The position numbers and the translations under genes were made by a program. Positions 1 through 64,000 of a stretch of 64,000 nucleotides of DNA are shown piece by piece (position 1 is the first letter of the stretch; each line of letters starts with the position of its first letter). The DNA lies in the NCBI GenBank assembly GCA_964344175.1, contig CAYFMI010000010.1, forward strand, positions 243-64,242, given 5' to 3'. This DNA comes from an uncultured Anaerolineales bacterium. GTDB taxonomy: Bacteria > Chloroflexota > Anaerolineae > Anaerolineales > UBA11858. A model generated the notes under the pieces. The model had not been told where the DNA came from, ran no database searches, and saw nothing but the letters and a program-made list of their open reading frames with translations.

Positions 1-1
1 C

Positions 2-475
2 TTAGCCTACCCTGGAACAATCTCACTGCGTATAGACACTTTGATGAATGTTGTCGAAGATCTCATTCGTTCAGTCTATGGTTATGGCTTTCGGCGGTTG
101 CTGCTGCTCAACGGGCATGGCGGGAATACACCGGTCAAGGCGCGCCTCTACGAAATTGCCAGCGAACTCTCAGATACACGCATAGCCTGGTACAACTGGT
201 GGGAATCACACAGTGTGGAAGCCATTGCCATGCAGCATGGTCTGAAGTCCTATCATGCCGGGTGGATTGAAGCCTTCAACTTCACTCGCGTTGCCGATCT
301 TCCTGATGGTGAGAAGATCCCCCCGCACATCCCGGGTTTATTAGGAGCCAAAGAAGCTCGTCAGGTCTATGGTGATGGCGTATTTGGCGGGCCATACAAA
401 GTGGATGGGGTGGTCATGCACGAGATTTTTGAGACTGCTTTGGGGGATGTGTTGCAGATGCTGAAATTCGAGTAA
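2..475 (+). CDS. creatininase (creatinine amidohydrolase) family protein, 5'-truncated by window edge
   Basis: The frame is open from base 2 into ORF 41..475. The motif RRLLLLNGHGGN is typical of the creatininase family. Confidence 0.6.
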   Translation, partial: LAYPGTISLRIDTLMNVVEDLIRSVYGYGFRRLLLLNGHGGNTPVKARLYEIASELSDTRIAWYNWWESHSVEAIAMQHGLKSYHAGWIEAFNFTRVADLPDGEKIPPHIPGLLGAKEARQVYGDGVFGGPYKVDGVVMHEIFETALGDVLQMLKFE

Positions 476-641
476 CCATCGAATGAATTCAAGGTCAGTT
501 TGCGAAATTAATCTATTAGGAGTTACACACTTGCGAGAGGAAAAGAAATTTTCAACGAACTGTGTACGTTTTGTCTATGTAGATTATTAACGGACAGCAG
601 TCGGTTTTGTGAGACAACAGCGATTTCATTCGACTTCTAAC

Positions 642-670
642 TTGTAACCTGCAACCCTCTCCGGTACAAT
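642..670 (+). promoter_or_regulatory. sigma70-like promoter candidate for ridA (TTGTAA-N17-TACAAT)
   Basis: TTGTAA at 642-647 and TACAAT at 665-670 are separated by 17 nt. The pair lies about 65 nt upstream of ATG 734. Confidence 0.4.
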
Positions 671-733
671 GGGGAAAATTGTGAGCCAGGTGACCATCAC
701 TTGCAAGGTGACGTCGCCTAAAAGAGGTGACCC

Positions 734-1120
734 ATGAAAAAAGAAATTATTACAGCGAAAGACGCCCCGAAAGCGATTGGCCCCTACTCGGCGGGCGTCC
801 GCGCCGGGCAATTTGTTTACACTGCCGGTCAATTGGGCATTGACCCACTCAGCGGGCAGTTTGTCTCGGACGAAATCGTTGAACAGACTCGACAGGCATT
901 GAAGAACCTTCAGGCTGTATTGGAGGCAGGTGGTGCTTCGTTGGCAAGTGTTGTCAAAACCACTGTTTTTCTGCGCGATATGAATGATTTTGGTGATATG
1001 AACGCCGTGTATGCCGAATTCTTCACCGAGAATTTCCCAGCCCGCTCGGCGGTGCAGGTGGCCCGTTTACCCAAAGATGCTGCTGTTGAAATTGAGGCGG
1101 TAGCGCTTGTTCAGTCTTAA
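734..1120 (+). CDS. ridA: RidA/YjgF/TdcF family reactive-intermediate deaminase
   Basis: The 128-aa product has the family N-terminus APKAIGPYSAGVRAGQFVYTAGQLGIDP and a C-terminal ARSAVQVARLP..EIEAVA motif. An AGAGGTG RBS precedes the ATG. Confidence 0.85.
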   Translation: MKKEIITAKDAPKAIGPYSAGVRAGQFVYTAGQLGIDPLSGQFVSDEIVEQTRQALKNLQAVLEAGGASLASVVKTTVFLRDMNDFGDMNAVYAEFFTENFPARSAVQVARLPKDAAVEIEAVALVQS

Positions 1121-1193
1121 ATTGCAGGTTAAAAGCTATTACCGCAACACGCGAACTTGCGGCCTGTAACCTAATCCTTGTAACCCACACGCC

Positions 1194-1877
1194 ATGTCTG
1201 CTGAACTCATCCTCCTGGTTGACGACGAACCTAATATCCTCCAGTTGGCGCGCATGTATTTGGAGCGCGAGAATTTTCGTGTAGAAGTTGCCGAAGACGG
1301 CCGCGCTGCCCTGGAGTCTATCGAGCGCCTGAAGCCGGCCTTGATGGTGCTTGACATCATGCTTCCGGAGATCGACGGCCTGGAAGTGTGCCGTCGATTG
1401 CGAGCGGAAGATAACCCCGTACTGATCTTGATGCTCACGGCGCGCGACGAGGATATTGACAAAATCATCGGCCTGGAAATGGGAGCAGATGATTACCTGA
1501 CCAAGCCCTTCAACCCCCGTGAGTTGGTGGCGCGCGCCAAGGCGCTGCTACGCCGTATGGCGCGCACTACCCCCACCGATGCCGCCCCGCTTCATTTTGG
1601 TGACATCACCATTGATCCCGGCAGCCGGGAGGTCACCATTGCCGGTGAAGCAGCACCATTGCGTTTGCAAGAGTTCGAATTGCTGCTGACATTAATTGAG
1701 CACAAAGGGCTTGTCTTAAGCCGGGAGAAGCTCTTGCAATTGGCCTGGGGCTACGATTTTGCCGGGCAAACCCGCACGGTCGATGTTCATGTTGGTCAAT
1801 TGCGAAAAAAATTGGCTGATAGCTCCGTGCGTATCGAAACCGTTACCGGGGTGGGGTATAAATTAGTTCATCGGTAA
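1194..1877 (+). CDS. OmpR/PhoB-family response regulator (receiver + winged helix)
   Basis: Receiver motifs LLVDDEP and LMVLDIMLPEIDG are present. The C-terminal region LTxxEFELL...GVGYKL matches a winged-helix DNA-binding domain. Confidence 0.85.
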   Translation: MSAELILLVDDEPNILQLARMYLERENFRVEVAEDGRAALESIERLKPALMVLDIMLPEIDGLEVCRRLRAEDNPVLILMLTARDEDIDKIIGLEMGADDYLTKPFNPRELVARAKALLRRMARTTPTDAAPLHFGDITIDPGSREVTIAGEAAPLRLQEFELLLTLIEHKGLVLSREKLLQLAWGYDFAGQTRTVDVHVGQLRKKLADSSVRIETVTGVGYKLVHR

Positions 1878-1944
1878 TCGGTTGATGATTTCAGATCGTT
1901 TTGCCGGGCAAATCTAACCAACCAACTGACGAAACGACTACGAT

Positions 1945-3387
1945 ATGTTCTCTTCCCTCCGCTCTCGTTTATTGCTTACCTATATTTTTATTATTGGGGT
2001 AGCCTTAGGCGTTGTCGCGATTGTGACACTGATCTACTTATCCCGTAACCCGGCCCAGGTTGCTCAAGCGCGCATCCACTTGCAGGCGGCTGTCGAAACA
2101 CTGGCGCGGCGGTCGCGAGAATTTGATGTAAGTTCTCAAGTGCATTTGGAAAACGCTTTACAACGCGCAGATGAAGCGATGGATGTGCGAATAATGATAT
2201 ACACCCCCGAGGGGGAGTTGCTGATAGATTCGCGATCTGCCGAACATGCCCCGTTTCCTGATGCTGCGCCCCGTCGGGCTATGAATGCAGCTCCTGCTGT
2301 TGTGGTTGTAGATGATGCTGCGGGGGACGAATGGCTTTATCTTGTGCAAGCTTTAGACACGGGCGGTTGGCTTGGTGTCGCTACCCCGCGCCCACAAGTG
2401 ACATTTTGGGCGGCAGTGCGGTCGCGTAGCGATGAAGTTGCCAACTTATTGCGTCAAGGGGGCATCGTGGCGCTGCTCCTGTCGTTGGTGTTGGCTTTCG
2501 GAATGTCTCGCTGGGTGGCTGCGCCCTTGCAGCGGATTTCTCAGGCGGCGCGCCGGTTTGCCGCTGGGAAGTATCAACCCATAGAGCCGCGCGGCCCGCG
2601 CGAGGTGCAAGCCCTGGCTGAGTCCTTCAATGAGATGGCTGCACAAGTGTTGACCACCCAACAATCCCAACGCGATTTTATTGCCAATGTTTCCCACGAA
2701 TTAAAAACACCCTTGACGTCTATTCAGGGTTTCGCGCAGGCAATGATGGATGGCACGGCCCAAACTCGGGATGAATATAAGTCTTCTTCACAGATCATCT
2801 ACAATGAGGCTGCCCGAATGCACCGTATGGTGTTAGATTTGCTCGATTTGGCGCGCCTGGATGCGGGAACACTCGAATTGGTGCGCGCCCCCCTCGATAT
2901 TCAGGCTCTGCTGCGTGGGATTATCACTAAACTCAAGCCTCAGGCCTCGCAAGCACAAGTCAAACTCCACCTTCAAGTTGACGAACTTCCTACCATTATC
3001 GGCGATGATGACCGTATGTCCCAGGTTTTTACGAATTTGATCGACAACGCGATCAAACACACTCCCACCGGAGGGCAGGTGCGCGTTGTCGCTCAACATC
3101 ATAATGGGTTTGTGCAGGTTTCGGTGATGGATACCGGGGAGGGCATTCCGCAACAGGAATTAGAGCGAATCTTCGAACGTTTTTATCAGGTGGATAAATC
3201 TCGGCCCGGGGGCAGGCGGCACGGCTCGGGGTTGGGCCTGGCTATTGCCCATGAGATTGTTTTTGCTCATGGTGGGAGACTCTCGGTGAAAAGTGTCCCA
3301 GGACAGGGAAGTGATTTTGTGGTACAACTACCCCTTGTGCGCGCAGATGATGAAACCTTAGCCACACCGCGCATCCATAATTTGTAG
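1945..3387 (+). CDS. sensor histidine kinase (2 TM, HAMP, HisKA, HATPase_c)
   Basis: The H-box is FIANVSHELKTPLTSI. The N/G boxes are NLIDNAIKHT, DTGEGIP and GSGLGLAI. It is paired with the upstream OmpR-type regulator. Confidence 0.85.
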   Translation: MFSSLRSRLLLTYIFIIGVALGVVAIVTLIYLSRNPAQVAQARIHLQAAVETLARRSREFDVSSQVHLENALQRADEAMDVRIMIYTPEGELLIDSRSAEHAPFPDAAPRRAMNAAPAVVVVDDAAGDEWLYLVQALDTGGWLGVATPRPQVTFWAAVRSRSDEVANLLRQGGIVALLLSLVLAFGMSRWVAAPLQRISQAARRFAAGKYQPIEPRGPREVQALAESFNEMAAQVLTTQQSQRDFIANVSHELKTPLTSIQGFAQAMMDGTAQTRDEYKSSSQIIYNEAARMHRMVLDLLDLARLDAGTLELVRAPLDIQALLRGIITKLKPQASQAQVKLHLQVDELPTIIGDDDRMSQVFTNLIDNAIKHTPTGGQVRVVAQHHNGFVQVSVMDTGEGIPQQELERIFERFYQVDKSRPGGRRHGSGLGLAIAHEIVFAHGGRLSVKSVPGQGSDFVVQLPLVRADDETLATPRIHNL

Positions 3388-3410
3388 AAATGAGTATTGA
3401 AAAATCGCCG

Positions 3411-3459
3411 CAAAATAGAGGGGTGTGGGGCACTTTGTACCCCACACCCCTCTATTTTG
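3411..3459 (+). terminator. hairpin with perfect 20-bp stem downstream of the kinase gene
   Basis: CAAAATAGAGGGGTGTGGGG, a 9-nt loop, then CCCCACACCCCTCTATTTTG. The inverted repeat was verified base by base and starts 24 nt after the stop at 3387. Confidence 0.6.
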
Positions 3460-3474
3460 CGCACTTGTCTCCTT

Positions 3475-4473
3475 ATGGTTGAACCCGACGTTTCAGTGAT
3501 TGTGCCTTGTTACAACGAGCAGCAAACGATCCACCTGTTATTGGAAGCTTTGCTGGCTCAGAGCTTCCCGCTTGCCAAAATGGAAGTCATCATCGCCGAT
3601 GGTATGTCTACCGACCGCACACGGCAACGGATTGCAGATTTTCAAGCCACGCATCCCACCTTACAAATCCGAGTTGTCGATAATCCAAAACGCACCATCC
3701 CCGCAGCCTTGAATTGTGCTATTCAAGCAGCTCAGGGTGAATATATCGTTCGCCTGGATGCGCACTCAATGCCCGCGCACGATTATGTCTCTCGCTGCGT
3801 GGGAGCGTTGCAGGCCGATTTTGGGAAGAATGTCGGTGGTGTATGGGAGATTCGGCCTGGGAACGAGACAAGAATAGCGCATGCCATAGCGGTAGCTGCA
3901 GCTCATCCCCTTGGCGTTGGTGACGCCCGTTACCGTGTGGGTGGTGAGGCTCAAGTTGTAGATACAGTTCCCTTTGGGGCCTTCCACCGTTCGCTGGTTG
4001 AGCAAATTGGCCTGTTTGATGAAACGCTTTTATCCAACGAAGATTATGAATTTAATGTGCGTGCCCGCCAGTCTGGAGCCGTCATTTGGTTGGATCCACA
4101 AATTCGTTCGGTCTATTTTGCCCGCGCAAATTTAGGTGAGCTATCCCAGCAATACTGGCGTTATGGATTCTGGAAATTACGCATGTTGCTGCGTTACCCC
4201 GAAACATTTCGTTGGCGGCAACTTTCGGGCGCTTTTGTACTCACCTGGCTGGGATTAGGTTTGTTGTCGGTCTGGTTTACATTTGCTCGTTGGTTATTGC
4301 TGGCGGAGGCTGTCGTTTATGGTGCGGCCTTGTTGTTTGCGGGTCTGCAATCGGTGGTGAAACAGGGCGATATTGCCATGTTGTGGGGCGTCCCCCTATC
4401 TATCGCCGTGATGCATTTTTCGTGGGGGACGGCATTTATATGGAGTTTTGTGGCATACTTGTTCAAACGATGA
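3475..4473 (+). CDS. family 2 glycosyltransferase with C-terminal TM segments
   Basis: VSVIVPCYNEQ at the N-terminus and a RLDAHS (DxD-like) motif. The start was moved to ATG 3475 because the track start at 3397 lies inside the upstream hairpin. Confidence 0.75.
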   Translation: MVEPDVSVIVPCYNEQQTIHLLLEALLAQSFPLAKMEVIIADGMSTDRTRQRIADFQATHPTLQIRVVDNPKRTIPAALNCAIQAAQGEYIVRLDAHSMPAHDYVSRCVGALQADFGKNVGGVWEIRPGNETRIAHAIAVAAAHPLGVGDARYRVGGEAQVVDTVPFGAFHRSLVEQIGLFDETLLSNEDYEFNVRARQSGAVIWLDPQIRSVYFARANLGELSQQYWRYGFWKLRMLLRYPETFRWRQLSGAFVLTWLGLGLLSVWFTFARWLLLAEAVVYGAALLFAGLQSVVKQGDIAMLWGVPLSIAVMHFSWGTAFIWSFVAYLFKR

Positions 4474-4480
4474 GTTCATT

Positions 4481-5899
4481 ATGATCAATCGACAAGCAAC
4501 ATCATTTCATAGAAGGTTGGGTTTGCGAGAACGGCGCACGCTGCTTTTGATCGGTGATTTAATCATCGGTCTTTTCGCGATGGTTTTGGCGTTAATCATC
4601 TGGGGGACGCGCGAAGAGTGGCTGGGTCTTTCTTTGCAATTTTTGCAAGAGCGGGTAGATCCCTGGTTTTATTTCCTTCCGTTGGTATGGTTGTTCCTAA
4701 TGGTGGAGTTGTATGATGTCCATCGGGCCGCCAACCGGCGGCAGGTGATTGGGGGCGTGCTCACTTCGACGGCAATTGGGTTGGGATTGTATTTGGTGGT
4801 CTATTTTGCCTCGGATAATCCGCTGCCCCGTCGAGGGGTGGCCGCCTTTCTGGGCGTAGTTTCTGTGTTGACGCTGATATGGCGCTTGGCGTATGTGCGG
4901 GTGTTTACTGCTCCTGAATTCATGCGCCGAGTCTTGTTGGTGGGAGCAGGCCGGGCGGGGGGGACGATCCTCGACATCATCAATAAAATGACTCCCAAGC
5001 CGTTTGAGTTGGTTGGCCTGATTGATGATAATCCCGATTTGGCGGGAAAGCAAATTGGCGGATACACCGTGCTTGCCGGAAGCGATCAACTGTTAGCGAT
5101 CATCGAACAAGAGGCCATTACCGATATTATCGTTGCCATTTCGGGGGCAATGCAAGGGCGCACGTTTCAGACCATACTAGATGCGCAAGAACGCGGTGTA
5201 GAGATTACTCGTATGCCGGTTGCCTACGAAGAATTGGCAGGGCGGGTGCCGATAAAAATTCTTGAAACCGATTGGATCTTGCGTTCCTTTGTCGATGAGT
5301 TCCGCATCAGTGGTTTCTACGAAGCCGCCAAACGCCTGGTGGATGTCGTAGGGGGGCTGGTGGGGTGTTTGGTATTCACAATATTTTTACCCTTTATTGC
5401 CGTGGGGATATTGATCGACGATGGCTGGCCGATCTTTTATTCACAGGAGCGTTTGGGGAAAGGCGCGCAGGAATATAACATTATCAAGTTCCGCACCATG
5501 CGTAAAGATGCCGAAGCGGACGGCCAAGCTGTCTTGGCCTCTGAAGACGATGACCGCGCCACTCGTACAGGGCGTTTGCTCCGGCGCACTCACCTGGACG
5601 AACTGCCCCAGTTTATCAATGTGGTACGCGGCGATATGAGTCTGGTTGGGCCGCGGGCCGAACGCCCCCAGTGGGTTGAGCATTTCACCCGCCGGATTCC
5701 GTTTTATCGAGCGCGGTTGTTGGTTAAGCCGGGGGTCACCGGGTGGGCGCAAGTTAATTTTGGCTATGCTTCGAATGTCGAAGATACCGCCATGAAACTC
5801 GAATATGATCTCTACTACATTAAGCATCGCAGTTTTCTCTTGGATGCGCAGATTTTAGTTCGCACCCCGGCGACGGTGTTTGGGTTGAAAGGGCAATAA
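4481..5899 (+). CDS. polyprenyl-phosphate glycosyl-1-phosphate transferase (bacterial sugar transferase, WbaP/EpsB-like)
   Basis: N-terminal TM helices are followed by a C-terminal sugar-transferase domain with FRTM, DELPQFINVVRGDMSLVGPR and PGVTGWAQV. ATG 4448 is an alternative start. Confidence 0.8.
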   Translation: MINRQATSFHRRLGLRERRTLLLIGDLIIGLFAMVLALIIWGTREEWLGLSLQFLQERVDPWFYFLPLVWLFLMVELYDVHRAANRRQVIGGVLTSTAIGLGLYLVVYFASDNPLPRRGVAAFLGVVSVLTLIWRLAYVRVFTAPEFMRRVLLVGAGRAGGTILDIINKMTPKPFELVGLIDDNPDLAGKQIGGYTVLAGSDQLLAIIEQEAITDIIVAISGAMQGRTFQTILDAQERGVEITRMPVAYEELAGRVPIKILETDWILRSFVDEFRISGFYEAAKRLVDVVGGLVGCLVFTIFLPFIAVGILIDDGWPIFYSQERLGKGAQEYNIIKFRTMRKDAEADGQAVLASEDDDRATRTGRLLRRTHLDELPQFINVVRGDMSLVGPRAERPQWVEHFTRRIPFYRARLLVKPGVTGWAQVNFGYASNVEDTAMKLEYDLYYIKHRSFLLDAQILVRTPATVFGLKGQ

Positions 5900-6829
5900 A
5901 TGAGAGTATCCCTGGTGACAGGTGGGGCCGGGTTCATCGGTTCCCACATTGTGAGGACATTGTTGGCACGCGGCGACCGCGTGAAAGTGCTGGATAATTT
6001 CTCGACCGGACAACGGGAGAATCTCTCTGGGGTGGAGAAGGAGATTGAACTCATCGAGGGGGATCTGCGCGAAGCGGCAGAGGTTGCCCAGGCCGTGCAG
6101 GGTGTGGATGCGATTTTCCATCACGCGGCCCTGGTGTCTGTGCCGCTTTCGGTTGAAGACCCACAAACATGCTTCGACATCAATGTCCAGGGGACATTGA
6201 ATCTCCTCGAAGCGGCGCGCCACGCCGGAGTGAGCCGCGTAACCCTGGCTTCTAGCGCGGCAGTTTACGGCGAATCACAAGATATCCCCCTCAAAGAATC
6301 AGGTGAGACGATGTCCTATTCCCCTTACGCAGCGTCAAAGCGGGTTAACGAGATTTATGCCGATCTCTATACACGCACGACCGATATGGGCGTCACGGCG
6401 TTACGCTATTTCAATGTTTATGGCCCGCGCCAATCTCCCGATTCGCACTACGCCGCGGCGATTCCCATTTTTGCGCGTCGTTTGTTGGATGGCAAGGCCC
6501 CCACAGTCTATGGGGATGGGTTGCAAAGCCGAGACTTTGTCTTTGTGGGCGATGTGGTGCGCGCCAACTTGCTGGCTGTCGAAGCGCCGGATGCTCCTGG
6601 GCGCATCTTCAATATTTGTTCGGGTAGTGAAATTGCCATTCTTGATTTAATCGCCACGTTGCGCGAAATCTTGCCCGGCGCTCCCGAAACACGATTTGCG
6701 TCGACACGTCTCGGCGATGTGTACCGTTCCCTGGGAGACCCCGCACAGGCCGCTCGATGTTTGGGGTTCAACGCCGAGACACGGCTTCTGGATGGATTGA
6801 AACGCACCGTAGATTGGATGCGCTCGTGA
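5900..6829 (+). CDS. NAD-dependent epimerase/dehydratase (extended SDR, UDP-sugar 4-epimerase-like)
   Basis: VTGGAGFIGSH Rossmann motif and a YAASK catalytic motif. Confidence 0.8.
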   Translation: MRVSLVTGGAGFIGSHIVRTLLARGDRVKVLDNFSTGQRENLSGVEKEIELIEGDLREAAEVAQAVQGVDAIFHHAALVSVPLSVEDPQTCFDINVQGTLNLLEAARHAGVSRVTLASSAAVYGESQDIPLKESGETMSYSPYAASKRVNEIYADLYTRTTDMGVTALRYFNVYGPRQSPDSHYAAAIPIFARRLLDGKAPTVYGDGLQSRDFVFVGDVVRANLLAVEAPDAPGRIFNICSGSEIAILDLIATLREILPGAPETRFASTRLGDVYRSLGDPAQAARCLGFNAETRLLDGLKRTVDWMRS

Positions 6830-8769
6830 CGCGAGAAAAACTACTCACCCGCTTGCGCATGATATTGGCGACGGCCCCCTTGAGAAATCGCGTCTTTTTG
6901 GTGGGGGATGTTATTTTAATTGTCGTATCGGTGCTGGGGAGTTTCGCGCTACGCTTCGAGTTGGGGTCGTTGTTTAGCTACTATATGCCGCAGGCGCTGC
7001 GCATGGCGGTTTTGGCGGTCATTATCAAGCCGATCATGTACCATATTTTTGGCCTCTATCGGCGTTTGTGGGCGTATGCCAGCACGCGTGAACTCACCCT
7101 GGTCATTTATGCGGTAACCTCGGCATCGGTGGCCCTTTCGGTAGCGGTGCTGGTCATGATCTATATTCAATCGAACTTCACCCGCTATATTGGCTTCCCG
7201 CGTGCTACACTGGTCATCGATTGGCTTCTGTCCATAATTGTTGTGGGGGGGTTGCGTTTTGCCTCCCGCCTGGTAGCCGACAGCCGCGGCGGCGCTTTTA
7301 ATGGCAAGCATGATGGTTCGGTAGTGCGGCGGGTGTTGGTAGTTGGCGCCGGAGATGCCGGAGCAATGGTTGTACGGGAGATCCAAAAGAACCCTCAGTT
7401 GAACCTCAACCCGATCTGTTTTTTGGATGATGATGAATCGAAACAAAAGAGCCAGATTCACAGCATCCCCGTTGTTGGCCCGCTTGATGATCTTTCCAGA
7501 GTCATCAAAGCCCGCAATATTCAGGAAGTAATCATTGCCATCCCCACAGCGCCGGGTGATGTTGTTCGCCACGTGACCGAAGTATGCCGTCAAGAGAAAG
7601 TATCCTTCCGCACGATGCCGGGCATCTACGAACTGATTGGCGGGCGCGTCAGCGTCAATCGTCTACGTGAAGTCAATATCGATGACTTATTACGCCGGGC
7701 TTCAGCGATGTCGGACGACCGCCGGATTGGTTCGGTGATCGCCGGGCGCCGTGTGTTGGTCACCGGGGCGGGTGGCTCCATTGGGATGGAACTTTGCCGC
7801 CAGATTGCTCGCTGGGGGCCTTCGGCATTGGCTATTCTGGGGCATGGTGAGAACAGTATTTTTCGGGCCTTTCTAGATTTAAAAGAAAATCACCCGGATC
7901 AGGTGTTGCACCCTGTCGTGGCGGATGTTCGCGACCGCGACCGTTTGAGCGCTGTCTTCGACGACCTGCGCCCGCAGGTCGTTTTCCACGCTGCCGCGCA
8001 CAAACATGTCCCGCTGATGGAAGCCAATGTCGAAGAAGCCATTACCAATAACGTCATGGGGACGCGCAACGTTGTCGAGGTTTCGGTAAACGCCGGTGTG
8101 GATCGACTGGTGATGATCTCATCGGACAAAGCCATTCGCCCGTCCAGCGTAATGGGAGCCACCAAACGATTGGCCGAACTCATTGTCTTAGATGCTGCGC
8201 ATGTCTCAGAATGCGCTTTCTCGGCGGTGCGATTTGGCAATGTCCTCGGTAGCCGCGGCAGTGTCGTGCCCCGTTTCCAGCGCCAGATTGCCGCGGGCGG
8301 CCCGGTCACGGTTACACACCCCGATATGGAGCGTTACTTCATGACCATCCCCGAAGCTGTCCATCTGGTATTGCAGGCTGGCGCAATCAGTCAGGGCGGC
8401 GAAGTCTTTGTCCTCAGAATGGGGGAACAAATCAAGATCGTCGATTTGGCCGAAGACCTCATCCGACTCTCGGGTTTAGAACCGGGCCAAGATATCGAAA
8501 TTGCCTATACAGGCGTGCGCCCCGGCGAGAAACTCAGCGAAGAGTTGTGGGATCAATGGGCGTCTTTCCTGCCGACCGAGCATTCTGAAATTGTGCTGCT
8601 CTCCGAAGAAGATATTCTCAGCGGTCAGGCGCTCAACAACGCCGTAGACGAGTTGATCCACCTGGCGCGTGAAGGCGCGGCCTCGGCCATTCTCAAGCGC
8701 CTCGATGTACTCATCCCCGGCGCTTCAGTGCGCGACACCCCACCCCCCGATCTGACCTCGCTGATTTAA
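6826..8769 (+). CDS. membrane-anchored polysaccharide biosynthesis protein, CapD/PglF/WbpM-like nucleotide-sugar 4,6-dehydratase
   Basis: N-terminal TM helices are followed by two Rossmann regions (VGAGDAG; VTGAGGSIG) and a SSDKA motif. GTG 6826 overlaps the upstream TGA (GTGA). ATG 6859 is an alternative start. Confidence 0.75.
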   Translation: MTREKLLTRLRMILATAPLRNRVFLVGDVILIVVSVLGSFALRFELGSLFSYYMPQALRMAVLAVIIKPIMYHIFGLYRRLWAYASTRELTLVIYAVTSASVALSVAVLVMIYIQSNFTRYIGFPRATLVIDWLLSIIVVGGLRFASRLVADSRGGAFNGKHDGSVVRRVLVVGAGDAGAMVVREIQKNPQLNLNPICFLDDDESKQKSQIHSIPVVGPLDDLSRVIKARNIQEVIIAIPTAPGDVVRHVTEVCRQEKVSFRTMPGIYELIGGRVSVNRLREVNIDDLLRRASAMSDDRRIGSVIAGRRVLVTGAGGSIGMELCRQIARWGPSALAILGHGENSIFRAFLDLKENHPDQVLHPVVADVRDRDRLSAVFDDLRPQVVFHAAAHKHVPLMEANVEEAITNNVMGTRNVVEVSVNAGVDRLVMISSDKAIRPSSVMGATKRLAELIVLDAAHVSECAFSAVRFGNVLGSRGSVVPRFQRQIAAGGPVTVTHPDMERYFMTIPEAVHLVLQAGAISQGGEVFVLRMGEQIKIVDLAEDLIRLSGLEPGQDIEIAYTGVRPGEKLSEELWDQWASFLPTEHSEIVLLSEEDILSGQALNNAVDELIHLAREGAASAILKRLDVLIPGASVRDTPPPDLTSLI

Positions 8770-8811
8770 ATGTCGCTATTTTATCGAATTGAGAATCCCC
8801 AATAAAAACCT

Positions 8812-9801
8812 ATGCCAGAATTAACTTCCCGCGAATGGGATCAATTTCTGCGTCAGTATCCTGACGCACATATTTTACAAACATCGGCCTGGGGGGCTTT
8901 GAAGAGCGATTTCGGTTGGGATGCCGTTCAGCTGGCTTCCGGCGCGGTGGGCGCGCAAATTCTCTTTCGACGTTTGCCATTGGGCTATAGTTTGGCCTAC
9001 CTTCCGAAAGGCCCTGTCGGTGAAACGTGGCCTGATCTATGGCCTGAAGTCGATGAGGTCTGCCGCCGCAGGAAGGCCGTCTTCTTGAAGCTGGAACCTG
9101 ATCTATGGGCCGGAGCCGCGGACTCGCTCTGGGGTGGCGCTCCGCCTGCGGGTTTCCGCCTCAGCCCTCACGAGATCCAGCCCCCGCGCACCATCGTGGT
9201 AGACCTGCAGCCCGATGAGGAACAGATCCTGGCGCGTATGAAACAAAAGACGCGTTACAACATCCGCCTGGCGCAGAAAAAGGGCGTCGTCATACGCCCA
9301 TCCGAAGACGTCGATGCCTTTTTCGAACTGATAAACATCACCGGCGCGCGCGCCGAATTTGACGTGCATTCCCTGGAATATTATCGTCGCGCCCATGCGC
9401 TCTTCCACCCTCGCTCCGAGTGTGAAATTCTTCAGGCGGAATTTGAGGGCGAACCTCTGGCGGCCCTGATGGTATTTGCTCGTGGAAAGCGGGCCTGGTA
9501 CTTGTACGGCGCATCCTCAGACCGGCATCGTAACCTGATGCCCACCTATTTATTACAATGGGAGGCCATGCGTTGGGCCAGCGCGCGCGGTTGTGACTCT
9601 TATGATTTTTGGGGAGTGCCTGACGTGGATCGGGAAGTTTTGGAAGCGAACTTTACCCGGCGCAATGATGGGCTGTGGGGGGTGTATCGTTTCAAACGCG
9701 GTTTCGGCGGAGATGTGCAACGCGCGGCTGGCCCGTGGGATCGGGTATACAACCCCCTTTTGTATCGTCTCTATTTGTTACGTTTCAAGCACCAAACATG
9801 A
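8812..9801 (+). CDS. FemAB-family peptidoglycan bridge-formation (aminoacyl-tRNA-dependent peptidyltransferase)-like protein
   Basis: The 329-aa product has family-typical ILQTSAWGALK, TRYNIRLAQKKG and LYGAS motifs. Confidence 0.65.
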   Translation: MPELTSREWDQFLRQYPDAHILQTSAWGALKSDFGWDAVQLASGAVGAQILFRRLPLGYSLAYLPKGPVGETWPDLWPEVDEVCRRRKAVFLKLEPDLWAGAADSLWGGAPPAGFRLSPHEIQPPRTIVVDLQPDEEQILARMKQKTRYNIRLAQKKGVVIRPSEDVDAFFELINITGARAEFDVHSLEYYRRAHALFHPRSECEILQAEFEGEPLAALMVFARGKRAWYLYGASSDRHRNLMPTYLLQWEAMRWASARGCDSYDFWGVPDVDREVLEANFTRRNDGLWGVYRFKRGFGGDVQRAAGPWDRVYNPLLYRLYLLRFKHQT

Positions 9802-9953
9802 GGTCCCCCGAATCGCACATTCGGGGTCGTTTTTTTACTTTCCCCATCTCCCCAACCCCCCTCCCCCGCAATTCGGGGGAGGGGCCAGGAGTGGGGGTAA
9901 ATATTTTTTTCAGTTCAGATGCACAGAAAGAATAAATTTGGGGGTGCCTCATG
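9797..9953. mobile_element. MITE/REP-like intergenic repeat, copy 1
   Basis: It aligns along its whole length with 50760..50918. The ends are inverted (CATGAGGTCCCC ... GGGGTGCCTCATG). Internal hairpins are CCCCGAAT/ATTCGGGG and CCTCCCCCG/CGGGGGAGG. No coding capacity is evident. Confidence 0.6.
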
Positions 9954-9955
9954 TC

Positions 9956-11194
9956 TTATCCGCAACCGCCGCCCGATGGGGCGCGTTTCAGTTCGAGTTT
10001 GATCTTCCTCTCGAATTCCATCTCATGGGCAAGATCAAGATCAGGGTAAGCAGCCGGGCAGCCAGAGCCGAGGGCGGCGGTGAATTCATAGCGCAGTTCA
10101 TCATCGGCGCCTGCTTTGATGCCACCGCAGAAATCTTCTTCAAATTCGGTGCCAAAGATGTCTAGCCAGTTGTTGATGCCCCCCTCGAGGATATACACAT
10201 TGGGAACCGATTCGGCGACCATGTGTTTCCATACATCCGTGGCAGAAGTTTCGTCATTACTCATCACCACGAAGACAGTATTGGCGGGTTGCGCAATGAA
10301 TTCGTCGATATGACGGCTAATTTCAGTGGGGAGGATATTTTCAGCATCGAGTAGATGGAAAAGATTATAGTCTGCCTCGCTGCGTACATCGATCATGATG
10401 ATATTCAATTTATGATCGTGCCAGCTTTCCAGCAGTTCGCCGGGGTGGATCTGAAATTGGCGGGCTTCCAGGGCCGGGCCTTTTTCAGGGAGTAAGCGTT
10501 CCCAGCGGTCTTCGGTCGTCGGCTGGCCGACAAAAATCAGACCGACCGCCACCAATACCAGCGCACCGGCGCCAAAATAACGCGCCTTCGGCGCTTTTTT
10601 AGGGTCGATCCCGCCGTAGATTTTCTCGAGTTGTTCGCCACCCCAGAACATAAACAGCGCCATTAACACAACGAGGAGTACTACCCACCCTGTAGGTAGG
10701 CCTAAAAACTCAGGCAGGGTGAAGCGTCCCATATACGATGAGTTGAAAAAAATGTCGTACAAATCTACGCTTTCGCCAAAAACGAAGATCCCGAAGATGG
10801 TACCCAGGGCAAAAAAGATACCGTCAATTTTTAATGTGGCCGCACCGACCAGCGAAGTGCCTGGTCAGTAACCGCCAACGATGAACCCGATCCCCATTAT
10901 GAAGCCGCCAATAATCCCAGGCCAGAGATAAGTGGGGTTGACATAGATCAGGTTGTAATCTAATAATCCAATTGCTGATGCCGAAAATACCAGTACCATC
11001 GCCACAATGATGGCAGTGAACATGACCTTAAGTACGGTCAGGTTCTTGAAGTAAAACTGAGCCGCCAATAAGGGGGAGTTCGCAAAGCCAGAGATTTCGA
11101 GGACATAGCCAAAGGCAAAACCAATCATCAAGAAAACCAGATTGACGCCAATGGGTAGGAATATTTCTGCGAGAGGGAGAGGGAATGGAGACAT
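9956..11194 (-). CDS. YeeE/YedE-family sulfur/selenium transporter half fused to TM segments and a rhodanese-like domain; needs in-frame UGA (10865-10867) decoded, candidate selenoprotein
   Basis: ORFs 10865..11194 and 9956..10762 share one frame, and all 34 codons between them are sense. The TGA falls in GFIVGGY-[TGA]-PGTSLVG. The sequence after the TGA continues as a hydrophobic helix, IDGIFFALGTIFGIFVFG. The rhodanese fold contains IIMIDVRSEADY...ILEGGINNW. The alternative model is two separate genes. Confidence 0.5.
10837..10851 (-). other. candidate bacterial SECIS stem-loop (UGGUC-GGUGC-GGCCA) 13 nt 3' of the UGA
   Basis: It was read on the minus strand. The stem is 5 bp including one G-U pair, and the loop is GGUGC. 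A second possible hairpin, GACCAG-N8-CUGGUC, includes the UGA itself. Confidence 0.25.
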
Positions 11195-11206
11195 GTTATT
11201 GTTCCT

Positions 11207-11779
11207 TTAGTTCCATAGTTTGCGCACAAAATAGGCCAGAGCATAGGCGCCGCCAAATACGGCAAACATAAAAGCCCAGCTTCCTGTGGAAAGTACCGCG
11301 CCGCCAGAAAGCGCTTGCCCCGAGGTGCAGCCGCGCGCCAGACGGGCGCCAAAGCCCATGAACGCCCCGCCAACAAAGGCCATCAGCCAGCGTTTGCGGT
11401 TTGATATATTCGGTCCTTTACCGGTTTCGGGCTTGATGCGTCCATGTAGCCAGCCGGAGAAGAAACCGCCAAGAAGCACGCCGGTGGTTACAAAGACGAT
11501 CCACGAATCGAGCGGGTTCTTGCTGCCGCCAGCCATCGCCAGGAGATAGGGCGTTAGGTCAACGTGCTTAGGGGCAATCAAATCTTCGAAGAAAACCAGA
11601 AAGCGATTCAGTCCGCCTGAGGCCCCTAGGCCGCTCCCGGTGATGAAGAACGACAGAAATAACACGACACCAAGTACCGCGCCCCCCAGGTATGCGTTGA
11701 CGTGATCTTTCTTTTCGCGTTGAAAAATGAACTTTTTCAACGCCGAGGCTTTCTTGGGTGAATGAGTTGCAGTTGTCAT
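11207..11779 (-). CDS. YeeE/YedE family membrane protein (sulfur-transport domain)
   Basis: The 190-aa polytopic protein has the motif GARLARGCTSGQALSGG typical of the family. It lies directly upstream of the second YeeE-like ORF. Confidence 0.7.
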   Translation of the reverse strand: MTTATHSPKKASALKKFIFQREKKDHVNAYLGGAVLGVVLFLSFFITGSGLGASGGLNRFLVFFEDLIAPKHVDLTPYLLAMAGGSKNPLDSWIVFVTTGVLLGGFFSGWLHGRIKPETGKGPNISNRKRWLMAFVGGAFMGFGARLARGCTSGQALSGGAVLSTGSWAFMFAVFGGAYALAYFVRKLWN

Positions 11780-14538
11780 TCTTGAGATTCCTCCTCGGCT
11801 GGGGCATGTACTTCAACTTCGTCCCAGCCCATCATCATAGCTTTGATGCCGGCCATTGGGGTATGACCGGTCGTTGTCAGGTAAACGTGCATCACAATAA
11901 ACGATGCGAACATCCAGGCGACCAGGGTGTGGAAAGGCCCCAAGAAAGGCAGCCCACCCAAACTTTCCGCGATACTGGGCCAGCGTTGCGCGCCCCAGAT
12001 GAGAATGCCGGTGATTCCTTGCAACGGCAGCAGTACATTCAGGATGCCGAAATAGGTCACTTGTTGGAGTGGGTTGAGTTTTCGGCGGGTCGTTTTCTCA
12101 AAGGGATGTTCCGCTCCTTTGAAGATGCCGTTCAGGTAAAATTTTGTCTGGGTGATGGCTTGGTCGAAGAAACCGCGCGGTCTAGGAATGTATTGTTGGA
12201 TTTCGCCGCTGACCAGGTGGTAGAACAATGACAAGGCTGCGTTTATCGCCAGGATGGCGGCGACGATGTTGTGGACGATGACAACCCCGCGGAAACTAAA
12301 CATGCCGAAAGTGTCCGGTTTGTGGATAATCAACCCGGTGAAGAGCAAAAGTACAATGGCGAAGGTTTGCAGCCAATGCCACAGCCGCTCGTAGACGGTA
12401 TACATGTACACGTTTTCAATGCGCGCCTCATGTGTTGGTTGCCGCATTGAAGAATACACACGTAAGCCGCCGTGGGCTACGATCCCTAGCAGAACGCCCA
12501 TAAACATTAGCGATCCGGCCAGGTCTATCCACCCAAGGTTGTTGTGTCCGAGAATGTATAAGTCATTCTGATCGGTATCGGGCCGATAGAACAATGCGCC
12601 GCTTTCATCGGTGTAGATCTCGCCGTCGAGAATTGTGTTCGTATCATTAACGAATTCAGGCATCACACTGCCGGGCGCGTATGACGATAGTTGAATTGGC
12701 TGAGTAATGCGGGATTGTGCACCATGGCAGGCGGCGCAATCTTTCAGCGCCCCATCGCCGCCGACAACATTGTGATTGATGCTGTAGGGTTGCACTTCGC
12801 CTACAATGCGGGGATTCCCCAACCCGATGCGTGTCAGACGGTCTTTGATGAACTGTTCTTTCTCCGATGTATCTATGAGTAGTTCACTTTCATCAAGACT
12901 TCCATCCTGGTTTCCATCGAAGCGCAGCAGTACACCGGGGAGATAATCGCCATTTTCTACATATGCCGCTTGCAAGTCATCCATTCGTACAGGGCGAGGA
13001 GGGTCGCCATAGACCCAGAACCAGGTGGTGATCAAGTTGTGGGGGGCCAGACTGTTGCCACCATCGACATCGGTGCTGGGGAGCAAGACGGGTTCGTACC
13101 CTACCATCAGCGACCGCATGGTATCCTCATCGCCCTCGATGCCGCGACATTCTGTGGCTGCCTGGCCTTCGAGGGTTATCACTGTCCAGTCGTGCTGCAT
13201 ATTCGATGATGAGTACATTTGCGGTATGTGGCAACTTTCGCAGCTAATTGCGGTCATATGGCGGTCTTTGTAAGGCAGCCATTCGTGTGTGTTTTCTACG
13301 CTATGGCAGGAGGCGCACCGCCGCATGGTGTCTTTTAATTCTGGGGCCACCGTGCCCTGGGCGCTATTGCCGCGGGCAAATTGATGGAGCGGCTTTTCAA
13401 GGTAGTCACCAATTTCCAGCCGACGGGGATCGAAGAGCAAGTGTTCGGGCAGTGTACTTTCAGACTCGCGGAAGTAGAGCGGGTTGTTAAGCGAATAGTG
13501 GCAATCGGTGCAGTTTAGCAGGCGTTCTGCGTGCACATCCCAGGGGCGGTTGAGCGTTTCTTTGTTTGCCAGGTTCATGCCCGAATCGGCTAGTTTTTGC
13601 GGTGAGATGATTTGCCCGGTTGTGATGGTGCTCCAGCGTTCGGCAGAGCAGCCCAGCATGACGAGAGGATCTTCTACGTTGTCATGCACCAGACCGTGGC
13701 ACAAGCCGCAATTATCGTTGGTGGGATCTTGAATGATGGGGAGTTCCGCCGAGAGTTCGCCCTCGGTGTTGAAGGCTGCCGCGTTCCAGGTGTAGGTGTC
13801 GCCGCTTTGTTCAACGATGCCGGTTCCCACCAGGGTGGCGGTATTGGCCCAGCCGAAGTTGCCGCGTTGAATCGCTTCTACGCGGGTTTCGTTGTTGGGG
13901 GAGGGAATATGGCAAAGGAAGCAATTCATCTCGATAACGCCGGATGCGCGCCAATCCCAGCCGACCATTTCGCCGGTGTCCTCATCGATGGTAGCTGTCT
14001 CTGGGTTGGTTGGATCAACCTCGAGGCTGGTCAGAGGTTCCCCGCTTTGGGCGTAAATGGCAGGTCCGCCACCGACGTGCCGCGTCCCATAGAGTTGAAT
14101 CCACATCGGGGTGGTTAAGTCAATCCGTTCATCTCCCGCCGGTGAGAGATAGCGATAGCCAATCGAATTCCACTTCCCGAAAAATCCGGGGCTGATATCC
14201 CAGGCGCGTTGGCTGGTGGTTGTGCCGGGTTCGGTGATTTCGTGCAGCCCAATGCTGGCATGGAAACTATGCTGTTCGATGAAATCGGCATTGTGGCAGG
14301 CCCCGCAGGTTTGCATGGTGGATACTGCCGCTCCTGAATCGAGAACGTTGACGCCATTCTCGTCGAGGAAGGGGAAGGTGGGGTGGATGGGGGAGAGTTG
14401 TGGGGCGGTGTTGATTGCTCGCTTGGCTTGGGCGAAGTCCCTCGTGACCAAAACTGCCGCGAACAAGAGCATCACTGCCATGCCGATGAAGATGATTCGT
14501 CGAGTTTTTCGTGGACGAAAGGTAGGTTTTGTTGGCAT
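11776..14538 (-). CDS. heptaheme c-type cytochrome fused to a C-terminal diheme-type cytochrome b (FdnI/PhsC/HydC-like) membrane domain
   Basis: The N-terminus is a signal anchor. There are 7 CxxCH motifs (CGACH, CFLCH, CGLCH, CTDCH, CASCH, CESCH, CAACH). The C-terminal TM helices carry YERLWHWLQTFAIVLLLFTGLIIH and further conserved His residues. Confidence 0.75.
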   Translation of the reverse strand: MPTKPTFRPRKTRRIIFIGMAVMLLFAAVLVTRDFAQAKRAINTAPQLSPIHPTFPFLDENGVNVLDSGAAVSTMQTCGACHNADFIEQHSFHASIGLHEITEPGTTTSQRAWDISPGFFGKWNSIGYRYLSPAGDERIDLTTPMWIQLYGTRHVGGGPAIYAQSGEPLTSLEVDPTNPETATIDEDTGEMVGWDWRASGVIEMNCFLCHIPSPNNETRVEAIQRGNFGWANTATLVGTGIVEQSGDTYTWNAAAFNTEGELSAELPIIQDPTNDNCGLCHGLVHDNVEDPLVMLGCSAERWSTITTGQIISPQKLADSGMNLANKETLNRPWDVHAERLLNCTDCHYSLNNPLYFRESESTLPEHLLFDPRRLEIGDYLEKPLHQFARGNSAQGTVAPELKDTMRRCASCHSVENTHEWLPYKDRHMTAISCESCHIPQMYSSSNMQHDWTVITLEGQAATECRGIEGDEDTMRSLMVGYEPVLLPSTDVDGGNSLAPHNLITTWFWVYGDPPRPVRMDDLQAAYVENGDYLPGVLLRFDGNQDGSLDESELLIDTSEKEQFIKDRLTRIGLGNPRIVGEVQPYSINHNVVGGDGALKDCAACHGAQSRITQPIQLSSYAPGSVMPEFVNDTNTILDGEIYTDESGALFYRPDTDQNDLYILGHNNLGWIDLAGSLMFMGVLLGIVAHGGLRVYSSMRQPTHEARIENVYMYTVYERLWHWLQTFAIVLLLFTGLIIHKPDTFGMFSFRGVVIVHNIVAAILAINAALSLFYHLVSGEIQQYIPRPRGFFDQAITQTKFYLNGIFKGAEHPFEKTTRRKLNPLQQVTYFGILNVLLPLQGITGILIWGAQRWPSIAESLGGLPFLGPFHTLVAWMFASFIVMHVYLTTTGHTPMAGIKAMMMGWDEVEVHAPAEEESQE

Positions 14539-14637
14539 TTGCGAAATATCCTTATCTTGGATGATAGCTTTTCGAGAGCCTGACAGATATCTTTTAGGCT
14601 GAGGGGCTATCAGGTTTCTTTTTGTCGATTCTTAGGT

Positions 14638-16086
14638 TCAGGGCTGATAGCTGTTCGAGCGGAAGCGTCCGCCCCAGTCGATGGGGTCGCCATAATAGCC
14701 GAGGGCTTCCCAATCCATGCGGCCGTTTTCGCCGTGACAGTTATCGCAGGTTAATGCGTCGGAGGCCGGGCTGACCATGTGAGTGGTCGGCCAGTACATT
14801 TCAGTTTCGGCAAAATCGTATTGACCGCTGTAATCGAGACCGACGATTTCAGAGCCAAGCGCCAGCGCTTGATCCCAGTCGAAATCATGCCAGAACCCAC
14901 CTTCCCCGTAGGTAACCGGTTGCAGCAGGATGTTGTAGACGGCATCGTAGGGCTGCTTGGCACGATGGACTTTGAAGGGCCAAATTTTTGCCCCCGGGTC
15001 GGTAATATCCCCATTGGGTATATTGATCGGTGTGGAGACGGATGGATCCATCACATCGCCGAAGATATAGCGACCGGCGGTGCCGTTGTACCAGGCAAAT
15101 TCAGGCTGGAAGTTGGAAGTGTATACGAAGCTGCCCTTGATTTTTAAATAATCGTGAACATTTTCTTCGATGTCGTCGCTGCCAGCGGTGGACCAATCCC
15201 AGTACATTTTTGTGGCATCGCGCGTGGCAGCAACCGGGATGTGACAAGTCTGGCAGGCAACGGCCTGAACATGAGCGTTGATGCGGTCATCTTCGTGGAG
15301 GTCTTCATTATGACAGTCGGTACAGTAAATTTGGTTGGTATTGTCCAGGCTGACAGAAATTGAGCGGCCGCTGATGTTGTGGGCTTCGGTTTGGTGGCAG
15401 TCAGTGCACAAGAAATCGTGCTTGCCCATATGAACATCGACGCTTTCGGGAGGAAAGTAGAGGGTTTCATCAAGGTCGCCGTGTTTTACTGCGTTACCGC
15501 CCCCGCCATTGAAATGACAGCCACCACAGTTTTCGCGCGTTGGCATCGCTACGCTTTGGGCGGCGGTCAGCAGGTCAACGCCTTCAGCAGGGTATCCCGC
15601 AGCGCTTTTTACATAGATGCCGGAGTTGTCGTGGCATACCAGACAGTCAATATTCTCTTGATTCGAAAAATCGAAATTGGCATCATCCCATCCATACCCG
15701 GCATGGCAGGATGTGCAACCTGCCCAGTTGCCTTGAATGCCAATGCAGAAGTTGTTGATCGAATTTTTCTTGCCAACGGTTATGGGGCCATCGCGCCCGG
15801 GCAGGGTGTAGGGTTCGCTTTCCCATGTCCAATGGGCTGTTTGCATGACTTCGAACCCGGCATTTTCGTGACATTCCAGACAAGCACGGGTGACATCAGA
15901 CCCGTTTTCGTAGGGGCCTTCGATGATGTCGCTATGGTCGGTGTGCGGAATTCGAAGAGGGACATTCTCCCAGGGCGCATCGTTAGTTTGTTTTTCGCCG
16001 TTGGTAGTGAAAATGACAATAGGGACGATAAGGATTGTCAATGTGATCGTTAATCCTAACAACCAGATAAATTTTAAGTTTTTCAT
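14638..16086 (-). CDS. octaheme c-type cytochrome, tetrathionate reductase (Otr)-like family, copy 1
   Basis: A signal anchor is followed by 8 CxxCH motifs. The N-terminal signature is CLECHENAGFEVMQTAHWTW. It is a paralog of 43171..44718. Confidence 0.65.
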   Translation of the reverse strand: MKNLKFIWLLGLTITLTILIVPIVIFTTNGEKQTNDAPWENVPLRIPHTDHSDIIEGPYENGSDVTRACLECHENAGFEVMQTAHWTWESEPYTLPGRDGPITVGKKNSINNFCIGIQGNWAGCTSCHAGYGWDDANFDFSNQENIDCLVCHDNSGIYVKSAAGYPAEGVDLLTAAQSVAMPTRENCGGCHFNGGGGNAVKHGDLDETLYFPPESVDVHMGKHDFLCTDCHQTEAHNISGRSISVSLDNTNQIYCTDCHNEDLHEDDRINAHVQAVACQTCHIPVAATRDATKMYWDWSTAGSDDIEENVHDYLKIKGSFVYTSNFQPEFAWYNGTAGRYIFGDVMDPSVSTPINIPNGDITDPGAKIWPFKVHRAKQPYDAVYNILLQPVTYGEGGFWHDFDWDQALALGSEIVGLDYSGQYDFAETEMYWPTTHMVSPASDALTCDNCHGENGRMDWEALGYYGDPIDWGGRFRSNSYQP

Positions 16087-16190
16087 AGCGTGTAAATCCT
16101 ATTTTGATAAGCGCAACTTAGAAGGACGTGCCCGGCTTGGGGGGCAGAATTCTTCTAGCAAGTTGATGTTGTCACGAGGGAGTTTGTTGG

Positions 16191-16556
16191 TTACTTTGAA
16201 TTGGTGGCTTCTTCGACAAGGTAAGCACGATGGGTCAGCCGGTCGTATAGGACAGTGCGCAATAAATCCAATGCTTCGATAAGACGCTTATCGCTGAGGC
16301 GATATTCAACACTAGCGCCTTTGCGGGTGGCGCTAACCAGCCCGCGCTGGCGAAGGATTTTCAAATGCCTGGAAGTGGCAGGCTGGCTAATGCCGATAGA
16401 ATCGGCCAGGTCGCCGACGCTCCAGGGGCGCTCGGCAAGCTGATAGATCATCAATATTCGCCTAGGATCTGCCAGGGCAGAACAGATTTCTGCGTGGAGT
16501 TGATTGATTTCTTGAACGAGATCAGATTTTGTCATGGGTATCATAGCCTTATTCAT
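16191..16556 (-). CDS. ArsR/SmtB-family transcriptional regulator, copy 1
   Basis: The HTH region is LADPRRILMIYQL...VGDLADSIGISQPATSRHLKILRQRGLV. The protein has a single Cys (EICSAL). An internal ATG (Met8) is an alternative start. Confidence 0.8.
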   Translation of the reverse strand: MNKAMIPMTKSDLVQEINQLHAEICSALADPRRILMIYQLAERPWSVGDLADSIGISQPATSRHLKILRQRGLVSATRKGASVEYRLSDKRLIEALDLLRTVLYDRLTHRAYLVEEATNSK

Positions 16557-16602
16557 ATAATCGTATATATCGAGATATTAACATTCAGGAAGATGAACTG
16601 AT

Positions 16603-16618
16603 AGTGAACCTTGTCACA
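16603..16618 (-). promoter_or_regulatory. CRP/FNR-type palindrome TGTGA-N6-TCACT upstream of arsR copy 1
   Basis: The plus strand reads AGTGAaccttgTCACA. The extended match TGATAGTGA-N6-TCACA-N-GGGGGG is shared with 42991..43017. The site lies 47 nt upstream of ATG 16556. Confidence 0.45.
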
Positions 16619-16896
16619 TGGGGGGCGGCCGAATGTCATGTAGATATGACAATAATTGTGATATGTAAAAACTATGTGTCATACGATAAAAAAGATAACC
16701 AATGTCTTATTTGGCGCGTAAAAAATAACCAGCCGCCCACAGGCAACTGGTTAGCTAGGATCATCAAATTTTAAACTTAGAATCGATCTAAAAAATGCTC
16801 TTGGCAGGTTTCCATATCCGCCGATTATTTTTGGATAGGTGCTTAGGAATTCCCCCCTGTGAGATACAATTGCTCAATTTGTGAGTGAGGCAAGTA

Positions 16897-17808
16897 TTAG
16901 ATCAGGGGATAGGGGTACGGTAAATCCAAAATAAATTCCCAGAAAGCACTTTGAGCAATGGTGGTCGGGCGGTTGGTATTACGCCCAATGTAAATATTGC
17001 GGTGGATATTTAGGCCATCAATTTGGATGGGCACTACCCGCCCATAGCCAAGCTTGCGAACGATGATCTCGGACACAAAGCCAACGCCAAGCCCTTCTTG
17101 CACCGCGAGTGCAATCGCTTCGGAATTCCCTAACGTCATGAGAATGTCGAGGGAATTTGTATTCACATCAATTTCGGATAAGGCGGCGTTAACAACAATA
17201 TAGGTGCCGGAATCGATTTCCCTCATCAGGAAATTTTCTTCGAATAACTCTCCGGGCTGGATGATCCCTCTCTGCGCCCAGGGGTGCTCGTTTGGAACAA
17301 TGAGGCTGATCGTGTCTTCGAGAAATTTATGAAATTCAATATTCTTGCAAGGCACTCCCGTTTCACTGGTCAGGGCAAAATTAACGTGGCCCAGGCTGAG
17401 CATTTCAATAGCTTGCGATTGGGGAGATACCTGGCAGGTGATACGGACTTTTGAATATTCGTGGTGAAATTTCGTCAACAAATGGGGGAGGATATATTTC
17501 CCGGGGGTTGTGCTACACCCAACGATGAGATGCCCAAAAACCTCGCCCTGGAGCGATGCCATTGTTTCCTCGATATGAATCGAGTGTCTGACCATTTCCC
17601 TTGCCAGCGGCACAAGCGTGATGGCCGCGTCGGTTAATTGCAAACTACGTGTAGAGCGGATGAAGAGGGGTACTTGAAAATACCGCTCTAGCGCCTGGAT
17701 ATGCTGGCTGACACTGGGTTGGCTCATTCCTAGTTGTTGAGCCGCCTGCGTGAAATTCAGTGAATCAGCTGCAGCTAAAAAGACATTGAGTTGATGGGCA
17801 TCTAACAT
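16897..17808 (-). CDS. LysR-family transcriptional regulator, copy 1
   Basis: The N-terminal HTH is LNVFLAAADSLNFTQAAQQLGMSQPSVSQHIQALE, followed by a LysR substrate-binding domain. ATG 17808 is preferred over the track start TTG 17835. Confidence 0.8.
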   Translation of the reverse strand: MLDAHQLNVFLAAADSLNFTQAAQQLGMSQPSVSQHIQALERYFQVPLFIRSTRSLQLTDAAITLVPLAREMVRHSIHIEETMASLQGEVFGHLIVGCSTTPGKYILPHLLTKFHHEYSKVRITCQVSPQSQAIEMLSLGHVNFALTSETGVPCKNIEFHKFLEDTISLIVPNEHPWAQRGIIQPGELFEENFLMREIDSGTYIVVNAALSEIDVNTNSLDILMTLGNSEAIALAVQEGLGVGFVSEIIVRKLGYGRVVPIQIDGLNIHRNIYIGRNTNRPTTIAQSAFWEFILDLPYPYPLI

Positions 17809-17854
17809 AATATCGCTCTGTTCAAATGATAACAACCCTTTATATTAGCAAACA

Positions 17855-17870
17855 AGTGATAAAGATCACA
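17855..17870 (-). promoter_or_regulatory. CRP/FNR-type palindrome TGTGA-N6-TCACT in the lysR/cytochrome divergent region
   Basis: The plus strand reads AGTGAtaaagaTCACA. The site lies 47 nt upstream of ATG 17808 and 132 nt upstream of ATG 18002. Confidence 0.4.
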
Positions 17871-18001
17871 GATATATAGAAGTTGCTTATCATTTATTAT
17901 AAGTAGATTGCATAAGCTTGGGTTATTTTCGTCACTAGGAATTATGACATTTTCTTATTTATAATTCAGATTGTGAAATCGAGAACAAGCAGGAAGGTAA
18001 A

Positions 18002-19399
18002 ATGAATAAACTTAGGCCTTTTTATTTTTTTCTAGCAATTCTTGTTATCATTGGAGTGGCCGCTTTTGCAAATATGGGGATAGCCAACGCACTCCCATTA
18101 GAAGACGCCATACCTGTTGAAGAGCCTTCAGATAAAGCTGCTGAAGGGGTGGATGAATGCGTTGTCTGCCATTCTGATAAGGAAAGACTTGTGAGTTCGG
18201 CGAAAGCAGAAGAAGTTTCCGAAAGCGAAAACGAAGGAGAGGGCTGAGGGGGCGAAGTGGCTCCGTTGGAGCCCTGGGAAAAAGTTCTTCTAGATGAGAC
18301 CTTTGCTGAAACAGTTCATGGGAGCATTGCTTGTATGGAATGCCATAGCGGGCAGCAGTCGAGTAACAAAGAAACTGCTCATACCGATTTGATCATCGCT
18401 CCGAGTACGGATCCTGGGAAAGCCTGTGGAACTTGCCATGCTGAGATTGTCGAAGTTTATCCGTCCAGCTTGCATTCATCGCAGCAGGGTTATTGGACCA
18501 TGATCGAAGCGCGCAGCGTGCCTGAAAACCACGTTGCTCTCGAAGAAATGTTCGGCAATCATTGTTCGAGTTGCCATACCGATTGCGGTGATTGCCATGT
18601 CAGTCAGCCGACTTCGGTGGGGGGGGGCTTTATCAATGGTCATATATTCAACGCGACCCCCTCGATGACACGCAACTGCACCGCCTGTCATGGCAGCCGG
18701 GTGGGAAATGAGTACCTGGGCAAACATGAGGATATCAAGGCGGATGTCCACTTTCGTCAAGGGCGCATGAAATGCACCGACTGTCATACGGCAGAAGAAA
18801 TGCACGGTGATTATGCGGCCCTGGGAATGCAAGAGACCCCCGATCACCGTTACTCTGGTGGACAACTTCCTGCCTGTGAGGATTGCCACGATGTAACCCA
18901 ATTTGAGACCCAATATCTGGTGTCCCACAAGGTCCATAGCGCCTTAGCCTGTCAGACCTGCCACTCAGTGTCCTATACCAGTTGTGATGGCTGCCATGTT
19001 CAAGTGAGCGAGGAGTCTGGCAAGCCGTATTTTTCCACAGAAGGGACGTATATGACCTTCTATATTGGCAAGAACCCACTCCAAAGCGCCGAACGCCCCT
19101 ATGAGTATGTCACGCTGAGGCATATTCCTGTTGCTGAAACCAGCTATCAATACTATGGGGAGAATCTGCTCCCCAACTTCGACGCCTTGCCCACCTGGGC
19201 ATACGCCACCCCTCACAATATTCAGCGGGTAACGCCACAAACAGAATCTTGCACAATCTGTCATGACAACCCCGAAATCTTCCTGACAGCCGATAAGGTT
19301 TCTCCCCTGGAGCGGAACGCAAACCAATCTGTGATTGTCGAAGAAATTCCCGAGTTAATTATGGAGAGCTTTGGCGCAACTGAGCCGAGTGATCCTTAA
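18002..19399 (+). CDS. 11-heme c-type cytochrome requiring in-frame UGA (18245-18247) decoding; candidate selenocysteine-containing multiheme cytochrome
   Basis: ORF 18002..18247 (signal peptide plus CVVCH) and ORF 18257..19399 (10 CxxCH, no signal peptide) are in the same frame. They are separated by TGA plus GGG GGC GAA. A hairpin lies 11 nt after the TGA. The alternative model is two genes with the second starting at GTG 18257. Confidence 0.55.
18259..18273 (+). other. candidate bacterial SECIS stem-loop GGCUCC-GUU-GGAGCC
   Basis: A perfect 6-bp stem with a GUU loop begins exactly 11 nt 3' of UGA 18245-18247. Confidence 0.4.
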
Positions 19400-19435
19400 T
19401 TTTGTAGCAATATCAAAATTATTAAGGAGATGATT

Positions 19436-21127
19436 ATGAAAAAGAAGCTACACGTTGTTCTCTCAGTGCTTGTTCTCGCGAGCATGCTGGTAGCAGCAAT
19501 GCCTGTATTTGCGGATTCGCACATGGCAGACCTTGATGCTCCCTATAGCGCAATGTTGGGCAGTATGGTGGGCTATAACACCGTCAAAGCCGATGGTTTG
19601 CTGGTTGAGATGGCCGAAGATGAGCCGCCTTTCTTGCTCGATGTTCGTACCACCCCTGAGCTGGAAGAGAACGGCCACATCGAAGGGGCTGTGCATATCC
19701 CCTTGGCTGAATTGGCCCAAAATCTCGATTTGTTGCCTGCCTTCGATACCCCCATTGTGACCTATTGTGGCAGTGGCTGGCGTGCCACCATTGCAATGAC
19801 ATCGCTCTACGCGCTGGGGTGGGCCGATGTGCGTGCGCTCAAGACCACATTCGCTGATTGGGTAGGAGCGGGTAATCCGGTTGCTGAAGGTGTTCCCGAA
19901 GTTGTTGCTTTGAATGCAGCCGAGCCCGATGTTGAAGCAGTTGCGCTTGTGGACGCTGCCCTGGCGGCTTATGGCGTTGCTCCCTACGGTGTCATTGATG
20001 CCGAAGGTCTCAATACTGCTTTGGTAGAAGACCCCGAAATGGTTATTATCGACGTGCGCACCCCCGGGGAATGGACAGGTAAGGGTGTGATTGACACCGG
20101 TGATGTTGAACTGATCAACCTGCCTTTACAGCGATTTGTTGCCCAGAAAACTCTATGGCCTGTCGATAAAGACACCCACATTGTTGTCTACTGCGGTAGT
20201 GGGCACCGTTCCACAATGGCGATGGCTATTTTGTGGACCTATGGATATACCAATGTCTCCAGCCTGAAAGGTGGATTTGGTGGTTGGACAGAAGCAGAAT
20301 ATGCTGCTGTTGAGTATGCTGCGCCAGATTTTGCCACGCCTTATGCAGATATGCTAGCCAATATGGCTGGTTACAATACGGTTAAGGCGGATGGTTTACT
20401 GGTCGAGATGGCTGAAGATCAACCGCCCTTCTTGCTTGATGTGCGCACTACCCCTGAGCTGGAAGAAAACGGCCATATCGAAGGGGCGGTGCATATTCCC
20501 CTGGCTGAACTGGCTGCGAACCTGGATCTGTTGCCCGCTTTTGATACCCCCATCGTAGCTTACTGCGGCAGCGGCTGGCGTGCCACCATTGCCATGACCG
20601 CGTTGCATGGTATGGGTTGGACTGATGTGCGTGCCCTCAAAACAACCTTTGCTGATTGGGTGGCGGCTGAGAACCCAGTTGTCGAGGGTGTTCCTGAAGC
20701 CGTAGCCCTGGATGTTGCCGAAGTGGATCCCAAGGTGGCCGTTTTCAAAGATGCTACTCTGGGCGCTTTTGGTGTCAAGCCTTATGGTGTTCTCACTGCA
20801 GATGTGCTGAACACGGAGTTGGTCGAAGATCCTGAGATCATTGTGATTGACGTTCGACGCACAGATGAATTGGAAGAGAATGGCGTCATTGATGTTGGTG
20901 AAGCGACTCTAGTTCACATTCCGTTGGAAGAGTTCATCACTCAGTTGGAGAGCTGGCCTGCAGAGAAGGATGCCCATATTGATGTCTACTGCGGCAGCGG
21001 ACACCGCTCTACAATGGCAATGGAGATGTTATGGGCCTTTGGGTACACGAATGTCTCTAGTTTGAAGGGTGGCTTTGGCGGATGGGTAGAAGCTGGATAC
21101 CCGGTTGCTGAATACGTTGCTCCCTAA
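19436..21127 (+). CDS. exported protein with four rhodanese domains (thiosulfate/persulfide sulfurtransferase-like)
   Basis: The signal peptide is LVAAMPVFA/DS. The four active-site loops are YCGSGWRATIAM (two copies) and YCGSGHRSTMAM (two copies). An AAGGAG RBS lies 6 nt before ATG 19436. Confidence 0.8.
   Translation: MKKKLHVVLSVLVLASMLVAAMPVFADSHMADLDAPYSAMLGSMVGYNTVKADGLLVEMAEDEPPFLLDVRTTPELEENGHIEGAVHIPLAELAQNLDLLPAFDTPIVTYCGSGWRATIAMTSLYALGWADVRALKTTFADWVGAGNPVAEGVPEVVALNAAEPDVEAVALVDAALAAYGVAPYGVIDAEGLNTALVEDPEMVIIDVRTPGEWTGKGVIDTGDVELINLPLQRFVAQKTLWPVDKDTHIVVYCGSGHRSTMAMAILWTYGYTNVSSLKGGFGGWTEAEYAAVEYAAPDFATPYADMLANMAGYNTVKADGLLVEMAEDQPPFLLDVRTTPELEENGHIEGAVHIPLAELAANLDLLPAFDTPIVAYCGSGWRATIAMTALHGMGWTDVRALKTTFADWVAAENPVVEGVPEAVALDVAEVDPKVAVFKDATLGAFGVKPYGVLTADVLNTELVEDPEIIVIDVRRTDELEENGVIDVGEATLVHIPLEEFITQLESWPAEKDAHIDVYCGSGHRSTMAMEMLWAFGYTNVSSLKGGFGGWVEAGYPVAEYVAP
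19535..21127 (+). repeat. tandem intragenic duplication (about 798-bp unit, two copies) of a two-rhodanese module
   Basis: Unit A begins at 19535 and unit B at 20333. Long stretches are near-identical at the DNA level, for example GATGGTTT.CTGGT.GAGATGGC.GAAGAT... Confidence 0.8.
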
Positions 21128-21143
21128 TAGATAAAATTTTCAT

Positions 21144-21181
21144 AAAAAGCCTGGCCCTGCGTGTTATGGGCCAGGCTTTTT
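21144..21181 (+). terminator. rho-independent terminator after the rhodanese gene
   Basis: GCCTGGCCC, a 10-nt loop, GGGCCAGGC, then TTTTT. Confidence 0.75.
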
Positions 21182-21395
21182 CATTCGTGGGGCAAAGATA
21201 CCCCCCTGATGGTTGAAAGTGGTTGTTCCCAAAGCGGGGTGGGATGCCGACTACCCAAAAGAATGGCTCGATGGTTCTCTCTCCCATGCTAACGAGTGTC
21301 ATAAACTATCCTGGGGGAGGTGTGATGAATTCTCATTATTTGTTAATATTTGCACAGATAACTTAGGATCCTCAGGATGAATTCACGGAGGCATA

Positions 21396-21740
21396 ATGCA
21401 AAAGCCCCAGCAAGTGGTAATTCTCTCGGACCACTCGATTTTTGCCGAAGGCGTTGCAAAACGATTTCAGCAATATCCAGATCTGGTGAATTTGCATTTA
21501 ATCAACCCTCAAGAAGAAGATGCCTTTGTGCGTATCTCTGAAATTCAACCCTCGGCAGTAATATTGAATGCATCTGAAGCCGAAATGAAAACCCACTGCG
21601 CACTTTGCGAACTAATTACATCGTTTACTTCCATCAAAATAATTCGATTAGCCGTAGATCGCGAGGGGGTTCAACTCATTACCAGTGAGCAAAGTCAGTT
21701 AGGCGAAATACGCGATCTGATAGGACTTATTGATTCATAA
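21396..21740 (+). CDS. small receiver-like (pseudo-receiver) domain protein, function unknown
   Basis: The 114-aa product has the layout VVILSDHSIFAEGV...AVILNASEAEM. This resembles a NarL-type receiver, but the acidic pocket and phospho-acceptor positions appear substituted (SD, N). Confidence 0.35.
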   Translation: MQKPQQVVILSDHSIFAEGVAKRFQQYPDLVNLHLINPQEEDAFVRISEIQPSAVILNASEAEMKTHCALCELITSFTSIKIIRLAVDREGVQLITSEQSQLGEIRDLIGLIDS

Positions 21741-21898
21741 GTTGTTTGATGATCACCCAGACCGTTAAATGAACTACGCCATGAAAGGAGGTGATGCTCC
21801 AAAAAAATAATATTACAGCTACACCAAATCTAATGGTTATTCCTATTTGGATTTGGTACACTTTTTTGTTTGCACGATACATTGTAGAGGAGAATAGA

Positions 21899-24097
21899 AT
21901 GCAAAAAAGAATCTTTATCATTGCTCTGATGGTGGCCCTCAGCCTTGTGCTGGTAAGCTGTGCTACACCAGATGCACTCGAATGCCCGGATTGTCCGGCT
22001 TGTCCTGATGCAGAATGTCCAGAAGCACCGGCTTGCCCTGAAGCAGAGCCTTGCCCAGAATATGAAGCCATCCTCCCTGAGATTGAGGCTGCATGGGCTG
22101 GCTCCGGCCACGCGGCCGCAGACGCTGAAGCGTTCCGCCATTGGGATGAGGACGATCCTGCTGTGGTGTCATTGGCCTGTGCCAAATGCCACAGCACTGC
22201 TGGTTATGTAGAATACGTCGGCACTGGCGTAGTGACGGCAGAAACCCCTGCTGAGGAAAACCTGGGTGTGATGTGTGTGGCTTGTCACAACGAATTCACA
22301 GCCGAAAAAGGCAGTGTGGTAATGCCCTCAGGTATTGAACTTTCTGGCCTGGGTGATGAGGCTCGCTGTATGGAATGCCATCAGGGACGCCATTCAACAG
22401 TCAGTGTAAATAACGGCATTGCAGCGGCGGCTGGTATTGAGGTTGTCGTCCCCGAAGATGCCGAAGATCCTGCTCATGCGGCTATCGCAGCGGCTGCCGA
22501 AGCCGCTGCTCAGGCTGACCCTGACGCAGTATACGAAGATCTAGGCTTTGCCAACATCCACTACTTTGCTGCGGCTGCCACCAAGTATGGCACCTATGCA
22601 AAAGGTGGTTATGAATATGCGGGCAAGACCTATGATGGCAATTTTGCGCATGTTGAAGAATTCGACACCTGCATCGAATGTCATGATCCACATACCCTGG
22701 AAGTTCAGGTTGAAGGGTGTGTCATGTGCCACGGCGAAGGTGAGCCTGCTGGCTACCGCATGTATGGTTCGGCGGTGGACTACGATGGTGATGGTGACTT
22801 AGAAGAAGGTATTGCAGCCGAGATTGCCGGTTTGCAGGAAACGCTGTATGCTGCACTTCAGGCATATGCGGCGGATACGGTTGGTACAGGCATCATCTAC
22901 GACTCCCACGCTTATCCTTACTTCTTCAATGATAGCGATGGCGATGGTGCGGTTACCGAAGGCGAAGCCAATTATGGCAATAAATATGCCACCTGGACAC
23001 CTCGCCTGGCCCGCGCGGCCTATAACTATCAGGTTTCCCTGAAGGACCCCGGTGGTTATGCCCATGGCGGTAAGTACATCATCCAATTGCTGTATGACTC
23101 CATCGAAGATTTGGGTGGCGATGTAGCTGCTTTGCACCGTGATGACCACGCCCACTTTATGGGTTCCGCCGAAGCCTTCCGCCATTGGGACGAAGATGGC
23201 GAAGTTTCAGGTAGCTGTGCTCGCTGTCACTCAGCGGACGGCTTGCCCTTCTACCATGAAGCCGGTGTCAACGTGGCAACAGAGATCTCCAACGGCTTCC
23301 AGTGTGAAACTTGCCATGCTGGTGAGTGGCCCGGACGCCTGGCGTTCCCCGCTGTGACATTCCCCAGTGGTGCGACCGTTGAGGTCGCCGAGGGCGATGA
23401 GAGCGGCCTGTGTATGCAGTGTCACCAGGGCCGTTCCTCGACCGTAACCGTCAATGGGATGGTAGCCGATCTGCCTGGTGACGAAGTGTCTGATAGCCTG
23501 CGTTTCTCTAATATCCACTACTTTGCTGCAGGTGCCTCTCGTTATGGCACTGAGGCTCAGGGCGGCTACGAGTTCGATGGCAAGGAATACGTTGGGTACT
23601 TCGAACATGTGGCCGGGTATGACACCTGCACCGCCTGTCACGACGCCCATGCCCTCGAAGTCAAGACCGCAGAATGCTTCACCTGCCACGCTGGCTATGA
23701 AGACGTCAAAGACATCCGCATGTCAGAAGTAGACTATGATGGCGATGGTGATGTTGCCGAAGGCATTGCAGGCGAAGTCGAGACTATGGCTGCTGCCCTC
23801 TACGATGCCATAAAGGCCTATTCTGCAGAGATTGGCTTCCCGGTCGTCTACGAATCTCATAGCTATCCTTACTTCTTCGCCGATGCTAATGGCGATGGTG
23901 AGGCTACGCCTGACGAAGCCAACTATGGCAATCGCTATGGAACCTGGACCCCGAACTTGCTCGAAGCGGCTTACAACTACCAATATGCCCTGAAAGATCC
24001 CGGTGGCTTTGCGCATAATGGCAATTACGTTCTACAATTGCTCTATGACAGCATCCAGGCTGTTGGCGGCGATGTTGCCGGAATGACGCGTCCGTAG
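21899..24097 (+). CDS. lipoprotein decaheme c-type cytochrome with Cys-Pro-rich stalk and internal duplication
   Basis: The lipobox is LVLVSC. The CP-rich segment is CPDCPACPDAECPEAPACPEAEPCPE. There are 10 CxxCH motifs arranged as two 5-heme halves (AEAFRHWDED...). A GAGGAG RBS precedes ATG 21899, and the track start at 21791 is rejected. Confidence 0.8.
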   Translation: MQKRIFIIALMVALSLVLVSCATPDALECPDCPACPDAECPEAPACPEAEPCPEYEAILPEIEAAWAGSGHAAADAEAFRHWDEDDPAVVSLACAKCHSTAGYVEYVGTGVVTAETPAEENLGVMCVACHNEFTAEKGSVVMPSGIELSGLGDEARCMECHQGRHSTVSVNNGIAAAAGIEVVVPEDAEDPAHAAIAAAAEAAAQADPDAVYEDLGFANIHYFAAAATKYGTYAKGGYEYAGKTYDGNFAHVEEFDTCIECHDPHTLEVQVEGCVMCHGEGEPAGYRMYGSAVDYDGDGDLEEGIAAEIAGLQETLYAALQAYAADTVGTGIIYDSHAYPYFFNDSDGDGAVTEGEANYGNKYATWTPRLARAAYNYQVSLKDPGGYAHGGKYIIQLLYDSIEDLGGDVAALHRDDHAHFMGSAEAFRHWDEDGEVSGSCARCHSADGLPFYHEAGVNVATEISNGFQCETCHAGEWPGRLAFPAVTFPSGATVEVAEGDESGLCMQCHQGRSSTVTVNGMVADLPGDEVSDSLRFSNIHYFAAGASRYGTEAQGGYEFDGKEYVGYFEHVAGYDTCTACHDAHALEVKTAECFTCHAGYEDVKDIRMSEVDYDGDGDVAEGIAGEVETMAAALYDAIKAYSAEIGFPVVYESHSYPYFFADANGDGEATPDEANYGNRYGTWTPNLLEAAYNYQYALKDPGGFAHNGNYVLQLLYDSIQAVGGDVAGMTRP

Positions 24098-24129
24098 TTG
24101 TTTTAGTGTGGACGTGCAATGCTTTACAA

Positions 24130-24162
24130 AGACCGGGTGCCTCGCGCACCCGGTCTCTTTTT
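24130..24162 (+). terminator. rho-independent terminator after the decaheme gene
   Basis: GACCGGGTGC, a short loop, GCACCCGGTC, then TCTTTTT. Confidence 0.7.
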
Positions 24163-24300
24163 AGAGTATGGCTGGATCCCTCCTTGCATTGCGGCGTGCC
24201 TTTTCAAGGGCAAGAATGGAGTAGTCGTGTACCCCCGTTAGCAGGTGAGGGATTATTGTTCAACATAACCTTTGATTTGAGATATATATAATTAGCTCTT

Positions 24301-24329
24301 TTCACTCGATAAGATGATCTTGGTATAAT
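24301..24329 (+). promoter_or_regulatory. sigma70-like promoter candidate TTCACT-N17-TATAAT, possibly giving a leaderless kinase mRNA
   Basis: The -10 element at 24324-24329 ends 6 nt before ATG 24336. Confidence 0.3.
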
Positions 24330-24335
24330 CAATTT

Positions 24336-25841
24336 ATGCACCCTTCGGCAGGTTTGATCTTAGTTTTCTTTTTCTATGGGTTGGCCTTTTTCTCAATGGG
24401 ACTTATTGTGGCCATTGAGCGTGGACGCGGCACAGATGAGCGTCTGCGCCACGCTTTGCGTCCACTGATCGGGTTTGGCCTGATTCATGGTGGGCACGAG
24501 TGGCTAGAGATCTTTGAGATTCTGCATGTACTCCCCGGACAAGAAGCTGCCCCCCTGGCGTGGCATAGTATCCGTACGGCTCTGTTGGCTTTTTCCTTCT
24601 TCTCACTGACCGCTTTTGGCGCTTCCCTACTTTCACCAACCCCCCAAATCCGCCGCCTGAGTATGATTGCCCCCTTGGTACAAGCGGCAATATGGGGTTT
24701 CGGTTTGCTCTATTTTGCCGAACAATATGATGTACAAGATGAATTATGGGTAGTGGCAGATGTGTGGACACGCTACGTTGTAGCTATTCCAGGCTCACTG
24801 GTGGCTTGTCTGGGGCTTATCAATCAACAACGGGTGTTTCGCCTGGCAGGTTTAGAGCGCTTCAGCAGAGATAGCCTGTGGGCCGCAGTCGCTTTTGCCT
24901 GGTATGGATTGATTGGGCAATCGTTTACACGGGCCAGCCCTATTCCGCCTTCGACGTTTCTGAACCAAGATTTATTCCAAGAAGTGTTTGGATTTCCTGT
25001 GCAGTTGTTACGGGCGGCAGCAGCCATAGCCGTTGCCATTTTTGTCGTGCGCTTCCTGCGCTCTTTTGAGGTTGAAACTCAGCGTAAGATTGGCGAACTT
25101 CAGGCGGCGCGCCTGCTTGAAGCTCAACGTAAAGAAGCCCTGCGCGGCGAACTACTGCGCAGAGTGGTTGCCGCTCAAGAATCTGAGCGTCAGCGGATTG
25201 CCCGAGAGTTACATGACGAAACGGGTCAGGCATTGACCGCACTTGGATTAGGATTGCGGGGTGTCTCTTCAACCGTGCGAACGGATCTTGATAAAGCCTC
25301 GGGCAACCTCCGCCAACTTGAAGGGATGGCCGTGCGCTCCCTGGATGAACTTCGGCGTCTCATTTCCGATTTGCGGCCATCCCATTTGGATGATCTGGGC
25401 TTGGCGGCTGCTATCCGGTGGTATGTCGGCGACATTCATGATCGAGCCAGTTTAGATATTGATCTCGATATTCCACCAGATGAAGAATGTAATTTACCCA
25501 GTACCATCAGCACAACCTTGTTTCGCGTAGTGCAAGAGGCGCTGACGAATATCGTCAAACACGCCTGCGCCGAGCACGCCTGGGTGCGGCTTGGGCGCCG
25601 AGATGGCATTGTAAGGCTTGAAATTGAGGATGATGGCATTGGTTTGGTGGATGACATGCATTTTGCACAGGGTCAACCCGCGTGGGGGTTGCTGGGCATG
25701 GAAGAACGCGCCCATTTGCTTGGTGGTGAGTTTCATCTGAAATCTAGGCCCGGAGATGGAACACGCATCACCGTGTTAGTCCCTTGCCCAGATAGTTTGC
25801 TCGAAGAGGAAGAAGATGATACGACTATTGTTGGTGGATGA
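24336..25841 (+). CDS. sensor histidine kinase, NarX/DegS-type (HisKA_3) with polytopic membrane sensor domain, copy 1
   Basis: About 6-7 TM helices carry FFYGLAFFSMGL and HGGHEWLEIF. The H-box is ERQRIARELHDETGQ, followed by an HATPase_c domain. It is a paralog of 36413..37942. Confidence 0.8.
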   Translation: MHPSAGLILVFFFYGLAFFSMGLIVAIERGRGTDERLRHALRPLIGFGLIHGGHEWLEIFEILHVLPGQEAAPLAWHSIRTALLAFSFFSLTAFGASLLSPTPQIRRLSMIAPLVQAAIWGFGLLYFAEQYDVQDELWVVADVWTRYVVAIPGSLVACLGLINQQRVFRLAGLERFSRDSLWAAVAFAWYGLIGQSFTRASPIPPSTFLNQDLFQEVFGFPVQLLRAAAAIAVAIFVVRFLRSFEVETQRKIGELQAARLLEAQRKEALRGELLRRVVAAQESERQRIARELHDETGQALTALGLGLRGVSSTVRTDLDKASGNLRQLEGMAVRSLDELRRLISDLRPSHLDDLGLAAAIRWYVGDIHDRASLDIDLDIPPDEECNLPSTISTTLFRVVQEALTNIVKHACAEHAWVRLGRRDGIVRLEIEDDGIGLVDDMHFAQGQPAWGLLGMEERAHLLGGEFHLKSRPGDGTRITVLVPCPDSLLEEEEDDTTIVGG

Positions 25842-26463
25842 TCATGCTGTGGTTCGCTCAGGCTTGCGGATGTTATTAGAAGGGAAAGAAGACCTCCTCA
25901 TTGTGGGGGAGGCAGGCACAGCCAGTGAAGCAATTAACCTAACCCCCAGTTTAAAACCAGACGTTATTTTGATGGATATTGGCTTGCCAGATGTTTCAGG
26001 TATTGATGCCACCCGCCAAATCAAAGAACTCTGGCCCGAAACGGCTATTGTGGCCTTGACGATTCATGAAGACGAAGAATATTTCTTCAAAATGCTTGAG
26101 GCCGGTGCCAGTGGATATGTGCCCAAGCGAGCAGCACCAGAGGAGTTATTGTCTGCTATACAAGTTGCTGCATCAGGAGAAGTTTATCTATACCCTTCGT
26201 TGGCAAAACTGTTGGTGAAAGATTATCTTACCCAGGGCAGCCTAGATGAAGACCAGACCGCTCTTGATGGATTAACAGAGCGCCAGCAGGAAGTCTTGGC
26301 ATTGCTCGCCGAGGGGGCTACCAATAGTGAAATTGCCGAAAAATTGTTTATCAGCCCAAAAACAGTTGCTTCTCATCGTGAAAACATTATGCAGAAACTC
26401 AACTTGCATTCGCGCACGGAGTTGGTGAAATACGCCATCCGCAAAGGCCTGATACAACTCTGA
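25816..26463 (+). CDS. NarL/FixJ (LuxR)-family response regulator, copy 1
   Basis: Receiver motifs LLVDDHAVVRSG and VILMDIGLPDVSG are followed by the C-terminal HTH LTERQQEVLALLAEGATNSEIAEKLFISPKTVASHRENIMQKL. Confidence 0.85.
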   Translation: MIRLLLVDDHAVVRSGLRMLLEGKEDLLIVGEAGTASEAINLTPSLKPDVILMDIGLPDVSGIDATRQIKELWPETAIVALTIHEDEEYFFKMLEAGASGYVPKRAAPEELLSAIQVAASGEVYLYPSLAKLLVKDYLTQGSLDEDQTALDGLTERQQEVLALLAEGATNSEIAEKLFISPKTVASHRENIMQKLNLHSRTELVKYAIRKGLIQL

Positions 26464-26503
26464 CGGAATTATTTCTACTGGAATTGCAGTAAGAAACTCG
26501 CCC

Positions 26504-26545
26504 AAAAAGAGTGCCACAGCACATTTGACTGCGGCACTCTTTTTG
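26504..26545 (+). terminator. rho-independent terminator after response regulator copy 1
   Basis: AAAAAGAGTGCCACAG, a loop, CTGCGGCACTCTTTTT. Confidence 0.7.
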
Positions 26546-26603
26546 GTTATGTTGGTCAGTCCTAAATTTCGCAAACCCTTGTCTAAAGTCAGATACGCTT
26601 GTG

Positions 26604-26623
26604 TATGGGGTATCTGCCCCATA
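26604..26623. promoter_or_regulatory. palindrome TATGGGG-N6-CCCCATA upstream of the cytochrome/NrfCD operon
   Basis: A perfect 7-6-7 inverted repeat. Its core TGGG-N8-CCCA is shared with 36306..36331. Confidence 0.35.
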
Positions 26624-26853
26624 GAATGTCCTAATTTTAGCCCTGGCGTGTGGAGGAATGGGGAAAACCCCCCACGTTTTCATGATGGAGATAGGCAAAT
26701 GTCCTGGTGCTATTGCCCCCTGAGAAGGGCGTGTATCGGCGGTTCAACCTATTTGTGAAACTGGGCACATATCCGATTTCCTAAAAGCCTTTCCCTTGCT
26801 ACACTGTGGCTAACAAATCCAATTCACCGTATGAGAGAGAAAGGCAGGATTTC

Positions 26854-26961
26854 ATGTCCACAATTGTATTAGGAACACTCTTGTTAGTACGGATTATCTT
26901 TCCCCTGGTGCTTTGTTTATTGCTGGGGACGCTGGTTAATCGCTATCAGTACCAATTCTGA
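26854..26961 (+). CDS. possible 35-aa hydrophobic peptide (MSTIVLGTLLLVRIIFPLVLCLLLGTLVNRYQYQF)
   Basis: It is an ATG ORF that I translated by hand; it is shorter than any ORF listed in the track. A purine-rich GAGAGAGAAAGGCAGG lies upstream. It sits immediately before the next small membrane ORF. Confidence 0.25.
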   Translation: MSTIVLGTLLLVRIIFPLVLCLLLGTLVNRYQYQF

Positions 26962-26975
26962 AAGCGAGGACTGTA

Positions 26976-27326
26976 ATGGGAACATATGAAGGGTTAATCC
27001 TGGCCATTGGATGGTTTGTGCTACGCTTTGGCCTTCCAGTTGCGATTACTGCGCTGCTCATCTGGTTTTTCAGGAAGCTGGATACTCGCTGGCAGGCTGA
27101 AGCAAAGCAACATATCGATCAGAGCAAAATTGAACGCATTGCCCCAGTTGTTCGATGTTGGCTGCTAAATGATTGCCCAGAAGATAAAACAAAGTACTGT
27201 CTGGCATTCCAAAACCAAGATGTGCCCTGCTGGCAAAATTTTCGAGCAGGAGATGGATCTCTTCAAGCGCGTTGTCTGGCATGCCGCGTATTTCGAGGCA
27301 CTCCTGCACCTGCCTTTGGTGATTAG
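26976..27326 (+). CDS. small membrane-anchored Cys-rich protein of unknown function
   Basis: The 116-aa product has one N-terminal TM helix. A soluble part follows, with 6 Cys including a C-terminal CxxC (CLAC). Confidence 0.45.
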   Translation: MGTYEGLILAIGWFVLRFGLPVAITALLIWFFRKLDTRWQAEAKQHIDQSKIERIAPVVRCWLLNDCPEDKTKYCLAFQNQDVPCWQNFRAGDGSLQARCLACRVFRGTPAPAFGD

Positions 27327-27341
27327 AGAGGACGATTAACA

Positions 27342-28274
27342 ATGAAAAAAACTGTTCTATTTCGATGGATAGTTGCCGTATTATTTGCGGTTCCTTTTGT
27401 GTTTGTAGCCGTTGCTGGTGTGCAAGCAAGCACACTTCTCGATGAAACTCCGGTTGATCCGGGTTGTCAAGAATGCCATCCGGCTATTCATGGTGCCTGG
27501 AAAAATAGTCACCACGGTCAGGCGATGACAGATCCAAATTTTGCTGCTGCCTGGGAAGAACAAGGCCAACCCAACGAATGTCTTCCCTGCCACACAACCG
27601 GGTATGATCCCATAACGCGAACTTGGGAGTCAGATGGCATTACCTGTGAAGCATGCCATGCCCCTATGCCGTCCAACCACCCAGATCAGCCGATGCCAAC
27701 TGATCGATCGGCCAGCCTGTGTGGAGGCTGCCACCAAGAAACAGTCTTGGAATGGAAAGTCAGCCACCACCATCAAGCGGAACTAACCTGTGTGGATTGC
27801 CACGGGCAACACTCAACTTCCCTGAAGGGGCAGGATGCCCAAGCGCTGTGCTCAAGCTGCCATCAAGAGCGTGTTTTAGATTACACCCACTCAGCGCACA
27901 GTATGGAAGGTCTCTTGTGTGCCGATTGTCACCTGGGTTCTACCGGTGAAGTCGCTGGTGAAGGGCATGCCTTGAAAGATCACAGCTTCCATGTGAATCT
28001 ATCAACCTGCACGGATTGCCACGCCGATGAAATGCACGACCCCGTAGGAGCAGTAGCTTCGGTTTCCAATGATGATAATAGCTCATCAGGGCCGAAGCTA
28101 GATGCCATGGCTGCAGTTACCGATTTGGGTGTGAGCGCGGTGCCCGATCCGATCAGCCCGATATACTATGCATTGATTGCAGGGTTGATTGGCATGGCAT
28201 TTGGTTTGTTGGTTGCTCCCTGGGTAGAGCGCTGGTATCGCAGCCTCGATCAGCGCACCCGTGTAGATGAATAG
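27342..28274 (+). CDS. octaheme c-type cytochrome with signal peptide and C-terminal TM anchor
   Basis: The 8 CxxCH motifs are CQECH, CLPCH, CEACH, CGGCH, CVDCH, CSSCH, CADCH and CTDCH. The C-terminal helix is IYYALIAGLIGMAFGLLVAPW. Confidence 0.8.
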   Translation: MKKTVLFRWIVAVLFAVPFVFVAVAGVQASTLLDETPVDPGCQECHPAIHGAWKNSHHGQAMTDPNFAAAWEEQGQPNECLPCHTTGYDPITRTWESDGITCEACHAPMPSNHPDQPMPTDRSASLCGGCHQETVLEWKVSHHHQAELTCVDCHGQHSTSLKGQDAQALCSSCHQERVLDYTHSAHSMEGLLCADCHLGSTGEVAGEGHALKDHSFHVNLSTCTDCHADEMHDPVGAVASVSNDDNSSSGPKLDAMAAVTDLGVSAVPDPISPIYYALIAGLIGMAFGLLVAPWVERWYRSLDQRTRVDE

Positions 28275-28292
28275 GGGAGAGCGAGGTGCATT

Positions 28293-29066
28293 ATGACAAA
28301 GAAAAATGAGAGCTTGAATCGACGTGACTTCATCAAAATTATGGTGGGCGGCGGTGCTACCGTTGCCAGCCTGAAAGCTGCTAAATCCGTTTCGGCTTCA
28401 CATCCCGACGGCAGCAGCCCGCATCGTTGGGCTATGGTGATCGACCAGGGCAAATGCGAAGGTTGTGGTTTTTGCACCCTGGCTTGCCAGGCGCACAATG
28501 ATATCGCACCAGATATTTCTTGGAACCGGGTGATTGAGTCGTCTGAAGTCGATGGCAAAAAATGTTACCTTGCCCGCCCTTGTATGCAGTGTGAACATGC
28601 CCCATGTGTGGATGTGTGTCCGGTGGGCGCCAGTTATTATCGGGCGGATGGGATTGTAATGATGGATTACGACCTTTGTATTGGTTGCCGCTATTGTGAG
28701 GTGGCCTGCCCCTATAATGCCCGATCCTTCAATTGGCAAGCCTTCACTGGTGAAAACCCGGCGGTTCCAGATTGGGGTGAACCCGAAGTGGAGCGTCGTC
28801 CGCGCGGTGTCGTAGAAAAATGCTCATTTTGCTATCACCGCATTGACCGCGGCCTGGCCCTGGGGCTGACCCCCGGTGTGGATCCAGATGCCACCCCAGC
28901 CTGTGTTGTCGCTTGCCCTGTTGGGGCCAGAGTGTTTGGTGATCTCAATGATCCAGACTCTGAGGTGAGTCAAATTGTGAAGAACCGCGTCACCCATCGT
29001 CTGCGTGAAGATCTTGGAACCGGGCCGCGGGTGTACTACATTTGCCCCGAGAGCCAGGAGGCATGA
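28293..29066 (+). CDS. Tat-exported 4Fe-4S ferredoxin-type subunit (NrfC/PsrB/DsrO/HmcB-like)
   Basis: The Tat motif is NRRDFIK. There are four Cys clusters: CEGCGFC..C, CMQCEHAPC..C, CIGCRYC..C and CSFC...CVVAC. Confidence 0.8.
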   Translation: MTKKNESLNRRDFIKIMVGGGATVASLKAAKSVSASHPDGSSPHRWAMVIDQGKCEGCGFCTLACQAHNDIAPDISWNRVIESSEVDGKKCYLARPCMQCEHAPCVDVCPVGASYYRADGIVMMDYDLCIGCRYCEVACPYNARSFNWQAFTGENPAVPDWGEPEVERRPRGVVEKCSFCYHRIDRGLALGLTPGVDPDATPACVVACPVGARVFGDLNDPDSEVSQIVKNRVTHRLREDLGTGPRVYYICPESQEA

Positions 29067-29067
29067 T

Positions 29068-30321
29068 ATGAATATCAAACGCTTGCTTCGCAACCTAACT
29101 AAATTCCACTACTGGCTGGTCGGGCTGACGATAGTAATGGTGGCCGGGGTGATCGGCGCTCTGATTGTCTTTGTAAAGGGGTTAGTCGTCACCAACTTGA
29201 CCGACCTGGTTCCCTGGGGCCTATGGATCACAATTGACCTGTCCTCGATTGCCTTGAGCGCAGGGGCATTTACCTTGTGTGCAGCGGTCTATCTGATTGG
29301 CCTGAAAGAGTATCAACCGGTAGCGAAGACAGCCACTTTTATTGGCATTATCGGCTATAGCATGGCCATGCTGTGCTTGCTGCTAGATATTGGCCGTCCC
29401 GACCGCTTCTGGCATGCCTTTGTGTTTTGGAACGTACACTCAGTGCTGTGGGAAGTGACCATGTGCGTTGGGTTGTACTTCACCGTGCTGACCTTAGAAA
29501 CCCTGCCGATCATTGGCGAAGCCGAGTGGTTCCGCTCGCGTTGGCCGAAACCAGCCAAGTGGATGACGAAGATTCACCATTATGCGCCTTATCTGGCGAT
29601 TGCTGGTTTGTGTCTTTCGATGCTGCATCAATCATCGTTGGGCGCTACCTATGGTGTGTTGAAAGCACGCCCGCTGTGGTATTCCCCCAGCTTGTCGGTG
29701 CTGTTCATGTATTCGGCTATTGTCGGCGGTATTTCGTTGACTATTCTAAGTTCGATGATTGCGGCCCGCCTGAGTGATAAAGCGAATGTGATCGATTCAC
29801 TTTTAGAGAAGTTAGCGCATTTCGTTGGTTGGGCCTTGGTGGGCTATCTTTATTTCCGATTTTGGTATGCCTTCTCGATGACCTATACCTATGAGCCTGG
29901 ACGCACCGAGGGGTTGAGACTGCTCACGAAGGGGCCGCTGGCTTTCAACTTCTGGCTGGGTGAGATCATTCTAGGGGCGGTTGTTCCCATTGTGATCTTA
30001 CTTAAGAAAGATTGGCGGGCGCGCCCCTGGTTGCGCATGGTGGCTTTAGGGCTTGTCGTGGGTGGCTTAGTTGCCTATCGTTGGGATACGAACCTTTCAG
30101 GGCAATTGGTGATCTTAACCTACCTCCACAACGAAATCAGCACTTTATATACCAGCTATGTGCCCTCGTTGATTGAAATTGTTGTTGGGGGAGGGGTTGT
30201 AGCCTTTGGGTTGATGGCGTTCACTTTGGGGGTGCAATTCCTCAAGGTAGTAGACCACTCTTCGGAAGAAGAACCCGCGCTGGGGTCAGCAGTGGAGGCT
30301 ATCCCTCTTTCCGGAGATTAG
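29068..30321 (+). CDS. NrfD/PsrC/DsrP-family polytopic quinone-interacting membrane subunit
   Basis: The product has about 10 TM helices. ATG 29068 follows an AGGAGG RBS and the upstream TGA at 29064. Its position after an NrfC-like gene fits the family. Confidence 0.7.
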   Translation: MNIKRLLRNLTKFHYWLVGLTIVMVAGVIGALIVFVKGLVVTNLTDLVPWGLWITIDLSSIALSAGAFTLCAAVYLIGLKEYQPVAKTATFIGIIGYSMAMLCLLLDIGRPDRFWHAFVFWNVHSVLWEVTMCVGLYFTVLTLETLPIIGEAEWFRSRWPKPAKWMTKIHHYAPYLAIAGLCLSMLHQSSLGATYGVLKARPLWYSPSLSVLFMYSAIVGGISLTILSSMIAARLSDKANVIDSLLEKLAHFVGWALVGYLYFRFWYAFSMTYTYEPGRTEGLRLLTKGPLAFNFWLGEIILGAVVPIVILLKKDWRARPWLRMVALGLVVGGLVAYRWDTNLSGQLVILTYLHNEISTLYTSYVPSLIEIVVGGGVVAFGLMAFTLGVQFLKVVDHSSEEEPALGSAVEAIPLSGD

Positions 30322-30380
30322 CTCACAAAAATCGTTTCTCCTCTTCAAGCGATGTGTGATGAGACATCGCACTCTCCAAA

Positions 30381-30413
30381 AAGCCCCCGATCTTAATCAA
30401 GGATCGGGGGCTT
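30381..30413. terminator. bidirectional terminator between convergent operons
   Basis: AAGCCCCCGATC, a 9-nt loop, GATCGGGGGCTT. Confidence 0.7.
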
Positions 30414-30438
30414 GAACATTCCTTAGGGAGTGCGGCGG

Positions 30439-32142
30439 CTATTCGCTCTTTTCGGGTGCTCCTAATTGGATCCACTCAAAAACTCGCGTCAGTTCATCGT
30501 TGTTAAACTGCCCAAAATGGGGTTGCTCGCCGGTTTGTTTCGTGATGAGCAGGCTGTTCTCCGGATCTCCAGGAATCACCGCCGGGCCGCCATCACCCCC
30601 CGCCATTGTGGCCTCATAGGATGTCAGACTGAGGCCTTCCACACCATCTTCTCCGTGGCATGTCCCACAACGTAATTCGAGCAGGGGGGCAATTGTGTCT
30701 TCGTAGGTGAGGGGGCCTCCCGTTGGAAGTTCGGGTTCAGGTGGGGGCGGGGGCATCTGTTCCAGAAGAATTGCGCGCAGTTTGGGCGCGTTGAACCCGG
30801 CATATTCCCAAACGTTGCCATGACAGGCGCTGTTCGAGCAGAAGGATGTATTACTCACGCCGCCCGGATCCTCGGTGGTGTGGCAGTTTTGGCAGGTGTA
30901 GTCGAATACGTCGCGGTGCAGGCTGATCCAATTGGCGTTGAGGTGGGTTTCAGGTTCCGGGCCGCGGCTGATCTCGATGTTCGCAACAAAATCTGAAGCG
31001 CTGCTAACAATTGGAATTGAGTGACAAATATTGCATTCCAGTCGAATGGCTTCTTCTTGTTCGTTTAGATGTTTGCCATCATGACAGCGAAAACAGCCTG
31101 GCGAGTATTCATGACCAATATTGTTGGGGTGGGAATTCCAATCGGCTTTTTGTTCGGGATATACGCTCTGGGCATAGGCATCTTGCAGCGCTGTAATGGC
31201 ATTCTCAACCAGCAGGGCATTCTCTGCATAGAAATCGGGGAGGTATGTCTCGTAATAATCGGTCAGACCCGCAATTGCAGCAAGCCCGATTTCTTTGGTT
31301 TGGTAATCACGGTAAAGGATTTCGATGGCTAAACGGCGAATCTCAGGAATGGAAGTCGAAACCACGCCGCGTTCCATGAGTTGATCGAGAATATCTTCGG
31401 GGTGGTAAACAAGGTGTGAAATGCGGTTATGGCAAGTGATGCAATCCATCTCCTGAAGGTCTTCTTCATTGATGGTGGATGAGTCTATTTCGGCTTCGAC
31501 GTCCAAATATTCCGTAATTGTGCCATCCTCGGCGACGATTTGAATATAGGGAATTACTTGCCCGGCATCATCCGTTGGTAAATAATACACCGGATTTTCA
31601 ATATGCCAATGGATGCCCTGTCCTAAGCCTAGTCGCTTTGACCCGCCGCCGGTTTTCATAATCAGGTATGTAGATACTGCTGTGTTGTCAAAATCACTCT
31701 GGAATTGCCTGATTTCGCGCAAGCTGTCGTCGGAGAATTTTTCGGGGAAATGGCACAGTTCACAGGTATCACGCGATGGCCGCAACTCGTGTGCTTCAAT
31801 GGGGTACTCGTAATCTTTAAAGAGTAAAGAAATGATATGCTTGGCGTCTCCGGCTTTGCGGGTAATTCGAGTAGCAATAAAACCGCGCCCAATATGGCAA
31901 TCCACACAATCAACACGGGCATGAGGGGAAGTAAGGTAGGATGTGTATTCCGGTGGCATGGTGTGACACGCCGTGCCACAGAATTCGGGAGAATTGGTAT
32001 ATTCCCAAGCATACGCCCCGGAGATCAGAACAATTAATGTCAAGCCTCCTAATACAGCATAGGGCAAGATCCTCTGCCATCGGGGTGTACCTTCAGGGGG
32101 AAAGAAGAATTGTTTAAGCCAATTTGCGAAGCGTTTGCCCAT
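30439..32142 (-). CDS. membrane-anchored NapC/NirT/NrfH-like multiheme cytochrome with extra heme domains (9 motifs)
   Basis: It has an N-terminal TM helix. The heme motifs are CGTACH (CX3CH), CVDCH, CELCH, CITCH, CFRCH, CNICH, CQNCH, CSNSACH (CX4CH) and CGTCH. The last motif lies in a class-I-like C-terminal domain. Confidence 0.7.
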   Translation of the reverse strand: MGKRFANWLKQFFFPPEGTPRWQRILPYAVLGGLTLIVLISGAYAWEYTNSPEFCGTACHTMPPEYTSYLTSPHARVDCVDCHIGRGFIATRITRKAGDAKHIISLLFKDYEYPIEAHELRPSRDTCELCHFPEKFSDDSLREIRQFQSDFDNTAVSTYLIMKTGGGSKRLGLGQGIHWHIENPVYYLPTDDAGQVIPYIQIVAEDGTITEYLDVEAEIDSSTINEEDLQEMDCITCHNRISHLVYHPEDILDQLMERGVVSTSIPEIRRLAIEILYRDYQTKEIGLAAIAGLTDYYETYLPDFYAENALLVENAITALQDAYAQSVYPEQKADWNSHPNNIGHEYSPGCFRCHDGKHLNEQEEAIRLECNICHSIPIVSSASDFVANIEISRGPEPETHLNANWISLHRDVFDYTCQNCHTTEDPGGVSNTSFCSNSACHGNVWEYAGFNAPKLRAILLEQMPPPPPEPELPTGGPLTYEDTIAPLLELRCGTCHGEDGVEGLSLTSYEATMAGGDGGPAVIPGDPENSLLITKQTGEQPHFGQFNNDELTRVFEWIQLGAPEKSE

Positions 32143-32238
32143 TGCGAGATGCTCCTCTTTGTTTACTGGTAAAAAGAGTCGATTAATATGTAATTTATAC
32201 CATGACTATCGGATGACAATCGTCGCAAAATAGAGAAT

Positions 32239-32294
32239 AAACATCTTAAAAAATCGAGCGGCATAATTATGCCGCTCGATTTTTTAAGATGTTT
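32239..32294. terminator. 56-bp perfect palindrome (26-bp arms) downstream of the cytochrome b/c gene
   Basis: AAACATCTTAAAAAATCGAGCGGCAT-AATT-ATGCCGCTCGATTTTTTAAGATGTTT, verified base by base. Confidence 0.6.
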
Positions 32295-32321
32295 AGCTGG
32301 TTATCGGTTTGCTTGGAGAAA

Positions 32322-33479
32322 TTATTCTTCCGGCGCGCCTGCTAAAATCCATTCGATGATGAAATCTAACTCTTCTTCCGAGAATTGACCAGGGTGACTG
32401 CCGGCCACCTGTACACTCACTAATCGACTGGCGTTAGGGTCTTCCGGAATAATCGCCTCGCCGGAAACCCCACCTTCCATGGCGCTCTCGTATGAACTCA
32501 GGTCGAGACCTCCCATTGCGGCTGCACCGTGGCAGGATGCGCATTTATCATCAATGATAGATGCGATACTTTCAGCCCACGATAAGCCGGAAATCGGTGC
32601 TGGAGTGGGGGTTGGCATCGGGGTCGGTAATGGCGTCGGTGTGTATGGAGAGAATACGACCACCGACTCGGCAGGGGGAACCGTTTCTAAGGCGGTTTCT
32701 TCACCATTTACGAAGAAGAAAACCCCGGCAAGCATAACCACGGCAGCGACCCCATAAACGGGGAAGAATATCTTCTTCCGTTTAGCTATTGCTTTGGGGT
32801 CTTGAGGAATTTCGGCAATGCCGGCTTTGATATCGGCAAGTTCTAGAGGATGCTCTTCGAGCATTTCGTGTTCAGATATATAGCCGGTGAACATGCTCTT
32901 GTTCAAATGTTTTATGTGGACATTATAGAAGTGCCAGATGATGATCGCCAGAACGGCCAACAAAGCTTCACCGCTGTGCGCGGCCTTTGCCGCTGGGATT
33001 GCCATTCCGGGGAGGAAACGCGCTGTGGAAATTGGATTCCAAAGCATAAACCCGGTAATGCCCATCACAAGGGTGCCCCAGACAAAAGCCCAGTATTCAA
33101 ATTTCTCGTCAAAGGTGAAACGTCCTTGTTGGGGTTTTTCTTCTTGGAAACCTAAGTTATGCATGAAGATGCCCCAGGCAGCTGTGACATCCTGGATGGT
33201 GGGAAGCATAGTAATGCGAGATCGTTTGACGTAATATTTATACCCTGCAGCGCCAAGATGGTAAATTGTGCCCAGCATAAGACCTACCGAAGCAACCCGA
33301 TGGATGATGCGCACAGATTCAATTCCACCTAACCCGGCGATGATCGAAATCGATATTTCAGCTCCAGAATATTTTTGAATCAAGCCGGTGAGTCCCAGTA
33401 ATCCAAAGCTAATCACTTGAATCCAGTGCTCGATGCGATCTGAGATTGAAAAACGGAGGTATCTACGTTCTTTACTCAT
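32322..33479 (-). CDS. cytochrome b (FdnI/PhsC-like) membrane protein fused to a C-terminal monoheme cytochrome c domain
   Basis: The N-terminal motif is RFSISDRIEHWIQVISFGLLGLTG, followed by 4-5 TM helices with conserved His. A Pro/Thr linker leads to CASCH in a domain homologous to the C-terminus of 30439..32142. Confidence 0.7.
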   Translation of the reverse strand: MSKERRYLRFSISDRIEHWIQVISFGLLGLTGLIQKYSGAEISISIIAGLGGIESVRIIHRVASVGLMLGTIYHLGAAGYKYYVKRSRITMLPTIQDVTAAWGIFMHNLGFQEEKPQQGRFTFDEKFEYWAFVWGTLVMGITGFMLWNPISTARFLPGMAIPAAKAAHSGEALLAVLAIIIWHFYNVHIKHLNKSMFTGYISEHEMLEEHPLELADIKAGIAEIPQDPKAIAKRKKIFFPVYGVAAVVMLAGVFFFVNGEETALETVPPAESVVVFSPYTPTPLPTPMPTPTPAPISGLSWAESIASIIDDKCASCHGAAAMGGLDLSSYESAMEGGVSGEAIIPEDPNASRLVSVQVAGSHPGQFSEEELDFIIEWILAGAPEE

Positions 33480-34588
33480 TTTCGCCCCCCTATCTTATCT
33501 GAGATTTTCTTTTTAATATCGGCGCCGATAAACACGAGCATGCCTCCAATCGTCACAGGGATAATGATCTTGTAAAAAAGATCAATAAAGAACACCAAGG
33601 GAGCCTCTGTTGGGCTTGGTTCATAGTGCCCTAGCCACGACGTCGGGAAGTTTGTTGTGGCATTGGGGTGGCATTTTTGACAAGTGGTTAACAAATTCTT
33701 CTTGATGACATAGCTTTCTGGGTCATCCACTTTACGCATGTCATGCACGCCATGACAATCGATGCAGACAGGCTTGTTGGTCTCTTGGTCGGGCGTCAAT
33801 TTCTCGAAGAGGACAACCGTTGTGCCGTGGAAATCGGAAACGTAGGTATCGAAAACATGGGTGCTGATATCGTACCGTGCCATGAGTTCAGGATCGGCGT
33901 GGCAGTCGGCGCAAATTTGGGGCGAGAATAAATGAAAAGACTCGCTCGTAGATGGCCCTTGGAGACTGTGGACACCGTGGCAGTCTGTGCAGGTGGGGAC
34001 ATCGGGGTTCCCTTCACCAATTAACGCGGAGCCATGTACACTGCTGGCATACGAGCGGTAAATTGTTGAGTGGCAGCGTTCACACATTTTCGGGATATTG
34101 CTGCGAGGTGGCTCTGGCTCACTGATATTATGTGTCCCATGACAGTCGGTGCAAACTGCAGCTTCGGGGTTGCCAGCCTCAAGAGCTTGTTGGTGTGTGC
34201 TGTCGTGGGTGTCCTCATAATTACTTTGATGGCATTGCTCACAGAGGGTGTACATGGCCAATGTATATTCACGCACGGTTGTCGCAGGTATCTCGCGATG
34301 TGGATATTCTCGAATGTCGGTGTGACACTGGACACAGGCATAACCGTTCCGACCATGTACAGAAGTTGCATGTGTCACACTATCAACAGCGATATAGAGA
34401 ACTTCGCCGGATTCTAGGGTGGTGCGCAACCCTGGTGTATCATGGCAGGAAAGGCAATATTCGTCTTCTACGCCGGGGAGATTTTCCTCTGCCTGGGCAT
34501 AACTGGGCGGAACGAATAATATTCCGAGTAGAGATAGTACCCCTATGAGTGGTAGTATTTTATGTTTTGCTTTCAAAGCATCCTCCAA
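33476..34588 (-). CDS. nonaheme c-type cytochrome with signal peptide and C-terminal TM anchor
   Basis: There are 9 CxxCH motifs. An ATGA overlap couples it to the downstream cytochrome b gene. Confidence 0.8.
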   Translation of the reverse strand: MEDALKAKHKILPLIGVLSLLGILFVPPSYAQAEENLPGVEDEYCLSCHDTPGLRTTLESGEVLYIAVDSVTHATSVHGRNGYACVQCHTDIREYPHREIPATTVREYTLAMYTLCEQCHQSNYEDTHDSTHQQALEAGNPEAAVCTDCHGTHNISEPEPPRSNIPKMCERCHSTIYRSYASSVHGSALIGEGNPDVPTCTDCHGVHSLQGPSTSESFHLFSPQICADCHADPELMARYDISTHVFDTYVSDFHGTTVVLFEKLTPDQETNKPVCIDCHGVHDMRKVDDPESYVIKKNLLTTCQKCHPNATTNFPTSWLGHYEPSPTEAPLVFFIDLFYKIIIPVTIGGMLVFIGADIKKKISDKIGGRK

Positions 34589-34800
34589 AGAGAATGTACA
34601 CTACCCAACATTAACGCGCTCACAGCGATTTGTTGGGCTAATGAAAAGTGACATAACGATTGATGATAATTGCACGAAGTATAGCACAGGCATAACTTAT
34701 AAATCAGGGTAAAACGTCGGTGATATGGGGGGAAATTATCAACATTTGTGATAGTTATCTCAAAGTATTTGTGATGTTAGTAACAAATTGTGGGTAAAAA

Positions 34801-34831
34801 ACGCGGGCCGGGATCACTTCCCGGCCCGCGT
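34801..34831 (-). terminator. rho-independent terminator after the collagen-like cytochrome gene
   Basis: ACGCGGGCCGGGA, a 5-nt loop, TCCCGGCCCGCGT. A T-tract follows on the minus strand. Confidence 0.7.
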
Positions 34832-34853
34832 TGGAGCCTAAGCAGATATTCGA

Positions 34854-36122
34854 TTAGGGGGCGTCAGGGCGATCGTGATAGCCGTACGCTTTATCGATGA
34901 GTTCCTCATCGGTTTTCACGGAGGCCGATCCACCTTCAACATGACAACTGCGGCAGGCAAAGTCAAGTCCTAGTTGTGATAAAGCTTCCGAACCGTCTTC
35001 TGTGAACTGCCCAATTTGCGTGGGATCAATCGCCATCAGGTGTGTGCGGATGTCGCCGGTGAACATTTCGGCATTGCCAACTGCACTCTTGGTGACGCGG
35101 GGCATATGGCAGTCGATACATTCAGCCACTGCCGGGTGAACCTGAGAATCCTCGTAAGCGGTTTCTTGGAAATGGCAATTTTCGCAAGCTGTGCGGGTGG
35201 TAGGGGTACCTTCCTCAGCTTTGCGCAATTGCACAACCCCAGTATGAGGGTCGTGGCAGGTCACACAGTCGATGGTGATGTGCTTGCTCTGGAAGAGTTC
35301 TTCGTACTGTTCGTGGTGCTTGATGAAACCGCCGCTAGCATTAACGGCTTCAGGTGCTCCCCGTAAGTGGCATTCACCACACTGCGCAGAATCACGCACG
35401 ATTTCCAGACCGACACCATATGGATCTTGAACGTGCAAGCTGCCGGGGCCGTGGCATTCTTCACATTGGATGCCACCTTCAGACCAAGTCCCGATTAAAC
35501 CTGGAAGGTCATCCTGATTGCCCGTGGGTCTATATCCTGTAGTGTGGCATGAGCCGCAGTCGTAGGGCGTCTCTTCGCCAGGATGGTACCCGACCCAGCC
35601 AGCTTCGTTGCCAACAATAGGGTTAGCGAAGTTGTACTGGCTGACGTATTCGGTGTTTCCATCGCCGCGTGTGCCGGGTAGGCCGGTGATTATATAGCCT
35701 TCTTTGTCCACAAAACGGGCTTTCCAGTTATAACCGCCGATGACATAGAGAATGTCGTCCCAAGTGTATCCCTCAGGAACTTCGAGTACCTCGGTGAAGG
35801 GGTAAGCGGGAGGTTGACCATCCACAACAGGATTGAGCTTGTAGGGGTGGCCAGACATCATAAAGACATCGTAGATTTCCTCATGACATCCTGCGCAAGT
35901 GGCTGATTTTACATATTCAGCACCAGCTGCCGAACCGGTTTCTCCGGCGGGACCTTCAGGCCCTTCGGGGCCTTCAGGGCCTGGGGGGCCTTGTGGCCCT
36001 TCGGGGCCGGCTGGCCCAGCGGGACCTGGGGGGCCTTCAGGCCCTTGTGGCCCGGCGCATGCTGACAGCACCAGACTGGCAATCAGTAGGATGCCGAGGG
36101 CGAAAATTTGTTTTTTTTGCAT
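34854..36122 (-). CDS. lipoprotein octaheme c-type cytochrome with N-terminal collagen-like (GXY)14 stalk
   Basis: The lipobox is LVLSAC. It is followed by [42 protein letters not shown]. There are 8 CxxCH motifs, including the [11 protein letters not shown] type. Confidence 0.8.
35928..36053 (-). repeat. collagen-like Gly-X-Y triplet repeat coding region (14 triplets)
   Basis: It was read directly from the translation. The GC-rich GGNCCN periodicity also creates a mirror ORF on the plus strand. Confidence 0.85.
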
Positions 36123-36305
36123 CAGTCATTCTCCTTAGTACAATACTCATTTTTGGGCTATGAACATATTCCATGCAATATTCTTGGGCCGTGTGCACCT
36201 CCTGAAAGAATCGGGTACAATTTATTTTTAAAATAAATGGGTCAAAACTCCCAATTAAGATGTTTCTTGAGTAATAAGACCCAATTATTTGTTCAAAAAA
36301 GCACT

Positions 36306-36331
36306 TATATTGGGTATTTTAACCCAATATA
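36306..36331. promoter_or_regulatory. palindrome TATATTGGGT-N6-ACCCAATATA in the divergent region between the collagen-like cytochrome and two-component system copy 2
   Basis: A perfect 10-6-10 inverted repeat. Additional CCCAAT half-sites lie just upstream (about 36250-36285). Confidence 0.4.
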
Positions 36332-36412
36332 AATCTGGATGTCAAGTAAGCTATTCACACATGTGACAATCATCATTGTTTTCCCGTGAGGGTTGTTCGC
36401 GGAGTTGATCGA

Positions 36413-37942
36413 ATGCTCGACGTAGGATTTCAGCCAAACATTATCCTGGTATATTTTTTTTACGGCTTAGCCTTCTTCAGTATGGGGTTAGCCATTACGT
36501 TTGAGTTTGGCCGTGCGCCGTTGCTGGCGGAAGCGCGTGTGTTACGGCCTCTGGCAGTTTTTGGCCTGCTGCATGGTATCCATGAGTGGTTGGAAATTTT
36601 CATCATTCTTCCCCAATGGTTTGAGGTTACTCTACCCGTTTATTGGGATTGGACACGGCTTTGGTTATTGGCAATCTCCTTTGCTTCCCTGGTGGCCTAT
36701 GGTATTCAAGTTTTGCGCCCACCCAATCGGTTAGCTGCAATGGATGCCTGGATTGGAGCAGGGCTGTTGACGCTGTATGCTGCATTGATTGTATTGACCG
36801 GTGCAACCGTGTGGGGGAATTTCCCGGTTTGGATTGGACGGGCAGATGTCCTGGCACGTTATGTATTGGCAGTGCCAGGGGCTTTCTTGGCAGCGGCTGC
36901 TTTGTTCTTGCAGGCCTATCAGGCTCATTCCAGCCAGCGAGTTATCTTATCGAATAATTTACGTTGGGCTGCAATCGGGTTTTCTTTATACGCAATTACC
37001 CAAATTTTCGTCCCAGCCTTTGATTTTTTCCCGGCCAATTTTATAAATGCAGGCTCATTCGCCGCAGTGACTGGGATTCCAATACAACTTGTCAGAGCGG
37101 TGTTGGCCTTCATTATCACATCGAGTCTCATTCGGGCAACGCAAACCGTAGAAAGTGAGCGCCAGCGTCAATTAGAAGCTGCAAAGGAAGAGCGTTTGGA
37201 AGCGCTGGAAAGAGTGCAGGAAGAATTGGTCAAGCGCGAAGATTTGCGTCGAAAGCTATTGCGGCATACGGTCATGGCCCAAGAAGAAGAACGTTCTCGT
37301 ATTGCTCGAGAACTTCATGATGAACTGGCTCAAATCCTCACCGGCTTTACTCTTGAATTGGCTACTCTCAAGAGTCTTAGTTCGGACAATATCGGATGCC
37401 AGGATGTCGTTGAACGGCTTCAAGACTTATGTCAGCAAATGTCGAATGGGATATATACCCTGGTTCATGATCTACGTCCTGCCCAACTGGATGATCTTGG
37501 TTTGGTTCCGGCGGTACAGCACTTGATTGATGACGCGCAACGCCACATGAAACTGGCAGTCCAGTTAGAAGTGCTGGGAGGAAAACAGCGCCTCGATCAT
37601 GTTGTGGAGACGGTGCTATTCCGGGTTATCCAAGAGGCATTGACGAACGTCGCTCGCCACGCTCATGCCAATGCGGTTGCAATTTCACTCCACTACCAGC
37701 CTGCTCAGACAGTTTTGGTGGTGAGTGATGATGGTGTTGGTTTTCGACCGAAGATCCTGGCGAATCCACAAACTGGTTTTGGGATTGCAGGTATGCGCGA
37801 ACGCGTGCGATCTGTTGGGGGGGGATTTCAACTGGATTCTGCACCCGGTCAGGGCACACGTATTCAGGTGGAAATTCCACTTGAGGCTGATATAGTGAAT
37901 GAGGAGAATGCCTATGAAAGCGATTCGTCTTTTGCTGGTTGA
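36413..37942 (+). CDS. sensor histidine kinase, HisKA_3 type with polytopic membrane sensor domain, copy 2
   Basis: The N-terminal signatures are FFYGLAFFSMGL and HGIHEWLEIF. The H-box is ERSRIARELHDELAQ. ATG 36413 is preferred over GTG 36386. Confidence 0.8.
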   Translation: MLDVGFQPNIILVYFFYGLAFFSMGLAITFEFGRAPLLAEARVLRPLAVFGLLHGIHEWLEIFIILPQWFEVTLPVYWDWTRLWLLAISFASLVAYGIQVLRPPNRLAAMDAWIGAGLLTLYAALIVLTGATVWGNFPVWIGRADVLARYVLAVPGAFLAAAALFLQAYQAHSSQRVILSNNLRWAAIGFSLYAITQIFVPAFDFFPANFINAGSFAAVTGIPIQLVRAVLAFIITSSLIRATQTVESERQRQLEAAKEERLEALERVQEELVKREDLRRKLLRHTVMAQEEERSRIARELHDELAQILTGFTLELATLKSLSSDNIGCQDVVERLQDLCQQMSNGIYTLVHDLRPAQLDDLGLVPAVQHLIDDAQRHMKLAVQLEVLGGKQRLDHVVETVLFRVIQEALTNVARHAHANAVAISLHYQPAQTVLVVSDDGVGFRPKILANPQTGFGIAGMRERVRSVGGGFQLDSAPGQGTRIQVEIPLEADIVNEENAYESDSSFAG

Positions 37943-38606
37943 CGATCATGATGTTGTACGGACAGGACTTAGTTCTTTCTTTAAAACCCATGATGGTATT
38001 GAAGTTGTGGGTGAGGCAAGAAATGGCTACGAAGCAATCGTACAGGCAAAAGCTCTCCAGCCCGACGTAATCGTTATGGACATTACCATGCCAGAAATGG
38101 ATGGTCTGACAGCAACTCGAAAACTGGTTGAGCAATCTCAAGATTTTGCTGTGTTGGCTCTGACCGTGCATGAAGATAAGCAGTATTTCTTCGAAATGAT
38201 GGCAGCCGGAGCTGCCGGTTACATCACCAAGCAAGCAGCGGCTGAAGAGTTGGTGGCCGCTATTCGTGCCATTCATGCAGGCAATATTTATTTACAACCT
38301 TCACTGGCGCGCTGGTTGTTAGAAGATTATAAGCGCCTTATTGAGCATGCCCCCCGCCGTCCAGATGATGAGTCTGTTGAAAGCGATGGGGGAATTCACC
38401 CAGATTTGAATGTTCTTAGTGAACGCGAACAGCAAGTTCTTGAAATGGTAGCCGATGGCTTGACCACGCCCAAAATCGCCGAACAGTTAGAAATAAGTCC
38501 GAAAACCGTTTCTCGTCATCGTGAGCGCATCATGAATAAATTAAATTTGCATTCGTCAACAGAATTAGTAAAATTTGCTATCCGTACCGGCTTAATTGAT
38601 ATATAG
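37914..38606 (+). CDS. NarL/FixJ (LuxR)-family response regulator, copy 2
   Basis: Receiver motifs LLVDDHDVVRTG and VIVMDITMPEMDG are followed by the HTH LSEREQQVLEMVADGLTTPKIAEQLEISPKTVSRHRERIMNKL. Confidence 0.85.
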   Translation: MKAIRLLLVDDHDVVRTGLSSFFKTHDGIEVVGEARNGYEAIVQAKALQPDVIVMDITMPEMDGLTATRKLVEQSQDFAVLALTVHEDKQYFFEMMAAGAAGYITKQAAAEELVAAIRAIHAGNIYLQPSLARWLLEDYKRLIEHAPRRPDDESVESDGGIHPDLNVLSEREQQVLEMVADGLTTPKIAEQLEISPKTVSRHRERIMNKLNLHSSTELVKFAIRTGLIDI

Positions 38607-38976
38607 TCTTCAGAGCGAGGCAGCCAGAGATCACCCATCCCCGAAGACCCTTTGGATGTTTGAAGAAGCTAGGTACGCGTATAGATGATAATGCCAGGGC
38701 TTGAATCCTGGGATGAAATTTGTGATAGGGGAATCAAAAAGATCTATCAAATTGGATATAGATAGTCCGTAAAATTTTGGTACAATAGTCTGATATAACA
38801 TAGAGAGTGCACATGTCCTATGGTTGTGTTGGTGATGCCAGGCAGGGATCAACCTGGGTTTGCTGTTCTCACACAATAACGAGATTAGGCGTTATGCGCT
38901 GACGATGGTGAAAGCCCTGTTTTCGGAGAAATTTTCGTAAAGCTTATAGTTGTAAATTCCATTGGAGGTAATTACC

Positions 38977-39642
38977 GTGGAACCATTTGATAAAGATGCC
39001 ATTTCAGTTGATGTTGGTGTGCGGTTGCGTGATCTGAGAGAAGAGCGAAATCTATCGATGCGCGCGCTGGCACGTATGAGCGGGCTTTCTGCTAATGCCC
39101 TCAGTATGATTGAGCGCGGTAAATCCTCCCCTTCGGTGAGTACACTGTATAAACTTGCAGAAGCGATGGAGGTGCCAATCACCTGCTTCTTCAGAACAGA
39201 AACTCCCCAGAACGATATTGTCTTCCGGAAAGCGAATTCGCGCACTCGTATTCCTTTTCATCGCGGCTTATGGGAGGGGTTGGGGGGTGAGAATTTCGCG
39301 GGTCATGTCGAACCCTTTATGTTGACTCTGGAAAGCGGCGCGAACAGTGGTCGTTTCCCGATGATCCATTCGGGGCATGAATTTGTGATGTGTTTGCGTG
39401 GTCAGCTTGAATATCAGGTGGAGAATCAATATTTTCTCCTCGAGCCGGGTGACACCTTATTGTTCGCAGCAGAATTGAAACATCAGTGGCGCAACCCTGG
39501 GCAAACGGTCGCCAACGCTGTATTTGTCTTAGCGGGTTTCAAAGAGGGAGAAAGCCCCAGTGAATTTCATATTGTTTCTGGGTTATCAGATACAGATGGT
39601 GCGGTCATTGTCGATACAGATGACCTCATCGGCGAGGTTTGA
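38977..39642 (+). CDS. XRE-family HTH regulator with C-terminal cupin domain
   Basis: The HTH is RLRDLREERNLSMRALARMSGLSANALSMIERGKSSPSVSTLYKLA. Cupin-like motifs HSGHEFVMCLRG and GDTLLF follow. A GGAGG RBS lies 8 nt before GTG 38977. Confidence 0.75.
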   Translation: MEPFDKDAISVDVGVRLRDLREERNLSMRALARMSGLSANALSMIERGKSSPSVSTLYKLAEAMEVPITCFFRTETPQNDIVFRKANSRTRIPFHRGLWEGLGGENFAGHVEPFMLTLESGANSGRFPMIHSGHEFVMCLRGQLEYQVENQYFLLEPGDTLLFAAELKHQWRNPGQTVANAVFVLAGFKEGESPSEFHIVSGLSDTDGAVIVDTDDLIGEV

Positions 39643-39670
39643 TCCCTAATCAAAAGTAATTCACAATGAA

Positions 39671-39711
39671 ACAGGCCCGATGGTATATCACCGGGCCCGT
39701 TATTTTGTTTT
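39671..39711. terminator. terminator hairpin between convergent genes
   Basis: An imperfect stem, ACAGGCCCG...CGGGCCCGT, is followed by TATTTTGTTTT. Confidence 0.55.
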
Positions 39712-39720
39712 GCGTAGGGT

Positions 39721-40224
39721 TTAGATAAATACGATCTGAGCGCCCTCGGTCATATCCATGAAGTCGCCTGCAGTGACAATCCCCTGAACGCCATCCACAA
39801 AATCGTCCATGCTCTGGCCGAACATATCCACAGACATCTTGCAGGCGTAGAGATTAGCGCCTCCGTCGACAAGCATTTCCAGGTATTCATCCACCGGGGG
39901 AGCCTGCACTTCGGCAATTTTCTTCTTCATGAACCAAGAAGTGAAGGCAGTCATGCCGGGCAAGATACTGAGAATATTAGGGATACCCAAATTGCCGGTA
40001 GGCAATCCCATCAAGCTCATTTTCATGCTGGTCTTTGTGATGGGGGAAAGCTCAAGGCGTTTTTGGCGCTTTTTGTTGATGATGTCCATGCCCCAAAACG
40101 TAAAGAAAATGGTGACATCGATGCCATTGCCAAGCGCTGCCCATCCCATTACCAAAGCCGGGTAGGCCATGTCCAAATCGCCTTTGGAGCAGATAAACGC
40201 AATGTGTCGGTTTTCATTTGTCAT
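39721..40224 (-). CDS. DsrE/DsrF/DrsH-like family protein
   Basis: The N-terminus IAFICSKGDLDMAYPALVMGWAALGNGIDVTIFFTFWGMDII matches the DsrE-2-type family pattern. Confidence 0.65.
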   Translation of the reverse strand: MTNENRHIAFICSKGDLDMAYPALVMGWAALGNGIDVTIFFTFWGMDIINKKRQKRLELSPITKTSMKMSLMGLPTGNLGIPNILSILPGMTAFTSWFMKKKIAEVQAPPVDEYLEMLVDGGANLYACKMSVDMFGQSMDDFVDGVQGIVTAGDFMDMTEGAQIVFI

Positions 40225-40263
40225 GATTAATCCTTTTTTAGGTTTCTAATCGAAAGCCAGCGA

Positions 40264-40569
40264 CTAAACACAGCCTTCGGGTTTACCGAGACCAGAAATC
40301 TTGGCGACTTTCTTGGCTGGTCCTTTGGGGTAGAGTGCAAAAAGCGCTTTGGTGGAAATGCCCGTGCCCTTAGTGATTTGACGCAGCGTTGGCGCGGCGC
40401 CGGTGCTTTCAGCATTATCGCGGCAGAATTCAATGACAGTCCAGTGATCGGGCGTTAATTCGGCAATTCCTTCTCCCTGGGCAATTTCTGCAGCAATTTC
40501 TTTGCTCCACTGACTCGGATCGGTCATGAAGCCTTCCTCATTGAAATTGACAGTATCTAATATAGACAT
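40264..40569 (-). CDS. TusE/DsrC/DsvC-family sulfur relay protein (single C-terminal Cys, TusE-type)
   Basis: The 101-aa product contains FNEEGFMTDPSQW...LTPDHWTVIEF. Its C-terminal arm is KISGLGKPEGCV. The second Cys found 10 residues upstream in bona fide DsrC is absent. Confidence 0.75.
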   Translation of the reverse strand: MSILDTVNFNEEGFMTDPSQWSKEIAAEIAQGEGIAELTPDHWTVIEFCRDNAESTGAAPTLRQITKGTGISTKALFALYPKGPAKKVAKISGLGKPEGCV

Positions 40570-40596
40570 GGGTTTACTCCTTCTGAAAGATGTGAA

Positions 40597-41277
40597 TTAG
40601 TTTTGCGTTGCAGATTGCTCATCCAACGCTTTGAGTAGATTGATAAGCCGGGCCATCCCGCGGCGAACTTTGGGGTTTCCAAGTTCCCGCAATAAAGCCC
40701 AGGTTGAGACTTTCTCAGATTCGGGCATTTCTTCTTGAATTGCGCCCACTGCGTTATTGGCAATTGCCATAATCTCAGGTTGTGTCATGCTGCGAACGGT
40801 GTTCAGGATGATGACGATATTGTCACCCAGGGCGCGGACATCATCTTCACTGAATTCGGTGGTGATGCGTTCGACAATTCGCCAGCCTTCACGGGCAAAA
40901 TCGAAATACCCTTCACGTTCGAATTGATCTAATTGCTCAACGGCCACATTGAAGACTTGCTTGCCGAGTAATTCAACTTCATCAGTGATCCCCATCAAAG
41001 CCTCAACGCGATCCATCAATGCCAGCCACAAATGGGTGTTACGGATTACTCTTTTGAGTAGGAAGAAGAGATCTTCAACGGCAAATTCGGTGCCAATCTC
41101 TGCGAGTTCGTCGATGGTCAGTTTGATCATATGATTGACCATCGGGATGACATCATTTTTCAATTCTTCAAATTCTTGCAGTCGCCTTTGCTGAACCTCG
41201 GCATGTGAAGTCAGTGCGGCTACCTGCTCGGTGAGAGCGTCAACTTTTTGGTGGAGGAGGGCTAGATCATCTGCCAT
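40597..41277 (-). CDS. DUF1641-like protein (coiled-coil N-terminus)
   Basis: The C-terminal region TWALLRELGNPKVRRGMARLINLLKAL resembles DUF1641. It lies directly downstream of an SQR-like flavoprotein. ATG 41277 follows an AGGAG RBS. Confidence 0.5.
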   Translation of the reverse strand: MADDLALLHQKVDALTEQVAALTSHAEVQQRRLQEFEELKNDVIPMVNHMIKLTIDELAEIGTEFAVEDLFFLLKRVIRNTHLWLALMDRVEALMGITDEVELLGKQVFNVAVEQLDQFEREGYFDFAREGWRIVERITTEFSEDDVRALGDNIVIILNTVRSMTQPEIMAIANNAVGAIQEEMPESEKVSTWALLRELGNPKVRRGMARLINLLKALDEQSATQN

Positions 41278-41288
41278 GATGCACTCCT

Positions 41289-42521
41289 TTAGGCCCACTT
41301 CCCGGCCATGGTCATCTGAGATTCGAAGGGCATTTCGCCACCCTTCAACAAGATGTTCCAATAAATCCAACGGAAGGCCATCTTGCCCCAGTGATTAGCA
41401 GCTGATTCTTTGAGCAGCGAGAAGGGCCCAAATCCGGGTAGGGGGAATTTCCCAGGCAATGGTTCGACATCATAATTGAAATCGATTAAGATGCCTTTCT
41501 CGAAACCGGATTCGATATAGCAATTGGCATGCCCGTCAAATTTGGGTAGCGGTTGAAGGCCTTCCATGTGGCGAAGCATATTTTCGATGAGCACATCGAG
41601 CATAAAGTGCGCTACGGACCCGGCCTTGGAGGTTGGTGCATTGCCTGCATCGCCGATCACCCAAACATTTTCCCATTTATCAGATTGCAATGTGTGCTTG
41701 TCAATGGGAACGTAATTGAGTTCATCCCCCATGCCGGAGCGATCAATCACCTCAGACCCCATGTTGGTAGGAATGGTAACTAGCAGATCGTAGTTGATTT
41801 CACGCTCATCCCAAGAGCTGATGACTTTTCGATTGTTATCAACTTCGCCGATATTGAATTCAGGCTCAAGAATGATGTTCTTCTGATCGAGCATGTCACC
41901 TAAAATGGAAGATGCGCGCGGCTTTGTGAAAGCGCCATCCAATGGGGTGGCAAAAACAATTTCGACATTGTCGCGAATGCCGCGTTCGTGGAAGAACCAA
42001 TCGGCCAGGAACAAGAATTCCAGCGGTGCAACCGGGCACTTGATGGGCATCTCGGTGATATTCAGCACCATGCGCCCGCCCTTCCAGAATTTCAAGAATC
42101 GACTCAAGGCGGTCGCGCCCTCGATGGTGTAGAAGTCGAAGCGATCCTCATGCCAGCCTTCATCGACCATGCCTTCAGTTTCTTCGGGGTGGATTTGGGT
42201 CCCCGTGGAGATCACCAAGTAATCGTAGTTGATCACTCGGCCCTCTTTGATCAGCTTGACCCGATTTTTGTCGGGTTCGATGATTTCTACATCCGACAAT
42301 ATGAACTCGACATTATGTGGGATGAAATCTCGTTTAGGCTTAACCACATCTCCGGGGCTGTAGATGCCAAATGGAATGAAGAGGAACCCTGGTTGATAGT
42401 AGTGGGTTTCGTACTTATCAACGATGATGATACGCCATTCCGCAGGATCGAGTTCATGAGCCATTTTATTGGCAACCATTGTGCCACCAGTCCCAGCTCC
42501 GAGGATTAGTAGAGTTTTCAT
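41289..42521 (-). CDS. NAD(P)/FAD-dependent oxidoreductase, sulfide:quinone oxidoreductase-like
   Basis: The N-terminal Rossmann motif is LLILGAGTGGTMVA, followed by HYYQPGF and PIKCPVAPLE motifs. ATG 42521 has an AGGAGA RBS. Confidence 0.65.
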   Translation of the reverse strand: MKTLLILGAGTGGTMVANKMAHELDPAEWRIIIVDKYETHYYQPGFLFIPFGIYSPGDVVKPKRDFIPHNVEFILSDVEIIEPDKNRVKLIKEGRVINYDYLVISTGTQIHPEETEGMVDEGWHEDRFDFYTIEGATALSRFLKFWKGGRMVLNITEMPIKCPVAPLEFLFLADWFFHERGIRDNVEIVFATPLDGAFTKPRASSILGDMLDQKNIILEPEFNIGEVDNNRKVISSWDEREINYDLLVTIPTNMGSEVIDRSGMGDELNYVPIDKHTLQSDKWENVWVIGDAGNAPTSKAGSVAHFMLDVLIENMLRHMEGLQPLPKFDGHANCYIESGFEKGILIDFNYDVEPLPGKFPLPGFGPFSLLKESAANHWGKMAFRWIYWNILLKGGEMPFESQMTMAGKWA

Positions 42522-42552
42522 AGAAGTTTCTCCTGTATGTGTAAGAATGTAG

Positions 42553-42936
42553 TTATGCAGATAATTCTTGTTGGACGGTATCGGCAAGTTCGCTTTGATC
42601 GTGCAAGCGGCTTGCCAGCACAGCCCGGAGTAGATCTAATGCTTCGATGATGCGCGGGTCGGAAAGCGAATAATAAACCGATTGGCCATCGCGATTTGCG
42701 TTGACCATTTGGCGTTCTCGCAGAACTTTCAAGTGCCTCGAAACCGTAGGCTGGGGGAGTTCGATTGTCTCTGCGAGCTCACTGACATTGTGGGGGCGAT
42801 CATGCAATGTATAAAGGATCAGTATGCGAGTGGAATCTGCCAACCCGCTACAGATTTGAGCGTGTAATTTATTGATCTCTGCCCGGAGTTCTTTCATGGT
42901 GGGGTCACTTTTCCCAATGGTTGATTCTATAAACAT
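42553..42936 (-). CDS. ArsR/SmtB-family transcriptional regulator, copy 2
   Basis: The HTH is LADSTRILILYTL...VSELAETIELPQPTVSRHLKVLRERQMV. There is a single Cys at the same position as in copy 1. ATG 42897 is an alternative start. Confidence 0.8.
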   Translation of the reverse strand: MFIESTIGKSDPTMKELRAEINKLHAQICSGLADSTRILILYTLHDRPHNVSELAETIELPQPTVSRHLKVLRERQMVNANRDGQSVYYSLSDPRIIEALDLLRAVLASRLHDQSELADTVQQELSA

Positions 42937-42994
42937 ATACGCTTATACGAATAGATGTACGGGTGAAATATAGCATTAGGGAACACGAATTGAT

Positions 42995-43010
42995 AGTGAT
43001 TTGTGTCACA
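42995..43010 (-). promoter_or_regulatory. CRP/FNR-type palindrome TGTGA-N6-TCACT upstream of arsR copy 2
   Basis: The plus strand reads AGTGAtttgtgTCACA. The flanks TGAT...(A)GGGGGG are shared with the site at 16603. Confidence 0.45.
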
Positions 43011-43170
43011 AGGGGGGAGGATGGATGTAATGTGATAGGGGTGGGGTACATTATGTTCCCCGGATGGAATAAACAACAGCCCCCATATTTGGGGGCTGTT
43101 GGCGAACCAGGAAGGTCTGGTAACGCACTATGGGGTACGCCGAATGGCGCAGGTTGCAGGTAGCCTGGGG

Positions 43171-44718
43171 TTATTCTCCTGGGGGGAATACCTGTAACTT
43201 GGCAATTTCTTCCTCGGAGTATCCCAAAGCAGCAAAGTCGAGAATGCTCTCTTGGCTGTGGCAGGCTTCACAGGCCAGAGCCTGGTCGGCAGGCGAAACC
43301 TGGTGCGTGAGCGGCCAATACATTACTGTATTGACCCAACCCAGTTCGCCGCTGAATTCGTAGCCGGCAACTGCCTGCCCGCCTTCGGCGGCCAGGTTCC
43401 AATCCCAATTTGCCCAGTAGGCGGTTTCAGGATTTGTAGGGAACAGGTTGGGGATGACCAAAGCATTCGTCGCGGCATCGTAAGGCTGAATGGCATAGAA
43501 TGACTTCATGGGGAAGATGACCGCGGTTTCATCGGCTCGTTCACCGTGCATTGTATTGATCGGTACAACAGTTTCGGGATCAAAGGTATCGTCCAGGGTG
43601 ATATAGGTGGTATCACCATTGAACCACATATAGTCAGGTGTCAGGCCAATGCCCCATTCGAAGGAGCCTTTGTTAGACATGTAGATTTTATTGCCATTTT
43701 CGTCTTTTTCAACCATCCAAACTTTGCGGCCTTCAAAGTCGCCTTCGCCATCTATTAACTCGCCGGCAGTATTCCAATCCCAATAAGTTTTGGTGTACTG
43801 TTCTTTGGCATAAGTGGGGATGTGGCAGGTTTGGCAGGCGACTCGAGCCGTATGGGTGTTCAATTCTTCGGTTTCATGAGGATCCGTTTGGTGGCAGGTT
43901 ACACAACTTTTTACAGTTGTCTCGCCGGTGAGATCCATTTCGTAGCGGCTTCCAGCGACATTGTGATCTTCAGTGGTGTGGCAGGTCTGGCATGCGAAAT
44001 TAGAACCCTCGGCTGCCATGTGGACATCCACATCGGCGGTGGGTTCGAGCATTGATGTATCTAAGTCGCCGTGTTTGACGTTTGCGCCACCGCCGCCATT
44101 AAAGTGGCAGGAGCCGCAATTGGCGCGAGTGGGCATTCCAACACTTTGGGCAATCGCTGTCAAATCAAGTGGAGACCAGACAGTACCATAGGGTTCACCC
44201 GGGCCGGCAGGGAATAGCTTTTCTTCATAGGTTGGATGACCAGAACCAGCGGGGAATTTCTTGTAGGTGCCGGTTGTATCGTGACATACCAGACAGTCTA
44301 CGGCGGTTTCATCCATCGCGGCAAAAGCCTCAGGATTAGAGTACCCATATCCTACATGGCAACTCGTGCAGCGCGGCCAGTTCGAATCTACTGCGACGCA
44401 GTAGTTGTTGATGACATTGTTCTTACCGAGTTCTTGCCCGTCTTCGGTAGCATATTCCCATGTCCAGTGTGTAGTTGCCATCACCTGGGAGCCTGAGTCT
44501 TGATGGCATTCTAGACATGCTTGCGTAACTTCAGGGCCCGTGGCGAATTCGGCCTGAAGTTGTTCGTATTCGCTATGATCGGGGGGGGCATCCTCGCCCG
44601 CAAAAGCCGGGGTTGTCATAGCCGGGGCACTGAAGATAATGCCCAAGACAAGCAATGATACAGCTAACAATCCCAAGGTTATGCGGGTTTTCTTGGATGT
44701 GTGATGAAATCGTTTCAT
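43171..44718 (-). CDS. octaheme c-type cytochrome, tetrathionate reductase (Otr)-like family, copy 2
   Basis: A signal anchor is followed by 8 CxxCH motifs. The signature is CLECHQDSGSQVMATTHWTW. ATG 44718 has an AGGAG RBS, and the track start at 44832 is rejected. Confidence 0.65.
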   Translation of the reverse strand: MKRFHHTSKKTRITLGLLAVSLLVLGIIFSAPAMTTPAFAGEDAPPDHSEYEQLQAEFATGPEVTQACLECHQDSGSQVMATTHWTWEYATEDGQELGKNNVINNYCVAVDSNWPRCTSCHVGYGYSNPEAFAAMDETAVDCLVCHDTTGTYKKFPAGSGHPTYEEKLFPAGPGEPYGTVWSPLDLTAIAQSVGMPTRANCGSCHFNGGGGANVKHGDLDTSMLEPTADVDVHMAAEGSNFACQTCHTTEDHNVAGSRYEMDLTGETTVKSCVTCHQTDPHETEELNTHTARVACQTCHIPTYAKEQYTKTYWDWNTAGELIDGEGDFEGRKVWMVEKDENGNKIYMSNKGSFEWGIGLTPDYMWFNGDTTYITLDDTFDPETVVPINTMHGERADETAVIFPMKSFYAIQPYDAATNALVIPNLFPTNPETAYWANWDWNLAAEGGQAVAGYEFSGELGWVNTVMYWPLTHQVSPADQALACEACHSQESILDFAALGYSEEEIAKLQVFPPGE

Positions 44719-45040
44719 TCTTAACACTCTCCTAAATGTTGTGGACGTGCGTTCTGCCTTCCTGGTTGCATTTTGTGGGGGGGTTCGCGTGATGAGGCGC
44801 GACCCACATTGGTGCAGTTCATCACAATACATTTTGTGACAAACTACGTTGGAATTCTCACCGATGCTATCTATAATATGTAGTAACGATTGTCATGTGC
44901 ATTTATTAGCACGGCTTATGTTAATGTATGATGAATTTCTTATACCCATTTGCTGTAAATGTTAGGGCTTACGCAATTCGATAGAGGTATCCCTACTTGC
45001 GGGCAAAAACATTGTTAGCAAATGCTTGAAAGGCGCATAT

Positions 45041-45961
45041 ATGCTAAATATAGATGATTTGGTAGTTTTCGTCGAAGCTGCTGAATGCAATAACTTCAGC
45101 ATGACCGGGAGAAAATTACACCTTACCCAACCTGCTGTCAGTCAGAAGATTAGTAACTTGGAAGATCGCTTTGGTGTCAAACTATTCATCCGTCAGGGAC
45201 GTTCGATGTCGCTAACGGAAGCTGGGCAGGTTTTAGAACCGATGGCAAGAGAATTGATCGGGCTATCGCGCCGCCTTGATGAAACAATGGTTTCGCTGCA
45301 GGGTGAGGTGATTGGCGAAATGACGGTGGGGTGTTCGACAGCATCTGGAAAATATTTGTTACCAGGGTTAATTGCATTATTCCGCAAGCGATATCCCTTG
45401 GTGAGAATCAACGTCGAAGTCTCGAGCCGCGACAGCGTTTTTCGAAAAATATCCGCGGGAGATGTTGCTTTGGGCGTCTCAAGTAAGAAAGTTGAGCACC
45501 GTGATCTGGAGTACCGCAAATTGTTTACGGATGACGTCATCCTCATTGTCCCCGCAGGCCACCCCTGGGCCGACTTTCCGCATGTCTATCCCGATGATAT
45601 TCTCGATCAGCCGATCATTTTGCGGGAATCAGTCGCGGGGACGCGAGAAGTTTTTATGGCTGCCTTGCGAGAGCATGATTTGTTCCCCGAAATGCTCAAT
45701 GTCGTGATGGAGCTTGGCAACGCTGAAGCGATTGAGATGGCCGTAGAAGAAGGCATCGGAATTGCTTTTATTTCTCGTGCCGCTGCACAACGCGGCTTAG
45801 AATTAGGAAAAATTGCTGAGGTACATGTCGAGGGTATGCAGTTGCAACGAGATATTTATATGGTGCGAAATACAACCATTCAACCCACGCGTACCCAACT
45901 GTATTTCTGGGAATATATAGAGGCATCCGAAGTGCAGCAAAGACTTGCGCAAGTCGCCTGA
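45041..45961 (+). CDS. LysR-family transcriptional regulator, copy 2
   Basis: The HTH is LVVFVEAAECNNFSMTGRKLHLTQPAVSQKISNLE. It is divergent from Otr copy 2 and a paralog of 16897..17808. Confidence 0.8.
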   Translation: MLNIDDLVVFVEAAECNNFSMTGRKLHLTQPAVSQKISNLEDRFGVKLFIRQGRSMSLTEAGQVLEPMARELIGLSRRLDETMVSLQGEVIGEMTVGCSTASGKYLLPGLIALFRKRYPLVRINVEVSSRDSVFRKISAGDVALGVSSKKVEHRDLEYRKLFTDDVILIVPAGHPWADFPHVYPDDILDQPIILRESVAGTREVFMAALREHDLFPEMLNVVMELGNAEAIEMAVEEGIGIAFISRAAAQRGLELGKIAEVHVEGMQLQRDIYMVRNTTIQPTRTQLYFWEYIEASEVQQRLAQVA

Positions 45962-45996
45962 TTTCACTTCCTTCGGTTAGCTGACTAGACGAAAGA

Positions 45997-46033
45997 GTTG
46001 GGCCTGGTTTGATTTTGGGTCCAACGCTTTTTT
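45997..46033 (+). terminator. rho-independent terminator after lysR copy 2
   Basis: The stem is GTTGGGCCT...GGGTCCAAC, followed by GCTTTTTT. Confidence 0.55.
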
Positions 46034-46075
46034 ATTGGGGGATGCAATAGGCCTGTGATAGAATCGTAGATACCT

Positions 46076-46468
46076 ATGAGCATGAATAAGATCTATCCTG
46101 TCAGAAACTATTTGCCTGCTTCAATTCTTTTGGCAGCGGGAGGGTGGTTTGGTTTGGCGATGTTAGTTCGCTCTACATTGCCTACATTGGGGCCGCGTTG
46201 GATGTTTTTCTTCTTATTGGTATCAGCCATCACCGGCACGGCAATGCCCTTGATTGCTTATTTGAATCAGCGCTTTCCGGCGAGATCGCCCCACACGCAT
46301 CGTACCGTTGTGCGGGAATCCCTGATGGCCGGGACCTATGTGGCAACCTTGGCCTGGTTGCAACTCGGACGGGCACTGACTCCGGCATTGGCATTTTTGT
46401 TAGCACTGGGTCTCGGTGGCGTAGAATGGTTGGTGCGCCTTCGTGAACAAAGTCAATGGCAGCCATAA
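46076..46468 (+). CDS. small integral membrane protein, unknown function
   Basis: The 130-aa product has about 4 hydrophobic helices and no recognisable motif. Confidence 0.4.
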   Translation: MSMNKIYPVRNYLPASILLAAGGWFGLAMLVRSTLPTLGPRWMFFFLLVSAITGTAMPLIAYLNQRFPARSPHTHRTVVRESLMAGTYVATLAWLQLGRALTPALAFLLALGLGGVEWLVRLREQSQWQP

Positions 46469-46504
46469 TGGCTGAGGGGAGAAATCCCCGGCGAAAAAAT
46501 GTAG

Positions 46505-47860
46505 ATGGAAGAACTCAGAAATTTACCCGCTGTAGATAAACTACTTATATCCCCTCAGGCTGAGGCATGGCTCGCCGAATATGGCCGCCCGCTGTTATTG
46601 GAGGCTGTGCGGGAATCCCTTGAGGATGCACGCCAAAATGTACTCGGCGGGGGGATAGCCCCTGCGTTGGATGATATCCTGGCTGTGATATCAAATAAAC
46701 TACATTCCTGGGTAAAGCCGACTTTGCAACCGGTGATTAACGCTTCGGGGGTGATGTTGCACACCAACCTGGGACGCGCCCCGCTCAGCACGGCAGCCAT
46801 GCAAGCCGCACAACAAATGGCGCTGGGATATTCGAATTTAGAGTATGATCTCGCCCGCGGCAGACGCGGCTCGCGTCTACTTCATGCCGAGGAGTTGCTC
46901 ACCCGCCTAACAGGCGCTGAAGCAGCGCTTGTGGTCAACAACAATGCTGCCGCAGTGTTGTTGTCGCTGTCGGCGCTGGCAAATCGCCGTCGAGTGGTGA
47001 TTGCCCGCTCGCAGCTCGTGGAAATTGGGGGTGGGTTTCGTGTCCCTGATGTGATGAAACAGTCCGGGGCAAAATTGGTCGAAATCGGGGCTACTAACCG
47101 TGTCCACCTGCGCGATTATCAGCAGGTTATCGCCGACCAGCCCATCAAACTGGTCATGCGTGCCCATCGCTCAAATTTCGCTATTGTTGGGTTTACCACC
47201 GAGCCAGAATTGGAAGCGATTGTCACAGTTGCCCATGCTGCCGATATCCCGGTGCTTGATGATCTCGGTTCGGGGACTTTCATTGATACGGCTGCCTATG
47301 GCCTGACCCATGAGCCGACCATTCAGGAATCTTTGCACGCAGGGGTCGATCTGGTGTGTTTCTCGGGAGATAAACTCCTGGGCGGCCCGCAAGCGGGCAT
47401 TATCATTGGGCGGGAAGATTTGTTAGCAAAGCTTAAAAAACATCCCCTGGCGCGCGCTGTGCGTGCCGATAAGCTGGCCCTGGCAGCGCTTTCGGCGACG
47501 CTGCTTCATTACTTGAAGGATGAAGCTGAAGATGAGATTCCCATCTGGCGGATGATTTCTGCATCCCCAGCTGGGATGCAGGAACGTGCTCAGGGGTGGG
47601 CTGCCAGCCTCGGGCAGGGTGAGGTGCTCCCCGGCTTCTCCACCGTCGGCGGTGGTAGTCTCCCCGGTGAATCCCTGCCAACTCATCTGCTGGTACTCGG
47701 TCATCCCCATCCCAATCAATTGATGAAACGCCTGCGCGCCGCGCAGATCCCGGTGATTGGCCGCATTCAGGAGGGGAAAGCGGTTTTCGATCCGCGCACA
47801 GTTTTGCCTGAACAAGAAAAAACATTGCTGGAAATTCTGCAATCCAATCTCAATACCTGA
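46505..47860 (+). CDS. selA: L-seryl-tRNA(Sec) selenium transferase
   Basis: The 451-aa product has the family pattern LRNLPAVDKLL, VINASGVMLHTNLGRAPLS, NLEYDLARGRRGSR, VEIGGGFR and FSGDKLLGGPQAG (PLP Lys). Confidence 0.85.
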   Translation: MEELRNLPAVDKLLISPQAEAWLAEYGRPLLLEAVRESLEDARQNVLGGGIAPALDDILAVISNKLHSWVKPTLQPVINASGVMLHTNLGRAPLSTAAMQAAQQMALGYSNLEYDLARGRRGSRLLHAEELLTRLTGAEAALVVNNNAAAVLLSLSALANRRRVVIARSQLVEIGGGFRVPDVMKQSGAKLVEIGATNRVHLRDYQQVIADQPIKLVMRAHRSNFAIVGFTTEPELEAIVTVAHAADIPVLDDLGSGTFIDTAAYGLTHEPTIQESLHAGVDLVCFSGDKLLGGPQAGIIIGREDLLAKLKKHPLARAVRADKLALAALSATLLHYLKDEAEDEIPIWRMISASPAGMQERAQGWAASLGQGEVLPGFSTVGGGSLPGESLPTHLLVLGHPHPNQLMKRLRAAQIPVIGRIQEGKAVFDPRTVLPEQEKTLLEILQSNLNT

Positions 47861-47871
47861 GGATATAACCC

Positions 47872-49110
47872 ATGAAATCTGATCTCGACCGTTTGATGCA
47901 AGAAAAGAATGTTGATGCCATTTTGGTGACCGGCCCGGCGCAACATAACCCGGCTATGTACTACTTAACCGGCGGCGGGCATTTAACCAGCGCCGATTTA
48001 ATCAAAACCCGCAACGGCGATGCCGTGTTGTACTACAACCCCATGGAGCGCGATGAAGCTGCCGCAACGGGTTTGACCACGAAAAATCTCGCCGAATACA
48101 GTTTTCAAGAATTGCTCAAACAAGCTGAGGGCGATCCCATTCGCGCTTTGGCGATACGCTATAAGAAAATGCTTACCGAGCAAGGGATCAGCGAGGGGCG
48201 CATGTTGATCTATGGCAAGGTCGATGTCGGCGCGGGGTATGCGGTGTTTTCGGCGCTCCAGCGCGAAATGCCTGACCTGGAGATCCTTGGCGAGACCTCG
48301 CGCAACTCGATGCTGCTGGAAGCTATGGCGACGAAAACAGAGCCTGAAATCGAGAAGATCCGCCGGATGGGGGAAGTCACCGTTGATGTGGTCGGCAATG
48401 TGGCCGACTTTCTTTCATCGCATCACACAAAGGATGGTTATCTGGTAATGTCCGACGGCCAACCCTTGACGGTTGGCGCAGTCAAGAGTCGTATCAATTT
48501 ATGGCTGGCCGAGCGGGGTGCCGAAAACCCGGAGGGTTCGATCTTTGCCATCGGGCGAGATGCCGGCGTTCCCCATAGTGCCGGTAACGATGCTGATTAC
48601 TTGCGTCTGGGAGAATCGATCATTTTCGACATTTTCCCCTGTGAAGGCGGTGGCGGATATTTTTACGACTTCACCCGCACCTGGTGTTTGGGCTATGCCC
48701 CTGACGAAGTCCAGGCCATCTATGATGACGTATTCGCTGTCTATCAGCAGATTATGGGTGAACTCAAAGCGGGGGAACCCTTTAAGAAATTTCAGGACCG
48801 CACCTGCGAACTCTTCCAGGCTCAGGGACACCCCACCATCAAAGAGGATGACGCCATACAAGAAGGGTACGTTCACAGTCTCGGTCATGGATTGGGCTTG
48901 CATGTTCACGAGCGGCCCTGGTCGGGCAGCACAGCTACGAATGAAGATATTCTGGCCCCCGGGGTTGTAGTGACGATTGAGCCAGGCCTCTACTACCCCG
49001 ACCGCGGCATGGGCTGCCGCCTGGAAGACACCGTCTGGGTGCGACCAGATGGAAAGATGGAGATTTTGGCAGACTTCCCTTTAGATTTAGTGATCCCAAT
49101 TAAAAATTAG
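47872..49110 (+). CDS. M24-family peptidase (Xaa-Pro aminopeptidase/creatinase-like)
   Basis: The C-terminal pita-bread motifs are HSLGHGLGLHVHE and VVTIEPGLY. Confidence 0.75.
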   Translation: MKSDLDRLMQEKNVDAILVTGPAQHNPAMYYLTGGGHLTSADLIKTRNGDAVLYYNPMERDEAAATGLTTKNLAEYSFQELLKQAEGDPIRALAIRYKKMLTEQGISEGRMLIYGKVDVGAGYAVFSALQREMPDLEILGETSRNSMLLEAMATKTEPEIEKIRRMGEVTVDVVGNVADFLSSHHTKDGYLVMSDGQPLTVGAVKSRINLWLAERGAENPEGSIFAIGRDAGVPHSAGNDADYLRLGESIIFDIFPCEGGGGYFYDFTRTWCLGYAPDEVQAIYDDVFAVYQQIMGELKAGEPFKKFQDRTCELFQAQGHPTIKEDDAIQEGYVHSLGHGLGLHVHERPWSGSTATNEDILAPGVVVTIEPGLYYPDRGMGCRLEDTVWVRPDGKMEILADFPLDLVIPIKN

Positions 49111-49181
49111 CTAGTGGCAAGTTGGCAGGTTGATGGAATGAATTTCTGCGCCAACCGGCTGACTTGCGAGTATGTATTACC

Positions 49182-50213
49182 ATGGAAAATGTACGCATTC
49201 TAGGCATCGAAACCTCGTGCGACGAAACCGCAGCCGCCGTTGTGCAGGGAGGGCGTGAGATTCTTTCCAGCGTCGTGGCTTCACAAGTCGATTTGCACGC
49301 TCAGTTTGGGGGCGTCTTTCCTGAAGTGGCCTCGCGCCAGCATATCCGCAGCATTTATCCGATCATTGAGGCGGCTTTGCGCGAAGCCCACATGGATTTG
49401 GACGAGGTGGACGGCATTGCGGTGACGCGCGGCCCCGGCTTGCCGGGGTCTTTGGTCGTAGGGATCAATGCCGCCAAAGGCTTAGCGTTTGGCAGCAGGC
49501 TGCCATTGGTTGGTATCAATCACCTGGAAGGCCATCTCTATTCAGCCTGGCTGCATGATTTGGGGGGAGAAACTCCCGCCGAGCCGAAATTCCCGCTCCT
49601 GGCGCTGATTGTATCAGGGGGTCACACCGAGTTGATTTTAATGGAAGAGCATCACCAATACCGCCGTTTGGGAGGAACATTAGACGACGCTGCCGGAGAA
49701 GCCTTTGACAAGGTGGCTCGTCTGTTAGGGTTATCCTATCCCGGTGGTCCGGCCATTCAGCGGGCTGCTGAGGATGGACAGCCGGATGCGGTCAATCTCC
49801 CTCGGGCCTGGCTGCCAGGAACGTGGAATTTCTCCTTTAGCGGTTTGAAGACCGCTGTGTTGCGCCTGGTGCGCGATGCTGAGGCCATTAAAGAAACATT
49901 GCCGGTTTCAGATATGGCTGCCAGTTTTCAGGCATCGGTGGTGGATGTGTTGGTGGGGAAGACTTTGACAGCAGCCAAAGAATTTGATGCCAAAGCCATT
50001 CTGGTTGCGGGCGGTGTTTCGGCAAATAGCGCTTTACGTGAACGCATACTAGAAGAGGCGCACTTGCCGGTGCATATTCCACCTATTGCGCTATGTACCG
50101 ATAACGCCGCCATGATCGCCGGGGCGGGGTGTTATCGGTTTGGCGCTGGTCAGCGTGATGGCCTGGATATGGATGCCTTGCCGACCTGGCCGCTTTCGGA
50201 ATTGTTGGATTAG
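49182..50213 (+). CDS. tsaD: tRNA N6-adenosine threonylcarbamoyltransferase
   Basis: The motifs are [30 protein letters not shown] and GVSANSALR. Confidence 0.9.
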
Positions 50214-50222
50214 GAACAGCCG

Positions 50223-50750
50223 ATGGAATTCGATTTTTCACTGCAAGCGTTATTGGGGACTTTGTTGATATTCTCCCTGCGGGTCACAGATATGAGCCTG
50301 GATACCCTGCGGGTTTTGTTTGTCATCCGCGGTCGTAAACCTCTTGCCTGGTTGCTGGGGTTTTTTCAATCGGGGATCTTTGTAATAGCTATTACCTCGG
50401 TCTTGAGCAATTTAGACAACCCCCTCAATATTATTGGTTATGCCGCCGGGTTCGCGACTGGTAATGTCCTGGGGATGTGGATCGAAGAGCGTCTGGCGGT
50501 GGGGCACTCGCACATGCGCATTGTCAGTCCGCGGCGCGGTACGGCCATTGTTGAAAGACTGCGCAGCGAGGGCTATGCCGTTACCGAATTGTCGGGGCGC
50601 GGCAAAGATGGAATGGTTACGTTGGTGAGTTGCAGTGTACGCCGCAAAGATGTGATGGATGTGGACAAAATTATTCGAGAAGTAGACGAAAACGCATTTG
50701 TCACCGCGGAAGATGTGCGCTCCGTGCGGCGCGGTTTTTGGCGGGCATAG
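50223..50750 (+). CDS. UPF0316/DUF2179-family membrane protein
   Basis: N-terminal TM helices carry RVTDMSLDTLRVLFVIRG. The C-terminal DUF2179-like domain contains VTELSGRGKDG. Confidence 0.6.
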   Translation: MEFDFSLQALLGTLLIFSLRVTDMSLDTLRVLFVIRGRKPLAWLLGFFQSGIFVIAITSVLSNLDNPLNIIGYAAGFATGNVLGMWIEERLAVGHSHMRIVSPRRGTAIVERLRSEGYAVTELSGRGKDGMVTLVSCSVRRKDVMDVDKIIREVDENAFVTAEDVRSVRRGFWRA

Positions 50751-50759
50751 CAAAACAAA

Positions 50760-50918
50760 CATGAGGTACCCCGAATCTCATATTCGGGGTACCTCATGTT
50801 TGTTTTGCTTTCCCCAACCCCACTCCCCCGCAATTCGGAGAGGGGGCCAGGGGTGGGGGCAAATATTTCTTTTTTGCAGTCCAGATGCCCAAAAAGGTTA
50901 AATTTGGGGTGTCTCATG
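50760..50918. mobile_element. MITE/REP-like intergenic repeat, copy 2
   Basis: It is homologous to 9797..9953. The first module here is a long palindrome (GCAAAACAAACATGAGGTACCCCGAAT-ctcat-ATTCGGGGTACCTCATGTTTGTTTTGC) that extends into the flank from 50750. Confidence 0.6.
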
Positions 50919-50936
50919 TTTCCTAGAATATTCAGG

Positions 50937-52046
50937 TTAGATCACAAATTGACCGTTCCGGTAAACTACTTCCCCATCCACCAAAATTTCCGAATCTTTC
51001 CGCAAATCGCAGATCATGTCCCAATGAATGGCGCTTTTGTTTTGGCTGCCGGTTTCGGGGTAGCCTGCGCCTAACGCCATGTGGAAGGTGCCGCCGATCT
51101 TCTCATCGAAGAGGATATGCCCGATAAAGCGGTCAATCTGATAGTTGGTGCCGATAGCGAATTCGCCCACGTAGCGCGCCCCGGGGTCGGTTTCGAGCAT
51201 CTCTAGGAGAAAATCTTCATGGGTCTTGGCGCTGGCCTGGGTGACTTTTCCCTGCTCGAAGGTGAGTTCCACGCCCTCGACTACGCGCCCACTTGCGATG
51301 GCCGGGTACGAATAACGCACCCACCCATTGAGTGAATCTTCCACCGGGCCGGTGTAAATTTCACCGTCAGGCATATTGTGTTCCCCAAAGGAATTCTTGA
51401 AGGTGCGCCCCTTGATCGAGAGAGTCAAATCTACATGGGGGCCGCGCAATTCAACGCGGTCATGCCCTTCAATTTGGTCAATGATCTGGCTTTGTCGGGC
51501 TTTGAATTCATTCCAGGCCGCGATGGGGTCGCGAGTTTGTTCATCGGCAAAACAGGCCTGAAAAACAAAATCTTGATAGGCTGCGAAATCCATGCCCGCT
51601 TGTTGGGCGTAGGCCTCTGTGGGGCATAAAGTAGTCACCCATTTGAACTCTTTGGCTGCCCCGCGCCGCATTTGTGCGGCGAGGATCGGAGCCAGCGCCT
51701 TTTGGCGGCGGGCCTGCCGGGTCGGGTCAATATCGGTCAACGCCTGAAGGTCGGTTTCAGAGTGAATGCGAATACGGGACTCGAACTCGTCGTAGGCTAG
51801 TTTTCGGAAAGTGGGGGGAAAATCGAGTTGTGCGTCACTGGCATGCTGGAAGAAGATGGCCGCCTCATCAGGGAGCGCCATCTGCAAATGTGGATGTCCG
51901 CCGCGCTTCAAAATTTCGGTGAATAAAGGACGCAACAGCGGCTCGGCAGCGGTGCTGGCTTCGAGTAGCACCCGGTCGCCGGGCTGGATATTGGCGGAAT
52001 GTTCCGTCAGAATTTTGGCAAAATTCTCGTAGCGGCGGTCGCCCAA
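50937..52046 (-). CDS. M29-family aminopeptidase (AmpS/PepS-like)
   Basis: The 369-aa product has the family-like N-terminus FAKILTEHSANIQPGDRVLLE and the C-terminal motifs EFAIGTN and GGTFHMALG. Confidence 0.7.
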   Translation of the reverse strand: MGDRRYENFAKILTEHSANIQPGDRVLLEASTAAEPLLRPLFTEILKRGGHPHLQMALPDEAAIFFQHASDAQLDFPPTFRKLAYDEFESRIRIHSETDLQALTDIDPTRQARRQKALAPILAAQMRRGAAKEFKWVTTLCPTEAYAQQAGMDFAAYQDFVFQACFADEQTRDPIAAWNEFKARQSQIIDQIEGHDRVELRGPHVDLTLSIKGRTFKNSFGEHNMPDGEIYTGPVEDSLNGWVRYSYPAIASGRVVEGVELTFEQGKVTQASAKTHEDFLLEMLETDPGARYVGEFAIGTNYQIDRFIGHILFDEKIGGTFHMALGAGYPETGSQNKSAIHWDMICDLRKDSEILVDGEVVYRNGQFVI

Positions 52047-52169
52047 CTTGCTCTCCTCGTGACGATAGGCTGAAGATTATATCACGCCTGTCCGGTTGTG
52101 TGGATATCTACCACGCGGTATACTGGGCATATTCATCCGAATTTAGCCTACCCACAAACTGATAAACCT

Positions 52170-54341
52170 ATGAAACAACTCTTACAAAATTTGCGCACCG
52201 GTGAAACTGCCATTGCCGATGTGCCCATGCCTTCCTGTCAACCTGGCACGGTATTAGTTCGTACAGCCGCTTCATTAGTATCTGCCGGAACAGAACGAAT
52301 GGTGGTTGAATTTGCCGAGAAAAGCCTGGTTGGGAAAGCCCGCTCGCGCCCTGACCTGGTGATGCAAGTGGTGGACAAAGCCCGCCGAGAAGGTGTGTTG
52401 ACCACCGTAGATGCGGCCTTCAACCGGCTGGATCAACCAATGCCCCTGGGATATTCCTCTGCTGGGGAGATCGTCGCGGTGGGGGATGAGGTGCAGGATT
52501 TGAAGGTAGGCGACCGCGTGGCCTGCGCCGGAGGCGGGTATGCCGTCCATGCCGAATATGCTATTGTCCCCAAGAATTTACTGGCCCACCTGCCCGATAA
52601 TGTCGATTTTGAGTCGGCAGCCTTTGTCACTCTGGGGGCGATCGCCCTGCACGGATTCCGTCTGGCCGATAGCAAGTTGGGCGAACGCGTTGCCGTGATT
52701 GGTTTGGGGTTGCTGGGGCTGCTGACCTGTGGCATTGCTGCTGCGGCAGGCTGCCACGTCATCGGTGTTGATCTCGACCCCCGCCGGGTGGAGTTAGCCG
52801 AGCGCATGGGCTTTGTTGCTGTAAGCCGCGATCAAGCAGAAGAAGCAGCCCTGGCCTTCTCGCGCGGGCAAGGTTGTGATGCTGTGCTGATATGCGCTGA
52901 CACACCCTCCGATGACCCAGTCACTCTGGCCGGCGCGTTAGCGCGTGATCGCGCCAATGTGGTCGCTGTTGGCGCGGTGGGCTTGAACATTCCCCGCAAA
53001 ATCTATTTCGAGAAAGAACTGAATGTTGTCAATTCGCGCTCCTATGGCCCAGGGCGTTATGATCCGAGCTATGAAGAGCAGGGGCTAGATTACCCCATCG
53101 GTTACGTGCGCTGGACGGAAGGCCGCAACCTGGAAGCAATTGTTGACTTGCTGGCCTCGGGCCGTCTGGATGTGCAGCCGATCATCTCGCACCGCTTCCC
53201 GATTGCTGAAGCCCCCCAGGCTTACGAGTTGATCACCGGGAAAACCGAAGAAGCCTTTTTGGGCGTCTTGCTGACCTATCCACCAACAGGGGATCATAAA
53301 CGACCAACTTTAGACCCCAAACCGAAAATTACGGTATCTCCTTCGTCGCCCGTTGTTCGTCTTGGTGTGATCGGCGCAGGGAATTTTGCCAGTGCGGTAA
53401 TGCTCCCGGCGGTTAAGAAAATTGAGTCGATTGAACTTGTTGGGGTCGTCTCAGGCTCTGGATTGAATGCAAATCATGCAGCGAAGAAATTTGCTTTCCG
53501 CTACGCTGCCGATTCAGTCGATCAAATTCTTGCCGACCCGGAAATCAACACGGTTGCCATCCTTACCCGTCACGCCCAGCACGCCGATTTAGCGATACGG
53601 GCCTTGCAAGCGGGTAAACATGTCTTTGTCGAAAAGCCGCTGGCAATCGATGCCGCTGAATTAGATGAAGTCCTTCCCCATACTCAATTAGCAACCGACA
53701 ATTCTCAATTATTAACGGTGGGTTTTAACCGTCGCTTCGCGCCCCTGACGCAGGAACTTTCGGCGTTTCTCGCCGGACGGCAGGAGCCGCTTGTGGCCCA
53801 TTACCGTGTCAACGCCGGATACATCCCCCTGAAACACTGGCTGCATGACCCCCAAGAAGGCGGCGGGCGCATCATCGGAGAAGGCTGTCATTTTGTCGAT
53901 TTTCTGACTTTTCTCGTTGGCGCGCCGCCGGTCAGCGTCACCACCCATGCCATCCCAGATGGGGGGCACTATAAAGAAGATAATATCCTGATGACCTTCA
54001 CCTTCCCAGATGGCTCTTTGGGCAGCGTGACCTATGTTGCCAATGGCGATAAAGCCTTCCCCAAGGAGCGCGTTGAGGCATTCACCGGCGGGCGCGTGGC
54101 CGTGCTGGATGACTACCGCTCATTAGAGATGGTGCACGATGGCCGCCGGGTTGTCCGCAAGGCACGCCTGCGTCAGGATAAGGGACACCGTGCCGCTTGG
54201 GAAGCCTTTGCCAAAGCCGTTCTCTACACCGGTCAGCCGCCTATTCCCTACGACCAACTTTTCGGTGTTACGGCGGCTACATTTGCTGCCGTCGAGGCCT
54301 TACGCACGCGCCAGTCGGCAGCTATTGGTACTGTAGCATAA
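52170..54341 (+). CDS. bi-domain oxidoreductase (Zn-ADH/MDR-like N-domain + Gfo/Idh/MocA C-domain)
   Basis: The N-terminal GroES-like region is followed by the Rossmann motif VIGLGLLG. The C-terminal Gfo/Idh/MocA region contains LGVIGAGNFA...EKP. ATG 52170 is the preferred start. Confidence 0.7.
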   Translation: MKQLLQNLRTGETAIADVPMPSCQPGTVLVRTAASLVSAGTERMVVEFAEKSLVGKARSRPDLVMQVVDKARREGVLTTVDAAFNRLDQPMPLGYSSAGEIVAVGDEVQDLKVGDRVACAGGGYAVHAEYAIVPKNLLAHLPDNVDFESAAFVTLGAIALHGFRLADSKLGERVAVIGLGLLGLLTCGIAAAAGCHVIGVDLDPRRVELAERMGFVAVSRDQAEEAALAFSRGQGCDAVLICADTPSDDPVTLAGALARDRANVVAVGAVGLNIPRKIYFEKELNVVNSRSYGPGRYDPSYEEQGLDYPIGYVRWTEGRNLEAIVDLLASGRLDVQPIISHRFPIAEAPQAYELITGKTEEAFLGVLLTYPPTGDHKRPTLDPKPKITVSPSSPVVRLGVIGAGNFASAVMLPAVKKIESIELVGVVSGSGLNANHAAKKFAFRYAADSVDQILADPEINTVAILTRHAQHADLAIRALQAGKHVFVEKPLAIDAAELDEVLPHTQLATDNSQLLTVGFNRRFAPLTQELSAFLAGRQEPLVAHYRVNAGYIPLKHWLHDPQEGGGRIIGEGCHFVDFLTFLVGAPPVSVTTHAIPDGGHYKEDNILMTFTFPDGSLGSVTYVANGDKAFPKERVEAFTGGRVAVLDDYRSLEMVHDGRRVVRKARLRQDKGHRAAWEAFAKAVLYTGQPPIPYDQLFGVTAATFAAVEALRTRQSAAIGTVA

Positions 54342-56327
54342 ATGGCTCGTTCCGGTTTAGTAATCAAGGCATTGCGTGAACTCGGTCCCCGGCAAGTGGG
54401 GCTTTATGCCGGGTATCAACTTTTGTTGCGTTTGGGTTATTTGCGTTGGCGAACACCAGCGTCTCCGCAACCGTCGAACCCCAATGCTTGTTCGTTGTCC
54501 GCTGTAATGCCCTTGCCAGAGAGAGATATGCTGAAAAACCTATTGGGGGATGAAGGCATCGCCGATCTCATTGCTGAAGCTAACCTCGTTGTGGAGGGTC
54601 AGTTCCGCCGCTTTGGCGTGGCGCTTGCGCCCATACAAGTGACTCCCCCCGGAGAGTTGCATCACTGGGTAGACTACGAAAAGGGGTCTCAGCCGTGGGG
54701 GGCAGTGGATCCCAAATTTATCTGGGAGCCGGCTCGTTTTGGCTGGGCCTTTACCCTGGGGCGGGCATACTTTCTTAGCGGTGAAGAGCGCTTCTCAGAA
54801 ACCTTTTGGCAGCGCTTCAAAGAATTCACTAAAGCTAATCCGACGAATCTTGGCCCCAACTGGGCATCGGCGCAGGAAGTAGCCTTGCGTTTAATGGCCT
54901 TCACCTTCGCCGCTCAGATTTTCTCATCTTCGCCGCATTCAACCGATTTTCGCAAGGTGCGCCTTGCCCAAGCAATTGCCGCGCATGCCGCCCGCATCCC
55001 CCCCAGCATACTTTACGCCCGTGCCCAAAACAACAACCATTTGCTCTCCGAGGCCGCCGGGTTAATTACCGCCGCGGCCGCCTTGCCGGGGCATCCTCAG
55101 GCGCGCCGCTGGCGCAAGCTGGGCTGGAAGTGGTTCAACCGCGGCCTGATTCAGCAGATTGACCATCATGGAGCGTATAGCCAGCACAGCGCCAACTACC
55201 ACCGCCTGATGCTGCAACTGGCTTTATGGGTTAATGCACTACATCAATCCGGGAAGCCTTCGACCCGCAACCTGCAACCTGCAACCCGTTGGCTACAATG
55301 CGCCACTCGTTGGCTGATCGCCCTCGTTGATCGAAAATCGGGCCGTGTTCCCAACCTCGGCCCCAACGATGGGGCCTATATCCTCCCATTGGCCAACTTG
55401 CCCTTCACCGACTACCGCCCGGTCTTGCAGGCCGCCTCGCTGGCTTTTTTTGGCCAGCCTGCTTTTGAGCCGGGGCCGTGGGACGAAATGTTTGCCTGGT
55501 TGCATGCCGAAAGCAAAGGGTCAAACCTGCAACCTGCAACCTGCGACTTTCAATCCAATAACCCCGCTGTCTTGCGTGCCGGTCATTCCTGGGCATACCT
55601 GCGCGCCGCTCATTTCACCGGGCGACCCGGTCACGCCGACCAACTTCACCTTGATTTGTGGTGGCGCGGCCTGAATATTGCCCAGGACGCCGGGACGTAT
55701 GCCTACAATGCCAGCCCCCCCTGGGATAACGCCCTGACTCACACTGCTGTGCATAATACCCTCACCCTCAATGGACAGGAACAAATGACCCGCACCGGGC
55801 GATTTCTCTACCTGGATCAGGCGCAGGCTGAGATCATCTCGCATGACCGGGCCGATGACGGCGGCTGGGCGCGGATGGTTGCCCAACACGATGGTTATCG
55901 TAGGCTGGGCGTCATTCATCGCCGCGCTATAACAGCCTTTTCCAACGATCGCTGGCTCATCGAAGATTTTCTTGAACCTTCAACGGGGCATGCGCAGGCC
56001 GAAACTCACCTTGTTCGTCTTCATTGGCTGCTCCCCGATTTAGAATGGCGTTTTGACGAAACCATGCTGACTCTCGAAGTGCTTTCCCCTTATGGTTGGG
56101 TTTCTCTCCAGGTAGCTGCAATTGCCGACCTGCAACCGTTAACGATTAACCATCAACTTGTGCGCGCCGGTGAATTGATCGCCGGGCGCGGTGAAATTTC
56201 CCCCGCCTGGGGCTGGACCTCCCCGACCTATGCGCTTAAAGAACCGGCATTATCTTTTGCGGTAATCGTCGAGAGTTTATTGCCTCTCACATTGAAAAGC
56301 GAGTGGATTTTTCCAGCCGATGAATAA
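54342..56327 (+). CDS. heparinase II/III-family protein
   Basis: The 661-aa product contains NNHLLSEAAGL, and HADQLHLDLWW plus GTYAYN heparinase II/III-like motifs. Its context is polysaccharide biosynthesis. Confidence 0.6.
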   Translation: MARSGLVIKALRELGPRQVGLYAGYQLLLRLGYLRWRTPASPQPSNPNACSLSAVMPLPERDMLKNLLGDEGIADLIAEANLVVEGQFRRFGVALAPIQVTPPGELHHWVDYEKGSQPWGAVDPKFIWEPARFGWAFTLGRAYFLSGEERFSETFWQRFKEFTKANPTNLGPNWASAQEVALRLMAFTFAAQIFSSSPHSTDFRKVRLAQAIAAHAARIPPSILYARAQNNNHLLSEAAGLITAAAALPGHPQARRWRKLGWKWFNRGLIQQIDHHGAYSQHSANYHRLMLQLALWVNALHQSGKPSTRNLQPATRWLQCATRWLIALVDRKSGRVPNLGPNDGAYILPLANLPFTDYRPVLQAASLAFFGQPAFEPGPWDEMFAWLHAESKGSNLQPATCDFQSNNPAVLRAGHSWAYLRAAHFTGRPGHADQLHLDLWWRGLNIAQDAGTYAYNASPPWDNALTHTAVHNTLTLNGQEQMTRTGRFLYLDQAQAEIISHDRADDGGWARMVAQHDGYRRLGVIHRRAITAFSNDRWLIEDFLEPSTGHAQAETHLVRLHWLLPDLEWRFDETMLTLEVLSPYGWVSLQVAAIADLQPLTINHQLVRAGELIAGRGEISPAWGWTSPTYALKEPALSFAVIVESLLPLTLKSEWIFPADE

Positions 56328-57012
56328 CCGCCGCACAGTCATTGAACAACTTGCCGATCGCATCGTGGCCGTACAACGCGAGCACCCTGTCCGCGTGGCC
56401 ATAGACGGTGTGGATGCCGCCGGAAAAACCTTTCTTGCAGATGAACTTGTTGAGCCGATTGAAGCCCGCGCCCGCAAGGTGATGCGTGCCTCGGTAGATG
56501 GCTTCCACAACCCGGGCGCGATTCGCTATCGTCTGGGCGCAGACTCCCCTGAAGGATATTACCGGGATTCGTTCAATCACAGGGCGATCCTCGAACACTT
56601 GCTGCTGCCCCTCGGGCCAGGGGGGAATCGCCAATATTACCGGGCGTTGTTCGATCATCAGGAAGACGCGCCCACCTCCGCGCTGCGCCGCGAGGCTCCC
56701 TCCGATGCGGTATTATTATTCGACGGCGTTTTTCTCTTGCGGCCCGAACTTGCGCCCTTTTGGGATTTCTCCATTTTCATCGAGGTCGATTTTCATACCG
56801 CCGTCCCCCGCGCAGTGCAGCGTGATCTTCAAAATGGAGCGGGGCTTGTTGAACAGACCCTCACTGATCGATATATGCGGCGCTACGTCCCTGGGCAGCA
56901 GATCTACTTTCAGGAGGCCCGGCCACAACAAAACGCCAATGTTCGTTTGGTTAATAACGATTTCGAGAACTCCGAAATTATCTGGCTTTCAAGTGAGGAA
57001 CAACACGTATGA
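56320..57012 (+). CDS. P-loop kinase (uridine kinase/PRK-family-like)
   Basis: The Walker A-like motif is IDGVDAAGKTFLADEL. Confidence 0.5.
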   Translation: MNNRRTVIEQLADRIVAVQREHPVRVAIDGVDAAGKTFLADELVEPIEARARKVMRASVDGFHNPGAIRYRLGADSPEGYYRDSFNHRAILEHLLLPLGPGGNRQYYRALFDHQEDAPTSALRREAPSDAVLLFDGVFLLRPELAPFWDFSIFIEVDFHTAVPRAVQRDLQNGAGLVEQTLTDRYMRRYVPGQQIYFQEARPQQNANVRLVNNDFENSEIIWLSSEEQHV

Positions 57013-57374
57013 ATATACATTCAAAATGGGTGGGGGCGTTTTTCTTAATGGTGGGTGTAACCGCACTCTATGTTCTGGTTATGCGTTTTATGCCCTTCGG
57101 TGAGAGCATGGCGGGACACCCGCTGGACTGGCTGATCCCGGCCCTTAAGTACGTTGCTTTCGCCGATCTGTTCACATTTCTTGGAGTCTTGTTTCTCAGT
57201 CAGGCTCCCGATAGAATGTGGTCACTCGGTGAGTTGTTCTCTTTGCAATGGTGGCAGGCTGAATGGGTCTCGCAAAATTTTCGCTTTCTCTTGAGGCTGG
57301 GTGTGGTCTTTTATCTTGGAGCCATCGCGGTTGATTTTGTATATAAGCTCACTCAGGCCTCTGGATTAATCTAA
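57009..57374 (+). CDS. small membrane protein, unknown function
   Basis: The 121-aa product has 3-4 hydrophobic helices. An ATGA overlap joins it to the upstream gene. Confidence 0.4.
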   Translation: MNIHSKWVGAFFLMVGVTALYVLVMRFMPFGESMAGHPLDWLIPALKYVAFADLFTFLGVLFLSQAPDRMWSLGELFSLQWWQAEWVSQNFRFLLRLGVVFYLGAIAVDFVYKLTQASGLI

Positions 57375-57377
57375 CCG

Positions 57378-58610
57378 ATGCATATGCTCCTCATCCACCA
57401 GGCCTTTGCCGCCCTCGATGAACCGGGGGGAACACGCCATCATGAAATTGCCCGTTATTTGGTCAAGCGGGGGCATCGCGTTACTATTATTGCCAGTCCG
57501 GTCAGCTATTTGACAGGCACTTCACCGCCGCCCCCCACACCGGCAGAAGGGGGGCGGGAGGGGGAAGATAGTGCGTTAACCATTTTGCGCGCTTACACTT
57601 ATCCCGCCTTGCACAAAAGTTTTGTGCACCGGGTCTTTAGCTTTTTTAGCTTCATGGTTTCTTCTTTCATCACGGGCTTACGCGTGGACGATGTCGACCT
57701 GGTTTGGGGCACCTCCCCGCCCATCTTTCAGGCAGTGACGGCCTGGCTGCTGGCCTCTCTCAAACGAGTTCCCTATCTATTGGAGGTGCGCGACCTCTGG
57801 CCGGATTTTGCCATTGCTGTGGGAGTGCTGCGCAACCGCCCCCTGATTGCCGCTTCGCAATGGCTGGAAAAATTGCTCTACCGCCGGGCGGATCGCCTAT
57901 TAGTGAACTCGCCGGGTTTCATCACGCACATTCAACAACGCGGCGGTCAAGATATTGCCCTGGTGCCCAATGGGGCTGACCCGCGCATGTTCGATCCTGC
58001 CGCCGATGGGGCAGAGTTCCGCCGCGCCCATACCCTGGAGGGAAAGTTTGTCGCGCTCTACGCCGGGGCGCATGGCATGTCGAATGACTTGGGCATTGTG
58101 CTGGAAGCCGCCGCACAGCTTGCCGATCAGCCAAAAATTGAGGTGGTCTTGCTGGGAGACGGGAAGGACAAAGCCCAGCTTATCCACCGCGCCTCGGCGC
58201 TCGGTCTCTCTAATGTGAAATTTGTCCCCTCCGTTCCAAAAAAAGAGATGGATGTCGCACTGGCCGCCGCCGATGCCTGTATCGCTATTCTCAAACCGAT
58301 TGAGATGTATAAAACGGTCTACCCAAATAAAGTTTTTGATTATATGGCCGCCGGGCGTCCGGTGATCTTGGCTATTGATGGGGTCGTTCGGGAAGTGGTT
58401 GACCAGGCTCAGGCAGGCATCTTCGTTCCACCCGGCGATGCGGATGCCCTCGCAGAGGCCATCCGCTTTTTGGCAGGCAACCGCCGAGAGGGGGAGCGCA
58501 TGGGGGCCAGAGGGCGTCAATATATCGAGACGCATTTCGATCGCCAGAAATTATCGGCCCAAATGGTAGATATCCTTGAGACGCTGGTCAAGAAAACCAA
58601 TCCAAGCTAG
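57378..58610 (+). CDS. family 4 (GT-B, WbuB-like) glycosyltransferase
   Basis: The N-terminus is LLIHQAF...EPGGTRHHE. The C-terminal region has the EX7E-type sequence YPNKVFDYMAAGRPVI. Confidence 0.75.
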   Translation: MHMLLIHQAFAALDEPGGTRHHEIARYLVKRGHRVTIIASPVSYLTGTSPPPPTPAEGGREGEDSALTILRAYTYPALHKSFVHRVFSFFSFMVSSFITGLRVDDVDLVWGTSPPIFQAVTAWLLASLKRVPYLLEVRDLWPDFAIAVGVLRNRPLIAASQWLEKLLYRRADRLLVNSPGFITHIQQRGGQDIALVPNGADPRMFDPAADGAEFRRAHTLEGKFVALYAGAHGMSNDLGIVLEAAAQLADQPKIEVVLLGDGKDKAQLIHRASALGLSNVKFVPSVPKKEMDVALAAADACIAILKPIEMYKTVYPNKVFDYMAAGRPVILAIDGVVREVVDQAQAGIFVPPGDADALAEAIRFLAGNRREGERMGARGRQYIETHFDRQKLSAQMVDILETLVKKTNPS

Positions 58611-58619
58611 TACAGCCCT

Positions 58620-60962
58620 ATGGATTCTCAGATTGTCATCACGCTGGTTATATTGGGAAGTGCGGTGCTGCTATTTGTCACCGAACGGCTGCGCATCGAT
58701 CTGATTGCCCTGTTGGTGATGAGCGCTTTGGCGTTGACGGGTTTACTTGACCCCATAGATGCCCTTTCGGGATTCAGCAACCCGGCTGTGGTGACAGTTT
58801 GGGCGGTTTTTATCATTAGCGGGGCATTATCGAAAACTGGTGTCGCTAATATCATCGGGTGGCAAATCCTGAAATATGCCGGTACGGGGGAAATGCGAAT
58901 TACTTTGCTGATTATGCTAATCGCCGCAATTCTTTCGGCTTTTATGAACAATATTGGCGTGGCGGCTTTGTTGCTTCCGGTCGTGATGGATATTGCTCGA
59001 CAGACCAAGCGCCCCCCATCAAAACTGCTGATGCCCCTGGCATTTAGTTCCTTGCTCGGAGGGCTGATGACACAGATTGGCACACCGCCCAATATCCTCA
59101 TCAGCAGCACGCTCGAAGCAAATGATCTGCGCCCCTTTGGGATGTTCGATTACACGCCAATAGGCCTGGCGGTGACGTTGGCTGGTTTGTTGTTTATGAT
59201 CTTTATCGGTCGTCACCTCTTGCCAGATCGTCACCCGGCAAGCGTTGTCCATCACTCGTCGGTTGAACAATTGGGACAACTTTATAATTTACAACAACGC
59301 ATGTTTGTGCTGCGCCTGCCCGCGAACTCGATGCTCGCTGGTCAATCTCTGGCGGACAGCCGTTTAGGGGCAGTATTGGGATTGAATGTCGCGGCAATCA
59401 TCCGTAATGGAAAAATTAATCCGGCCCCTCAACCAGCGGATATTCTTTTAGGCGGAGATCAATTGCTGGTGACCGGGCATGCAGAAAGTCTGACGGATAT
59501 TCAGAATCACCATCCGATGCGCCTGGACGACCAGGAACTATCTATTGAGCAGTTTACATCTGAAAATCTCGCCTTCACTGAAGTAAGATTGCAGAAGAAC
59601 TTCATCGGGGTGGGGCGCTCGATTCAAGAGATTGAGTTCCGACAGCAATTTGATGTGTTAGTGCTGGCAATCTGGCGGCAGGAGCACCCTATCTATTCCG
59701 CCTTCGATAATCTACCCCTCGAAGCGGAGGATCGGTTGCTGGTACTAGGATATCGCAACAGCATTGCAACACTAAAGGAAGCGCGGGGTGTGCGCGTTGG
59801 GGCGGCATCGTCAGATAAGATCACTCAATTGGGCAAGCACTTGATGCGGCTTTATATTCCCCCCGAATCGACATTGGTGGGGAAGACATTGGGCGAAAGC
59901 CGTCTGGCGGAAACCTTTGGCCTGGCGGTTTTGGGCATTGTGCGTCAAGGCAGCCTGATGATGTTGCCTGCCGCGCTAGATAGGGTGCAAGCTGGGGATA
60001 TGCTCCTTGTGCGAGGAGAATCCGATTCGTTAATGGCCCTGGATGATTTGCAAGACTTGCAGGTTTCTTCGGAGGAGATGCCCGGGCTTTCTCAACTAGA
60101 ATCGGCTCAGGTTGGCCTCGTCGAGGCAATTTTGTCGCCGCATACCACCCTGGTTGGAAGAACCTTACGCCAGTTACATTTCCGCGAAAAATATGGCCTG
60201 AGTGTGCTGGCCTTGTTGCGCGGTGGACATCCTTACCGGACAAACTTGCGTGATATGCGCCTTCGTTTGGGCGATGCCCTGTTGTTACATGGCCCGTGGC
60301 AAAAGATGAAGATGTTGGCTGCCGATGACGATTTCCTCGTGCTGACCGATGAGATCCAAGAGTCGCCGCGCCTGAAGAAGATGCCAATAGCCCTGCTGAT
60401 TCTCGCGGGGGTGTTGATCCCCGTGATTATGGGATGGCTGCCCATTTATGTTGCGGCTGTTGCTGGTGCATCGCTGATGATCTTGACGGGGTGTTTAAAT
60501 ATGGAAGAAGCTTATCGGTATATTGAATGGAATGCTGTATTTCTAATTGCCGGTATGCTCCCTTTGGGCATTGCCATGCAGCAAAGCGGTACGGCGCAAT
60601 TCCTCGCTGGCGGCGTGGTGGCTTTTGTGGGGGCTTGGGGACCACTGGCGATTGCTGCAGCGTTGTTTCTGATTGCTGTCTTGGCTTCTCAATTTATGCC
60701 CAACGCTGCCACGGCGGTCTTGCTGGCGCCAATTGCCTTGAATGCCGCCGCCGATTTGGGGATTTCCCCCTACCCGTTGATGATGACGGTCGCTATCGCC
60801 GCATCGGCATCGTTCCTAAGCCCGGTGGGGCATGCTGCCAATGTGTTGGTGTTAGGCCCTGGGGGATACCGGTTTTACGACTATCTAAAAGTGGGCATTC
60901 CCTTAACCCTTGTGGTAATGGGTGTCGTACTGCTCGTTTTGCCCATCCTTTGGCCCTTTTGA
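58620..60962 (+). CDS. SLC13/DASS-family permease with central TrkA-C (RCK_C) domains
   Basis: Polytopic N- and C-terminal halves contain SAFMNNIGVAALLLP and SQFMPNAATAVLLAP. Between them lie four repeats of the type GQSLADSRLG...GDQLLV. Confidence 0.75.
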   Translation: MDSQIVITLVILGSAVLLFVTERLRIDLIALLVMSALALTGLLDPIDALSGFSNPAVVTVWAVFIISGALSKTGVANIIGWQILKYAGTGEMRITLLIMLIAAILSAFMNNIGVAALLLPVVMDIARQTKRPPSKLLMPLAFSSLLGGLMTQIGTPPNILISSTLEANDLRPFGMFDYTPIGLAVTLAGLLFMIFIGRHLLPDRHPASVVHHSSVEQLGQLYNLQQRMFVLRLPANSMLAGQSLADSRLGAVLGLNVAAIIRNGKINPAPQPADILLGGDQLLVTGHAESLTDIQNHHPMRLDDQELSIEQFTSENLAFTEVRLQKNFIGVGRSIQEIEFRQQFDVLVLAIWRQEHPIYSAFDNLPLEAEDRLLVLGYRNSIATLKEARGVRVGAASSDKITQLGKHLMRLYIPPESTLVGKTLGESRLAETFGLAVLGIVRQGSLMMLPAALDRVQAGDMLLVRGESDSLMALDDLQDLQVSSEEMPGLSQLESAQVGLVEAILSPHTTLVGRTLRQLHFREKYGLSVLALLRGGHPYRTNLRDMRLRLGDALLLHGPWQKMKMLAADDDFLVLTDEIQESPRLKKMPIALLILAGVLIPVIMGWLPIYVAAVAGASLMILTGCLNMEEAYRYIEWNAVFLIAGMLPLGIAMQQSGTAQFLAGGVVAFVGAWGPLAIAAALFLIAVLASQFMPNAATAVLLAPIALNAAADLGISPYPLMMTVAIAASASFLSPVGHAANVLVLGPGGYRFYDYLKVGIPLTLVVMGVVLLVLPILWPF

Positions 60963-61122
60963 TCACCCCAAAGGGAGTCCGCTGCACCCTGCCCAGTAAG
61001 ATGCACCCACTGGTGAGCGTCAAAACCCAAACGTTAGAAGCATGTTAATATCCGGGTGCCTGCCAGTAAATTACTACCAGCTTAGATGATAGATTGGTAT
61101 AATTTATTCGCCATTTTGGCCT

Positions 61123-63006
61123 ATGAAAGTTTTGGAGGTATCAGTGGATTCATCTAGAAACCGATCTTCGTTCGTCTATATTTTGTTTATTATCGCTATC
61201 GCGATTCTCTTGTTCTTTAACTATCGTCAAAATACCGTTGCCCAAGAAGCCCTGACAATCAACGAGTTGGCTGTGCAGATTCAGCGCGGTGAAGTTGCCC
61301 GGGTGATCAGTGATGAAAATGAGATCCGCGTAATTTATGAGGATGGCAATGAGGGCATTACGTATAAAGAACCGGCTTCGACCCTGGTTGAGCAGTTGAT
61401 AACCTTTGGGGTCAGTGCCCAGGATTTGAACTCGGAAAATATTAAAGTCGAAATTCAGCCCCCCGGACAATGGGTGGGGATTGTTACGGTTTTAAGTTAT
61501 ATCGCCCCGATTGTATTGTTAGGCGCTATGTTCTGGTTCATCTTCCGGCAGGCGCAGGGCGGCAATAACGCGGCCATGGCTTTTGGAAAATCTCGGGCAC
61601 GCATGTTCTCTGGCGATCAACCGACGGTGACATTTGAAGATGTTGCCGGGGTAGAAGAAGCCAAGATCGAATTGGAAGAAGTCGTTGAATTCTTGCAGGA
61701 ACCGGAAAAATTCATTGCTCTGGGGGCGCGCATTCCTAAAGGTGTGCTGCTGGTCGGCCCGCCAGGGACAGGCAAAACCCTGTTGGCGAAAGCGGTTTCG
61801 GGTGAGGCGGGTGTGCCGTTCTTCTCGATCTCCGGTTCGGAGTTCGTTGAGATGTTCGTAGGCGTCGGCGCCAGCCGCGTGCGCGATTTGTTTGATCAGG
61901 CCAAACGTCACTCGCCTTGCATTGTCTTTGTCGATGAGATCGACGCCGTTGGCCGTCAGCGCGGTGCCGGTTTAGGGGGTAGTCACGATGAGCGCGAACA
62001 AACCCTCAATCAGATGCTGGTTGAAATGGATGGCTTTGATACCGATACCAATGTCATCATTGTCGCCGCCACCAACCGCCCCGATGTCCTGGATCCGGCG
62101 CTGCTGCGACCGGGTCGCTTCGACCGCCGGGTGGTGCTAGACCGCCCCGACCTGCGTGGGCGCGAAGCAATTCTCAAAATCCATGTGCGCGGCAAACCCC
62201 TCGATCCCGAAGTAGATCTAACCGTGCTGGCACGGGCAACCCCCGGCTTTGTAGGTGCAGATATTGAGAACCTGGTCAATGAGGGCGCCATTCTGGCTGC
62301 CCGGCGCGATAAAACCATGATCGGTCAGAGCGAGTTCGAAGAAGCCATCGAGCGAGTGATTGCCGGGCCTGAACGCAAGAGCCGCCTGATCAGCGATGAA
62401 GAAAAGCGCATTATCGCCTATCACGAGGCCGGTCATGCCGTTGTCACCAACGCGCTACCAGAAGGTGACCCGGTGCATAAGGTTTCCATTACGGCGCGCG
62501 GTCAGGCCGGTGGGTACACGCTGATCTTGCCGGAAGAAGACCGCACCTTGATGGCGCGTAAAAAGATGATTGCCAGCATGGTCGGCTTATTGGGCGGGCG
62601 CGCCGCCGAAGAATTGGTTTTCAACGACATTACTTCGGGCGCCTCGAACGATCTCGAGCGGGTTACTCGTATGGCCCGAACAATGGTCACCCGTTTGGGG
62701 ATGAGCGAAAACCTCGGCCCAATGGTTTACGGGCAAAAAGAAGAATTGGTTTTCTTGGGGCGCGAGATCTCCGAGCAGCGCGATTATTCAGAAGCGGTTG
62801 CCGAGAAAATCGACCAGGAAGTGCGCAGTCTGGTGAGTGACGCTTACCAGCGCGCCAAGCAGATTCTGACCCAATATCGCGACAAGCTGGATGTTGTTGC
62901 TGAAAAGCTGATGGAAGTTGAAACCATCACCCGCGAAGAATTCGAAACATTATTCCCCGCTCCAGTGGAAAAGAACGGCGGTACGCCTATTCCACAGGCT
63001 GCCTAA
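61123..63006 (+). CDS. ftsH: ATP-dependent zinc metalloprotease FtsH
   Basis: Walker A is GPPGTGKT and Walker B is IVFVDEID. The SRH region, the HEAGH zinc motif and two N-terminal TM helices are present. Confidence 0.95.
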
Positions 63007-63020
63007 GGGTTCTATGATTG

Positions 63021-63058
63021 CGGGGTGTGCGCCGGTGATGGGCACACCCCGTTTTTTG
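63021..63058 (+). terminator. rho-independent terminator after ftsH
   Basis: GGGGTGTGC, an 11-nt loop, GCACACCCC, then GTTTTTT. Confidence 0.75.
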
Positions 63059-63074
63059 TTAAGGGTAGGTTGTG

Positions 63075-64000
63075 ATGCAAACTCTGCAAGGCTATCAGGC
63101 GGCATTAGAAGGGGCTGTATATTATCAAATCCCTGTTTCGGGGTATCTTCGAGTTGGCGGCAGCGATCGGATGGATTTCCTCCAGCGCCAAACCAGCAAC
63201 GATGTGCGCGCATTGACGCCAGACCGCGCCATAATGTCTGTACTCACCTCGCCGACGGCGCGCATTTTAGATCTCTTCTGGTTTGTCGAAGATGCAGACG
63301 CGATAGGCGTTGTGACATTGCCGGGGCGCGCCGCAGCAACGGAACATTTCTTGCGCAGCCGCATTTTCTTCAATGACGATGTCACACTGGAAAATGCCAG
63401 CGCCAATTGGGGTCAAATCATTCTGGATGGCCCAGGTGTGCCCGTCGTTCTTAATTCGTTGGGGATGCCCCTTCCGGAGATGGGGGAAGTTTCTCAAATA
63501 GAATTTCAGGTTGCCGCAGGCAAACTCATTGGTCAGGCGGGCTTTTCACAAACGACTGTCCGCATCTTATATCCTCAAGAGCATCTCGATGCCTTTGAGC
63601 AATCTCTGTCTGACGCCGGCGCGCAGGCCTTGGATGATGATGCTTTCCATATCCTGCGTGTTGAAAACGGATTGCCCGGTGAAGCGGGCGAGCTGACCGA
63701 TAATTACACCCCCCTGGAAGTTGGCTTGCAAGAAGCAGCCATCTCGATGGACAAAGGTTGTTATACCGGCCAAGAGATAATTGCCCGTCAGGTCAATTTT
63801 GACAAGATCACGCGGCATTTAGCTGGGCTGCGCGTAAGCGCTCCTGTTAATGTGGATGATCCTGTGCTGTTCGATGGCAAGTCTCGGGGCGCTATCACTT
63901 CATTCGCCGTCTCGCCCCGTTTTGGCAATATTGCCCTGGCGGTACTCAAACGCGCCTCTGTAGAAAGCGGCACATCTGTTACTATCGGTGAAACGACCGG
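63075..64000 (+). CDS. folate-binding GcvT/YgfZ-family (aminomethyltransferase-like) protein, 3'-truncated by window edge
   Basis: I translated this by hand from ATG 63075; it is absent from the ORF track because no stop is reached. The motifs are RVGGSDRMDFLQRQTSNDV and KGCYTGQEIIAR. Confidence 0.65.
   Translation, partial: MQTLQGYQAALEGAVYYQIPVSGYLRVGGSDRMDFLQRQTSNDVRALTPDRAIMSVLTSPTARILDLFWFVEDADAIGVVTLPGRAAATEHFLRSRIFFNDDVTLENASANWGQIILDGPGVPVVLNSLGMPLPEMGEVSQIEFQVAAGKLIGQAGFSQTTVRILYPQEHLDAFEQSLSDAGAQALDDDAFHILRVENGLPGEAGELTDNYTPLEVGLQEAAISMDKGCYTGQEIIARQVNFDKITRHLAGLRVSAPVNVDDPVLFDGKSRGAITSFAVSPRFGNIALAVLKRASVESGTSVTIGETT

Follow-up and report, generated by a model that had tools for sequence, protein, structure and literature searches.

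The 64,000-nucleotide stretch of DNA analysed here, referred to as the window, contains on its minus strand a gene for half of a YeeE/YedE-type transporter fused to a rhodanese-like domain. The in-frame stop codon of the transporter gene is almost certainly a selenocysteine codon, and with the UGA read as selenocysteine (Sec) the two fragments annotated in its place become one protein of 412 residues. The overall explanation, that 9956..11194 is a single selenoprotein gene whose UGA at codon 110 is decoded by the SelA/SelB/tRNA-Sec pathway, is regarded as very likely. Sec decoding had been proposed in an initial annotation of this DNA and is supported by the pairing of the UGA with Cys in homologues, by its recurrence in other organisms, by a hairpin downstream of the codon, by a selA gene in the window, and by selection. 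The features discussed are listed in Table 1.

Table 1. Coordinates in the window of the proposed selenoprotein gene, its RNA elements, the neighbouring operon and selA
Feature	Position	Strand	Remarks
PmpB-like half-channel + rhodanese gene (predicted)	9956..11194	-	frame, domain, homologue, selection and annotation evidence
In-frame UGA, codon 110, almost certainly read as selenocysteine	10865..10867	-	aligns with invariant homologue Cys and with Spirochaeta thermophila YeeE Cys91
SECIS-like hairpin UGGUC-GGUGC-GGCCA	10837..10851	-	5-6 bp stem, GU-containing loop (GGUGC or GUG)
Alternative 10-bp hairpin UACUGACCAG-GCACUUCG-CUGGUCGGUG	10843..10870	-	UGA in stem, -15 kcal/mol
Rhodanese-like domain (residues 262-344)	10163..10411	-	Ser312 at catalytic-Cys position, loop M-S-N-D-E
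Cys411 codon, penultimate residue of tail ...SGGGCG	9962..9964	-	invariant in 120/120 homologues
Partner gene, PmpA-like YeeE/YedE half	11207..11779	-	C-terminal half of PF04143, profile positions 162-309; RGCTSG
Multihaem cytochrome c fused to cytochrome b561 / PhsC-like membrane domain	11776..14538	-	same operon
Octahaem cytochrome c, tetrathionate reductase (OTR) family	14638..16086	-	first structural gene of conserved operon
ArsR/HTH_5-type regulator	16191..16556	-	upstream of operon; conserved in Cys-type orthologous loci
selA, L-seryl-tRNA(Sec) selenium transferase	46505..47860	+	TIGR00474, 541.7 bits vs. cut-off 267.9

Translation of the gene gave 412 codons plus a stop, with the TGA at 10867..10865 as the sole internal stop codon, and the minus-strand open reading frames 10865..11194 (109 residues, ATG start) and 9956..10762 were found to lie in the same frame, as initially claimed. 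The residues around the UGA read GFIVGGY-*-PGTSLVGAATLK, and the codon falls midway through the half-channel domain instead of at a domain boundary, which agrees with its earlier placement within a YeeE/YedE-type membrane domain. In the public annotation, the region is represented by a 109-residue 'hypothetical protein' and a 258/298-residue 'rhodanese-related sulfurtransferase', and gene callers place the start of the downstream frame at the internal ATG 10732. By direct reading of the sequence, no Shine-Dalgarno sequence was identified before this ATG or before TTG 10762, the latter as already reported in the initial annotation; AAGGAA is present upstream of the real start at 11194, and GAGGAGG precedes the partner gene. 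The TGA is not an assembly artefact, since the ENA contig and three full-length, independently assembled Logan runs from the same project are 100% identical over the 1824-bp gene pair, and a fourth Logan contig is identical across the 1702 bp that it covers.

In full-length homologues (64-75% identity), the alignment column of the UGA contains Cys in 120 of 120 sequences, none of which ends or differs at this position, and each of these 120 Cys orthologues is a single protein, 395-428 residues long. U110 was aligned with Cys91 in the GGC motif of StYeeE, the structurally solved thiosulfate channel YeeE from Spirochaeta thermophila; a Cys equivalent to YeeE Cys91 has also been described in PmpB (PMC11582611). 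The family motif had initially been given as G-Y-C-P-G-T. The conserved Cys was confirmed, but the residue before it was not, the Cys forms having G-F-C-P-G-T, while many Sec forms typically have Tyr at this preceding position.

Sec-type orthologues were identified with the pattern GFIxGG[FY]-TGA-PGT in 25 GTDB species-representative genomes and 70 metagenome contigs, giving 95 loci. The 25 genomes belong to the Acidobacteriota/Terriglobia, Anaerolineales/Chloroflexia, KSB1, Latescibacterota, Krumholzibacteriia and Thermodesulfobacteriota. The motif [F/Y]-U-P-G-T is present in all 95 Sec loci as well as in the window, and at each of the 95 loci the TGA is followed by 88-330 open codons, unless the contig ends, over which the conservation of the protein carries on. 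By our own calculation about 0.03 chance matches to the motif are expected in the genome collection; the recurrence is not due to chance.

The reading frame was also compared with those of two relatives, L030 and L088, which share about 90% amino acid identity with it and are saturated in synonymous divergence (dS 1.3-2.9). Here, dN/dS values of 0.016-0.025 were obtained upstream of the TGA and of 0.024-0.05 downstream of it, and over the 34 codons that separate the UGA from the presumed TTG start, about 19-20 synonymous differences stand against 4.5 non-synonymous ones. Purifying selection acts on both sides of the UGA.

In the selenoprotein gene proposed here, Sec insertion would be directed by a small stem-loop with GU in the apical loop, located about 18-20 nt downstream of the UGA. 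The stem-loop UGGUC-GGUGC-GGCCA, noticed initially 13 nt 3' of the UGA, does begin at that distance, has a spacing of 18 nt from the UGA to the loop, and coincides in position with a SECIS-like hairpin that is conserved and covaries across the family, its own register being shifted by about 3 columns. Taken alone, it reaches -5.9 kcal/mol compared to the threshold of -7.5 in the bSECIS model, and a stronger competing hairpin exists. The latter is the minimum-free-energy fold of the free RNA and is mutually exclusive with the SECIS-like hairpin; its loop is too near the UGA for the bSECIS model. The family hairpin consists of a 6-bp stem with a GGUC or AGUU loop at 20 nt spacing and has an energy of -7.3 to -9.6 kcal/mol. 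Pairing in the helix at columns 18-23/28-33 amounts to 92% over 64 distinct Sec sequences, 61 of which have GU within the hairpin loop. The helix includes a pair between two synonymous third positions, which was found as GC 36 times, CG 20 times, UA 3 times and AU once. The covariation score of the helix was 0.315 compared to 0.097 in shuffled sequences, with none of 500 shuffles reaching 0.315, and slid controls scored lower.

The peptide V-A-x-A-T by itself dictates much of the family hairpin, and the wobble-wobble position is also paired in five of seven distinct Cys-form DNAs. A TGY version of the motif gave no matches in viral contigs, so that the Cys control consists of only these seven distinct DNAs and is small. 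Of 120 fused Cys forms, 108 have A-L as residues +7/+8 after the site; this pair is absent from all 12 fused Sec forms, which instead contain AV, GA, GS or SS, all of them yielding G-U in the loop. At these two positions, the conserved hairpin has forced amino acid changes. Folding of the 71-nt region was no better than that of shuffles (z = -1.1), and RNAalifold on all 64 sequences yielded a weak consensus, the set being a mixture of two hairpin registers. A run of eight codons with conserved third positions over the window hairpin was considered as a further signal and was rejected as not significant, since the gene has runs of comparable length in other places.

SelA acts only in the synthesis of Sec-tRNA. 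The selA gene, already reported in the initial annotation, is the only Sec-decoding component within the window: selB and selD were not found among the window ORFs scanned, ARAGORN identified neither a tRNA nor a tRNA-Sec in the window, and an Rfam scan of the window at the gathering threshold gave no matches. Near the other Sec loci, ARAGORN likewise identified no tRNA and no tRNA-Sec, and no selA was found. A reassignment of TGA in the window was ruled out, since the codon terminates 12 of 35 long ORFs and is therefore an ordinary stop elsewhere in the window. A gene at 41289..42587, for an SQR of the 'selenoprotein subtype', was considered as a second selenoprotein candidate and rejected; it has no UGA, ends with TAA and contains Cys.

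Three other readings of the UGA have to be weighed against decoding as Sec. The least probable of them is that the TGA arose by nonsense mutation or sequencing error, or marks a pseudogene, leaving a dead transporter and a remnant downstream frame. A single-base change would indeed convert TGC or TGT to TGA, the public annotation shows two separate ORFs, and the local hairpin is weak; yet the independently assembled runs are identical, the TGA is kept in relatives saturated at synonymous sites with a downstream dN/dS of 0.02-0.05, neither neutral evolution nor frameshifts are seen in the close relatives, and the downstream frame is always open at the 95 TGA loci from several phyla. Very improbable as well is a true termination, in which a 109-residue membrane fragment would be followed by a rhodanese with a start of its own at TTG 10762 or ATG 10732. 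This would fit the internal ATG picked by gene callers and the organisation in Acidobacteriota, Latescibacterota and others, where the rhodanese-like module is a separate downstream gene coding for a membrane-anchored protein. However, the stand-alone half-channel forms also carry the UGA, followed by 88-108 codons which complete the domain, and the position of the UGA within this domain, the conservation of the 34 codons behind it, the lack of a Shine-Dalgarno sequence at either internal start and the occurrence of all 120 Cys orthologues as single proteins speak against termination.

The best placed of the three, though still very unlikely, is that the ribosome reads through the UGA but inserts one of the standard amino acids Cys, Trp or Gly there, either by near-cognate decoding or through local recoding; in its favour, the absence of selB, selC and selD from the window can be put forward. 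Against it stand the selA gene in the same window, the use of TGA as a normal stop there, the location of the UGA exactly at an invariant Cys, which is the classic Sec/Cys pair, and the conserved covarying hairpin with its SECIS distance, its G-U loop and the forced changes at +7/+8.

With Sec at codon 110, the read-through product contains a PF04143 Sulf_transp domain at residues 44-191 (51.3 bits vs. 27), covering profile positions 11-156 of 310, and a PF00581 Rhodanese domain at residues 262-344 (41.6 bits vs. 22.2), with two further transmembrane helices between them. The family profile matches the PDB entry of YeeE at E = 3.5e-5 and the rhodanese fold 6MXV at E = 3e-9. From its sequence, the product is predicted to be the PmpB-like half, of the N-terminal-half type, of a split YeeE/YedE sulfur channel. 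For the closest Cys orthologue, AlphaFold2 modelled the membrane part with low confidence (pLDDT 35-55).

The rhodanese fusion reported initially is borne out by the domain but not by its catalytic residue. At the position of the active-site Cys, which follows the central beta-strand in catalytic rhodanese sulfurtransferases, the window protein and 116 of 120 homologues have Ser, and the stand-alone partners are also Cys-less. The domain has the rhodanese fold but not the make-up of a catalytic sulfurtransferase. Besides the penultimate Cys given in Table 1, Cys356 is kept in 117 of 120 homologues and Cys379 in 120 of 120.

For the partner gene, a GCTSG motif had been regarded as the counterpart of the UGA site, and it is indeed present as RGCTSG, with its Cys equivalent to YeeE Cys293. 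The partner-type gene retains this Cys in 75 of 75 copies (loci L001-L108 and the window, several of them duplicates of the window gene) and never has UGA. The Cys-type orthologues share the operon, consisting of arsR, OTR, multihaem/cytochrome b, PmpA-like and PmpB::rhodanese genes, and across loci the operon partners are OTR-, PhsC-, NrfD- and PsrB-like modules of the respiration of sulfur compounds. No yedF, selD or other selenium gene adjoins the operon.

Sec-containing YeeE/YedE proteins have already been catalogued, under PF04143 with the motif GUxSG and the representative WP_012471001.1 (PMC13188914, PMC9312934), and Peng et al. 2016 list five Sec YeeE/YedE sequences from five organisms. 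YeeE is named in a supplementary table only and not in the main texts of GOS 2008 or Peng 2016; a literature search on DUF395 as a selenoprotein found nothing. The catalogued proteins and the present one belong to the same Pfam family, in both a single Sec replaces a conserved channel Cys, and in both the assignment is a prediction from Sec/Cys pairing. However, the motif here is GG[F/Y]-U-PGT[S] and not GUxSG, as far as motif descriptions can be compared, and the present form is half-size, PmpB-like and fused to or adjoining a rhodanese-like module. It occurs mainly in uncultured Acidobacteriota and Chloroflexota, and neither Geobacter nor Trichlorobacter is among the 25 TGA-motif genomes. 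The YeeE/YedE family of selenoproteins is therefore known, whereas its PmpB-like GG[F/Y]-U-PGT form is new and unannotated; with the family already on the list of selenoproteins, the find is solid but not surprising.

A similar gene arrangement is that of PmpA/PmpB from Serratia, a half-size YeeE/YedE pair which is presumed to form a heterodimer (PMC11582611). There too, two adjacent genes encode the C-terminal and the N-terminal half of YeeE with one conserved Cys each (Cys293 and Cys91). In contrast to PmpB, which has about 130 residues and a Cys, the present protein has Sec, two extra transmembrane helices, a rhodanese-like domain and a Cys tail, and its gene lies in a respiratory cytochrome operon. 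The thiosulfate uptake system YeeE/TsuA-YeeD/TsuB (PDB 6LEO, 8K1R; PMC11073785) shares the Sulf_transp fold, a line of Cys residues through the membrane and an additional Cys from an accessory sulfur-carrier domain, which in some organisms is fused to the channel (PMC11073785). TsuA differs in being a single chain of about 340 residues with three Cys, the Cys22 position being Ala in the window and Ala or Asn in homologues, and its models (NF052577, NF041049) failed on the present protein with 17 bits vs. 400. Its accessory protein TsuB is cytoplasmic and TusA-like with a CPxP motif, while the accessory domain here is rhodanese-like, probably periplasmic, and has a C-terminal Cys. A precedent for Se-S chemistry is MccSep/ExtKL from Geobacter sulfurreducens, a pentahaem selenoprotein polysulfide reductase with proven Sec in a G-U-P motif (PMC13510729), whose Sec acts upon sulfane sulfur as part of anaerobic respiratory sulfur metabolism. 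Its fold is unrelated, and it is not a transporter but a soluble multihaem enzyme of the periplasm.

For the function of the protein, the most likely partner of the PmpB-like half is the PmpA-like half, whose gene lies directly upstream. Sec110 would then occupy the position of the central, essential YeeE Cys91, with the partner providing the equivalent of Cys293. By the positive-inside rule, the rhodanese-like module is predicted to face the periplasm, where its terminal Cys may pass a sulfur species to the channel. This species could be thiosulfate or sulfane sulfur derived from the co-encoded octahaem OTR and the quinol-oxidising cytochrome b/c module, and it would travel from the PmpA Cys via Sec110 into the cytoplasm. 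The selenolate would speed the exchange, implying covalent Se-S chemistry beyond a hydrogen-bond relay. A wider proposal is put forward only tentatively: an undescribed three-part sulfur relay, widespread in uncultured Acidobacteriota, Chloroflexota and other phyla. Its first station would be the Cys-less rhodanese-like module, anchored in the membrane on the periplasmic side and bearing a C-terminal Cys arm similar to that of SoxY; the Cys of the PmpA-like half-channel would come second and the Sec (or Cys) of the PmpB-like half-channel third. Quinol-dependent reductases of the OTR or Psr type would be connected to this relay.

Transport of a selenium species, either selenite-derived or thiol-bound selenide, as by YedE/FdhT, is an unlikely function of the same selenoprotein. 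The window has two LysR regulators with 220 and 233 bits vs. 250 for 'selenium metabolism-associated LysR', selA is nearby, the partner gene has a weak YedE/FdhT match, and a YedE-like protein has been implicated in selenium transport in Methanococcus (as cited in PMC11582611). However, the YedE/FdhT models (TIGR04112, NF033796) failed widely, the product reaching 15.1 bits vs. 200 and the partner 35.3 vs. 350, and the link of YedE to selenium metabolism drawn in the initial annotation therefore holds for YedE/FdhT proper but does not extend to this protein, which falls far below TIGR04112. The Cys-type orthologues in the same operon, the sulfur modules among the partners and the lack of an adjoining selenium gene also argue against a selenium channel.

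At least 95 public loci share the mis-annotation as separate fragments, which affects selenoproteome counts for the Acidobacteriota and Chloroflexota; both phyla go unmentioned in a 2026 selenoproteome review. A purely hydrogen-bonding role of the central essential YeeE Cys fits poorly with a selenolate in its place, and exchanges of U to C and of U to S are predicted to alter the rate or the specificity of transport. If the relay exists, transport in the YeeE family would proceed by covalent chalcogen exchange and not by the relay of hydrogen bonds that was proposed on the basis of crystal structures of YeeE. The operon joins a YeeE-type channel to periplasmic octahaem cytochromes of the tetrathionate reductase type, which suggests that the reduction of sulfur compounds is coupled to their uptake.

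On the minus strand, the open reading frames 10865..11194 (109 codons) and 9956..10762 were found by translation to lie in one common frame, giving a gene of 412 codons with a single internal stop, a TGA in the context GFIVGGY-*-PGTSLVGAATLKIDG. The initial annotation, which had described one frame broken by this TGA alone and a TTG start devoid of a Shine-Dalgarno sequence, was correct on both points. AAGGAA is present upstream of the start at 11194, and inspection of the sequence revealed no Shine-Dalgarno sequence before the two starts chosen by gene callers, TTG 10762 and ATG 10732. Public annotation lists the gene as two entries, a 'hypothetical protein' and a 'rhodanese-related sulfurtransferase'. 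Over the 1824 bp of this gene and its upstream partner, the ENA contig agrees at 100% identity with three full-length runs from its project that were assembled separately, and a fourth run is identical across the 1702 bp covered by its contig, so that the TGA is not an assembly error. Nor is TGA reassigned, since 12 of the window's 35 longest ORFs end with it.

The UGA column is occupied by Cys in all of the 120 best full-length homologues (395-428 amino acids, 64-75% identity; MAGs of Anaerolineales and other Chloroflexota), within the almost invariant motif G-F-I-x-G-G-F-C-P-G-T-S-L. The Cys motif was back-translated with TGA replacing the Cys codon and run on public collections. Matches were identified in 70 metagenome contigs and in 25 species-representative genomes from Acidobacteriota/Terriglobia, Anaerolineales/Chloroflexia, KSB1, Latescibacterota, Krumholzibacteriia and Thermodesulfobacteriota; by our own calculation from the count of specified bases, about 0.03 matches are expected by chance in the genome collection. 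The reading frame around the TGA is open in both directions at every one of the 95 loci; downstream, unless a contig stops earlier, it continues for 88-108 codons in stand-alone genes and for about 300 in rhodanese fusions, and protein conservation extends across the TGA site. Both a Cys opposite the UGA and Sec-type orthologues elsewhere, which the initial annotation had proposed to look for, were thus found. The nearest Sec-type relatives, the loci L030 (an Anaerolineae MAG) and L088, share about 90% protein identity with the window gene at saturated synonymous divergence (dS 1.3-2.9), yet dN/dS is only 0.016-0.025 before the UGA and 0.024-0.05 after it. The 34 codons from the UGA to the supposed TTG start contain about 19-20 synonymous versus 4.5 non-synonymous differences.

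In two Cys-type orthologues (P0003 and P0023), the operon consists of an ArsR-type regulator, an octahaem cytochrome of the octahaem tetrathionate reductase (OTR) family, a multihaem/cytochrome b fusion, a PmpA-like half and a PmpB-like::rhodanese fusion, followed by FemAB and polysaccharide genes as in the window. The window gene is therefore the orthologue with Cys exchanged for UGA. The selA gene claimed for the window is present (541.7 bits, cut-off 267.9). Judged from these comparisons, the UGA at codon 110 is very probably decoded as selenocysteine, as had been proposed; Cys pairing, recurrence, selection and a covarying family hairpin all support this reading.

This hairpin was identified in 64 distinct Sec-type sequences, aligned without gaps over 51 nt from the UGA. 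The majority form a 6-bp helix (columns 18-23/28-33, 92% of cells paired) with a loop of four bases, for example GGUGGC-GGUC-GCCAUC, GGUCGC-GGUC-GCGACC, GGUAGC-AGUU-GCUACC and GGUUGC-CGUG-GCAACC, although most of this stem already follows from the peptide V-A-x-A-T. Two synonymous third positions, in Val codon +6 and Ala codon +9, face each other in the helix as GC in 36, CG in 20, UA in 3 and AU in 1; they were also paired in 5 of 7 distinct Cys-form DNAs, a small control. The covariation score was 0.315 compared to 0.097 ± 0.014 for shuffles, none of 500 being as high, and was lower in all slid controls. Folded alone, the family hairpins have -7.3 to -9.6 kcal/mol; with 20 nt from the UGA to a loop opening with G-G-U or A-G-U, they agree with the published bacterial SECIS constraints on spacing and loop (PMC13188914).

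The loop is the feature distinguishing Sec from Cys forms, GU being present in 61 of the 64 Sec sequences. Within the clade of rhodanese fusions, 108 of 120 Cys forms but none of 12 Sec forms have A-L at residues +7/+8; the latter carry A-V, G-A, G-S or S-S, each of which encodes G-U in the loop, and the protein sequence has therefore been shaped by demands on the RNA. The window gene, L030 and L088 form the G-A group, with the hairpin UGGUC-GGUGC-GGCCA shifted by about three columns. This is the weak stem-loop of the initial annotation, with a spacing of 18 nt; the window copy (-5.9 kcal/mol), a candidate SECIS element, competes with a 10-bp hairpin enclosing the UGA (-15 kcal/mol, the minimum-free-energy fold). 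A ribosome on the UGA would melt the latter, and the small hairpin could then form. Its GU, at nt 20-21 past the UGA, corresponds to G23/U24 of E. coli fdhF.

That the gene is a pseudogene or carries a sequencing error is extremely improbable, given the identity of separate assemblies, the recurrence of the TGA in loci with frames open downstream, and purifying selection past the codon. Together, the pairing, recurrence and selection results also exclude a recent nonsense mutation and independent translation of the downstream part. True termination yielding two products is highly improbable, since the UGA lies within a domain, the linker codons past it are conserved, internal starts lack Shine-Dalgarno sequences and the Cys orthologues are single chains. 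Read-through with a standard amino acid is very unlikely, since selA is present, the UGA pairs exactly with Cys and there is a hairpin of SECIS type. An NJ tree places the Sec forms in at least three or four groups, mixed with Cys forms. The closest Cys orthologue (P0001, locus L108; 75% identity) has kept a full SECIS-like hairpin at codons +5 to +10 past its Cys codon (GGUUGC-UGUC-GCGACC, -13 kcal/mol with flanks; residue +8 Val), which may be the trace of a recent Sec-to-Cys conversion. This hairpin and the interspersed tree suggest repeated Sec/Cys exchange.

For domain searches, Cys was placed at the UGA codon. Residues 44-191 matched PF04143 Sulf_transp (51.3 bits, cut-off 27; profile positions 11-156 of 310), and the remaining half of the profile is found in the upstream gene; the channel half, the rhodanese domain and the GCTSG of the sister gene had all been described rightly in the initial annotation. 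Its link to YedE-type selenium metabolism did not hold, the protein being no member of YedE/FdhT (15 bits versus 200). TsuA membership was likewise rejected (17 versus 400), and no NCBIfam model covers the window protein. Residues 22-133 align to Spirochaeta thermophila YeeE (6LEO, 8K1R; E = 3.5e-5, phmmer and family profile), with U110 at Cys91 (...LAGGCASG...); at Cys22, Ala is present in the window protein and Asn or Ala in homologues. The YeeE pore is lined from outside to inside by the functionally important Cys293, Cys91 and Cys22 (PMC11073785). Half-size PmpB, with a single Cys at the Cys91 position, corresponds to the N-terminal half, and PmpA, whose Cys is equivalent to Cys293, to the C-terminal half; the two probably form a heterodimer (PMC11582611). 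The window pair has exactly this arrangement, but with Sec at the central station. The partner Cys, in GCTSG, is kept in 75 of 75 copies in the loci and window examined, several being duplicates of the window gene.

Two further hydrophobic helices separate the half-channel from the rhodanese-like domain (PF00581, residues 262-344, 41.6 bits). The catalytic Cys position is Ser (loop M-S-N-D-E), as in 116 of 120 homologues; in the extension beyond, Cys356 is present in 117 of 120, and Cys379 and the penultimate Cys411 (...SGGGCG-COOH) are invariant. The end GGCG(G) may resemble the carrier arm of SoxY. For stand-alone Sec forms from other phyla, this module is encoded by the adjacent downstream gene; the separate protein starts with a basic N-terminus and one TM helix, continues with a rhodanese-like domain lacking Cys, and has a C-terminal Cys (...SGGCGG, ...GRGCT, ...KLKGC, ...PEGGC; some with a poly-Lys tail). 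By the positive-inside rule, these basic N-termini and, in the protein encoded by the window gene, the basic loop DPKKAPKAR that precedes the final TM helix suggest a periplasmic module.

A co-encoded, quinol-oxidising cytochrome b/multihaem protein might feed the periplasmic OTR-type cytochrome, whose product, thiosulfate or a sulfane-sulfur species, would be captured by the rhodanese-like module and terminal Cys, passed to the PmpA-like Cys and Sec110, and released into the cytoplasm. This relay as a whole is tentative, its chances being even at best. With a selenolate at the central station, covalent Se-S exchange is favoured over a pure hydrogen-bond relay; a precedent is MccSep of Geobacter, whose proven Sec (G-U-P motif) acts on sulfane sulfur in anaerobic respiration (PMC13510729). 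The nearby selA and two 'selenium-associated' LysR regulators scoring close to the threshold might point to a selenium species as channel substrate; this is unlikely, since the protein does not pass the YedE models and the operon is shared by the Cys-type orthologues.

Sec-containing YeeE/YedE proteins are a known, predicted kind, five sequences from five organisms having been catalogued (Peng et al. 2016, supplementary table), and the window gene adds no new category of selenoprotein. It differs from the catalogued form (GUxSG) in its motif [F/Y]-U-P-G-T, its half-size PmpB type, its associated or fused rhodanese-like module and its taxonomic range; neither Geobacter nor Trichlorobacter is among the 25 genomes. 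The catalogued Sec may occupy the same structural position as U110, because StYeeE Cys91 itself reads G-C-A-S-G. The finding corrects the annotation of the window gene and at least 95 public loci and offers a mechanistic handle on YeeE-type transport.

Features of the window and of stand-alone Sec-type loci
Feature	Position	Strand	Remark
Selenoprotein gene (predicted), PmpB-like half::rhodanese	9956..11194	-	single frame, one internal TGA
Internal UGA	10867..10865	-	aligns with Cys of homologues
SECIS-like stem-loop UGGUC-GGUGC-GGCCA	10851..10837	-	13 nt past UGA
PmpA-like partner	11207..11779	-	Sulf_transp positions 162-309, RGCTSG
OTR-family octahaem cytochromes (TIGR04315)	14638..16086; 43171..44832	-	uninterrupted; 569; 566 bits
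LysR genes, each near an OTR-family cytochrome	16897..17835; 45026..45961	-; +	220; 233 bits versus 250, 'selenium metabolism-associated LysR'
Protein of 565 aa, several rhodanese domains	19430..21127	+	NF041203 'rhodanese-related (seleno)protein', 126 versus 115 bits
Type III sulfide:quinone reductase	41289..42587	-	NCBIfam 'selenoprotein subtype' model, 655 versus 525 bits
130-aa ORF	46076..46468		between second LysR and selA
selA	46505..47860		about 540 bp downstream of second LysR
Separate rhodanese-like module genes	L016 988..1644; L019 2466..3128; L028 1789..2451; L007 1551..2240	strand of Sec gene	stand-alone Sec-type loci

The neighbours in other phyla are respiratory too, comprising cytochrome b561 fused to the PmpA-like half, NrfD/PsrC-like, 4Fe-4S PsrB-like and multihaem proteins; by the fusion, the channel is physically linked to a quinol-oxidising module. 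In one Acidobacteriota/Terriglobia locus (L019, 386..1849), the PmpA-like half carries an N-terminal cytochrome b561-type domain (PF01292 and PF04143 in a single protein of 487 aa); a 485-aa ORF in another (L013, 5505..6962) appears similar. The window resembles an island dedicated to anaerobic respiration of sulfur compounds. OTR is a family with annotated Sec forms (2026 review). The sulfide:quinone reductase ORF is uninterrupted, stops at TAA and carries Cys in the segment ...GHANCYIESG..., which makes it the Cys representative of a family having Sec forms. No in-frame TGA was seen in the gene of the 565-aa protein. The regions 27342..30321 (+) and 30439..34588 (-) contain a DsrO/QrcC-like Fe-S protein (215 bits, cut-off 200), a QrcD/NrfD-like membrane subunit, an NrfH-like cytochrome and decahaem-like cytochromes.

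Follow-up and report, generated by a model that had tools for sequence, protein, structure and literature searches.

The sole biochemically characterised Otr enzyme, that of Shewanella, is promiscuous in vitro, accepting tetrathionate, nitrite and hydroxylamine; homology therefore does not reveal the substrate of the Otr described below. In Shewanella, the genes ahead of otr encode a monoheme cytochrome c and a DUF3373 protein, and neither a cytochrome b fusion nor YeeE is present. The cytochromes b of CbcL (Geobacter sulfurreducens) and PhsC (Salmonella) act as quinol oxidoreductases, and that of CbcL is fused to a multiheme c domain. In the Sox system, the carrier arm of SoxY ends in a C-terminal GGCGG.

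YeeE/TsuA proteins import thiosulfate (PMC7449682, PMC11073785), and YeeE of E. coli needs its partner YeeD/TsuB to do so (PMC11073785). StYeeE is oriented N-out, with helix H7 reversing the topology, and is thought to conduct intact thiosulfate via hydrogen bonding, not by covalent relay (PMC7449682). In Serratia and Hyphomicrobium, the adjacent genes for PmpA and PmpB encode C- and N-terminal-like YeeE halves with one conserved cysteine each, for which a heterodimer has been proposed (PMC11582611). Selenium-assisted sulfur chemistry is known from Geobacter, where a multiheme selenoenzyme reduces polysulfide and its cluster also encodes a rhodanese-like protein (PMC13510729). The locus analysed here lies in a window of 64,000 nucleotides (the whole stretch of DNA examined) from an uncultured Anaerolineales bacterium; no cassette of this kind was found described in the literature searched.

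Gene order and its conservation

The ORF check bore out five co-directional genes on the minus strand (Table 1), together with an ATGA overlap (11776-11779) between the stop of the heptaheme/cytochrome b gene and the start of gene 4, and a 12-nt gap (11195-11206) between the genes for the two YeeE halves. Tight spacing had been predicted throughout; it holds for the last three genes only, because roughly 100 nt separate gene 1 from gene 2 and gene 2 from gene 3. The 5' boundary of the unit is an intrinsic terminator separating the upstream LysR gene from arsR, and the terminator scan revealed none of comparable kind inside the five-gene unit. The promoter-like site that follows it (16655-16682) is weak, with 9/12 matches, and no better than those in shuffled sequence.

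Table 1 Features of the cassette and associated elements in the window
Feature	Position	Strand	Evidence or remark
Gene 1, ArsR/SmtB-family regulator	16191..16556	-	PF01022, NF033788
Gene 2, Otr-family octaheme c-type cytochrome	14638..16086	-	TIGR04315, PDB 1SP3, 8 CXXCH
Gene 3, heptaheme/cytochrome b fusion, 920 aa	11776..14538	-	PF01292, 7 CXXCH
Gene 4, YeeE/PmpA-like half-channel	11207..11779	-	PF04143
Gene 5, YeeE/PmpB-like half with rhodanese-like domain, 412-aa selenoprotein	9956..11194	-	PF04143, PF00581
In-frame UGA, pore Sec codon of gene 5	10865..10867	-	StYeeE C91 position
Candidate SECIS apical hairpin	10837..10851	-	UGGUC-GGUGC-GGCCA, GGU at +22 to +24 from UGA
Penultimate Cys codon of GGGCG tail	9962..9964	-	Cys in window, TGA in L027, L073, L078
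Intrinsic terminator, 12-bp stem and T-run	16726..16753	-	ends upstream LysR gene
selA, L-seryl-tRNA(Sec) selenium transferase, outside cassette	46505..47860	+	PF03841, TIGR00474

Among related loci whose upstream DNA extends for 5.6 kb or more, all 93 carry the genes for Otr, the heme/cytochrome b protein and both YeeE halves in identical order, the first two and YeeE190 lying upstream on the same strand. This arrangement, which is far beyond chance, spans at least four phyla (Chloroflexota, Gammaproteobacteria, Acidobacteriota and Gemmatimonadota), and the isolate Vibrio hangzhouensis (Gammaproteobacteria) is among its carriers. The proposal of a self-contained module thus agrees with the conservation of the gene set as a unit, but of the five genes originally included only four form the universal core; ArsR is found in 65/93 loci. 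Clustering of flanking ORFs gave no recurrent neighbour besides ArsR, and tblastn did not detect ArsR in the proteobacterial loci. In the reading favoured below, the ArsR-type regulator is a Chloroflexota addition to the four-gene cassette. It scores 57.9 bits with PF01022 and 82.5 bits with NF033788 (cutoff 55), and misses the BigR and TsoR equivalog cutoffs in the profile search; its single conserved cysteine, Cys25 of the motif LHAxICxALADPxRIL, is kept in 65/66 sequences.

The octaheme cytochrome is a genuine Otr-family member, and another octaheme family, a possibility raised with the original assignment, is ruled out by its match to TIGR04315 (569 bits, cutoff 375) and its alignment with the Shewanella oneidensis enzyme (PDB 1SP3; 508 bits). 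The two proteins share eight CXXCH motifs and about 50-58% identity across the catalytic domain, and the segment GKKNSINNFC, with heme ligand Lys56 and Cys64, is kept. Eight CXXCH motifs occur in 60/62 of the cassette homologues. In the tree, the cassette Otrs, including that of the window, form a clade of their own, separate from the S. oneidensis enzyme, from which the window protein also differs in retaining an N-terminal membrane anchor. Its N-terminus carries a membrane anchor or signal sequence, and the protein is predicted to be the catalytic reductase, placed on the outward side of the membrane.

In the 920-aa fusion protein, an N-terminal anchor is followed by a heptaheme c domain, predicted to face outward, and the C-terminal part is a cytochrome b of PhsC/FdnI type; the protein is predicted to serve as quinol dehydrogenase and electron wire. 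Its cytochrome b domain scores 76 bits with PF01292; the best-scoring family is the thiosulfate-reductase subunit PhsC (NF011582), at 143 bits and hence under the equivalog cutoff of 204. Seven CXXCH motifs are present in 58/66 homologues, and little or no variation is seen at His689, 721, 739, 756, 811, 870 and 884. Given the PF01292 and PhsC-like scores and the invariant histidines, the predicted quinol-oxidising module is plausible. As in CbcL and PhsC, a membrane cytochrome b of FdnI/HydC/PhsC type is coupled to periplasmic redox centres, but where those proteins work with a molybdoenzyme or an extracellular electron-transfer chain, the fusion is partnered by an Otr-type enzyme, and it has seven hemes against the nine of CbcL, a protein cited in PMC11492766. 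The heme domain had no significant match to CbcL models.

Split YeeE channel and its cysteine and selenocysteine residues

The two small membrane proteins, predicted to be a YeeE pair, turned out by alignment with StYeeE (PDB 6LEO, 8J4C) to be halves of a YeeE-type channel of the Sulf_transp fold family. Gene 4 (PF04143, 83 bits) encodes the second half, residues 88-183 aligning with StYeeE 236-325 and the cysteine of GCTSG being equivalent to C293. Residues 22-185 of the gene 5 product (PF04143, 51 bits; PF00581, 42 bits) align with StYeeE 6-178, in its first half, and are followed by an H7-like and one extra transmembrane helix. Each half keeps one of the two essential central cysteines (C91 and C293), with selenocysteine at the C91 position in the window. 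Unlike StYeeE, the channel is split over two genes, lacks C22, and has an extra transmembrane-helix pair and a predicted outward rhodanese-like domain with a C-terminal cysteine tail. No gene for a cytoplasmic YeeD/TusA partner lies within the cassette, and the scores with the TsuA equivalog models (32.5 and 17 bits) are far below the cutoff of 400. PmpA and PmpB provide the closer match, being likewise two adjacent half-size genes, but they encode proteins of about 130 aa without an extra domain; the cassette pair is locked to cytochrome genes, and its PmpB-like half has two more transmembrane helices, the rhodanese-like domain and the Cys/Sec tail.

Homology to the StYeeE topology and the positive-inside rule place the rhodanese-like domain, as a prediction, on the outside. 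Mean numbers of K+R per loop of the gene 5 protein (0.4, 2.4, 0.07, 1.2 and 5.3) fit an N-out orientation with this domain outside. Cys356 and Cys379 are both present in 14 sequences, both absent in 121 and discordant in 7, the pattern expected of a disulfide, which supports the outward position. In the catalytic loop, cysteine is found in just 2/142 sequences and an almost invariant M-S-N-D-E stands instead; the predicted rhodanese sulfurtransferase is thus not borne out, nor is a cytoplasmic acceptor of imported thiosulfate, given a domain predicted to lie outside, beside the cytochromes. Foldseek matched the domain to single-domain rhodaneses at TM 0.7-0.78. The protein ends in ...RAPSGGGCG, and the tail cysteine is present in 140/142 sequences. 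An AF2 model of a homologue with 75% identity gives pLDDT values of 82-90 for the rhodanese domain and 25-33 for the tail, the membrane half being of low confidence (below 50); from this model, the GGGCG tail is predicted to be flexible or disordered. The tail, with its cysteine set among glycines at the very C-terminal end and its predicted extracytoplasmic position and flexibility, recalls the SoxY arm, and for both a role as covalent carrier that brings sulfur species to redox enzymes may be proposed; this is analogy only, since the domain has a rhodanese-like and not the immunoglobulin-like SoxY fold, is tethered to a channel and lacks SoxZ.

The in-frame TGA of gene 5 stands in GGY-TGA-PGT, where StYeeE, in the alignment, has its essential pore cysteine C91. 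All of the best 120 database homologues have GGFCPGT here, and the position is cysteine in 142/142 unique homologues, Sec-type genes counted as Cys. As predicted, this UGA codes for Sec: it is conserved in relatives, accompanied by a SECIS-like hairpin, and the window contains selA (PF03841, 436 bits; TIGR00474, 542 bits, cutoff 268), which shows that UGA can be decoded as Sec in this organism. Two independent metagenome contigs, L085 and L086 (88-89% amino-acid and 79-80% nucleotide identity), carry the same TGA with the frame intact across it, and 165-190 synonymous versus 41-46 non-synonymous codon differences across the site imply purifying selection. An independent TGA occupies the pore codon of L073. 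At the tail, the cysteine codon is TGA in three other loci (L027, L073 and L078), which share a 3'UTR hairpin, AGCCGC(C/A)-loop-(G/U)GCGGCU, starting at +17.

The candidate SECIS of the window is an fdhF-like hairpin for which there is no Rfam family. SECIS-like hairpins occur at 4/4 Sec-type versus 2/143 Cys-type sites (Fisher p = 8e-7), and codon +7 is GGU (Gly) in the window versus Ala or Ser in 141/143 Cys-type genes. Hairpin stability does not differ significantly from that of shuffled sequence (z between -0.7 and -1.5), so the SECIS evidence is comparative only and comes from few independent lineages. Selenocysteine occurs at two invariant cysteines of this protein family. A YeeE/YedE-family selenoprotein with Sec in place of the conserved Sulf_transp cysteine, WP_012471001.1, has been described (PMC13188914); its motif is GUxSG, unlike the GG(Y/F)-U-PGT of the cassette, and the second site, C-terminal GGG-U-G, is absent from the published selenoprotein list examined. 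The important positions are the Cys/Sec of the pore and the invariant C-terminal GGGCG tail; both cysteines are considered catalytically important because they are essentially invariant and have been exchanged for UGA in separate lineages.

Proposed function and alternative readings

We tentatively favour a four-gene respiratory or sulfur-acquisition cassette working on the outside of the cytoplasmic membrane, with a quinol-driven reductase coupled to a YeeE channel through a Cys/Sec relay. Electron flow being assumed in the reductive direction, the PhsC-like cytochrome b domain would oxidise quinol and pass electrons via the seven c-hemes to the membrane-anchored Otr-type enzyme, which would reduce an oxidised or zero-valent chalcogen species. 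The best reading of the substrate, as a candidate only, is such a sulfur (or selenium) species, tetrathionate/polythionate, polysulfide or such compounds bound to a carrier thiol leading the list. The two half-size YeeE proteins would form a PmpAB-like heterodimeric channel, to which the outward rhodanese-like domain is tethered; its conserved Cys-less loop may bind a sulfur anion, and the GGG(C/U)G tail would take up sulfur as what we infer to be a covalent adduct, swinging between reductase and channel mouth. Sulfur would then move inward via the C293-equivalent Cys and the C91-equivalent Cys/Sec to cytoplasmic carriers, e.g., TusE/DsrC and DsrE2, whose genes lie near the cassette in several genomes. 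This reading draws on these sulfur-relay neighbours and on two precedents, the SoxY gene beside otr in lucinid symbionts (PMC11237559) and the polysulfide-reducing multiheme selenoenzyme of Geobacter (PMC13510729). Against it count the hydrogen-bonded passage of intact thiosulfate thought to occur in StYeeE (PMC7449682), the lack of a YeeD/TusA gene in the cassette, and the separate clade and gene context of the characterised Shewanella Otr.

An unlikely alternative is the original prediction itself, in which Otr reduces free external tetrathionate, YeeE imports free thiosulfate and the rhodanese is a cytoplasmic sulfurtransferase, no covalent carrier being involved. Otr family membership (TIGR04315, 1SP3), strict synteny, PhsC as the best cytochrome b family and thiosulfate import by YeeE/TsuA proteins (PMC7449682, PMC11073785) all agree with it, but the rhodanese loop lacks the catalytic cysteine, its domain is predicted outward, the TsuA equivalog scores are far too low, and the YeeD/TsuB partner required by E. 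coli YeeE (PMC11073785) is missing. Sec at pore and tail moreover points to nucleophilic or redox chemistry, not passive conduction. Of the original prediction, the module, the Otr, the plausible role of the cytochrome b, the YeeE halves and the Sec codon are supported, and the chemistry and location of the rhodanese are not.

There is a small chance that the cassette is selenium-specific, reducing external selenium oxyanions or seleno-sulfur species and importing reduced selenium through the Cys/Sec channel for selenoproteins or detoxification. YedE relatives have been linked to selenium transport (PMC9312934) and the gene 5 protein is itself a selenoprotein, but about 97% of cassette copies carry Cys, not Sec. 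Two LysR genes in the window, one adjoining selA, match the selenium-metabolism LysR model best; their scores (220 and 233 bits) are under the cutoff of 250, however, and a LysR gene is retained only in the closest relatives, L002 and L005, ArsR being the recurrent regulator. The ext genes of Geobacter, including those for multiheme cytochromes and the rhodanese-like ExtH, affect selenite/tellurite reduction (PMC5877670), yet the ext-encoded selenoprotein has since been identified as a polysulfide reductase (PMC13510729). MccSep/ExtKL resembles the cassette in that selenium-assisted sulfur chemistry goes together with multiheme cytochromes and the gene cluster encodes a rhodanese-like protein, but the cassette has Sec in channel and carrier, not in a cytochrome. 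The recurring neighbours, too, are sulfur-relay genes: an SQR-DUF1641-TusE/DsrC-DsrE2 cluster adjoins the cassette in L001, L014 and L016 and lies 23 kb from it in the window, while L105 has only DsrC and DsrE2 beside it and L064 only SQR.

Operation in the oxidative direction likewise has a small chance. The Otr-type enzyme would here couple or oxidise thiosulfate or sulfide on the tail, as SoxXA/TsdA do, with electrons passing via the heme/cytochrome b fusion to quinone, and the YeeE pair would import sulfane sulfur for cytoplasmic oxidation. Otr is known only as a reductase, its catalytic heme is Lys-ligated as in reductive multiheme enzymes, and PhsC/FdnI-type cytochromes b are usually the quinol/quinone site of reductases. 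Oxidation of thiosulfate to tetrathionate cannot, moreover, thermodynamically drive menaquinone reduction, which also counts against this direction. In its favour are the SQR, TusE and DsrE2 genes near the cassette, the likeness, by analogy, of the glycine-rich tail to the SoxY arm, the SoxY gene adjoining otr in lucinid symbionts (PMC11237559), and the import of sulfur for oxidation proposed for the YeeE-like SoxT (PMC11582611).

A nonsense mutation or assembly error, so that the last gene would be a pseudogene or fall into two small separate ones, is suggested by gene callers, which would split the ORF at 10865, and by the non-significant hairpin free energy, but its probability is negligible and we reject it, because pore UGAs occur in independent contigs and, independently, in L073, the frame is under purifying selection, a second invariant cysteine is replaced by UGA in three loci, the SECIS-like hairpins are specific to Sec-type genes and selA is present in the window.

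Gene content, family memberships, strict synteny, selenocysteine at two invariant cysteines and a flexible tail in the structure model are established for this locus and its relatives, and the conserved cassette offers a testable role for the Otr enzyme family.

Gene order, distribution and genomic neighbourhood

All five minus-strand open reading frames were recovered on re-checking at exactly the positions given in the original prediction. The tight spacing then described holds for the ATGA overlap (11776-11779) and the 12-nt spacer (11195-11206), but the remaining two intergenic gaps are of ~100 nt. A strong terminator (16726-16753) ends the co-directional LysR gene upstream of the unit, and none comparable was found inside the five-gene unit. 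Between the convergent gene ends at 9806-9903 lie two very stable hairpins, CCCCUCCCCCG...CGGGGGAGGGG and CCCCGAAU...AUUCGGGG, the latter followed by a T-run on the plus strand; this region (fold of -65.5 kcal/mol, z = -3.5) is probably a bidirectional terminator region. Searching the window and the UGA region against Rfam returned no family, only chance miRNA-like matches on the terminator-like hairpin (~9836-9903).

Features of the window and of three homologous loci (L027, L073, L078)
Feature	Position	Strand	Remarks
ArsR regulator	16191-16556	minus	
Octaheme protein	14638-16086	minus	482 aa, eight CXXCH
Heptaheme protein with C-terminal cytochrome b	11776-14538	minus	920 aa, seven CXXCH
Sulf_transp protein	11207-11779	minus	190 aa
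YeeE-rhodanese frame	9956-11194	minus	open save one TGA at 10865-10867
Multiheme cytochrome	within 21791-36122		768 aa
Multiheme cytochrome, 4Fe-4S protein and NrfD	27342-30321		
NapC/NirT-like protein	within 21791-36122		567 aa
Cytochrome b fused to PSCyt1 domain	within 21791-36122		
Two more multiheme cytochromes	within 21791-36122		one with collagen-like repeat (34854-36122)
DsrE2	39721-40224	minus	
TusE/DsrC	40264-40569	minus	
DUF1641 protein	40597-41370	minus	
Type III sulfide:quinone reductase (SQR)	41289-42587	minus	655 bits, 'selenoprotein subtype' model NF049943
ArsR	42553-42936	minus	sulfur cluster of window
Second Otr-family octaheme paralogue	43171-44832	minus	553 aa, TIGR04315 566 bits
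LysR adjoining selA	45026-45961	plus	selenium-metabolism LysR model 233 bits, cutoff 250
selA	46505-47860	plus	TIGR00474 542 bits, cutoff 268
Tail TGA (GGG-U-G-stop), L027	~11200-11260		Chloroflexota locus
Tail TGA (GGG-U-G-stop), L073	11225-11300		Chloroflexota locus
Tail TGA (GGG-U-G-stop), L078	~11020-11080		Chloroflexota locus

Two homologue look-ups returned one order: ArsR, Otr, heme/cytochrome b fusion, YeeE, YeeE-rhodanese. Scanning species-representative genomes with the fusion-protein alignment confirmed at least 588 relatives (588 of 600 among the matches listed). The conserved synteny on which the original prediction depends was borne out for four of its five genes: among the 93 fetched loci with at least 5.6 kb of upstream sequence, tblastn with the window proteins as queries placed Otr, the heme/cytochrome b fusion and the YeeE half upstream and on the same strand in every case (93/93), with ArsR also present in 65. 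Clustering of all flanking open reading frames revealed no further recurrent neighbour, so the four-gene core (hereafter, the cassette) is self-contained. A locus of a Caldilinea aerophila MAG (L053, 1-5061), whose short flank kept it out of the 93-locus count, may be an exception to this synteny: it carries the YeeE pair, no heme/cytochrome b fusion was detected by tblastn in 3.2 kb upstream, and a rhodanese-like match occupies 655-924 instead. It may thus represent a cassette-free YeeE-rhodanese pair.

Hosts include many MAGs of Anaerolineales, Caldilineaceae and Ardenticatenaceae, MAGs of Chromatiaceae, Lysobacterales and Xanthomonadales, one Acidobacteriota and one Gemmatimonadota MAG, and the isolate Vibrio hangzhouensis CGMCC 1.7062, with all four genes intact. 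Among Anaerolineae and Caldilineae from sediments, aquifers and wastewater, it is commonly found.

The window additionally encodes a sulfur cluster (ArsR-SQR-DUF1641-TusE/DsrC-DsrE2, 39721-42936), which immediately follows the gene of a second Otr paralogue that is 41% identical to the cassette Otr and lies outside its clade. The same cluster abuts the cassette in three other loci (L001, L014 and L016), while L105 has only DsrC and DsrE2 next to it and L064 only SQR. The window SQR gene terminates at TAA, with no UGA in its frame. At 16897-21127, a minus-strand LysR gene is divergent from three plus-strand genes encoding an 81-aa protein, a 380-aa multiheme cytochrome and a secreted four-rhodanese protein with retained catalytic cysteines (CGSGWRA, CGSGHRS). 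Conserved in no relatives beyond the closest ones (L002, L005), this arrangement resembles another extracytoplasmic partnership of sulfurtransferase and cytochrome. Further on, 21791-36122 is a dense run of multiheme cytochrome genes interspersed with two-component regulators.

Otr octaheme, cytochrome b fusion and ArsR regulator

A crystal structure of the octaheme tetrathionate reductase, Otr, has been available since 2004, and we know of no agreed physiological role for it. The window octaheme was confirmed as a member of this family, as had been proposed: it scores 569.4 bits with TIGR04315 (cutoff 375) and 508 bits against Shewanella oneidensis Otr (1SP3), has eight CXXCH motifs, as do 60 of 62 cassette homologues, and retains residue for residue the segment GKKNSINNFC, which holds the Lys56 heme ligand and Cys64 of 1SP3. 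The G-K...NNFC motif is present again in cassette Otr homologues. With the TIGR04315 score above cutoff and the 1SP3 ligand segment kept, membership of another octaheme family, the alternative named in the original prediction, does not hold; MccA, ONR, HAO and IhOCC are ruled out by these two scores and the ligand motif.

Cassette Otrs form one clade in the tree, apart from the Shewanella/Desulfuromonas type and from the second paralogue of the window. The cassette Otr is accordingly a candidate tetrathionate reductase in a clade of its own, separate from the characterised enzyme. The characterised Shewanella otr is not in a cassette context, being preceded by genes for a monoheme cytochrome c and a DUF3373 protein, with neither cytochrome b nor YeeE, and the Malonomonas otr is an orphan. 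An Otr beside a cytochrome b561 gene was noted once, in an Ignavibacteria MAG (PMC7509429), and lucinid symbionts have SoxY encoded next to otr (PMC11237559).

The 920-aa protein matches PF01292 (76 bits, cutoff 30); its best named match is PhsC, the cytochrome b subunit of thiosulfate reductase, at 143 bits, below the equivalog cutoff of 204. By these scores its b domain is a PF01292 family member and not a PhsC orthologue. Seven histidines of this domain are invariant or almost so, and seven CXXCH motifs occur in 58 of 66 homologues. A fusion of cytochrome b with a multiheme c domain is known from CbcL of Geobacter (cited in PMC11492766), which the 920-aa protein resembles in architecture.

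ArsR has one conserved cysteine, Cys25, in 65 of 66 sequences, which is compatible with thiol-based sensing. The low equivalog score (53.8 bits with the BigR model, cutoff 155) and this single cysteine in place of a sensing pair do not place it among persulfide sensors of the BigR/SqrR type; the protein is neither a BigR nor a TsoR orthologue.

Split YeeE channel, selenocysteine sites and rhodanese-like domain

The YeeE pair, originally viewed as a thiosulfate importer, consists of two halves of one YeeE. With PF04143 (cutoff 27), the 190-aa protein scores 83 bits over profile positions 162-309 and the last protein 51.3 bits over positions 11-156. The former maps to residues 236-325 of StYeeE, the YeeE of known structure, with its GCTSG cysteine on C293 (RGCTSG vs GGCNIG); the N-terminus of YeeE-rhodanese maps to residues 6-178, with the UGA on C91 (GGY-U-PG vs GGCASG). 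Both cysteines without which StYeeE cannot function (PMC7449682) are therefore kept, but the TsuA/YeeE equivalogs NF052577 and NF041049 reach only 32.5 and 17 bits against cutoffs of 400 and 645. No TusA/YeeD-like gene was found in the cassette or among recurrent neighbours. Split pairs of half-size YeeE have already been described as PmpA/PmpB (PMC11582611).

On comparative sequence evidence, the UGA at 10865-10867 is assigned as a selenocysteine codon. Its site is cysteine in 142/142 unique homologues (genes with UGA, the Sec-type, counted as Cys), and the same TGA occurs in two metagenome contigs with proteins 88-89% and DNA 79-80% identical to those of the window. Codon differences between the window and these contigs are predominantly synonymous, both over the whole gene (165-190 synonymous vs 41-46 non-synonymous) and over the 34 codons from the UGA to the next possible start (15-18 vs 4). 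An independent TGA occupies the same pore codon in the Caldilineaceae MAG locus L073, at 52% identity.

A candidate SECIS, with GGU at +22 to +24 in an apical loop of 4-5 nt, is present in 4/4 Sec-type and 2/143 Cys-type genes (Fisher p = 8e-7, with fewer effectively independent lineages). It reads UGGUC-GGUGC-GGCCA in the window clade and GGUAGC-GGUC-GCUACC in L073, a geometry like that of the fdhF SECIS of E. coli, whose loop contains G23 and U24. Where the window clade encodes Gly with the codon that supplies GGU, 141/143 Cys-type genes encode Ala or Ser. Single-sequence folding 3' of the pore UGA was not significant against shuffles, so the case for the SECIS rests on the comparison of Sec-type with Cys-type genes. 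The hairpin predicted first, which includes the UGA, competes with the GGU-loop hairpin, and Rfam holds no model for the candidate. A pseudogene or sequencing error is excluded by the kept TGA, the intact frame, the hairpins of the Sec-type genes and a second Sec site.

In support of Sec, the window contains selA; selB, selD and tRNA-Sec were not detected within these 64 kb, and the regions flanking the Sec-type loci yielded no sel gene, selA included. Reviews already include YeeE/YedE-family selenoproteins, under the motif GUxSG (PMC13188914), so this is a known selenoprotein family; the window site, GG(Y/F)-U-PGT, differs from that motif.

The C-terminal domain of the fusion had been proposed as a rhodanese sulfurtransferase. 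Its fold stands: it matches PF00581 (41.6 bits, cutoff 22.2), an AF2 model of a 75%-identical homologue (membrane half at low confidence) gives it a pLDDT of 82-90, and Foldseek aligns it to single-domain rhodaneses with a TM of 0.7-0.78. The catalytic loop, however, has its cysteine replaced by near-invariant M-S-N-D-E (Cys in 2/142 sequences), and judged from these residues the domain is not a classical sulfurtransferase.

In StYeeE the N-terminus is outside, H1-H6 with four transmembrane helices end outside, and H7 returns the chain to the inside (PMC7449682). YeeE-rhodanese aligns through the H7-like helix, followed by a K/R-rich loop, one more transmembrane helix and the soluble domain. 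Mean K+R per loop in 142 sequences (0.4, 2.4, 0.07, 1.2 and 5.3) fits a StYeeE-like topology with the rhodanese-like domain outside. Cys356 and Cys379, in the C-terminal extension of this domain, are both present in 14 sequences, both absent in 121 and discordant in 7, which suggests a lineage-specific disulfide, as expected for an extracytoplasmic site. By this predicted topology, the domain probably faces outward.

At its C-terminus the YeeE-rhodanese fusion carries the nearly constant sequence ...KRAPxGGGCG, with the cysteine present in 140/142 sequences; the tail takes the form GGGCG or SGGCG, and SGGCA in V. hangzhouensis. Disorder is predicted for the final 11 residues (pLDDT 25-33 in the AF2 model). 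The tail cysteine is encoded by TGA in L073 (...GGG-TGA-GGC-TGA), L027 and L078. The pore residue is Cys in the latter two, while L073, with TGA at both pore and tail, would encode a double selenoprotein. The three loci share a stem, AGCCGC(C/A)...(G/U)GCGGCU, 17 nt past the tail UGA in otherwise divergent 3' untranslated sequence, with one compensatory change from C:G to A:U. Hairpins are also frequent after Cys-type stop codons (13/130), so what is informative is the stem sequence and register that the three Sec tails have in common. These loci group together in the Otr tree, and tail Sec therefore probably had a single origin. Selenocysteine is normally confined to redox-active or nucleophilic positions; its occurrence at two sites of one protein suggests that the pore and tail cysteines are the chemically active residues. 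The likeness of this tail to that of SoxY is functional only, as SoxY has its own fold, a SoxZ partner and a C-terminal GGCGG, and the window domain is rhodanese-like with GGGCG/SGGCG. No soxZ was found in the cassette.

Proposed mechanism and its implications

From these results together we tentatively propose a mechanism in which quinol would be oxidised at the PhsC-like b domain. Electrons would travel via seven and then eight c-hemes to the active site of Otr, at the external face of the membrane, where an oxidised or zero-valent sulfur species would be reduced. The tethered pseudo-rhodanese may bind the anion, with its flexible Cys/Sec tail ferrying the covalent adduct between enzyme and channel, and the C293- and C91-equivalent residues would pass sulfur inward. 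We infer both the substrate and the direction of electron flow. Context in favour of the proposal comes from the sulfur cluster next to the cassette in several loci, from SoxY beside otr in symbionts, from the conserved ArsR cysteine and from Geobacter, in which a multiheme selenoenzyme is a polysulfide reductase, with a rhodanese-like protein in the same gene cluster (PMC13510729). A further-reaching reading, possible though doubtful, is redox-coupled group translocation of sulfur or selenium: the Cys/Sec arm of the outward pseudo-rhodanese would load a chalcogen adduct, Otr would reduce it, and the resulting (seleno)persulfide would enter YeeE, where pore Cys/Sec would pass the atom across covalently.

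A Sox-like, oxidative mode of operation is conceivable, although it accords poorly with the known behaviour of Otr and PhsC-type cytochromes. The original prediction, in which Otr makes thiosulfate outside the cell, the YeeE pair imports it in free form and the rhodanese acts as sulfurtransferase, retains its cytochrome part; its import part has lost ground, since the loop lacks a catalytic Cys, the domain is predicted to lie outside, YeeD was not found and Sec replaces Cys in some loci. A role specific to selenium would agree with the links between YedE and selenium. It would also suit the two LysR genes that score highest with the LysR model for selenium metabolism, at 220 and 233 bits and so short of its cutoff of 250. 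Against it, ~97% of cassettes use Cys (the Sec share being an underestimate, as one of the two genome-scan patterns demanded a Cys codon), the LysR gene is retained in none but the closest relatives, and the neighbours that recur belong to sulfur relay.

Every component family is already known. For the invariant four-gene cassette, the predicted outward pseudo-rhodanese with its GGGCG tail and the two Sec sites, no description was found in the searchable literature, most subscription journals lying outside it. The two selenocysteine sites are new relative to the published list consulted.

Group translocation, if true, would give Otr-clade enzymes a protein-bound physiological substrate and make YeeE-family 'transporters' membrane-embedded sulfurtransferases instead of anion channels. 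An Otr clade whose genes are invariably accompanied by those of a dedicated, predicted quinol dehydrogenase and of a YeeE-type channel offers a concrete hypothesis for the role of Otr, with at least one cultured host, V. hangzhouensis, in which to test it. Repeated replacement of Cys by Sec at the YeeE pore and the C-terminal tail argues for nucleophilic or redox chemistry and bears on whether YeeE works by a hydrogen-bond relay or a covalent sulfur relay. Correct annotation of the cassette would alter the reading of 'tetrathionate reductase' and 'thiosulfate transporter' calls in metagenomic inventories of the sulfur cycle.

Follow-up and report, generated by a model that had tools for sequence, protein, structure and literature searches.

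What kind of metabolism would make use of ten c-type cytochrome genes set among sulfur-handling genes, as found in a 36-kb block (positions 9956-45961) of an uncultured Anaerolineales (Chloroflexota) genome? The original prediction took this block, part of the 64,000-nucleotide stretch of DNA analyzed here (the window), for an island encoding a quinol-linked multiheme system that is extracytoplasmic, is connected with sulfur or selenium chemistry and lacks an outer-membrane conduit. Our analysis supports such a system, disputes the island, and adds two unannotated selenocysteine (Sec) proteins, a Sec-undecaheme cytochrome (SecCyt11) and a YeeE/rhodanese fusion. Judging from sequence, we consider it probable (roughly 0.6) that this chromosomal supercluster serves menaquinol-driven extracytoplasmic anaerobic respiration together with the handling of reduced and intermediate sulfur compounds.

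Results

Gene content and heme inventory

The ten cytochrome open reading frames lie where they were predicted, and the predicted counts of 7, 8, 11, 10, 8, 9, 1, 9, 8 and 8 heme motifs were reproduced exactly. These 79 motifs comprise 77 CxxCH, one CxxxCH and one Cx4CH; 1000 residue shuffles of the ten proteins gave a mean of 0.33 CxxCH and a maximum of 3, and no CxxCH occurs outside them in any ORF of ≥100 aa in all frames of the window. HMM annotation with Pfam and NCBIfam, which had been proposed as a check, upheld the domain assignments, including three quinol-oxidase-type modules and the interleaved rhodaneses, YeeE halves, DsrE2-like, TusE/DsrC-like and type III SQR proteins. It likewise upheld seven DNA-binding regulators (two ArsR, two LysR, two LuxR-type response regulators and one XRE-cupin), which are accompanied by two histidine kinases. 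As predicted, there is no beta-barrel candidate, every ORF of sufficient size being already assigned. The predicted gene list overlooked two in-frame TGA codons, the YeeE/rhodanese fusion, an adjacent selA gene and a possible fourth, NrfH-like module.

SecCyt11 and its rhodanese partner

SecCyt11 (18002-19399, + strand; 465 aa) had been predicted as an 11-heme gene, and although this count was reproduced, the frame is interrupted by a previously unseen in-frame TGA at 18245-18247 (Sec82; context ENEGEG-U-GGEVAPLEPWEKV), so that the eleventh heme counts only if this codon specifies Sec. At this position, about 78 of the 81 related genomes have an in-frame stop, and Cys replaces Sec in the rare homologs P0014, P0092 and P0047. 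A SECIS hairpin, GGCUCC-GUU-GGAGCC (18259-18273, +), folds 11 nt 3′ of the UGA. Nucleotides 13-29 past the UGA show essentially no variation among 69 sequences, even at the five synonymous third positions they contain, whereas flanking third positions vary freely; the first pair of the hairpin is lost in the sole TGG variant. The gene for SelA, selenocysteine synthase (46505-47860, +; PF03841, 1.3e-130), lies just beyond the block. The conserved stop, the Cys homologs, the invariant hairpin and SelA together identify this TGA, by sequence criteria, as a selenocysteine codon. No NCBIfam family or PDB relative was found for SecCyt11, and its predicted structure has a pLDDT of 40.

The exported four-domain rhodanese encoded next to SecCyt11 (19430-21127, +; four PF00581 matches, 2e-65) has a signal peptide in its translation and retains the catalytic Cys loop CGSG[WH]R[AS]T in all four domains. 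Neighborhoods were counted for 81 SecCyt11 loci in a collection of species-representative genomes: a multi-rhodanese gene adjoins SecCyt11 in 77, a LysR gene lies within 10 kb in 66, and an octaheme/FeS/NrfD trio does so in 27-32. Thermanaerothrix solaris (L041) is among the carriers of the core pair. In the block, LysR regulator 1 (16897-17835, −; PF00126 and PF03466) is divergent from the SecCyt11 operon.

YeeE fusion and the two OTR regions

The second selenoprotein (9956-11194, −; 412 aa; PF04143 and PF00581) consists of a YeeE half containing Sec, a TM segment and a rhodanese-like domain. Its reading frame runs 302 codons beyond the TGA at 10865-10867 (context GFIVGGY-U-PGTS) into the 'rhodanese' ORF 9956-10762, which we reject as a separate gene since it is in frame with 10865-11194 across the TGA. 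The site is TGC or TGT in 75 of 77 metagenomic homologs and TGA in two relatives of 89-90% identity; with the window included, the Sec form is found in 3 of 78 sequences, all of one shallow lineage, a distribution that indicates a recent, lineage-restricted replacement of Cys. We accept this second Sec because the site corresponds to the conserved YeeE cysteine and because the region downstream of the TGA is under purifying selection (pN/pS 0.09-0.11, versus 0.05 upstream). A hairpin overlapping the UGA (ACUGACCAG-8 nt-CUGGUCGGU; 10844-10869, −; z-score −0.96), its stem maintained via G-U wobbles in L085 and L086, hints weakly at a candidate SECIS of atypical geometry. The rhodanese-like domain lacks the active-site Cys, and the C-terminal tail ends in GGCG, with a conserved terminus.

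Adjacent to the fusion are a second YeeE/YedE-family half-transporter (11207-11779, −; PF04143, 3.7e-23; GCTSG motif), with weak NCBIfam matches to TsuA and YedE, and a seven-CxxCH c domain joined to a cytochrome b of the PhsC/HydC type (11776-14538, −; PF01292 at residues 713-902). This heptaheme fusion, whose best NCBIfam match is PhsC, yet below cutoff (143 vs 204 bits), is a candidate quinol dehydrogenase. It has >2000 homologs, for the most part in Anaerolineales, and in the loci compared its neighbor is always an octaheme tetrathionate-reductase-family (OTR) cytochrome. The local one, OTR1 (14638-16086, −; 8 hemes; TIGR04315, 569 bits, cutoff 375), matches PDB 1SP3 over its full length (E 3e-151) with the GKKNSINNFC motif conserved, and ArsR regulator 1 (16191-16556, −; PF01022) is conserved upstream of OTR. 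This whole cassette, from ArsR to the YeeE/rhodanese fusion, recurs in unrelated genomic contexts; we found no published account of OTR tied in this way to a heptaheme-cytochrome b fusion and two YeeE halves.

At the other end of the block, OTR2 (43171-44718, −; 8 hemes; TIGR04315, 566 bits, cutoff 375) is 39% identical to OTR1 and shares its cassette with a cytoplasmic sulfur-relay set recognized with NCBIfam and Pfam (39721-42587, −). This set comprises a type III SQR (NF049943, 655 bits, cutoff 525), which is the Cys form (HANC) of a selenoprotein subtype, a DUF1641 protein, a TusE/DsrC-like protein with a single C-terminal Cys (TIGR03342, 79 bits, cutoff 53.5) and a DsrE2-like protein (102 bits with the DsrE2 model, below the cutoff of 210). 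ArsR regulator 2 (42553-42936, −), assigned by domain match, is 55% identical to ArsR1, and LysR regulator 2 (45026-45961, +), divergent from the OTR2 operon, was recognized by 41% identity to LysR1 alone.

Quinol-linked modules and stalked lipoproteins

The trio consists of an octaheme cytochrome anchored by a C-terminal TM segment (27342-28274, +; 8 hemes by CxxCH count and domain scan), a DsrO/QrcC/NrfC-like, Tat-exported 4x[4Fe-4S] protein (28293-29066, +; DsrO model 215 bits, cutoff 200; twin-arginine motif NRRDFIK) and an NrfD-family membrane quinone-interacting subunit (29005-30321, +; PF03916, 7e-34; QrcD model 208 bits, below the cutoff of 570) whose true start is probably near 29068. 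Upstream lies orf116 (26976-27326, +), a Cys-rich TM protein with no family match; a 116-aa gene occupies the equivalent position in L004, and homologs occur in 4 loci. On the opposite strand, an FdnI-type cytochrome b carrying a fused monoheme PSCyt1 domain (32322-33479, −; 1 heme; Pfam/NCBIfam) is paired with a nonaheme cytochrome anchored through its C-terminal TM segment (33476-34588, −; 9 hemes by CxxCH count and domain scan). Next to them, Pfam and NCBIfam define a 9-heme cytochrome (30439-32142, −; 7 CxxCH, one CxxxCH and one Cx4CH) with a C-terminal PSCyt1 domain and an NrfH/NapC-like N-terminus, because of which it may constitute a fourth quinol-interacting module. Weak NrfH- and NrfB-like matches occur in several cytochromes of the block.

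Two stalked lipoprotein cytochromes had been predicted, and in each translation a lipobox followed by a stalk can be read. The decaheme protein (21899-24097, +; lipobox LVSC; Cys/Pro-rich stalk; 10 hemes by translation and domain scan) consists of two duplicated 5-heme halves, 47% identical, and has no PDB relative. The octaheme protein (34854-36122, −; 8 hemes), with a collagen-like (GPX)n stalk (PF01391), matches OcwA (PDB 6I5B) at residues 64-262 (E 2.7e-14). These stalked cytochromes are the least conserved parts, being found in 4-8 of the 81 SecCyt11 loci. Their neighbors include orf114 (21396-21740, +), which has no family match and is conserved upstream of the decaheme gene, and three regulatory units assigned by domain matches: histidine kinase 1 (HisKA_3, multi-TM N-terminus) with LuxR-type response regulator 1 (24336-26463, +), its 36% identical paralog histidine kinase 2 with response regulator 2 (36386-38606, +), and the XRE-cupin regulator (38962-39642, +).

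A mosaic rather than an island

The label of island proved misleading. GC content is only slightly below that of the flanks, and the genome comparison suggested with the original prediction revealed no acquired island: the stretch compared, the left two-thirds of the block, has the same gene order in close relatives at 70-80% identity, and FemAB is the left neighbor of the block in two of the three relatives compared. The gene orders indicate instead a mosaic, not one system: its cassettes, at least six in number, are found elsewhere on their own or otherwise combined. Among these are ArsR, OTR, heptaheme-cytochrome b and the YeeE pair; LysR beside SecCyt11 and the exported four-domain rhodanese; the octaheme, FeS and NrfD trio; the OcwA-like stalked cytochrome with the cytochrome b/c set; and OTR2 with type III SQR, TusE and DsrE2. 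In locus L165 the SQR/DUF1641/TusE/DsrE2 set adjoins the OTR cassette, and in L058 matches to OTR and the trio are consecutive on one strand, an instance of module swapping.

Discussion

As had been stated, the set as a whole matches no single described system, but its core does have an analog. In Geobacter sulfurreducens, the Sec-pentaheme polysulfide reductase MccSep (ExtKL) is encoded in the extHIJKLMNOPQS cluster, which also specifies the rhodanese ExtH, further multiheme cytochromes and a cytochrome b module (PMC13510729, PMC5877670). This ExtH-MccSep system is the closest analog, although the block does not belong to it. Common to both are a rhodanese-like protein, a Sec multiheme cytochrome, a lipoprotein cytochrome, a cytochrome b quinol module, additional 10-12-heme cytochromes and a UGA that causes a cytochrome gene to be annotated as two ORFs. 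In contrast, the block has no ExtI porin, its quinol modules are of the PhsC, NrfD and NrfH types rather than the Rieske/cytochrome b type, and its host is a member of the Chloroflexota. SecCyt11 is not homologous to MccSep and is not matched by the ExtKL model NF040886; it has 11 hemes instead of 5, and its Sec lies near the N-terminus between the first two hemes (G-U-GG), whereas that of MccSep is in an Ig-like domain at the C-terminus (DGUP). SecCyt11 also has no further conserved Cys outside the heme motifs to match C239, which provides His/Cys heme ligation in MccSep. Because of this absence and the lack of homology, the chemistry of the two proteins may differ.

Other parts of the block resemble other systems. 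OTR1 and OTR2 are full-length, above-cutoff members of the family of Shewanella oneidensis OTR (1SP3, TIGR04315), with eight CxxCH, and both retain the GK(K/N)N Lys, reportedly the ligand of the active-site heme; unlike Shewanella OTR, the block enzyme sits in a fixed cassette with the heptaheme fusion and YeeE pair. That fusion, like Geobacter CbcL and Salmonella PhsC, joins a HydC/FdnI/PhsC-type cytochrome b (PF01292) to c-type hemes, but it has seven hemes rather than the nine of CbcL, which it resembles in architecture, and lacks the molybdopterin PhsA/PhsB partner of PhsC. The YeeE pair splits over two half-proteins the PF04143 fold of the YeeE/YeeD (TsuA/TsuB) thiosulfate uptake system, and its partner domain is rhodanese-like with a GGCG tail rather than TusA-like; this fused soluble domain, with its conserved terminal Cys, could nevertheless fill the YeeD role. 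In the Sud-Psr polysulfide respiration of Wolinella succinogenes, an exported sulfur carrier is paired with a membrane-linked, NrfD/FeS-coupled reductase; the block has an exported rhodanese-type carrier and NrfD/FeS-type quinol coupling as well, but its catalytic subunit would be a heme/selenium protein instead of a molybdopterin enzyme. As in a listed YeeE/YedE selenoprotein family, Sec replaces the conserved pore cysteine of the YeeE fusion, although in the motif GG(Y/F)-U-PGTS rather than GUxSG (PMC13188914).

From these features we infer substrates, the direction of electron flow and the pairing of modules with enzymes. Menaquinol would be oxidized by interchangeable modules (heptaheme-cytochrome b, octaheme/FeS/NrfD, cytochrome b-PSCyt1 plus nonaheme, and the NrfH-like cytochrome), from which c-heme chains would carry electrons to the terminal enzymes. 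Polysulfide or S0 and tetrathionate are the best reading of the substrates, with selenite possibly among them. Both OTR-family octahemes may use tetrathionate or similar anions as electron acceptors, the YeeE pair and its YeeD-like domain importing the thiosulfate-type product. The exported rhodanese, like Wolinella Sud, would trap sulfane sulfur and pass it to SecCyt11, where Sec82 would attack S-S (or Se) bonds, to be cleaved by heme electrons as happens in MccSep of Geobacter. Stalks of ~10 nm could let the OcwA-like and decaheme lipoproteins extend the heme chain into the wall toward insoluble S0; SQR III, DUF1641, TusE and DsrE2 would process sulfide or persulfide in the cytoplasm; and ArsR, LysR and two-component regulators may switch each cassette. 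Against this reading, cultured Anaerolineae have mostly been described as fermenters, an SQR/TusE/DsrE2 set is equally usual in sulfur oxidizers, and even the OTR of Shewanella has an uncertain physiological substrate. The link to chalcogens is firmer than was originally apparent, given two OTR-family enzymes, two selenoproteins and SelA next door.

Respiration of metals was also originally proposed. Quinol dehydrogenases might feed a wall-spanning wire that delivers electrons, via the OcwA-like and decaheme lipoproteins at its end, to insoluble metals or electrodes, the sulfur genes being accessory or coincidental. Like the collagen-stalk octaheme, OcwA, the cell-surface nonaheme terminal reductase of Gram-positive Thermincola potens, is a multiheme protein located outside the membrane of an organism whose examined region encodes no porin-cytochrome conduit, and the predicted cell-wall-spanning arrangement fits this relationship. 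The two stalked lipoproteins, the CbcL-like architecture of the heptaheme fusion, 79 hemes without a porin, and the presence of the SecCyt11 family in Ardenticatenaceae, which include a known Fe(III) reducer, all agree with such a wire. However, the OcwA match, which is the sole specific support for metals, spans only ~200 residues of a protein that has eight hemes instead of nine and is a lipoprotein with a collagen-like stalk; the stalked cytochromes are poorly conserved, the most conserved partners being rhodaneses, YeeE and OTR, which as enzymes and transporters handle soluble S/Se species; and a catalytic Sec is unexpected in a pure electron wire. We consider this explanation unlikely, and slightly more so the oxidation of thiosulfate, sulfide or polysulfide, with OTR as a thiosulfate dehydrogenase, SQR III oxidizing sulfide, SecCyt11 and rhodanese acting like TsdA/SoxAX, and electrons passing to the quinone pool or a terminal oxidase. 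An SQR/TusE/DsrE2 set with a rhodanese relay is also typical of sulfur oxidizers, the SQR exceeds its cutoff and YeeE-type thiosulfate uptake genes are present; yet domain searches of the window turned up neither Sox, Dsr or Hdr-like genes nor a terminal oxidase, the membrane modules belong to types familiar chiefly as quinol dehydrogenases, and the lineage is mostly anaerobic. The MccSep reaction has itself been related by its authors to the reverse of TsdA/SoxAX (PMC13510729).

The ext cluster was originally tied to selenite and tellurite reduction, and MccSep reduces selenite too (PMC13510729, PMC5877670), which raises the prospect of detoxification or selenium acquisition, in which the rhodaneses and SecCyt11 would reduce Se/Te oxyanions outside the cell and the Sec-bearing YeeE would import selenium for SelA-dependent Sec synthesis. 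The two selenoproteins beside SelA, the link of the YedE family to selenium metabolism (the NF033796 match is weak) and the ArsR-type regulators would suit such a role, but 79 hemes and four quinol modules are a large investment, SelA is near SecCyt11 in none of the 81 other loci, the Sec of YeeE is a recent acquisition of one lineage, and MccSep prefers polysulfide to selenite; we regard this role as improbable. More improbable still is nitrogen-oxide reduction by OTR-family octahemes acting as quinol-fed nitrite or hydroxylamine reductases: OTR is promiscuous toward nitrogen substrates, nitrite and hydroxylamine also being reduced (PMC13510729, discussion), and weak NrfH- and NrfB-like matches exist, but nitrogen-cycle genes are absent and the partners to which OTR is closely and consistently linked are YeeE, rhodanese and the sulfur relay.

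If anaerobic sulfur respiration is the correct reading, SecCyt11, which founds a widespread cytochrome family, may let the abundant Anaerolineales of sediments respire sulfur compounds. A close relative, L008, bears in its record the name BS150m-G17, which presumably denotes the Black Sea at 150 m.

A predicted selenocysteine-containing undecaheme cytochrome

The ten c-type cytochrome genes originally counted in the cluster at 9956-45961 were reproduced by ORF listing and translation, with 7, 8, 11, 10, 8, 9, 1, 9, 8 and 8 heme motifs per gene and 79 in total, of which 77 are CxxCH and two (one CxxxCH and one Cx4CH) belong to the gene at 30439-32142. Residue shuffles of the same ten proteins yielded a mean of 0.33 CxxCH motifs and a maximum of 3, and, across all frames of the 64-kb window, the motif is absent from every other ORF that is 100 aa or longer. 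One entry in this list is not the plain gene that it was taken to be: the count of eleven for 18002-19399 (+) crosses an in-frame TGA at 18245-18247, in the context ENEGEG-TGA-GGEVAPLEPWEKV, with the ORF intact on either side. Translated as selenocysteine (Sec) at residue 82, this codon gives the predicted peptide G-U-GGEVAPLEPWEK. We refer to the Sec-undecaheme cytochrome as SecCyt11; an exported four-domain rhodanese is encoded at 19430-21127 (+).

A protein search identified 2018 SecCyt11 homologs at E<=1e-10, most of which, as deposited, start precisely at (M/V)APLEPWEKV, directly past the stop. Cysteine occupies the position aligned with Sec82 in three homologs (P0014, P0092 and P0047; G-C-GGEVAPLEPW), and the remaining few full-length proteins have W, L or V there; this site aside, the invariant cysteines of the alignment are those of the heme motifs only. 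When each species was represented by one genome, relatives were found in at least 581 genomes, and 80 loci were kept for analysis, all from Anaerolineae or otherwise-labelled Chloroflexota, including Thermanaerothrix solaris, Bellilinea, Ca. Villigracilis, Ca. Leptofilum and Ardenticatenaceae. Across 81 loci, the Sec-codon site reads TGA in 68, TGG in 1 and an in-frame stop by tblastn in 10, and is truncated in 2.

A hairpin, GGCUCC-GUU-GGAGCC, begins 11 nt after the UGA and presents its loop 17 nt downstream, a spacing that we take to fall within the range of bacterial SECIS elements. Nucleotides 13-29 past the UGA (GUGGCUCCGUUGGAGCC) are essentially invariant across all 68 TGA sequences, including the third base of each Val, Ala, Pro, Leu and Glu codon within this stretch, and the synonymous sites that directly flank it are freely variable. 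Such invariance, extending even to synonymous sites, reflects selection on the RNA; in the sole TGG sequence, the first pair of the hairpin no longer forms. The folding energy of this hairpin was not significant relative to shuffles (z 0.22), nor was that of a second hairpin, described below, and the SECIS case is therefore built on conservation and not on thermodynamics. At gathering thresholds, no Rfam family matched any part of the window.

Because gene callers split the gene at the UGA, the SecCyt11 family is invisible in annotations. Public gene calls divide it into products of ~81 aa and ~380 aa (P0010, P0017, P0043, P0075 and others), as in the related locus L001 (genes 7840-8085 and 6688-7830), and many of the large fragments are labelled 'thiosulfate/3-mercaptopyruvate sulfurtransferase' by JGI, which looks like a transfer from the annotation of the adjoining rhodanese. 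No description of a Sec-undecaheme family was found in NCBIfam release 20, where SecCyt11 matched no family, in the table of the 2026 selenoproteome review or by full-text searches of the literature, and literature searches on selenocysteine-containing multiheme cytochromes of Chloroflexi, on selenoproteins, OTR or OcwA in Anaerolineae, and on Thermanaerothrix solaris likewise turned up neither the family nor the cluster. Sequence and profile searches of the PDB returned no solved relative, and an AlphaFold2 model of the Cys-type homolog P0014, built from a 26-sequence alignment, was unusable (mean pLDDT 40.5, pTM 0.23).

A YeeE/rhodanese fusion and the selenium machinery

When every TGA between long open frames was scanned for other hidden selenoproteins, real genes were found only at the SecCyt11 site and at TGA 10865-10867. 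The latter places the 'rhodanese' at 9956-10762, formerly listed as a separate gene, in frame with a YeeE-half ORF at 10865-11194, and the two ORFs joined through it encode one 412-aa protein (9956-11194, -). At this site 75 of 77 metagenomic homologs have TGC or TGT (GG[FY]-C-PGTS); the TGA is shared by the other two, which are the closest (89-90% identity) and come from other samples. In the region past the TGA, differences among the three sequences affect 65-73% of synonymous but only ~7% of nonsynonymous sites, with a pN/pS of 0.09-0.11 downstream of the codon and 0.05 upstream. The low downstream values indicate that this part of the protein is translated, suggestive of a recent Cys-to-Sec switch, and led us to reject a pseudogene. 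A 9-bp hairpin, a possible SECIS of unusual geometry, overlaps the UGA, its loop lying only ~4 nt past the codon (z -0.96, not significant relative to shuffles). The predicted Sec motif, GG[FY]-U-PGTS, differs from the GUxSG of the YeeE/YedE selenoprotein family in the 2026 review (PMC13188914).

The rhodanese-like domain of the fusion does not have an active-site Cys (VVMSNDETSAT), and a C-terminal GGCG tail (9956-10000) is kept in almost all of its homologs (L085-L164). Together, the conserved tail and the missing catalytic residue suggest that the tail plays a YeeD-like part, accepting sulfur on a mobile arm in the manner of YeeD or DsrC.

The gene for selenocysteine synthase, SelA (46505-47860), is located 544 nt past the right edge of the cluster and was missed in the original prediction; it was found near SecCyt11 in none of the 81 other loci. 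It is preceded by a 130-aa ORF (46076-46468) with no family match. SelB, SelD and tRNA-Sec were not detected in the window, in which ARAGORN found no tRNA of any kind.

OTR-family cytochromes, candidate quinol modules and stalked cytochromes

Two octaheme cytochromes, OTR1 (14638-16086) and OTR2 (43171-44718), each with eight CxxCH motifs, are members of the octaheme tetrathionate reductase (OTR) family, scoring 569 and 566 bits against a curated TIGR04315 cutoff of 375, and tetrathionate reduction is their predicted role. OTR1 aligns over its full length with the Shewanella enzyme (PDB 1SP3; E 3e-151), including the segment GKKNSINNFC, the equivalent of which in OTR2 is GKNNVINNYC; the Lys of this GK(K/N)N segment presumably corresponds to the active-site heme ligand, K56 of 1SP3.

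Pfam and NCBIfam recovered all three of the quinol modules proposed earlier, together with a fourth candidate that had been overlooked, the NrfH/NapC-like N-terminus of 30439-32142. The first module (11776-14538) joins a heptaheme domain (seven CxxCH) to a PhsC/HydC-type cytochrome b (PF01292) in a single polypeptide. It shares with CbcL (Geobacter GSU0274) the arrangement of a multiheme c domain and a HydC/FdnI cytochrome b, a likeness of architecture only; the name CbcL does not occur among its 120 listed homologs. The second consists of an FdnI-type cytochrome b carrying a PSCyt1 heme domain (32322-33479) and an adjoining nonaheme cytochrome. The PSCyt1 ('Planctomycete cytochrome C') domain is known mainly from Planctomycetes, and this cytochrome b and the adjacent NrfH-like protein (30439-32142) both have it as a C-terminal monoheme domain, their C-terminal regions being 43% identical. 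The third module is a trio (27342-30321) of an octaheme cytochrome, a Tat-signal FeS protein and an NrfD protein. The FeS protein scores 215 bits against the DsrO cutoff of 200, but identity of the trio with DsrMKJOP, Qrc or Hmc was rejected because the NrfD protein falls far under the QrcD, HmcC and DsrP cutoffs and the partner subunits are missing, no DsrMKJ, QrcAB or other Dsr/Qrc subunit being present by NCBIfam. Upstream of the trio, the product of orf116 (26976-27326) has a TM segment at its N-terminus, ends in a Cys-rich tail and matches no family; a 116-aa gene occupies the same position in a relative of 68% identity (L004 1-243).

Both of the stalked lipoproteins recognized earlier carry a lipobox, followed in the decaheme protein (21899-24097) by a Cys/Pro stalk and in the octaheme protein (34854-36122) by collagen repeats (PF01391). 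The collagen-stalk protein matches Thermincola OcwA (PDB 6I5B) at E 2.7e-14 over residues 64-262 only (~200), and has eight CxxCH motifs against the nine hemes of OcwA. The decaheme protein consists of a tandemly duplicated 5-heme unit (47% identity); its acidic loops are of the DGDGD type, and its stalk has the pattern CPxCPxCP. No solved or curated relative of it was found; sequence and profile searches of the PDB gave no meaningful relatives for it or for the heptaheme-cytochrome b fusion. As anticipated, no outer-membrane beta-barrel is encoded in 9956-45961, every ORF of at least 250 aa having another assignment, and hence no beta-barrel gene for a porin-cytochrome conduit of the MtrCAB, Pcc or ExtI type was found there.

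The sulfur genes likewise held up in Pfam and NCBIfam searches, as rhodaneses, YeeE halves, DsrE2-like and TusE/DsrC-like proteins and a type III SQR. The SQR scores 655 bits against NF049943 ('selenoprotein subtype'; cutoff 525); it reads GHANC, the Cys form, in an ORF without an internal stop. Type III SQR selenoproteins have Sec in an HxxU motif (PMC13188914). A candidate Sec-type SQR in the related locus L165 (2346-3582, on a long-read contig) was rejected, its two ORFs resulting from a frameshift, probably an assembly error, and its motif being HANC.

Relation to MccSep and proposed function

Alongside a rhodanese-like protein (ExtH), a porin (ExtI) and a Sec-pentaheme cytochrome (ExtKL), the extHIJKLMNOPQS cluster of Geobacter encodes cytochromes with 12 and 10 hemes, a lipoprotein cytochrome and a Rieske/cytochrome b pair (PMC5877670). 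Work published in August 2026 showed ExtKL (MccSep) to be the polysulfide reductase that S0 respiration requires; its Sec attacks the substrate next to a heme with His/Cys ligation, and its activity on selenite is weaker. It occurs mainly in Desulfobacterota and Nitrospirota, and Chloroflexota are unmentioned in the main text (PMC13510729). The cluster described here has the ext parts list minus the porin, but its parts are not homologous to those of Geobacter. MccSep identity was rejected for SecCyt11, which has eleven CxxCH motifs, with Sec at residue 82, and does not match NF040886 (ExtKL/MccSep) at E<=0.001.

Our tentative reading, to which we assign a probability of about 0.4, is that SecCyt11 and its multi-rhodanese partner constitute an unrecognized family of heme-selenium chalcogen reductase, with polysulfide or S0 as the likeliest substrate, that evolved independently of MccSep. 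The candidate system would be new in that it differs from MccSep in protein family, phylum and envelope type. We infer the substrates, the direction of electron flow and the module pairings as follows. Menaquinol would be oxidized by the cytochrome b or NrfD-type modules, and c-heme chains would carry electrons to OTR, acting on tetrathionate-type anions, with the resulting thiosulfate perhaps recovered by the YeeE pair. SecCyt11 would be another recipient of electrons and would use them to reduce sulfane sulfur delivered by the four-domain rhodanese. The two lipoproteins on stalks, OcwA-like and decaheme, may extend across the wall to insoluble S0 or to metals, and sulfide or persulfide might be handled in the cytoplasm by the SQR/TusE/DsrE2 set.

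Other functions must be weighed against this proposal. Metal reduction, to which the possible reach of the stalked cytochromes to metals would be suited, is in our estimation unlikely, and sulfur oxidation a little more so. Detoxification of selenium or tellurium appears improbable, the selenite activity of MccSep itself being the weaker one, and reduction of nitrogen oxides is the least probable of these readings.

Anaerolineae are among the most abundant bacteria of anoxic sediments, digesters and the subsurface and are usually treated as fermenters. If chalcogen reduction by SecCyt11 is correct, a class that ranks among the most abundant in anoxic sediments, sludge and the subsurface would be selenium-dependent sulfur respirers, taking part by respiration in the cryptic cycling of sulfur (S0, polysulfide, tetrathionate and thiosulfate) to an extent tied to selenium availability. 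It would also represent a second, independent instance of the catalytic strategy that combines heme with selenocysteine, shown for the first time in 2026 for Geobacter MccSep, and the lineage of the window would have extended this logic to a YeeE-type transporter by replacing a pore cysteine with selenocysteine. A systematic annotation error is exposed as well, hundreds of SecCyt11 genes having been deposited as two fragments. Finally, the modular layout of interchangeable quinol dehydrogenases and terminal enzymes, with stalked surface cytochromes and no porin, offers a model for extracytoplasmic respiration without an outer membrane.

Gene order, regulators and flanks

The window belongs to a metagenome contig of 95.9 kb (ENA ERZ930070, run ERR2281802). 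The closest relatives of the window proteins are from uncultured Anaerolineales MAGs, among them isolate BS150m-G17, a name that we read as Black Sea, 150 m. Neighbour counts were obtained by tblastn of all cluster proteins against the 81 SecCyt11 loci (+/-10 kb). The multi-rhodanese is near SecCyt11 in 77 and LysR in 66; the NrfD, FeS and octaheme genes of the trio follow with 32, 28 and 27, OTR with 15, heptaheme-cytochrome b with 10, the decaheme lipoprotein with 8, cytochrome b-PSCyt1 and the nonaheme cytochrome with 7 each, the collagen-stalk octaheme with 4 and the SQR/TusE/DsrE2 set with 1. An ArsR-OTR-heptaheme/cytochrome b-YeeE-YeeE/rhodanese cassette is intact in unrelated gene contexts, adjoining PFOR and ribosomal protein genes in L166 and the SQR/DUF1641/TusE/DsrE2 set, with a FemAB flank as in the window, in L165. 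In L004 the trio, cytochrome b/nonaheme/collagen-octaheme and SecCyt11/rhodanese are grouped beside cytochrome c maturation genes, and OTR and trio matches are consecutive on one strand in L058. The order of the window is kept from YeeE/rhodanese through the second response regulator in the closest loci (L005, L007 and L009; 70-80% identity) and extends to orf116 in two of them; a JGI contig is similarly arranged, except that an additional HK/RR pair follows the rhodanese.

Because the cassettes recur separately or recombined and close relatives share their order, the block is a stable supercluster of mix-and-match cassettes, in which terminal enzymes are combined with interchangeable quinol modules, and not an acquired island. 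A mobile island was rejected on the further grounds that the GC of the cluster is only slightly under that of its flanks and that a FemAB-family gene is its left neighbour in L007 and L009.

The cluster encodes the expected seven DNA-binding regulators (two ArsR, two LysR, two LuxR-type response regulators and one XRE-cupin) and, in addition, two histidine kinases. Paralogs within the window are 55% (ArsR), 41% (LysR), 39% (OTR1/OTR2) and 36% (histidine kinases) identical. The kinases (24336-25841 and 36386-37942) share a multi-TM N-terminal sensor, with the conserved motif HG(G/I)HEWLEIF and no Pfam match, that may respond to redox state, heme or quinone at the membrane. In each ArsR protein (16191-16556 and 42553-42936), a single Cys immediately precedes the ALAD(P/S) helix, where the persulfide sensors BigR and SqrR carry the first of their sensing cysteines; neither ArsR protein has the second. 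The lowest GC of the window (0.447) is at 16001-18000, covering the ArsR1 and LysR1 genes and the AT-rich divergent LysR1/SecCyt11 promoter region.

Polysaccharide and envelope genes, including glycosyltransferases, sugar epimerases, FemAB-family and heparinase II/III-like proteins, occupy both flanks (1-9801 and 52098-58610). The FemAB-family gene beside the cluster is consistent with the monoderm type of envelope commonly attributed to Chloroflexota, and FemAB is likewise a neighbour in L007, L009 and L165.
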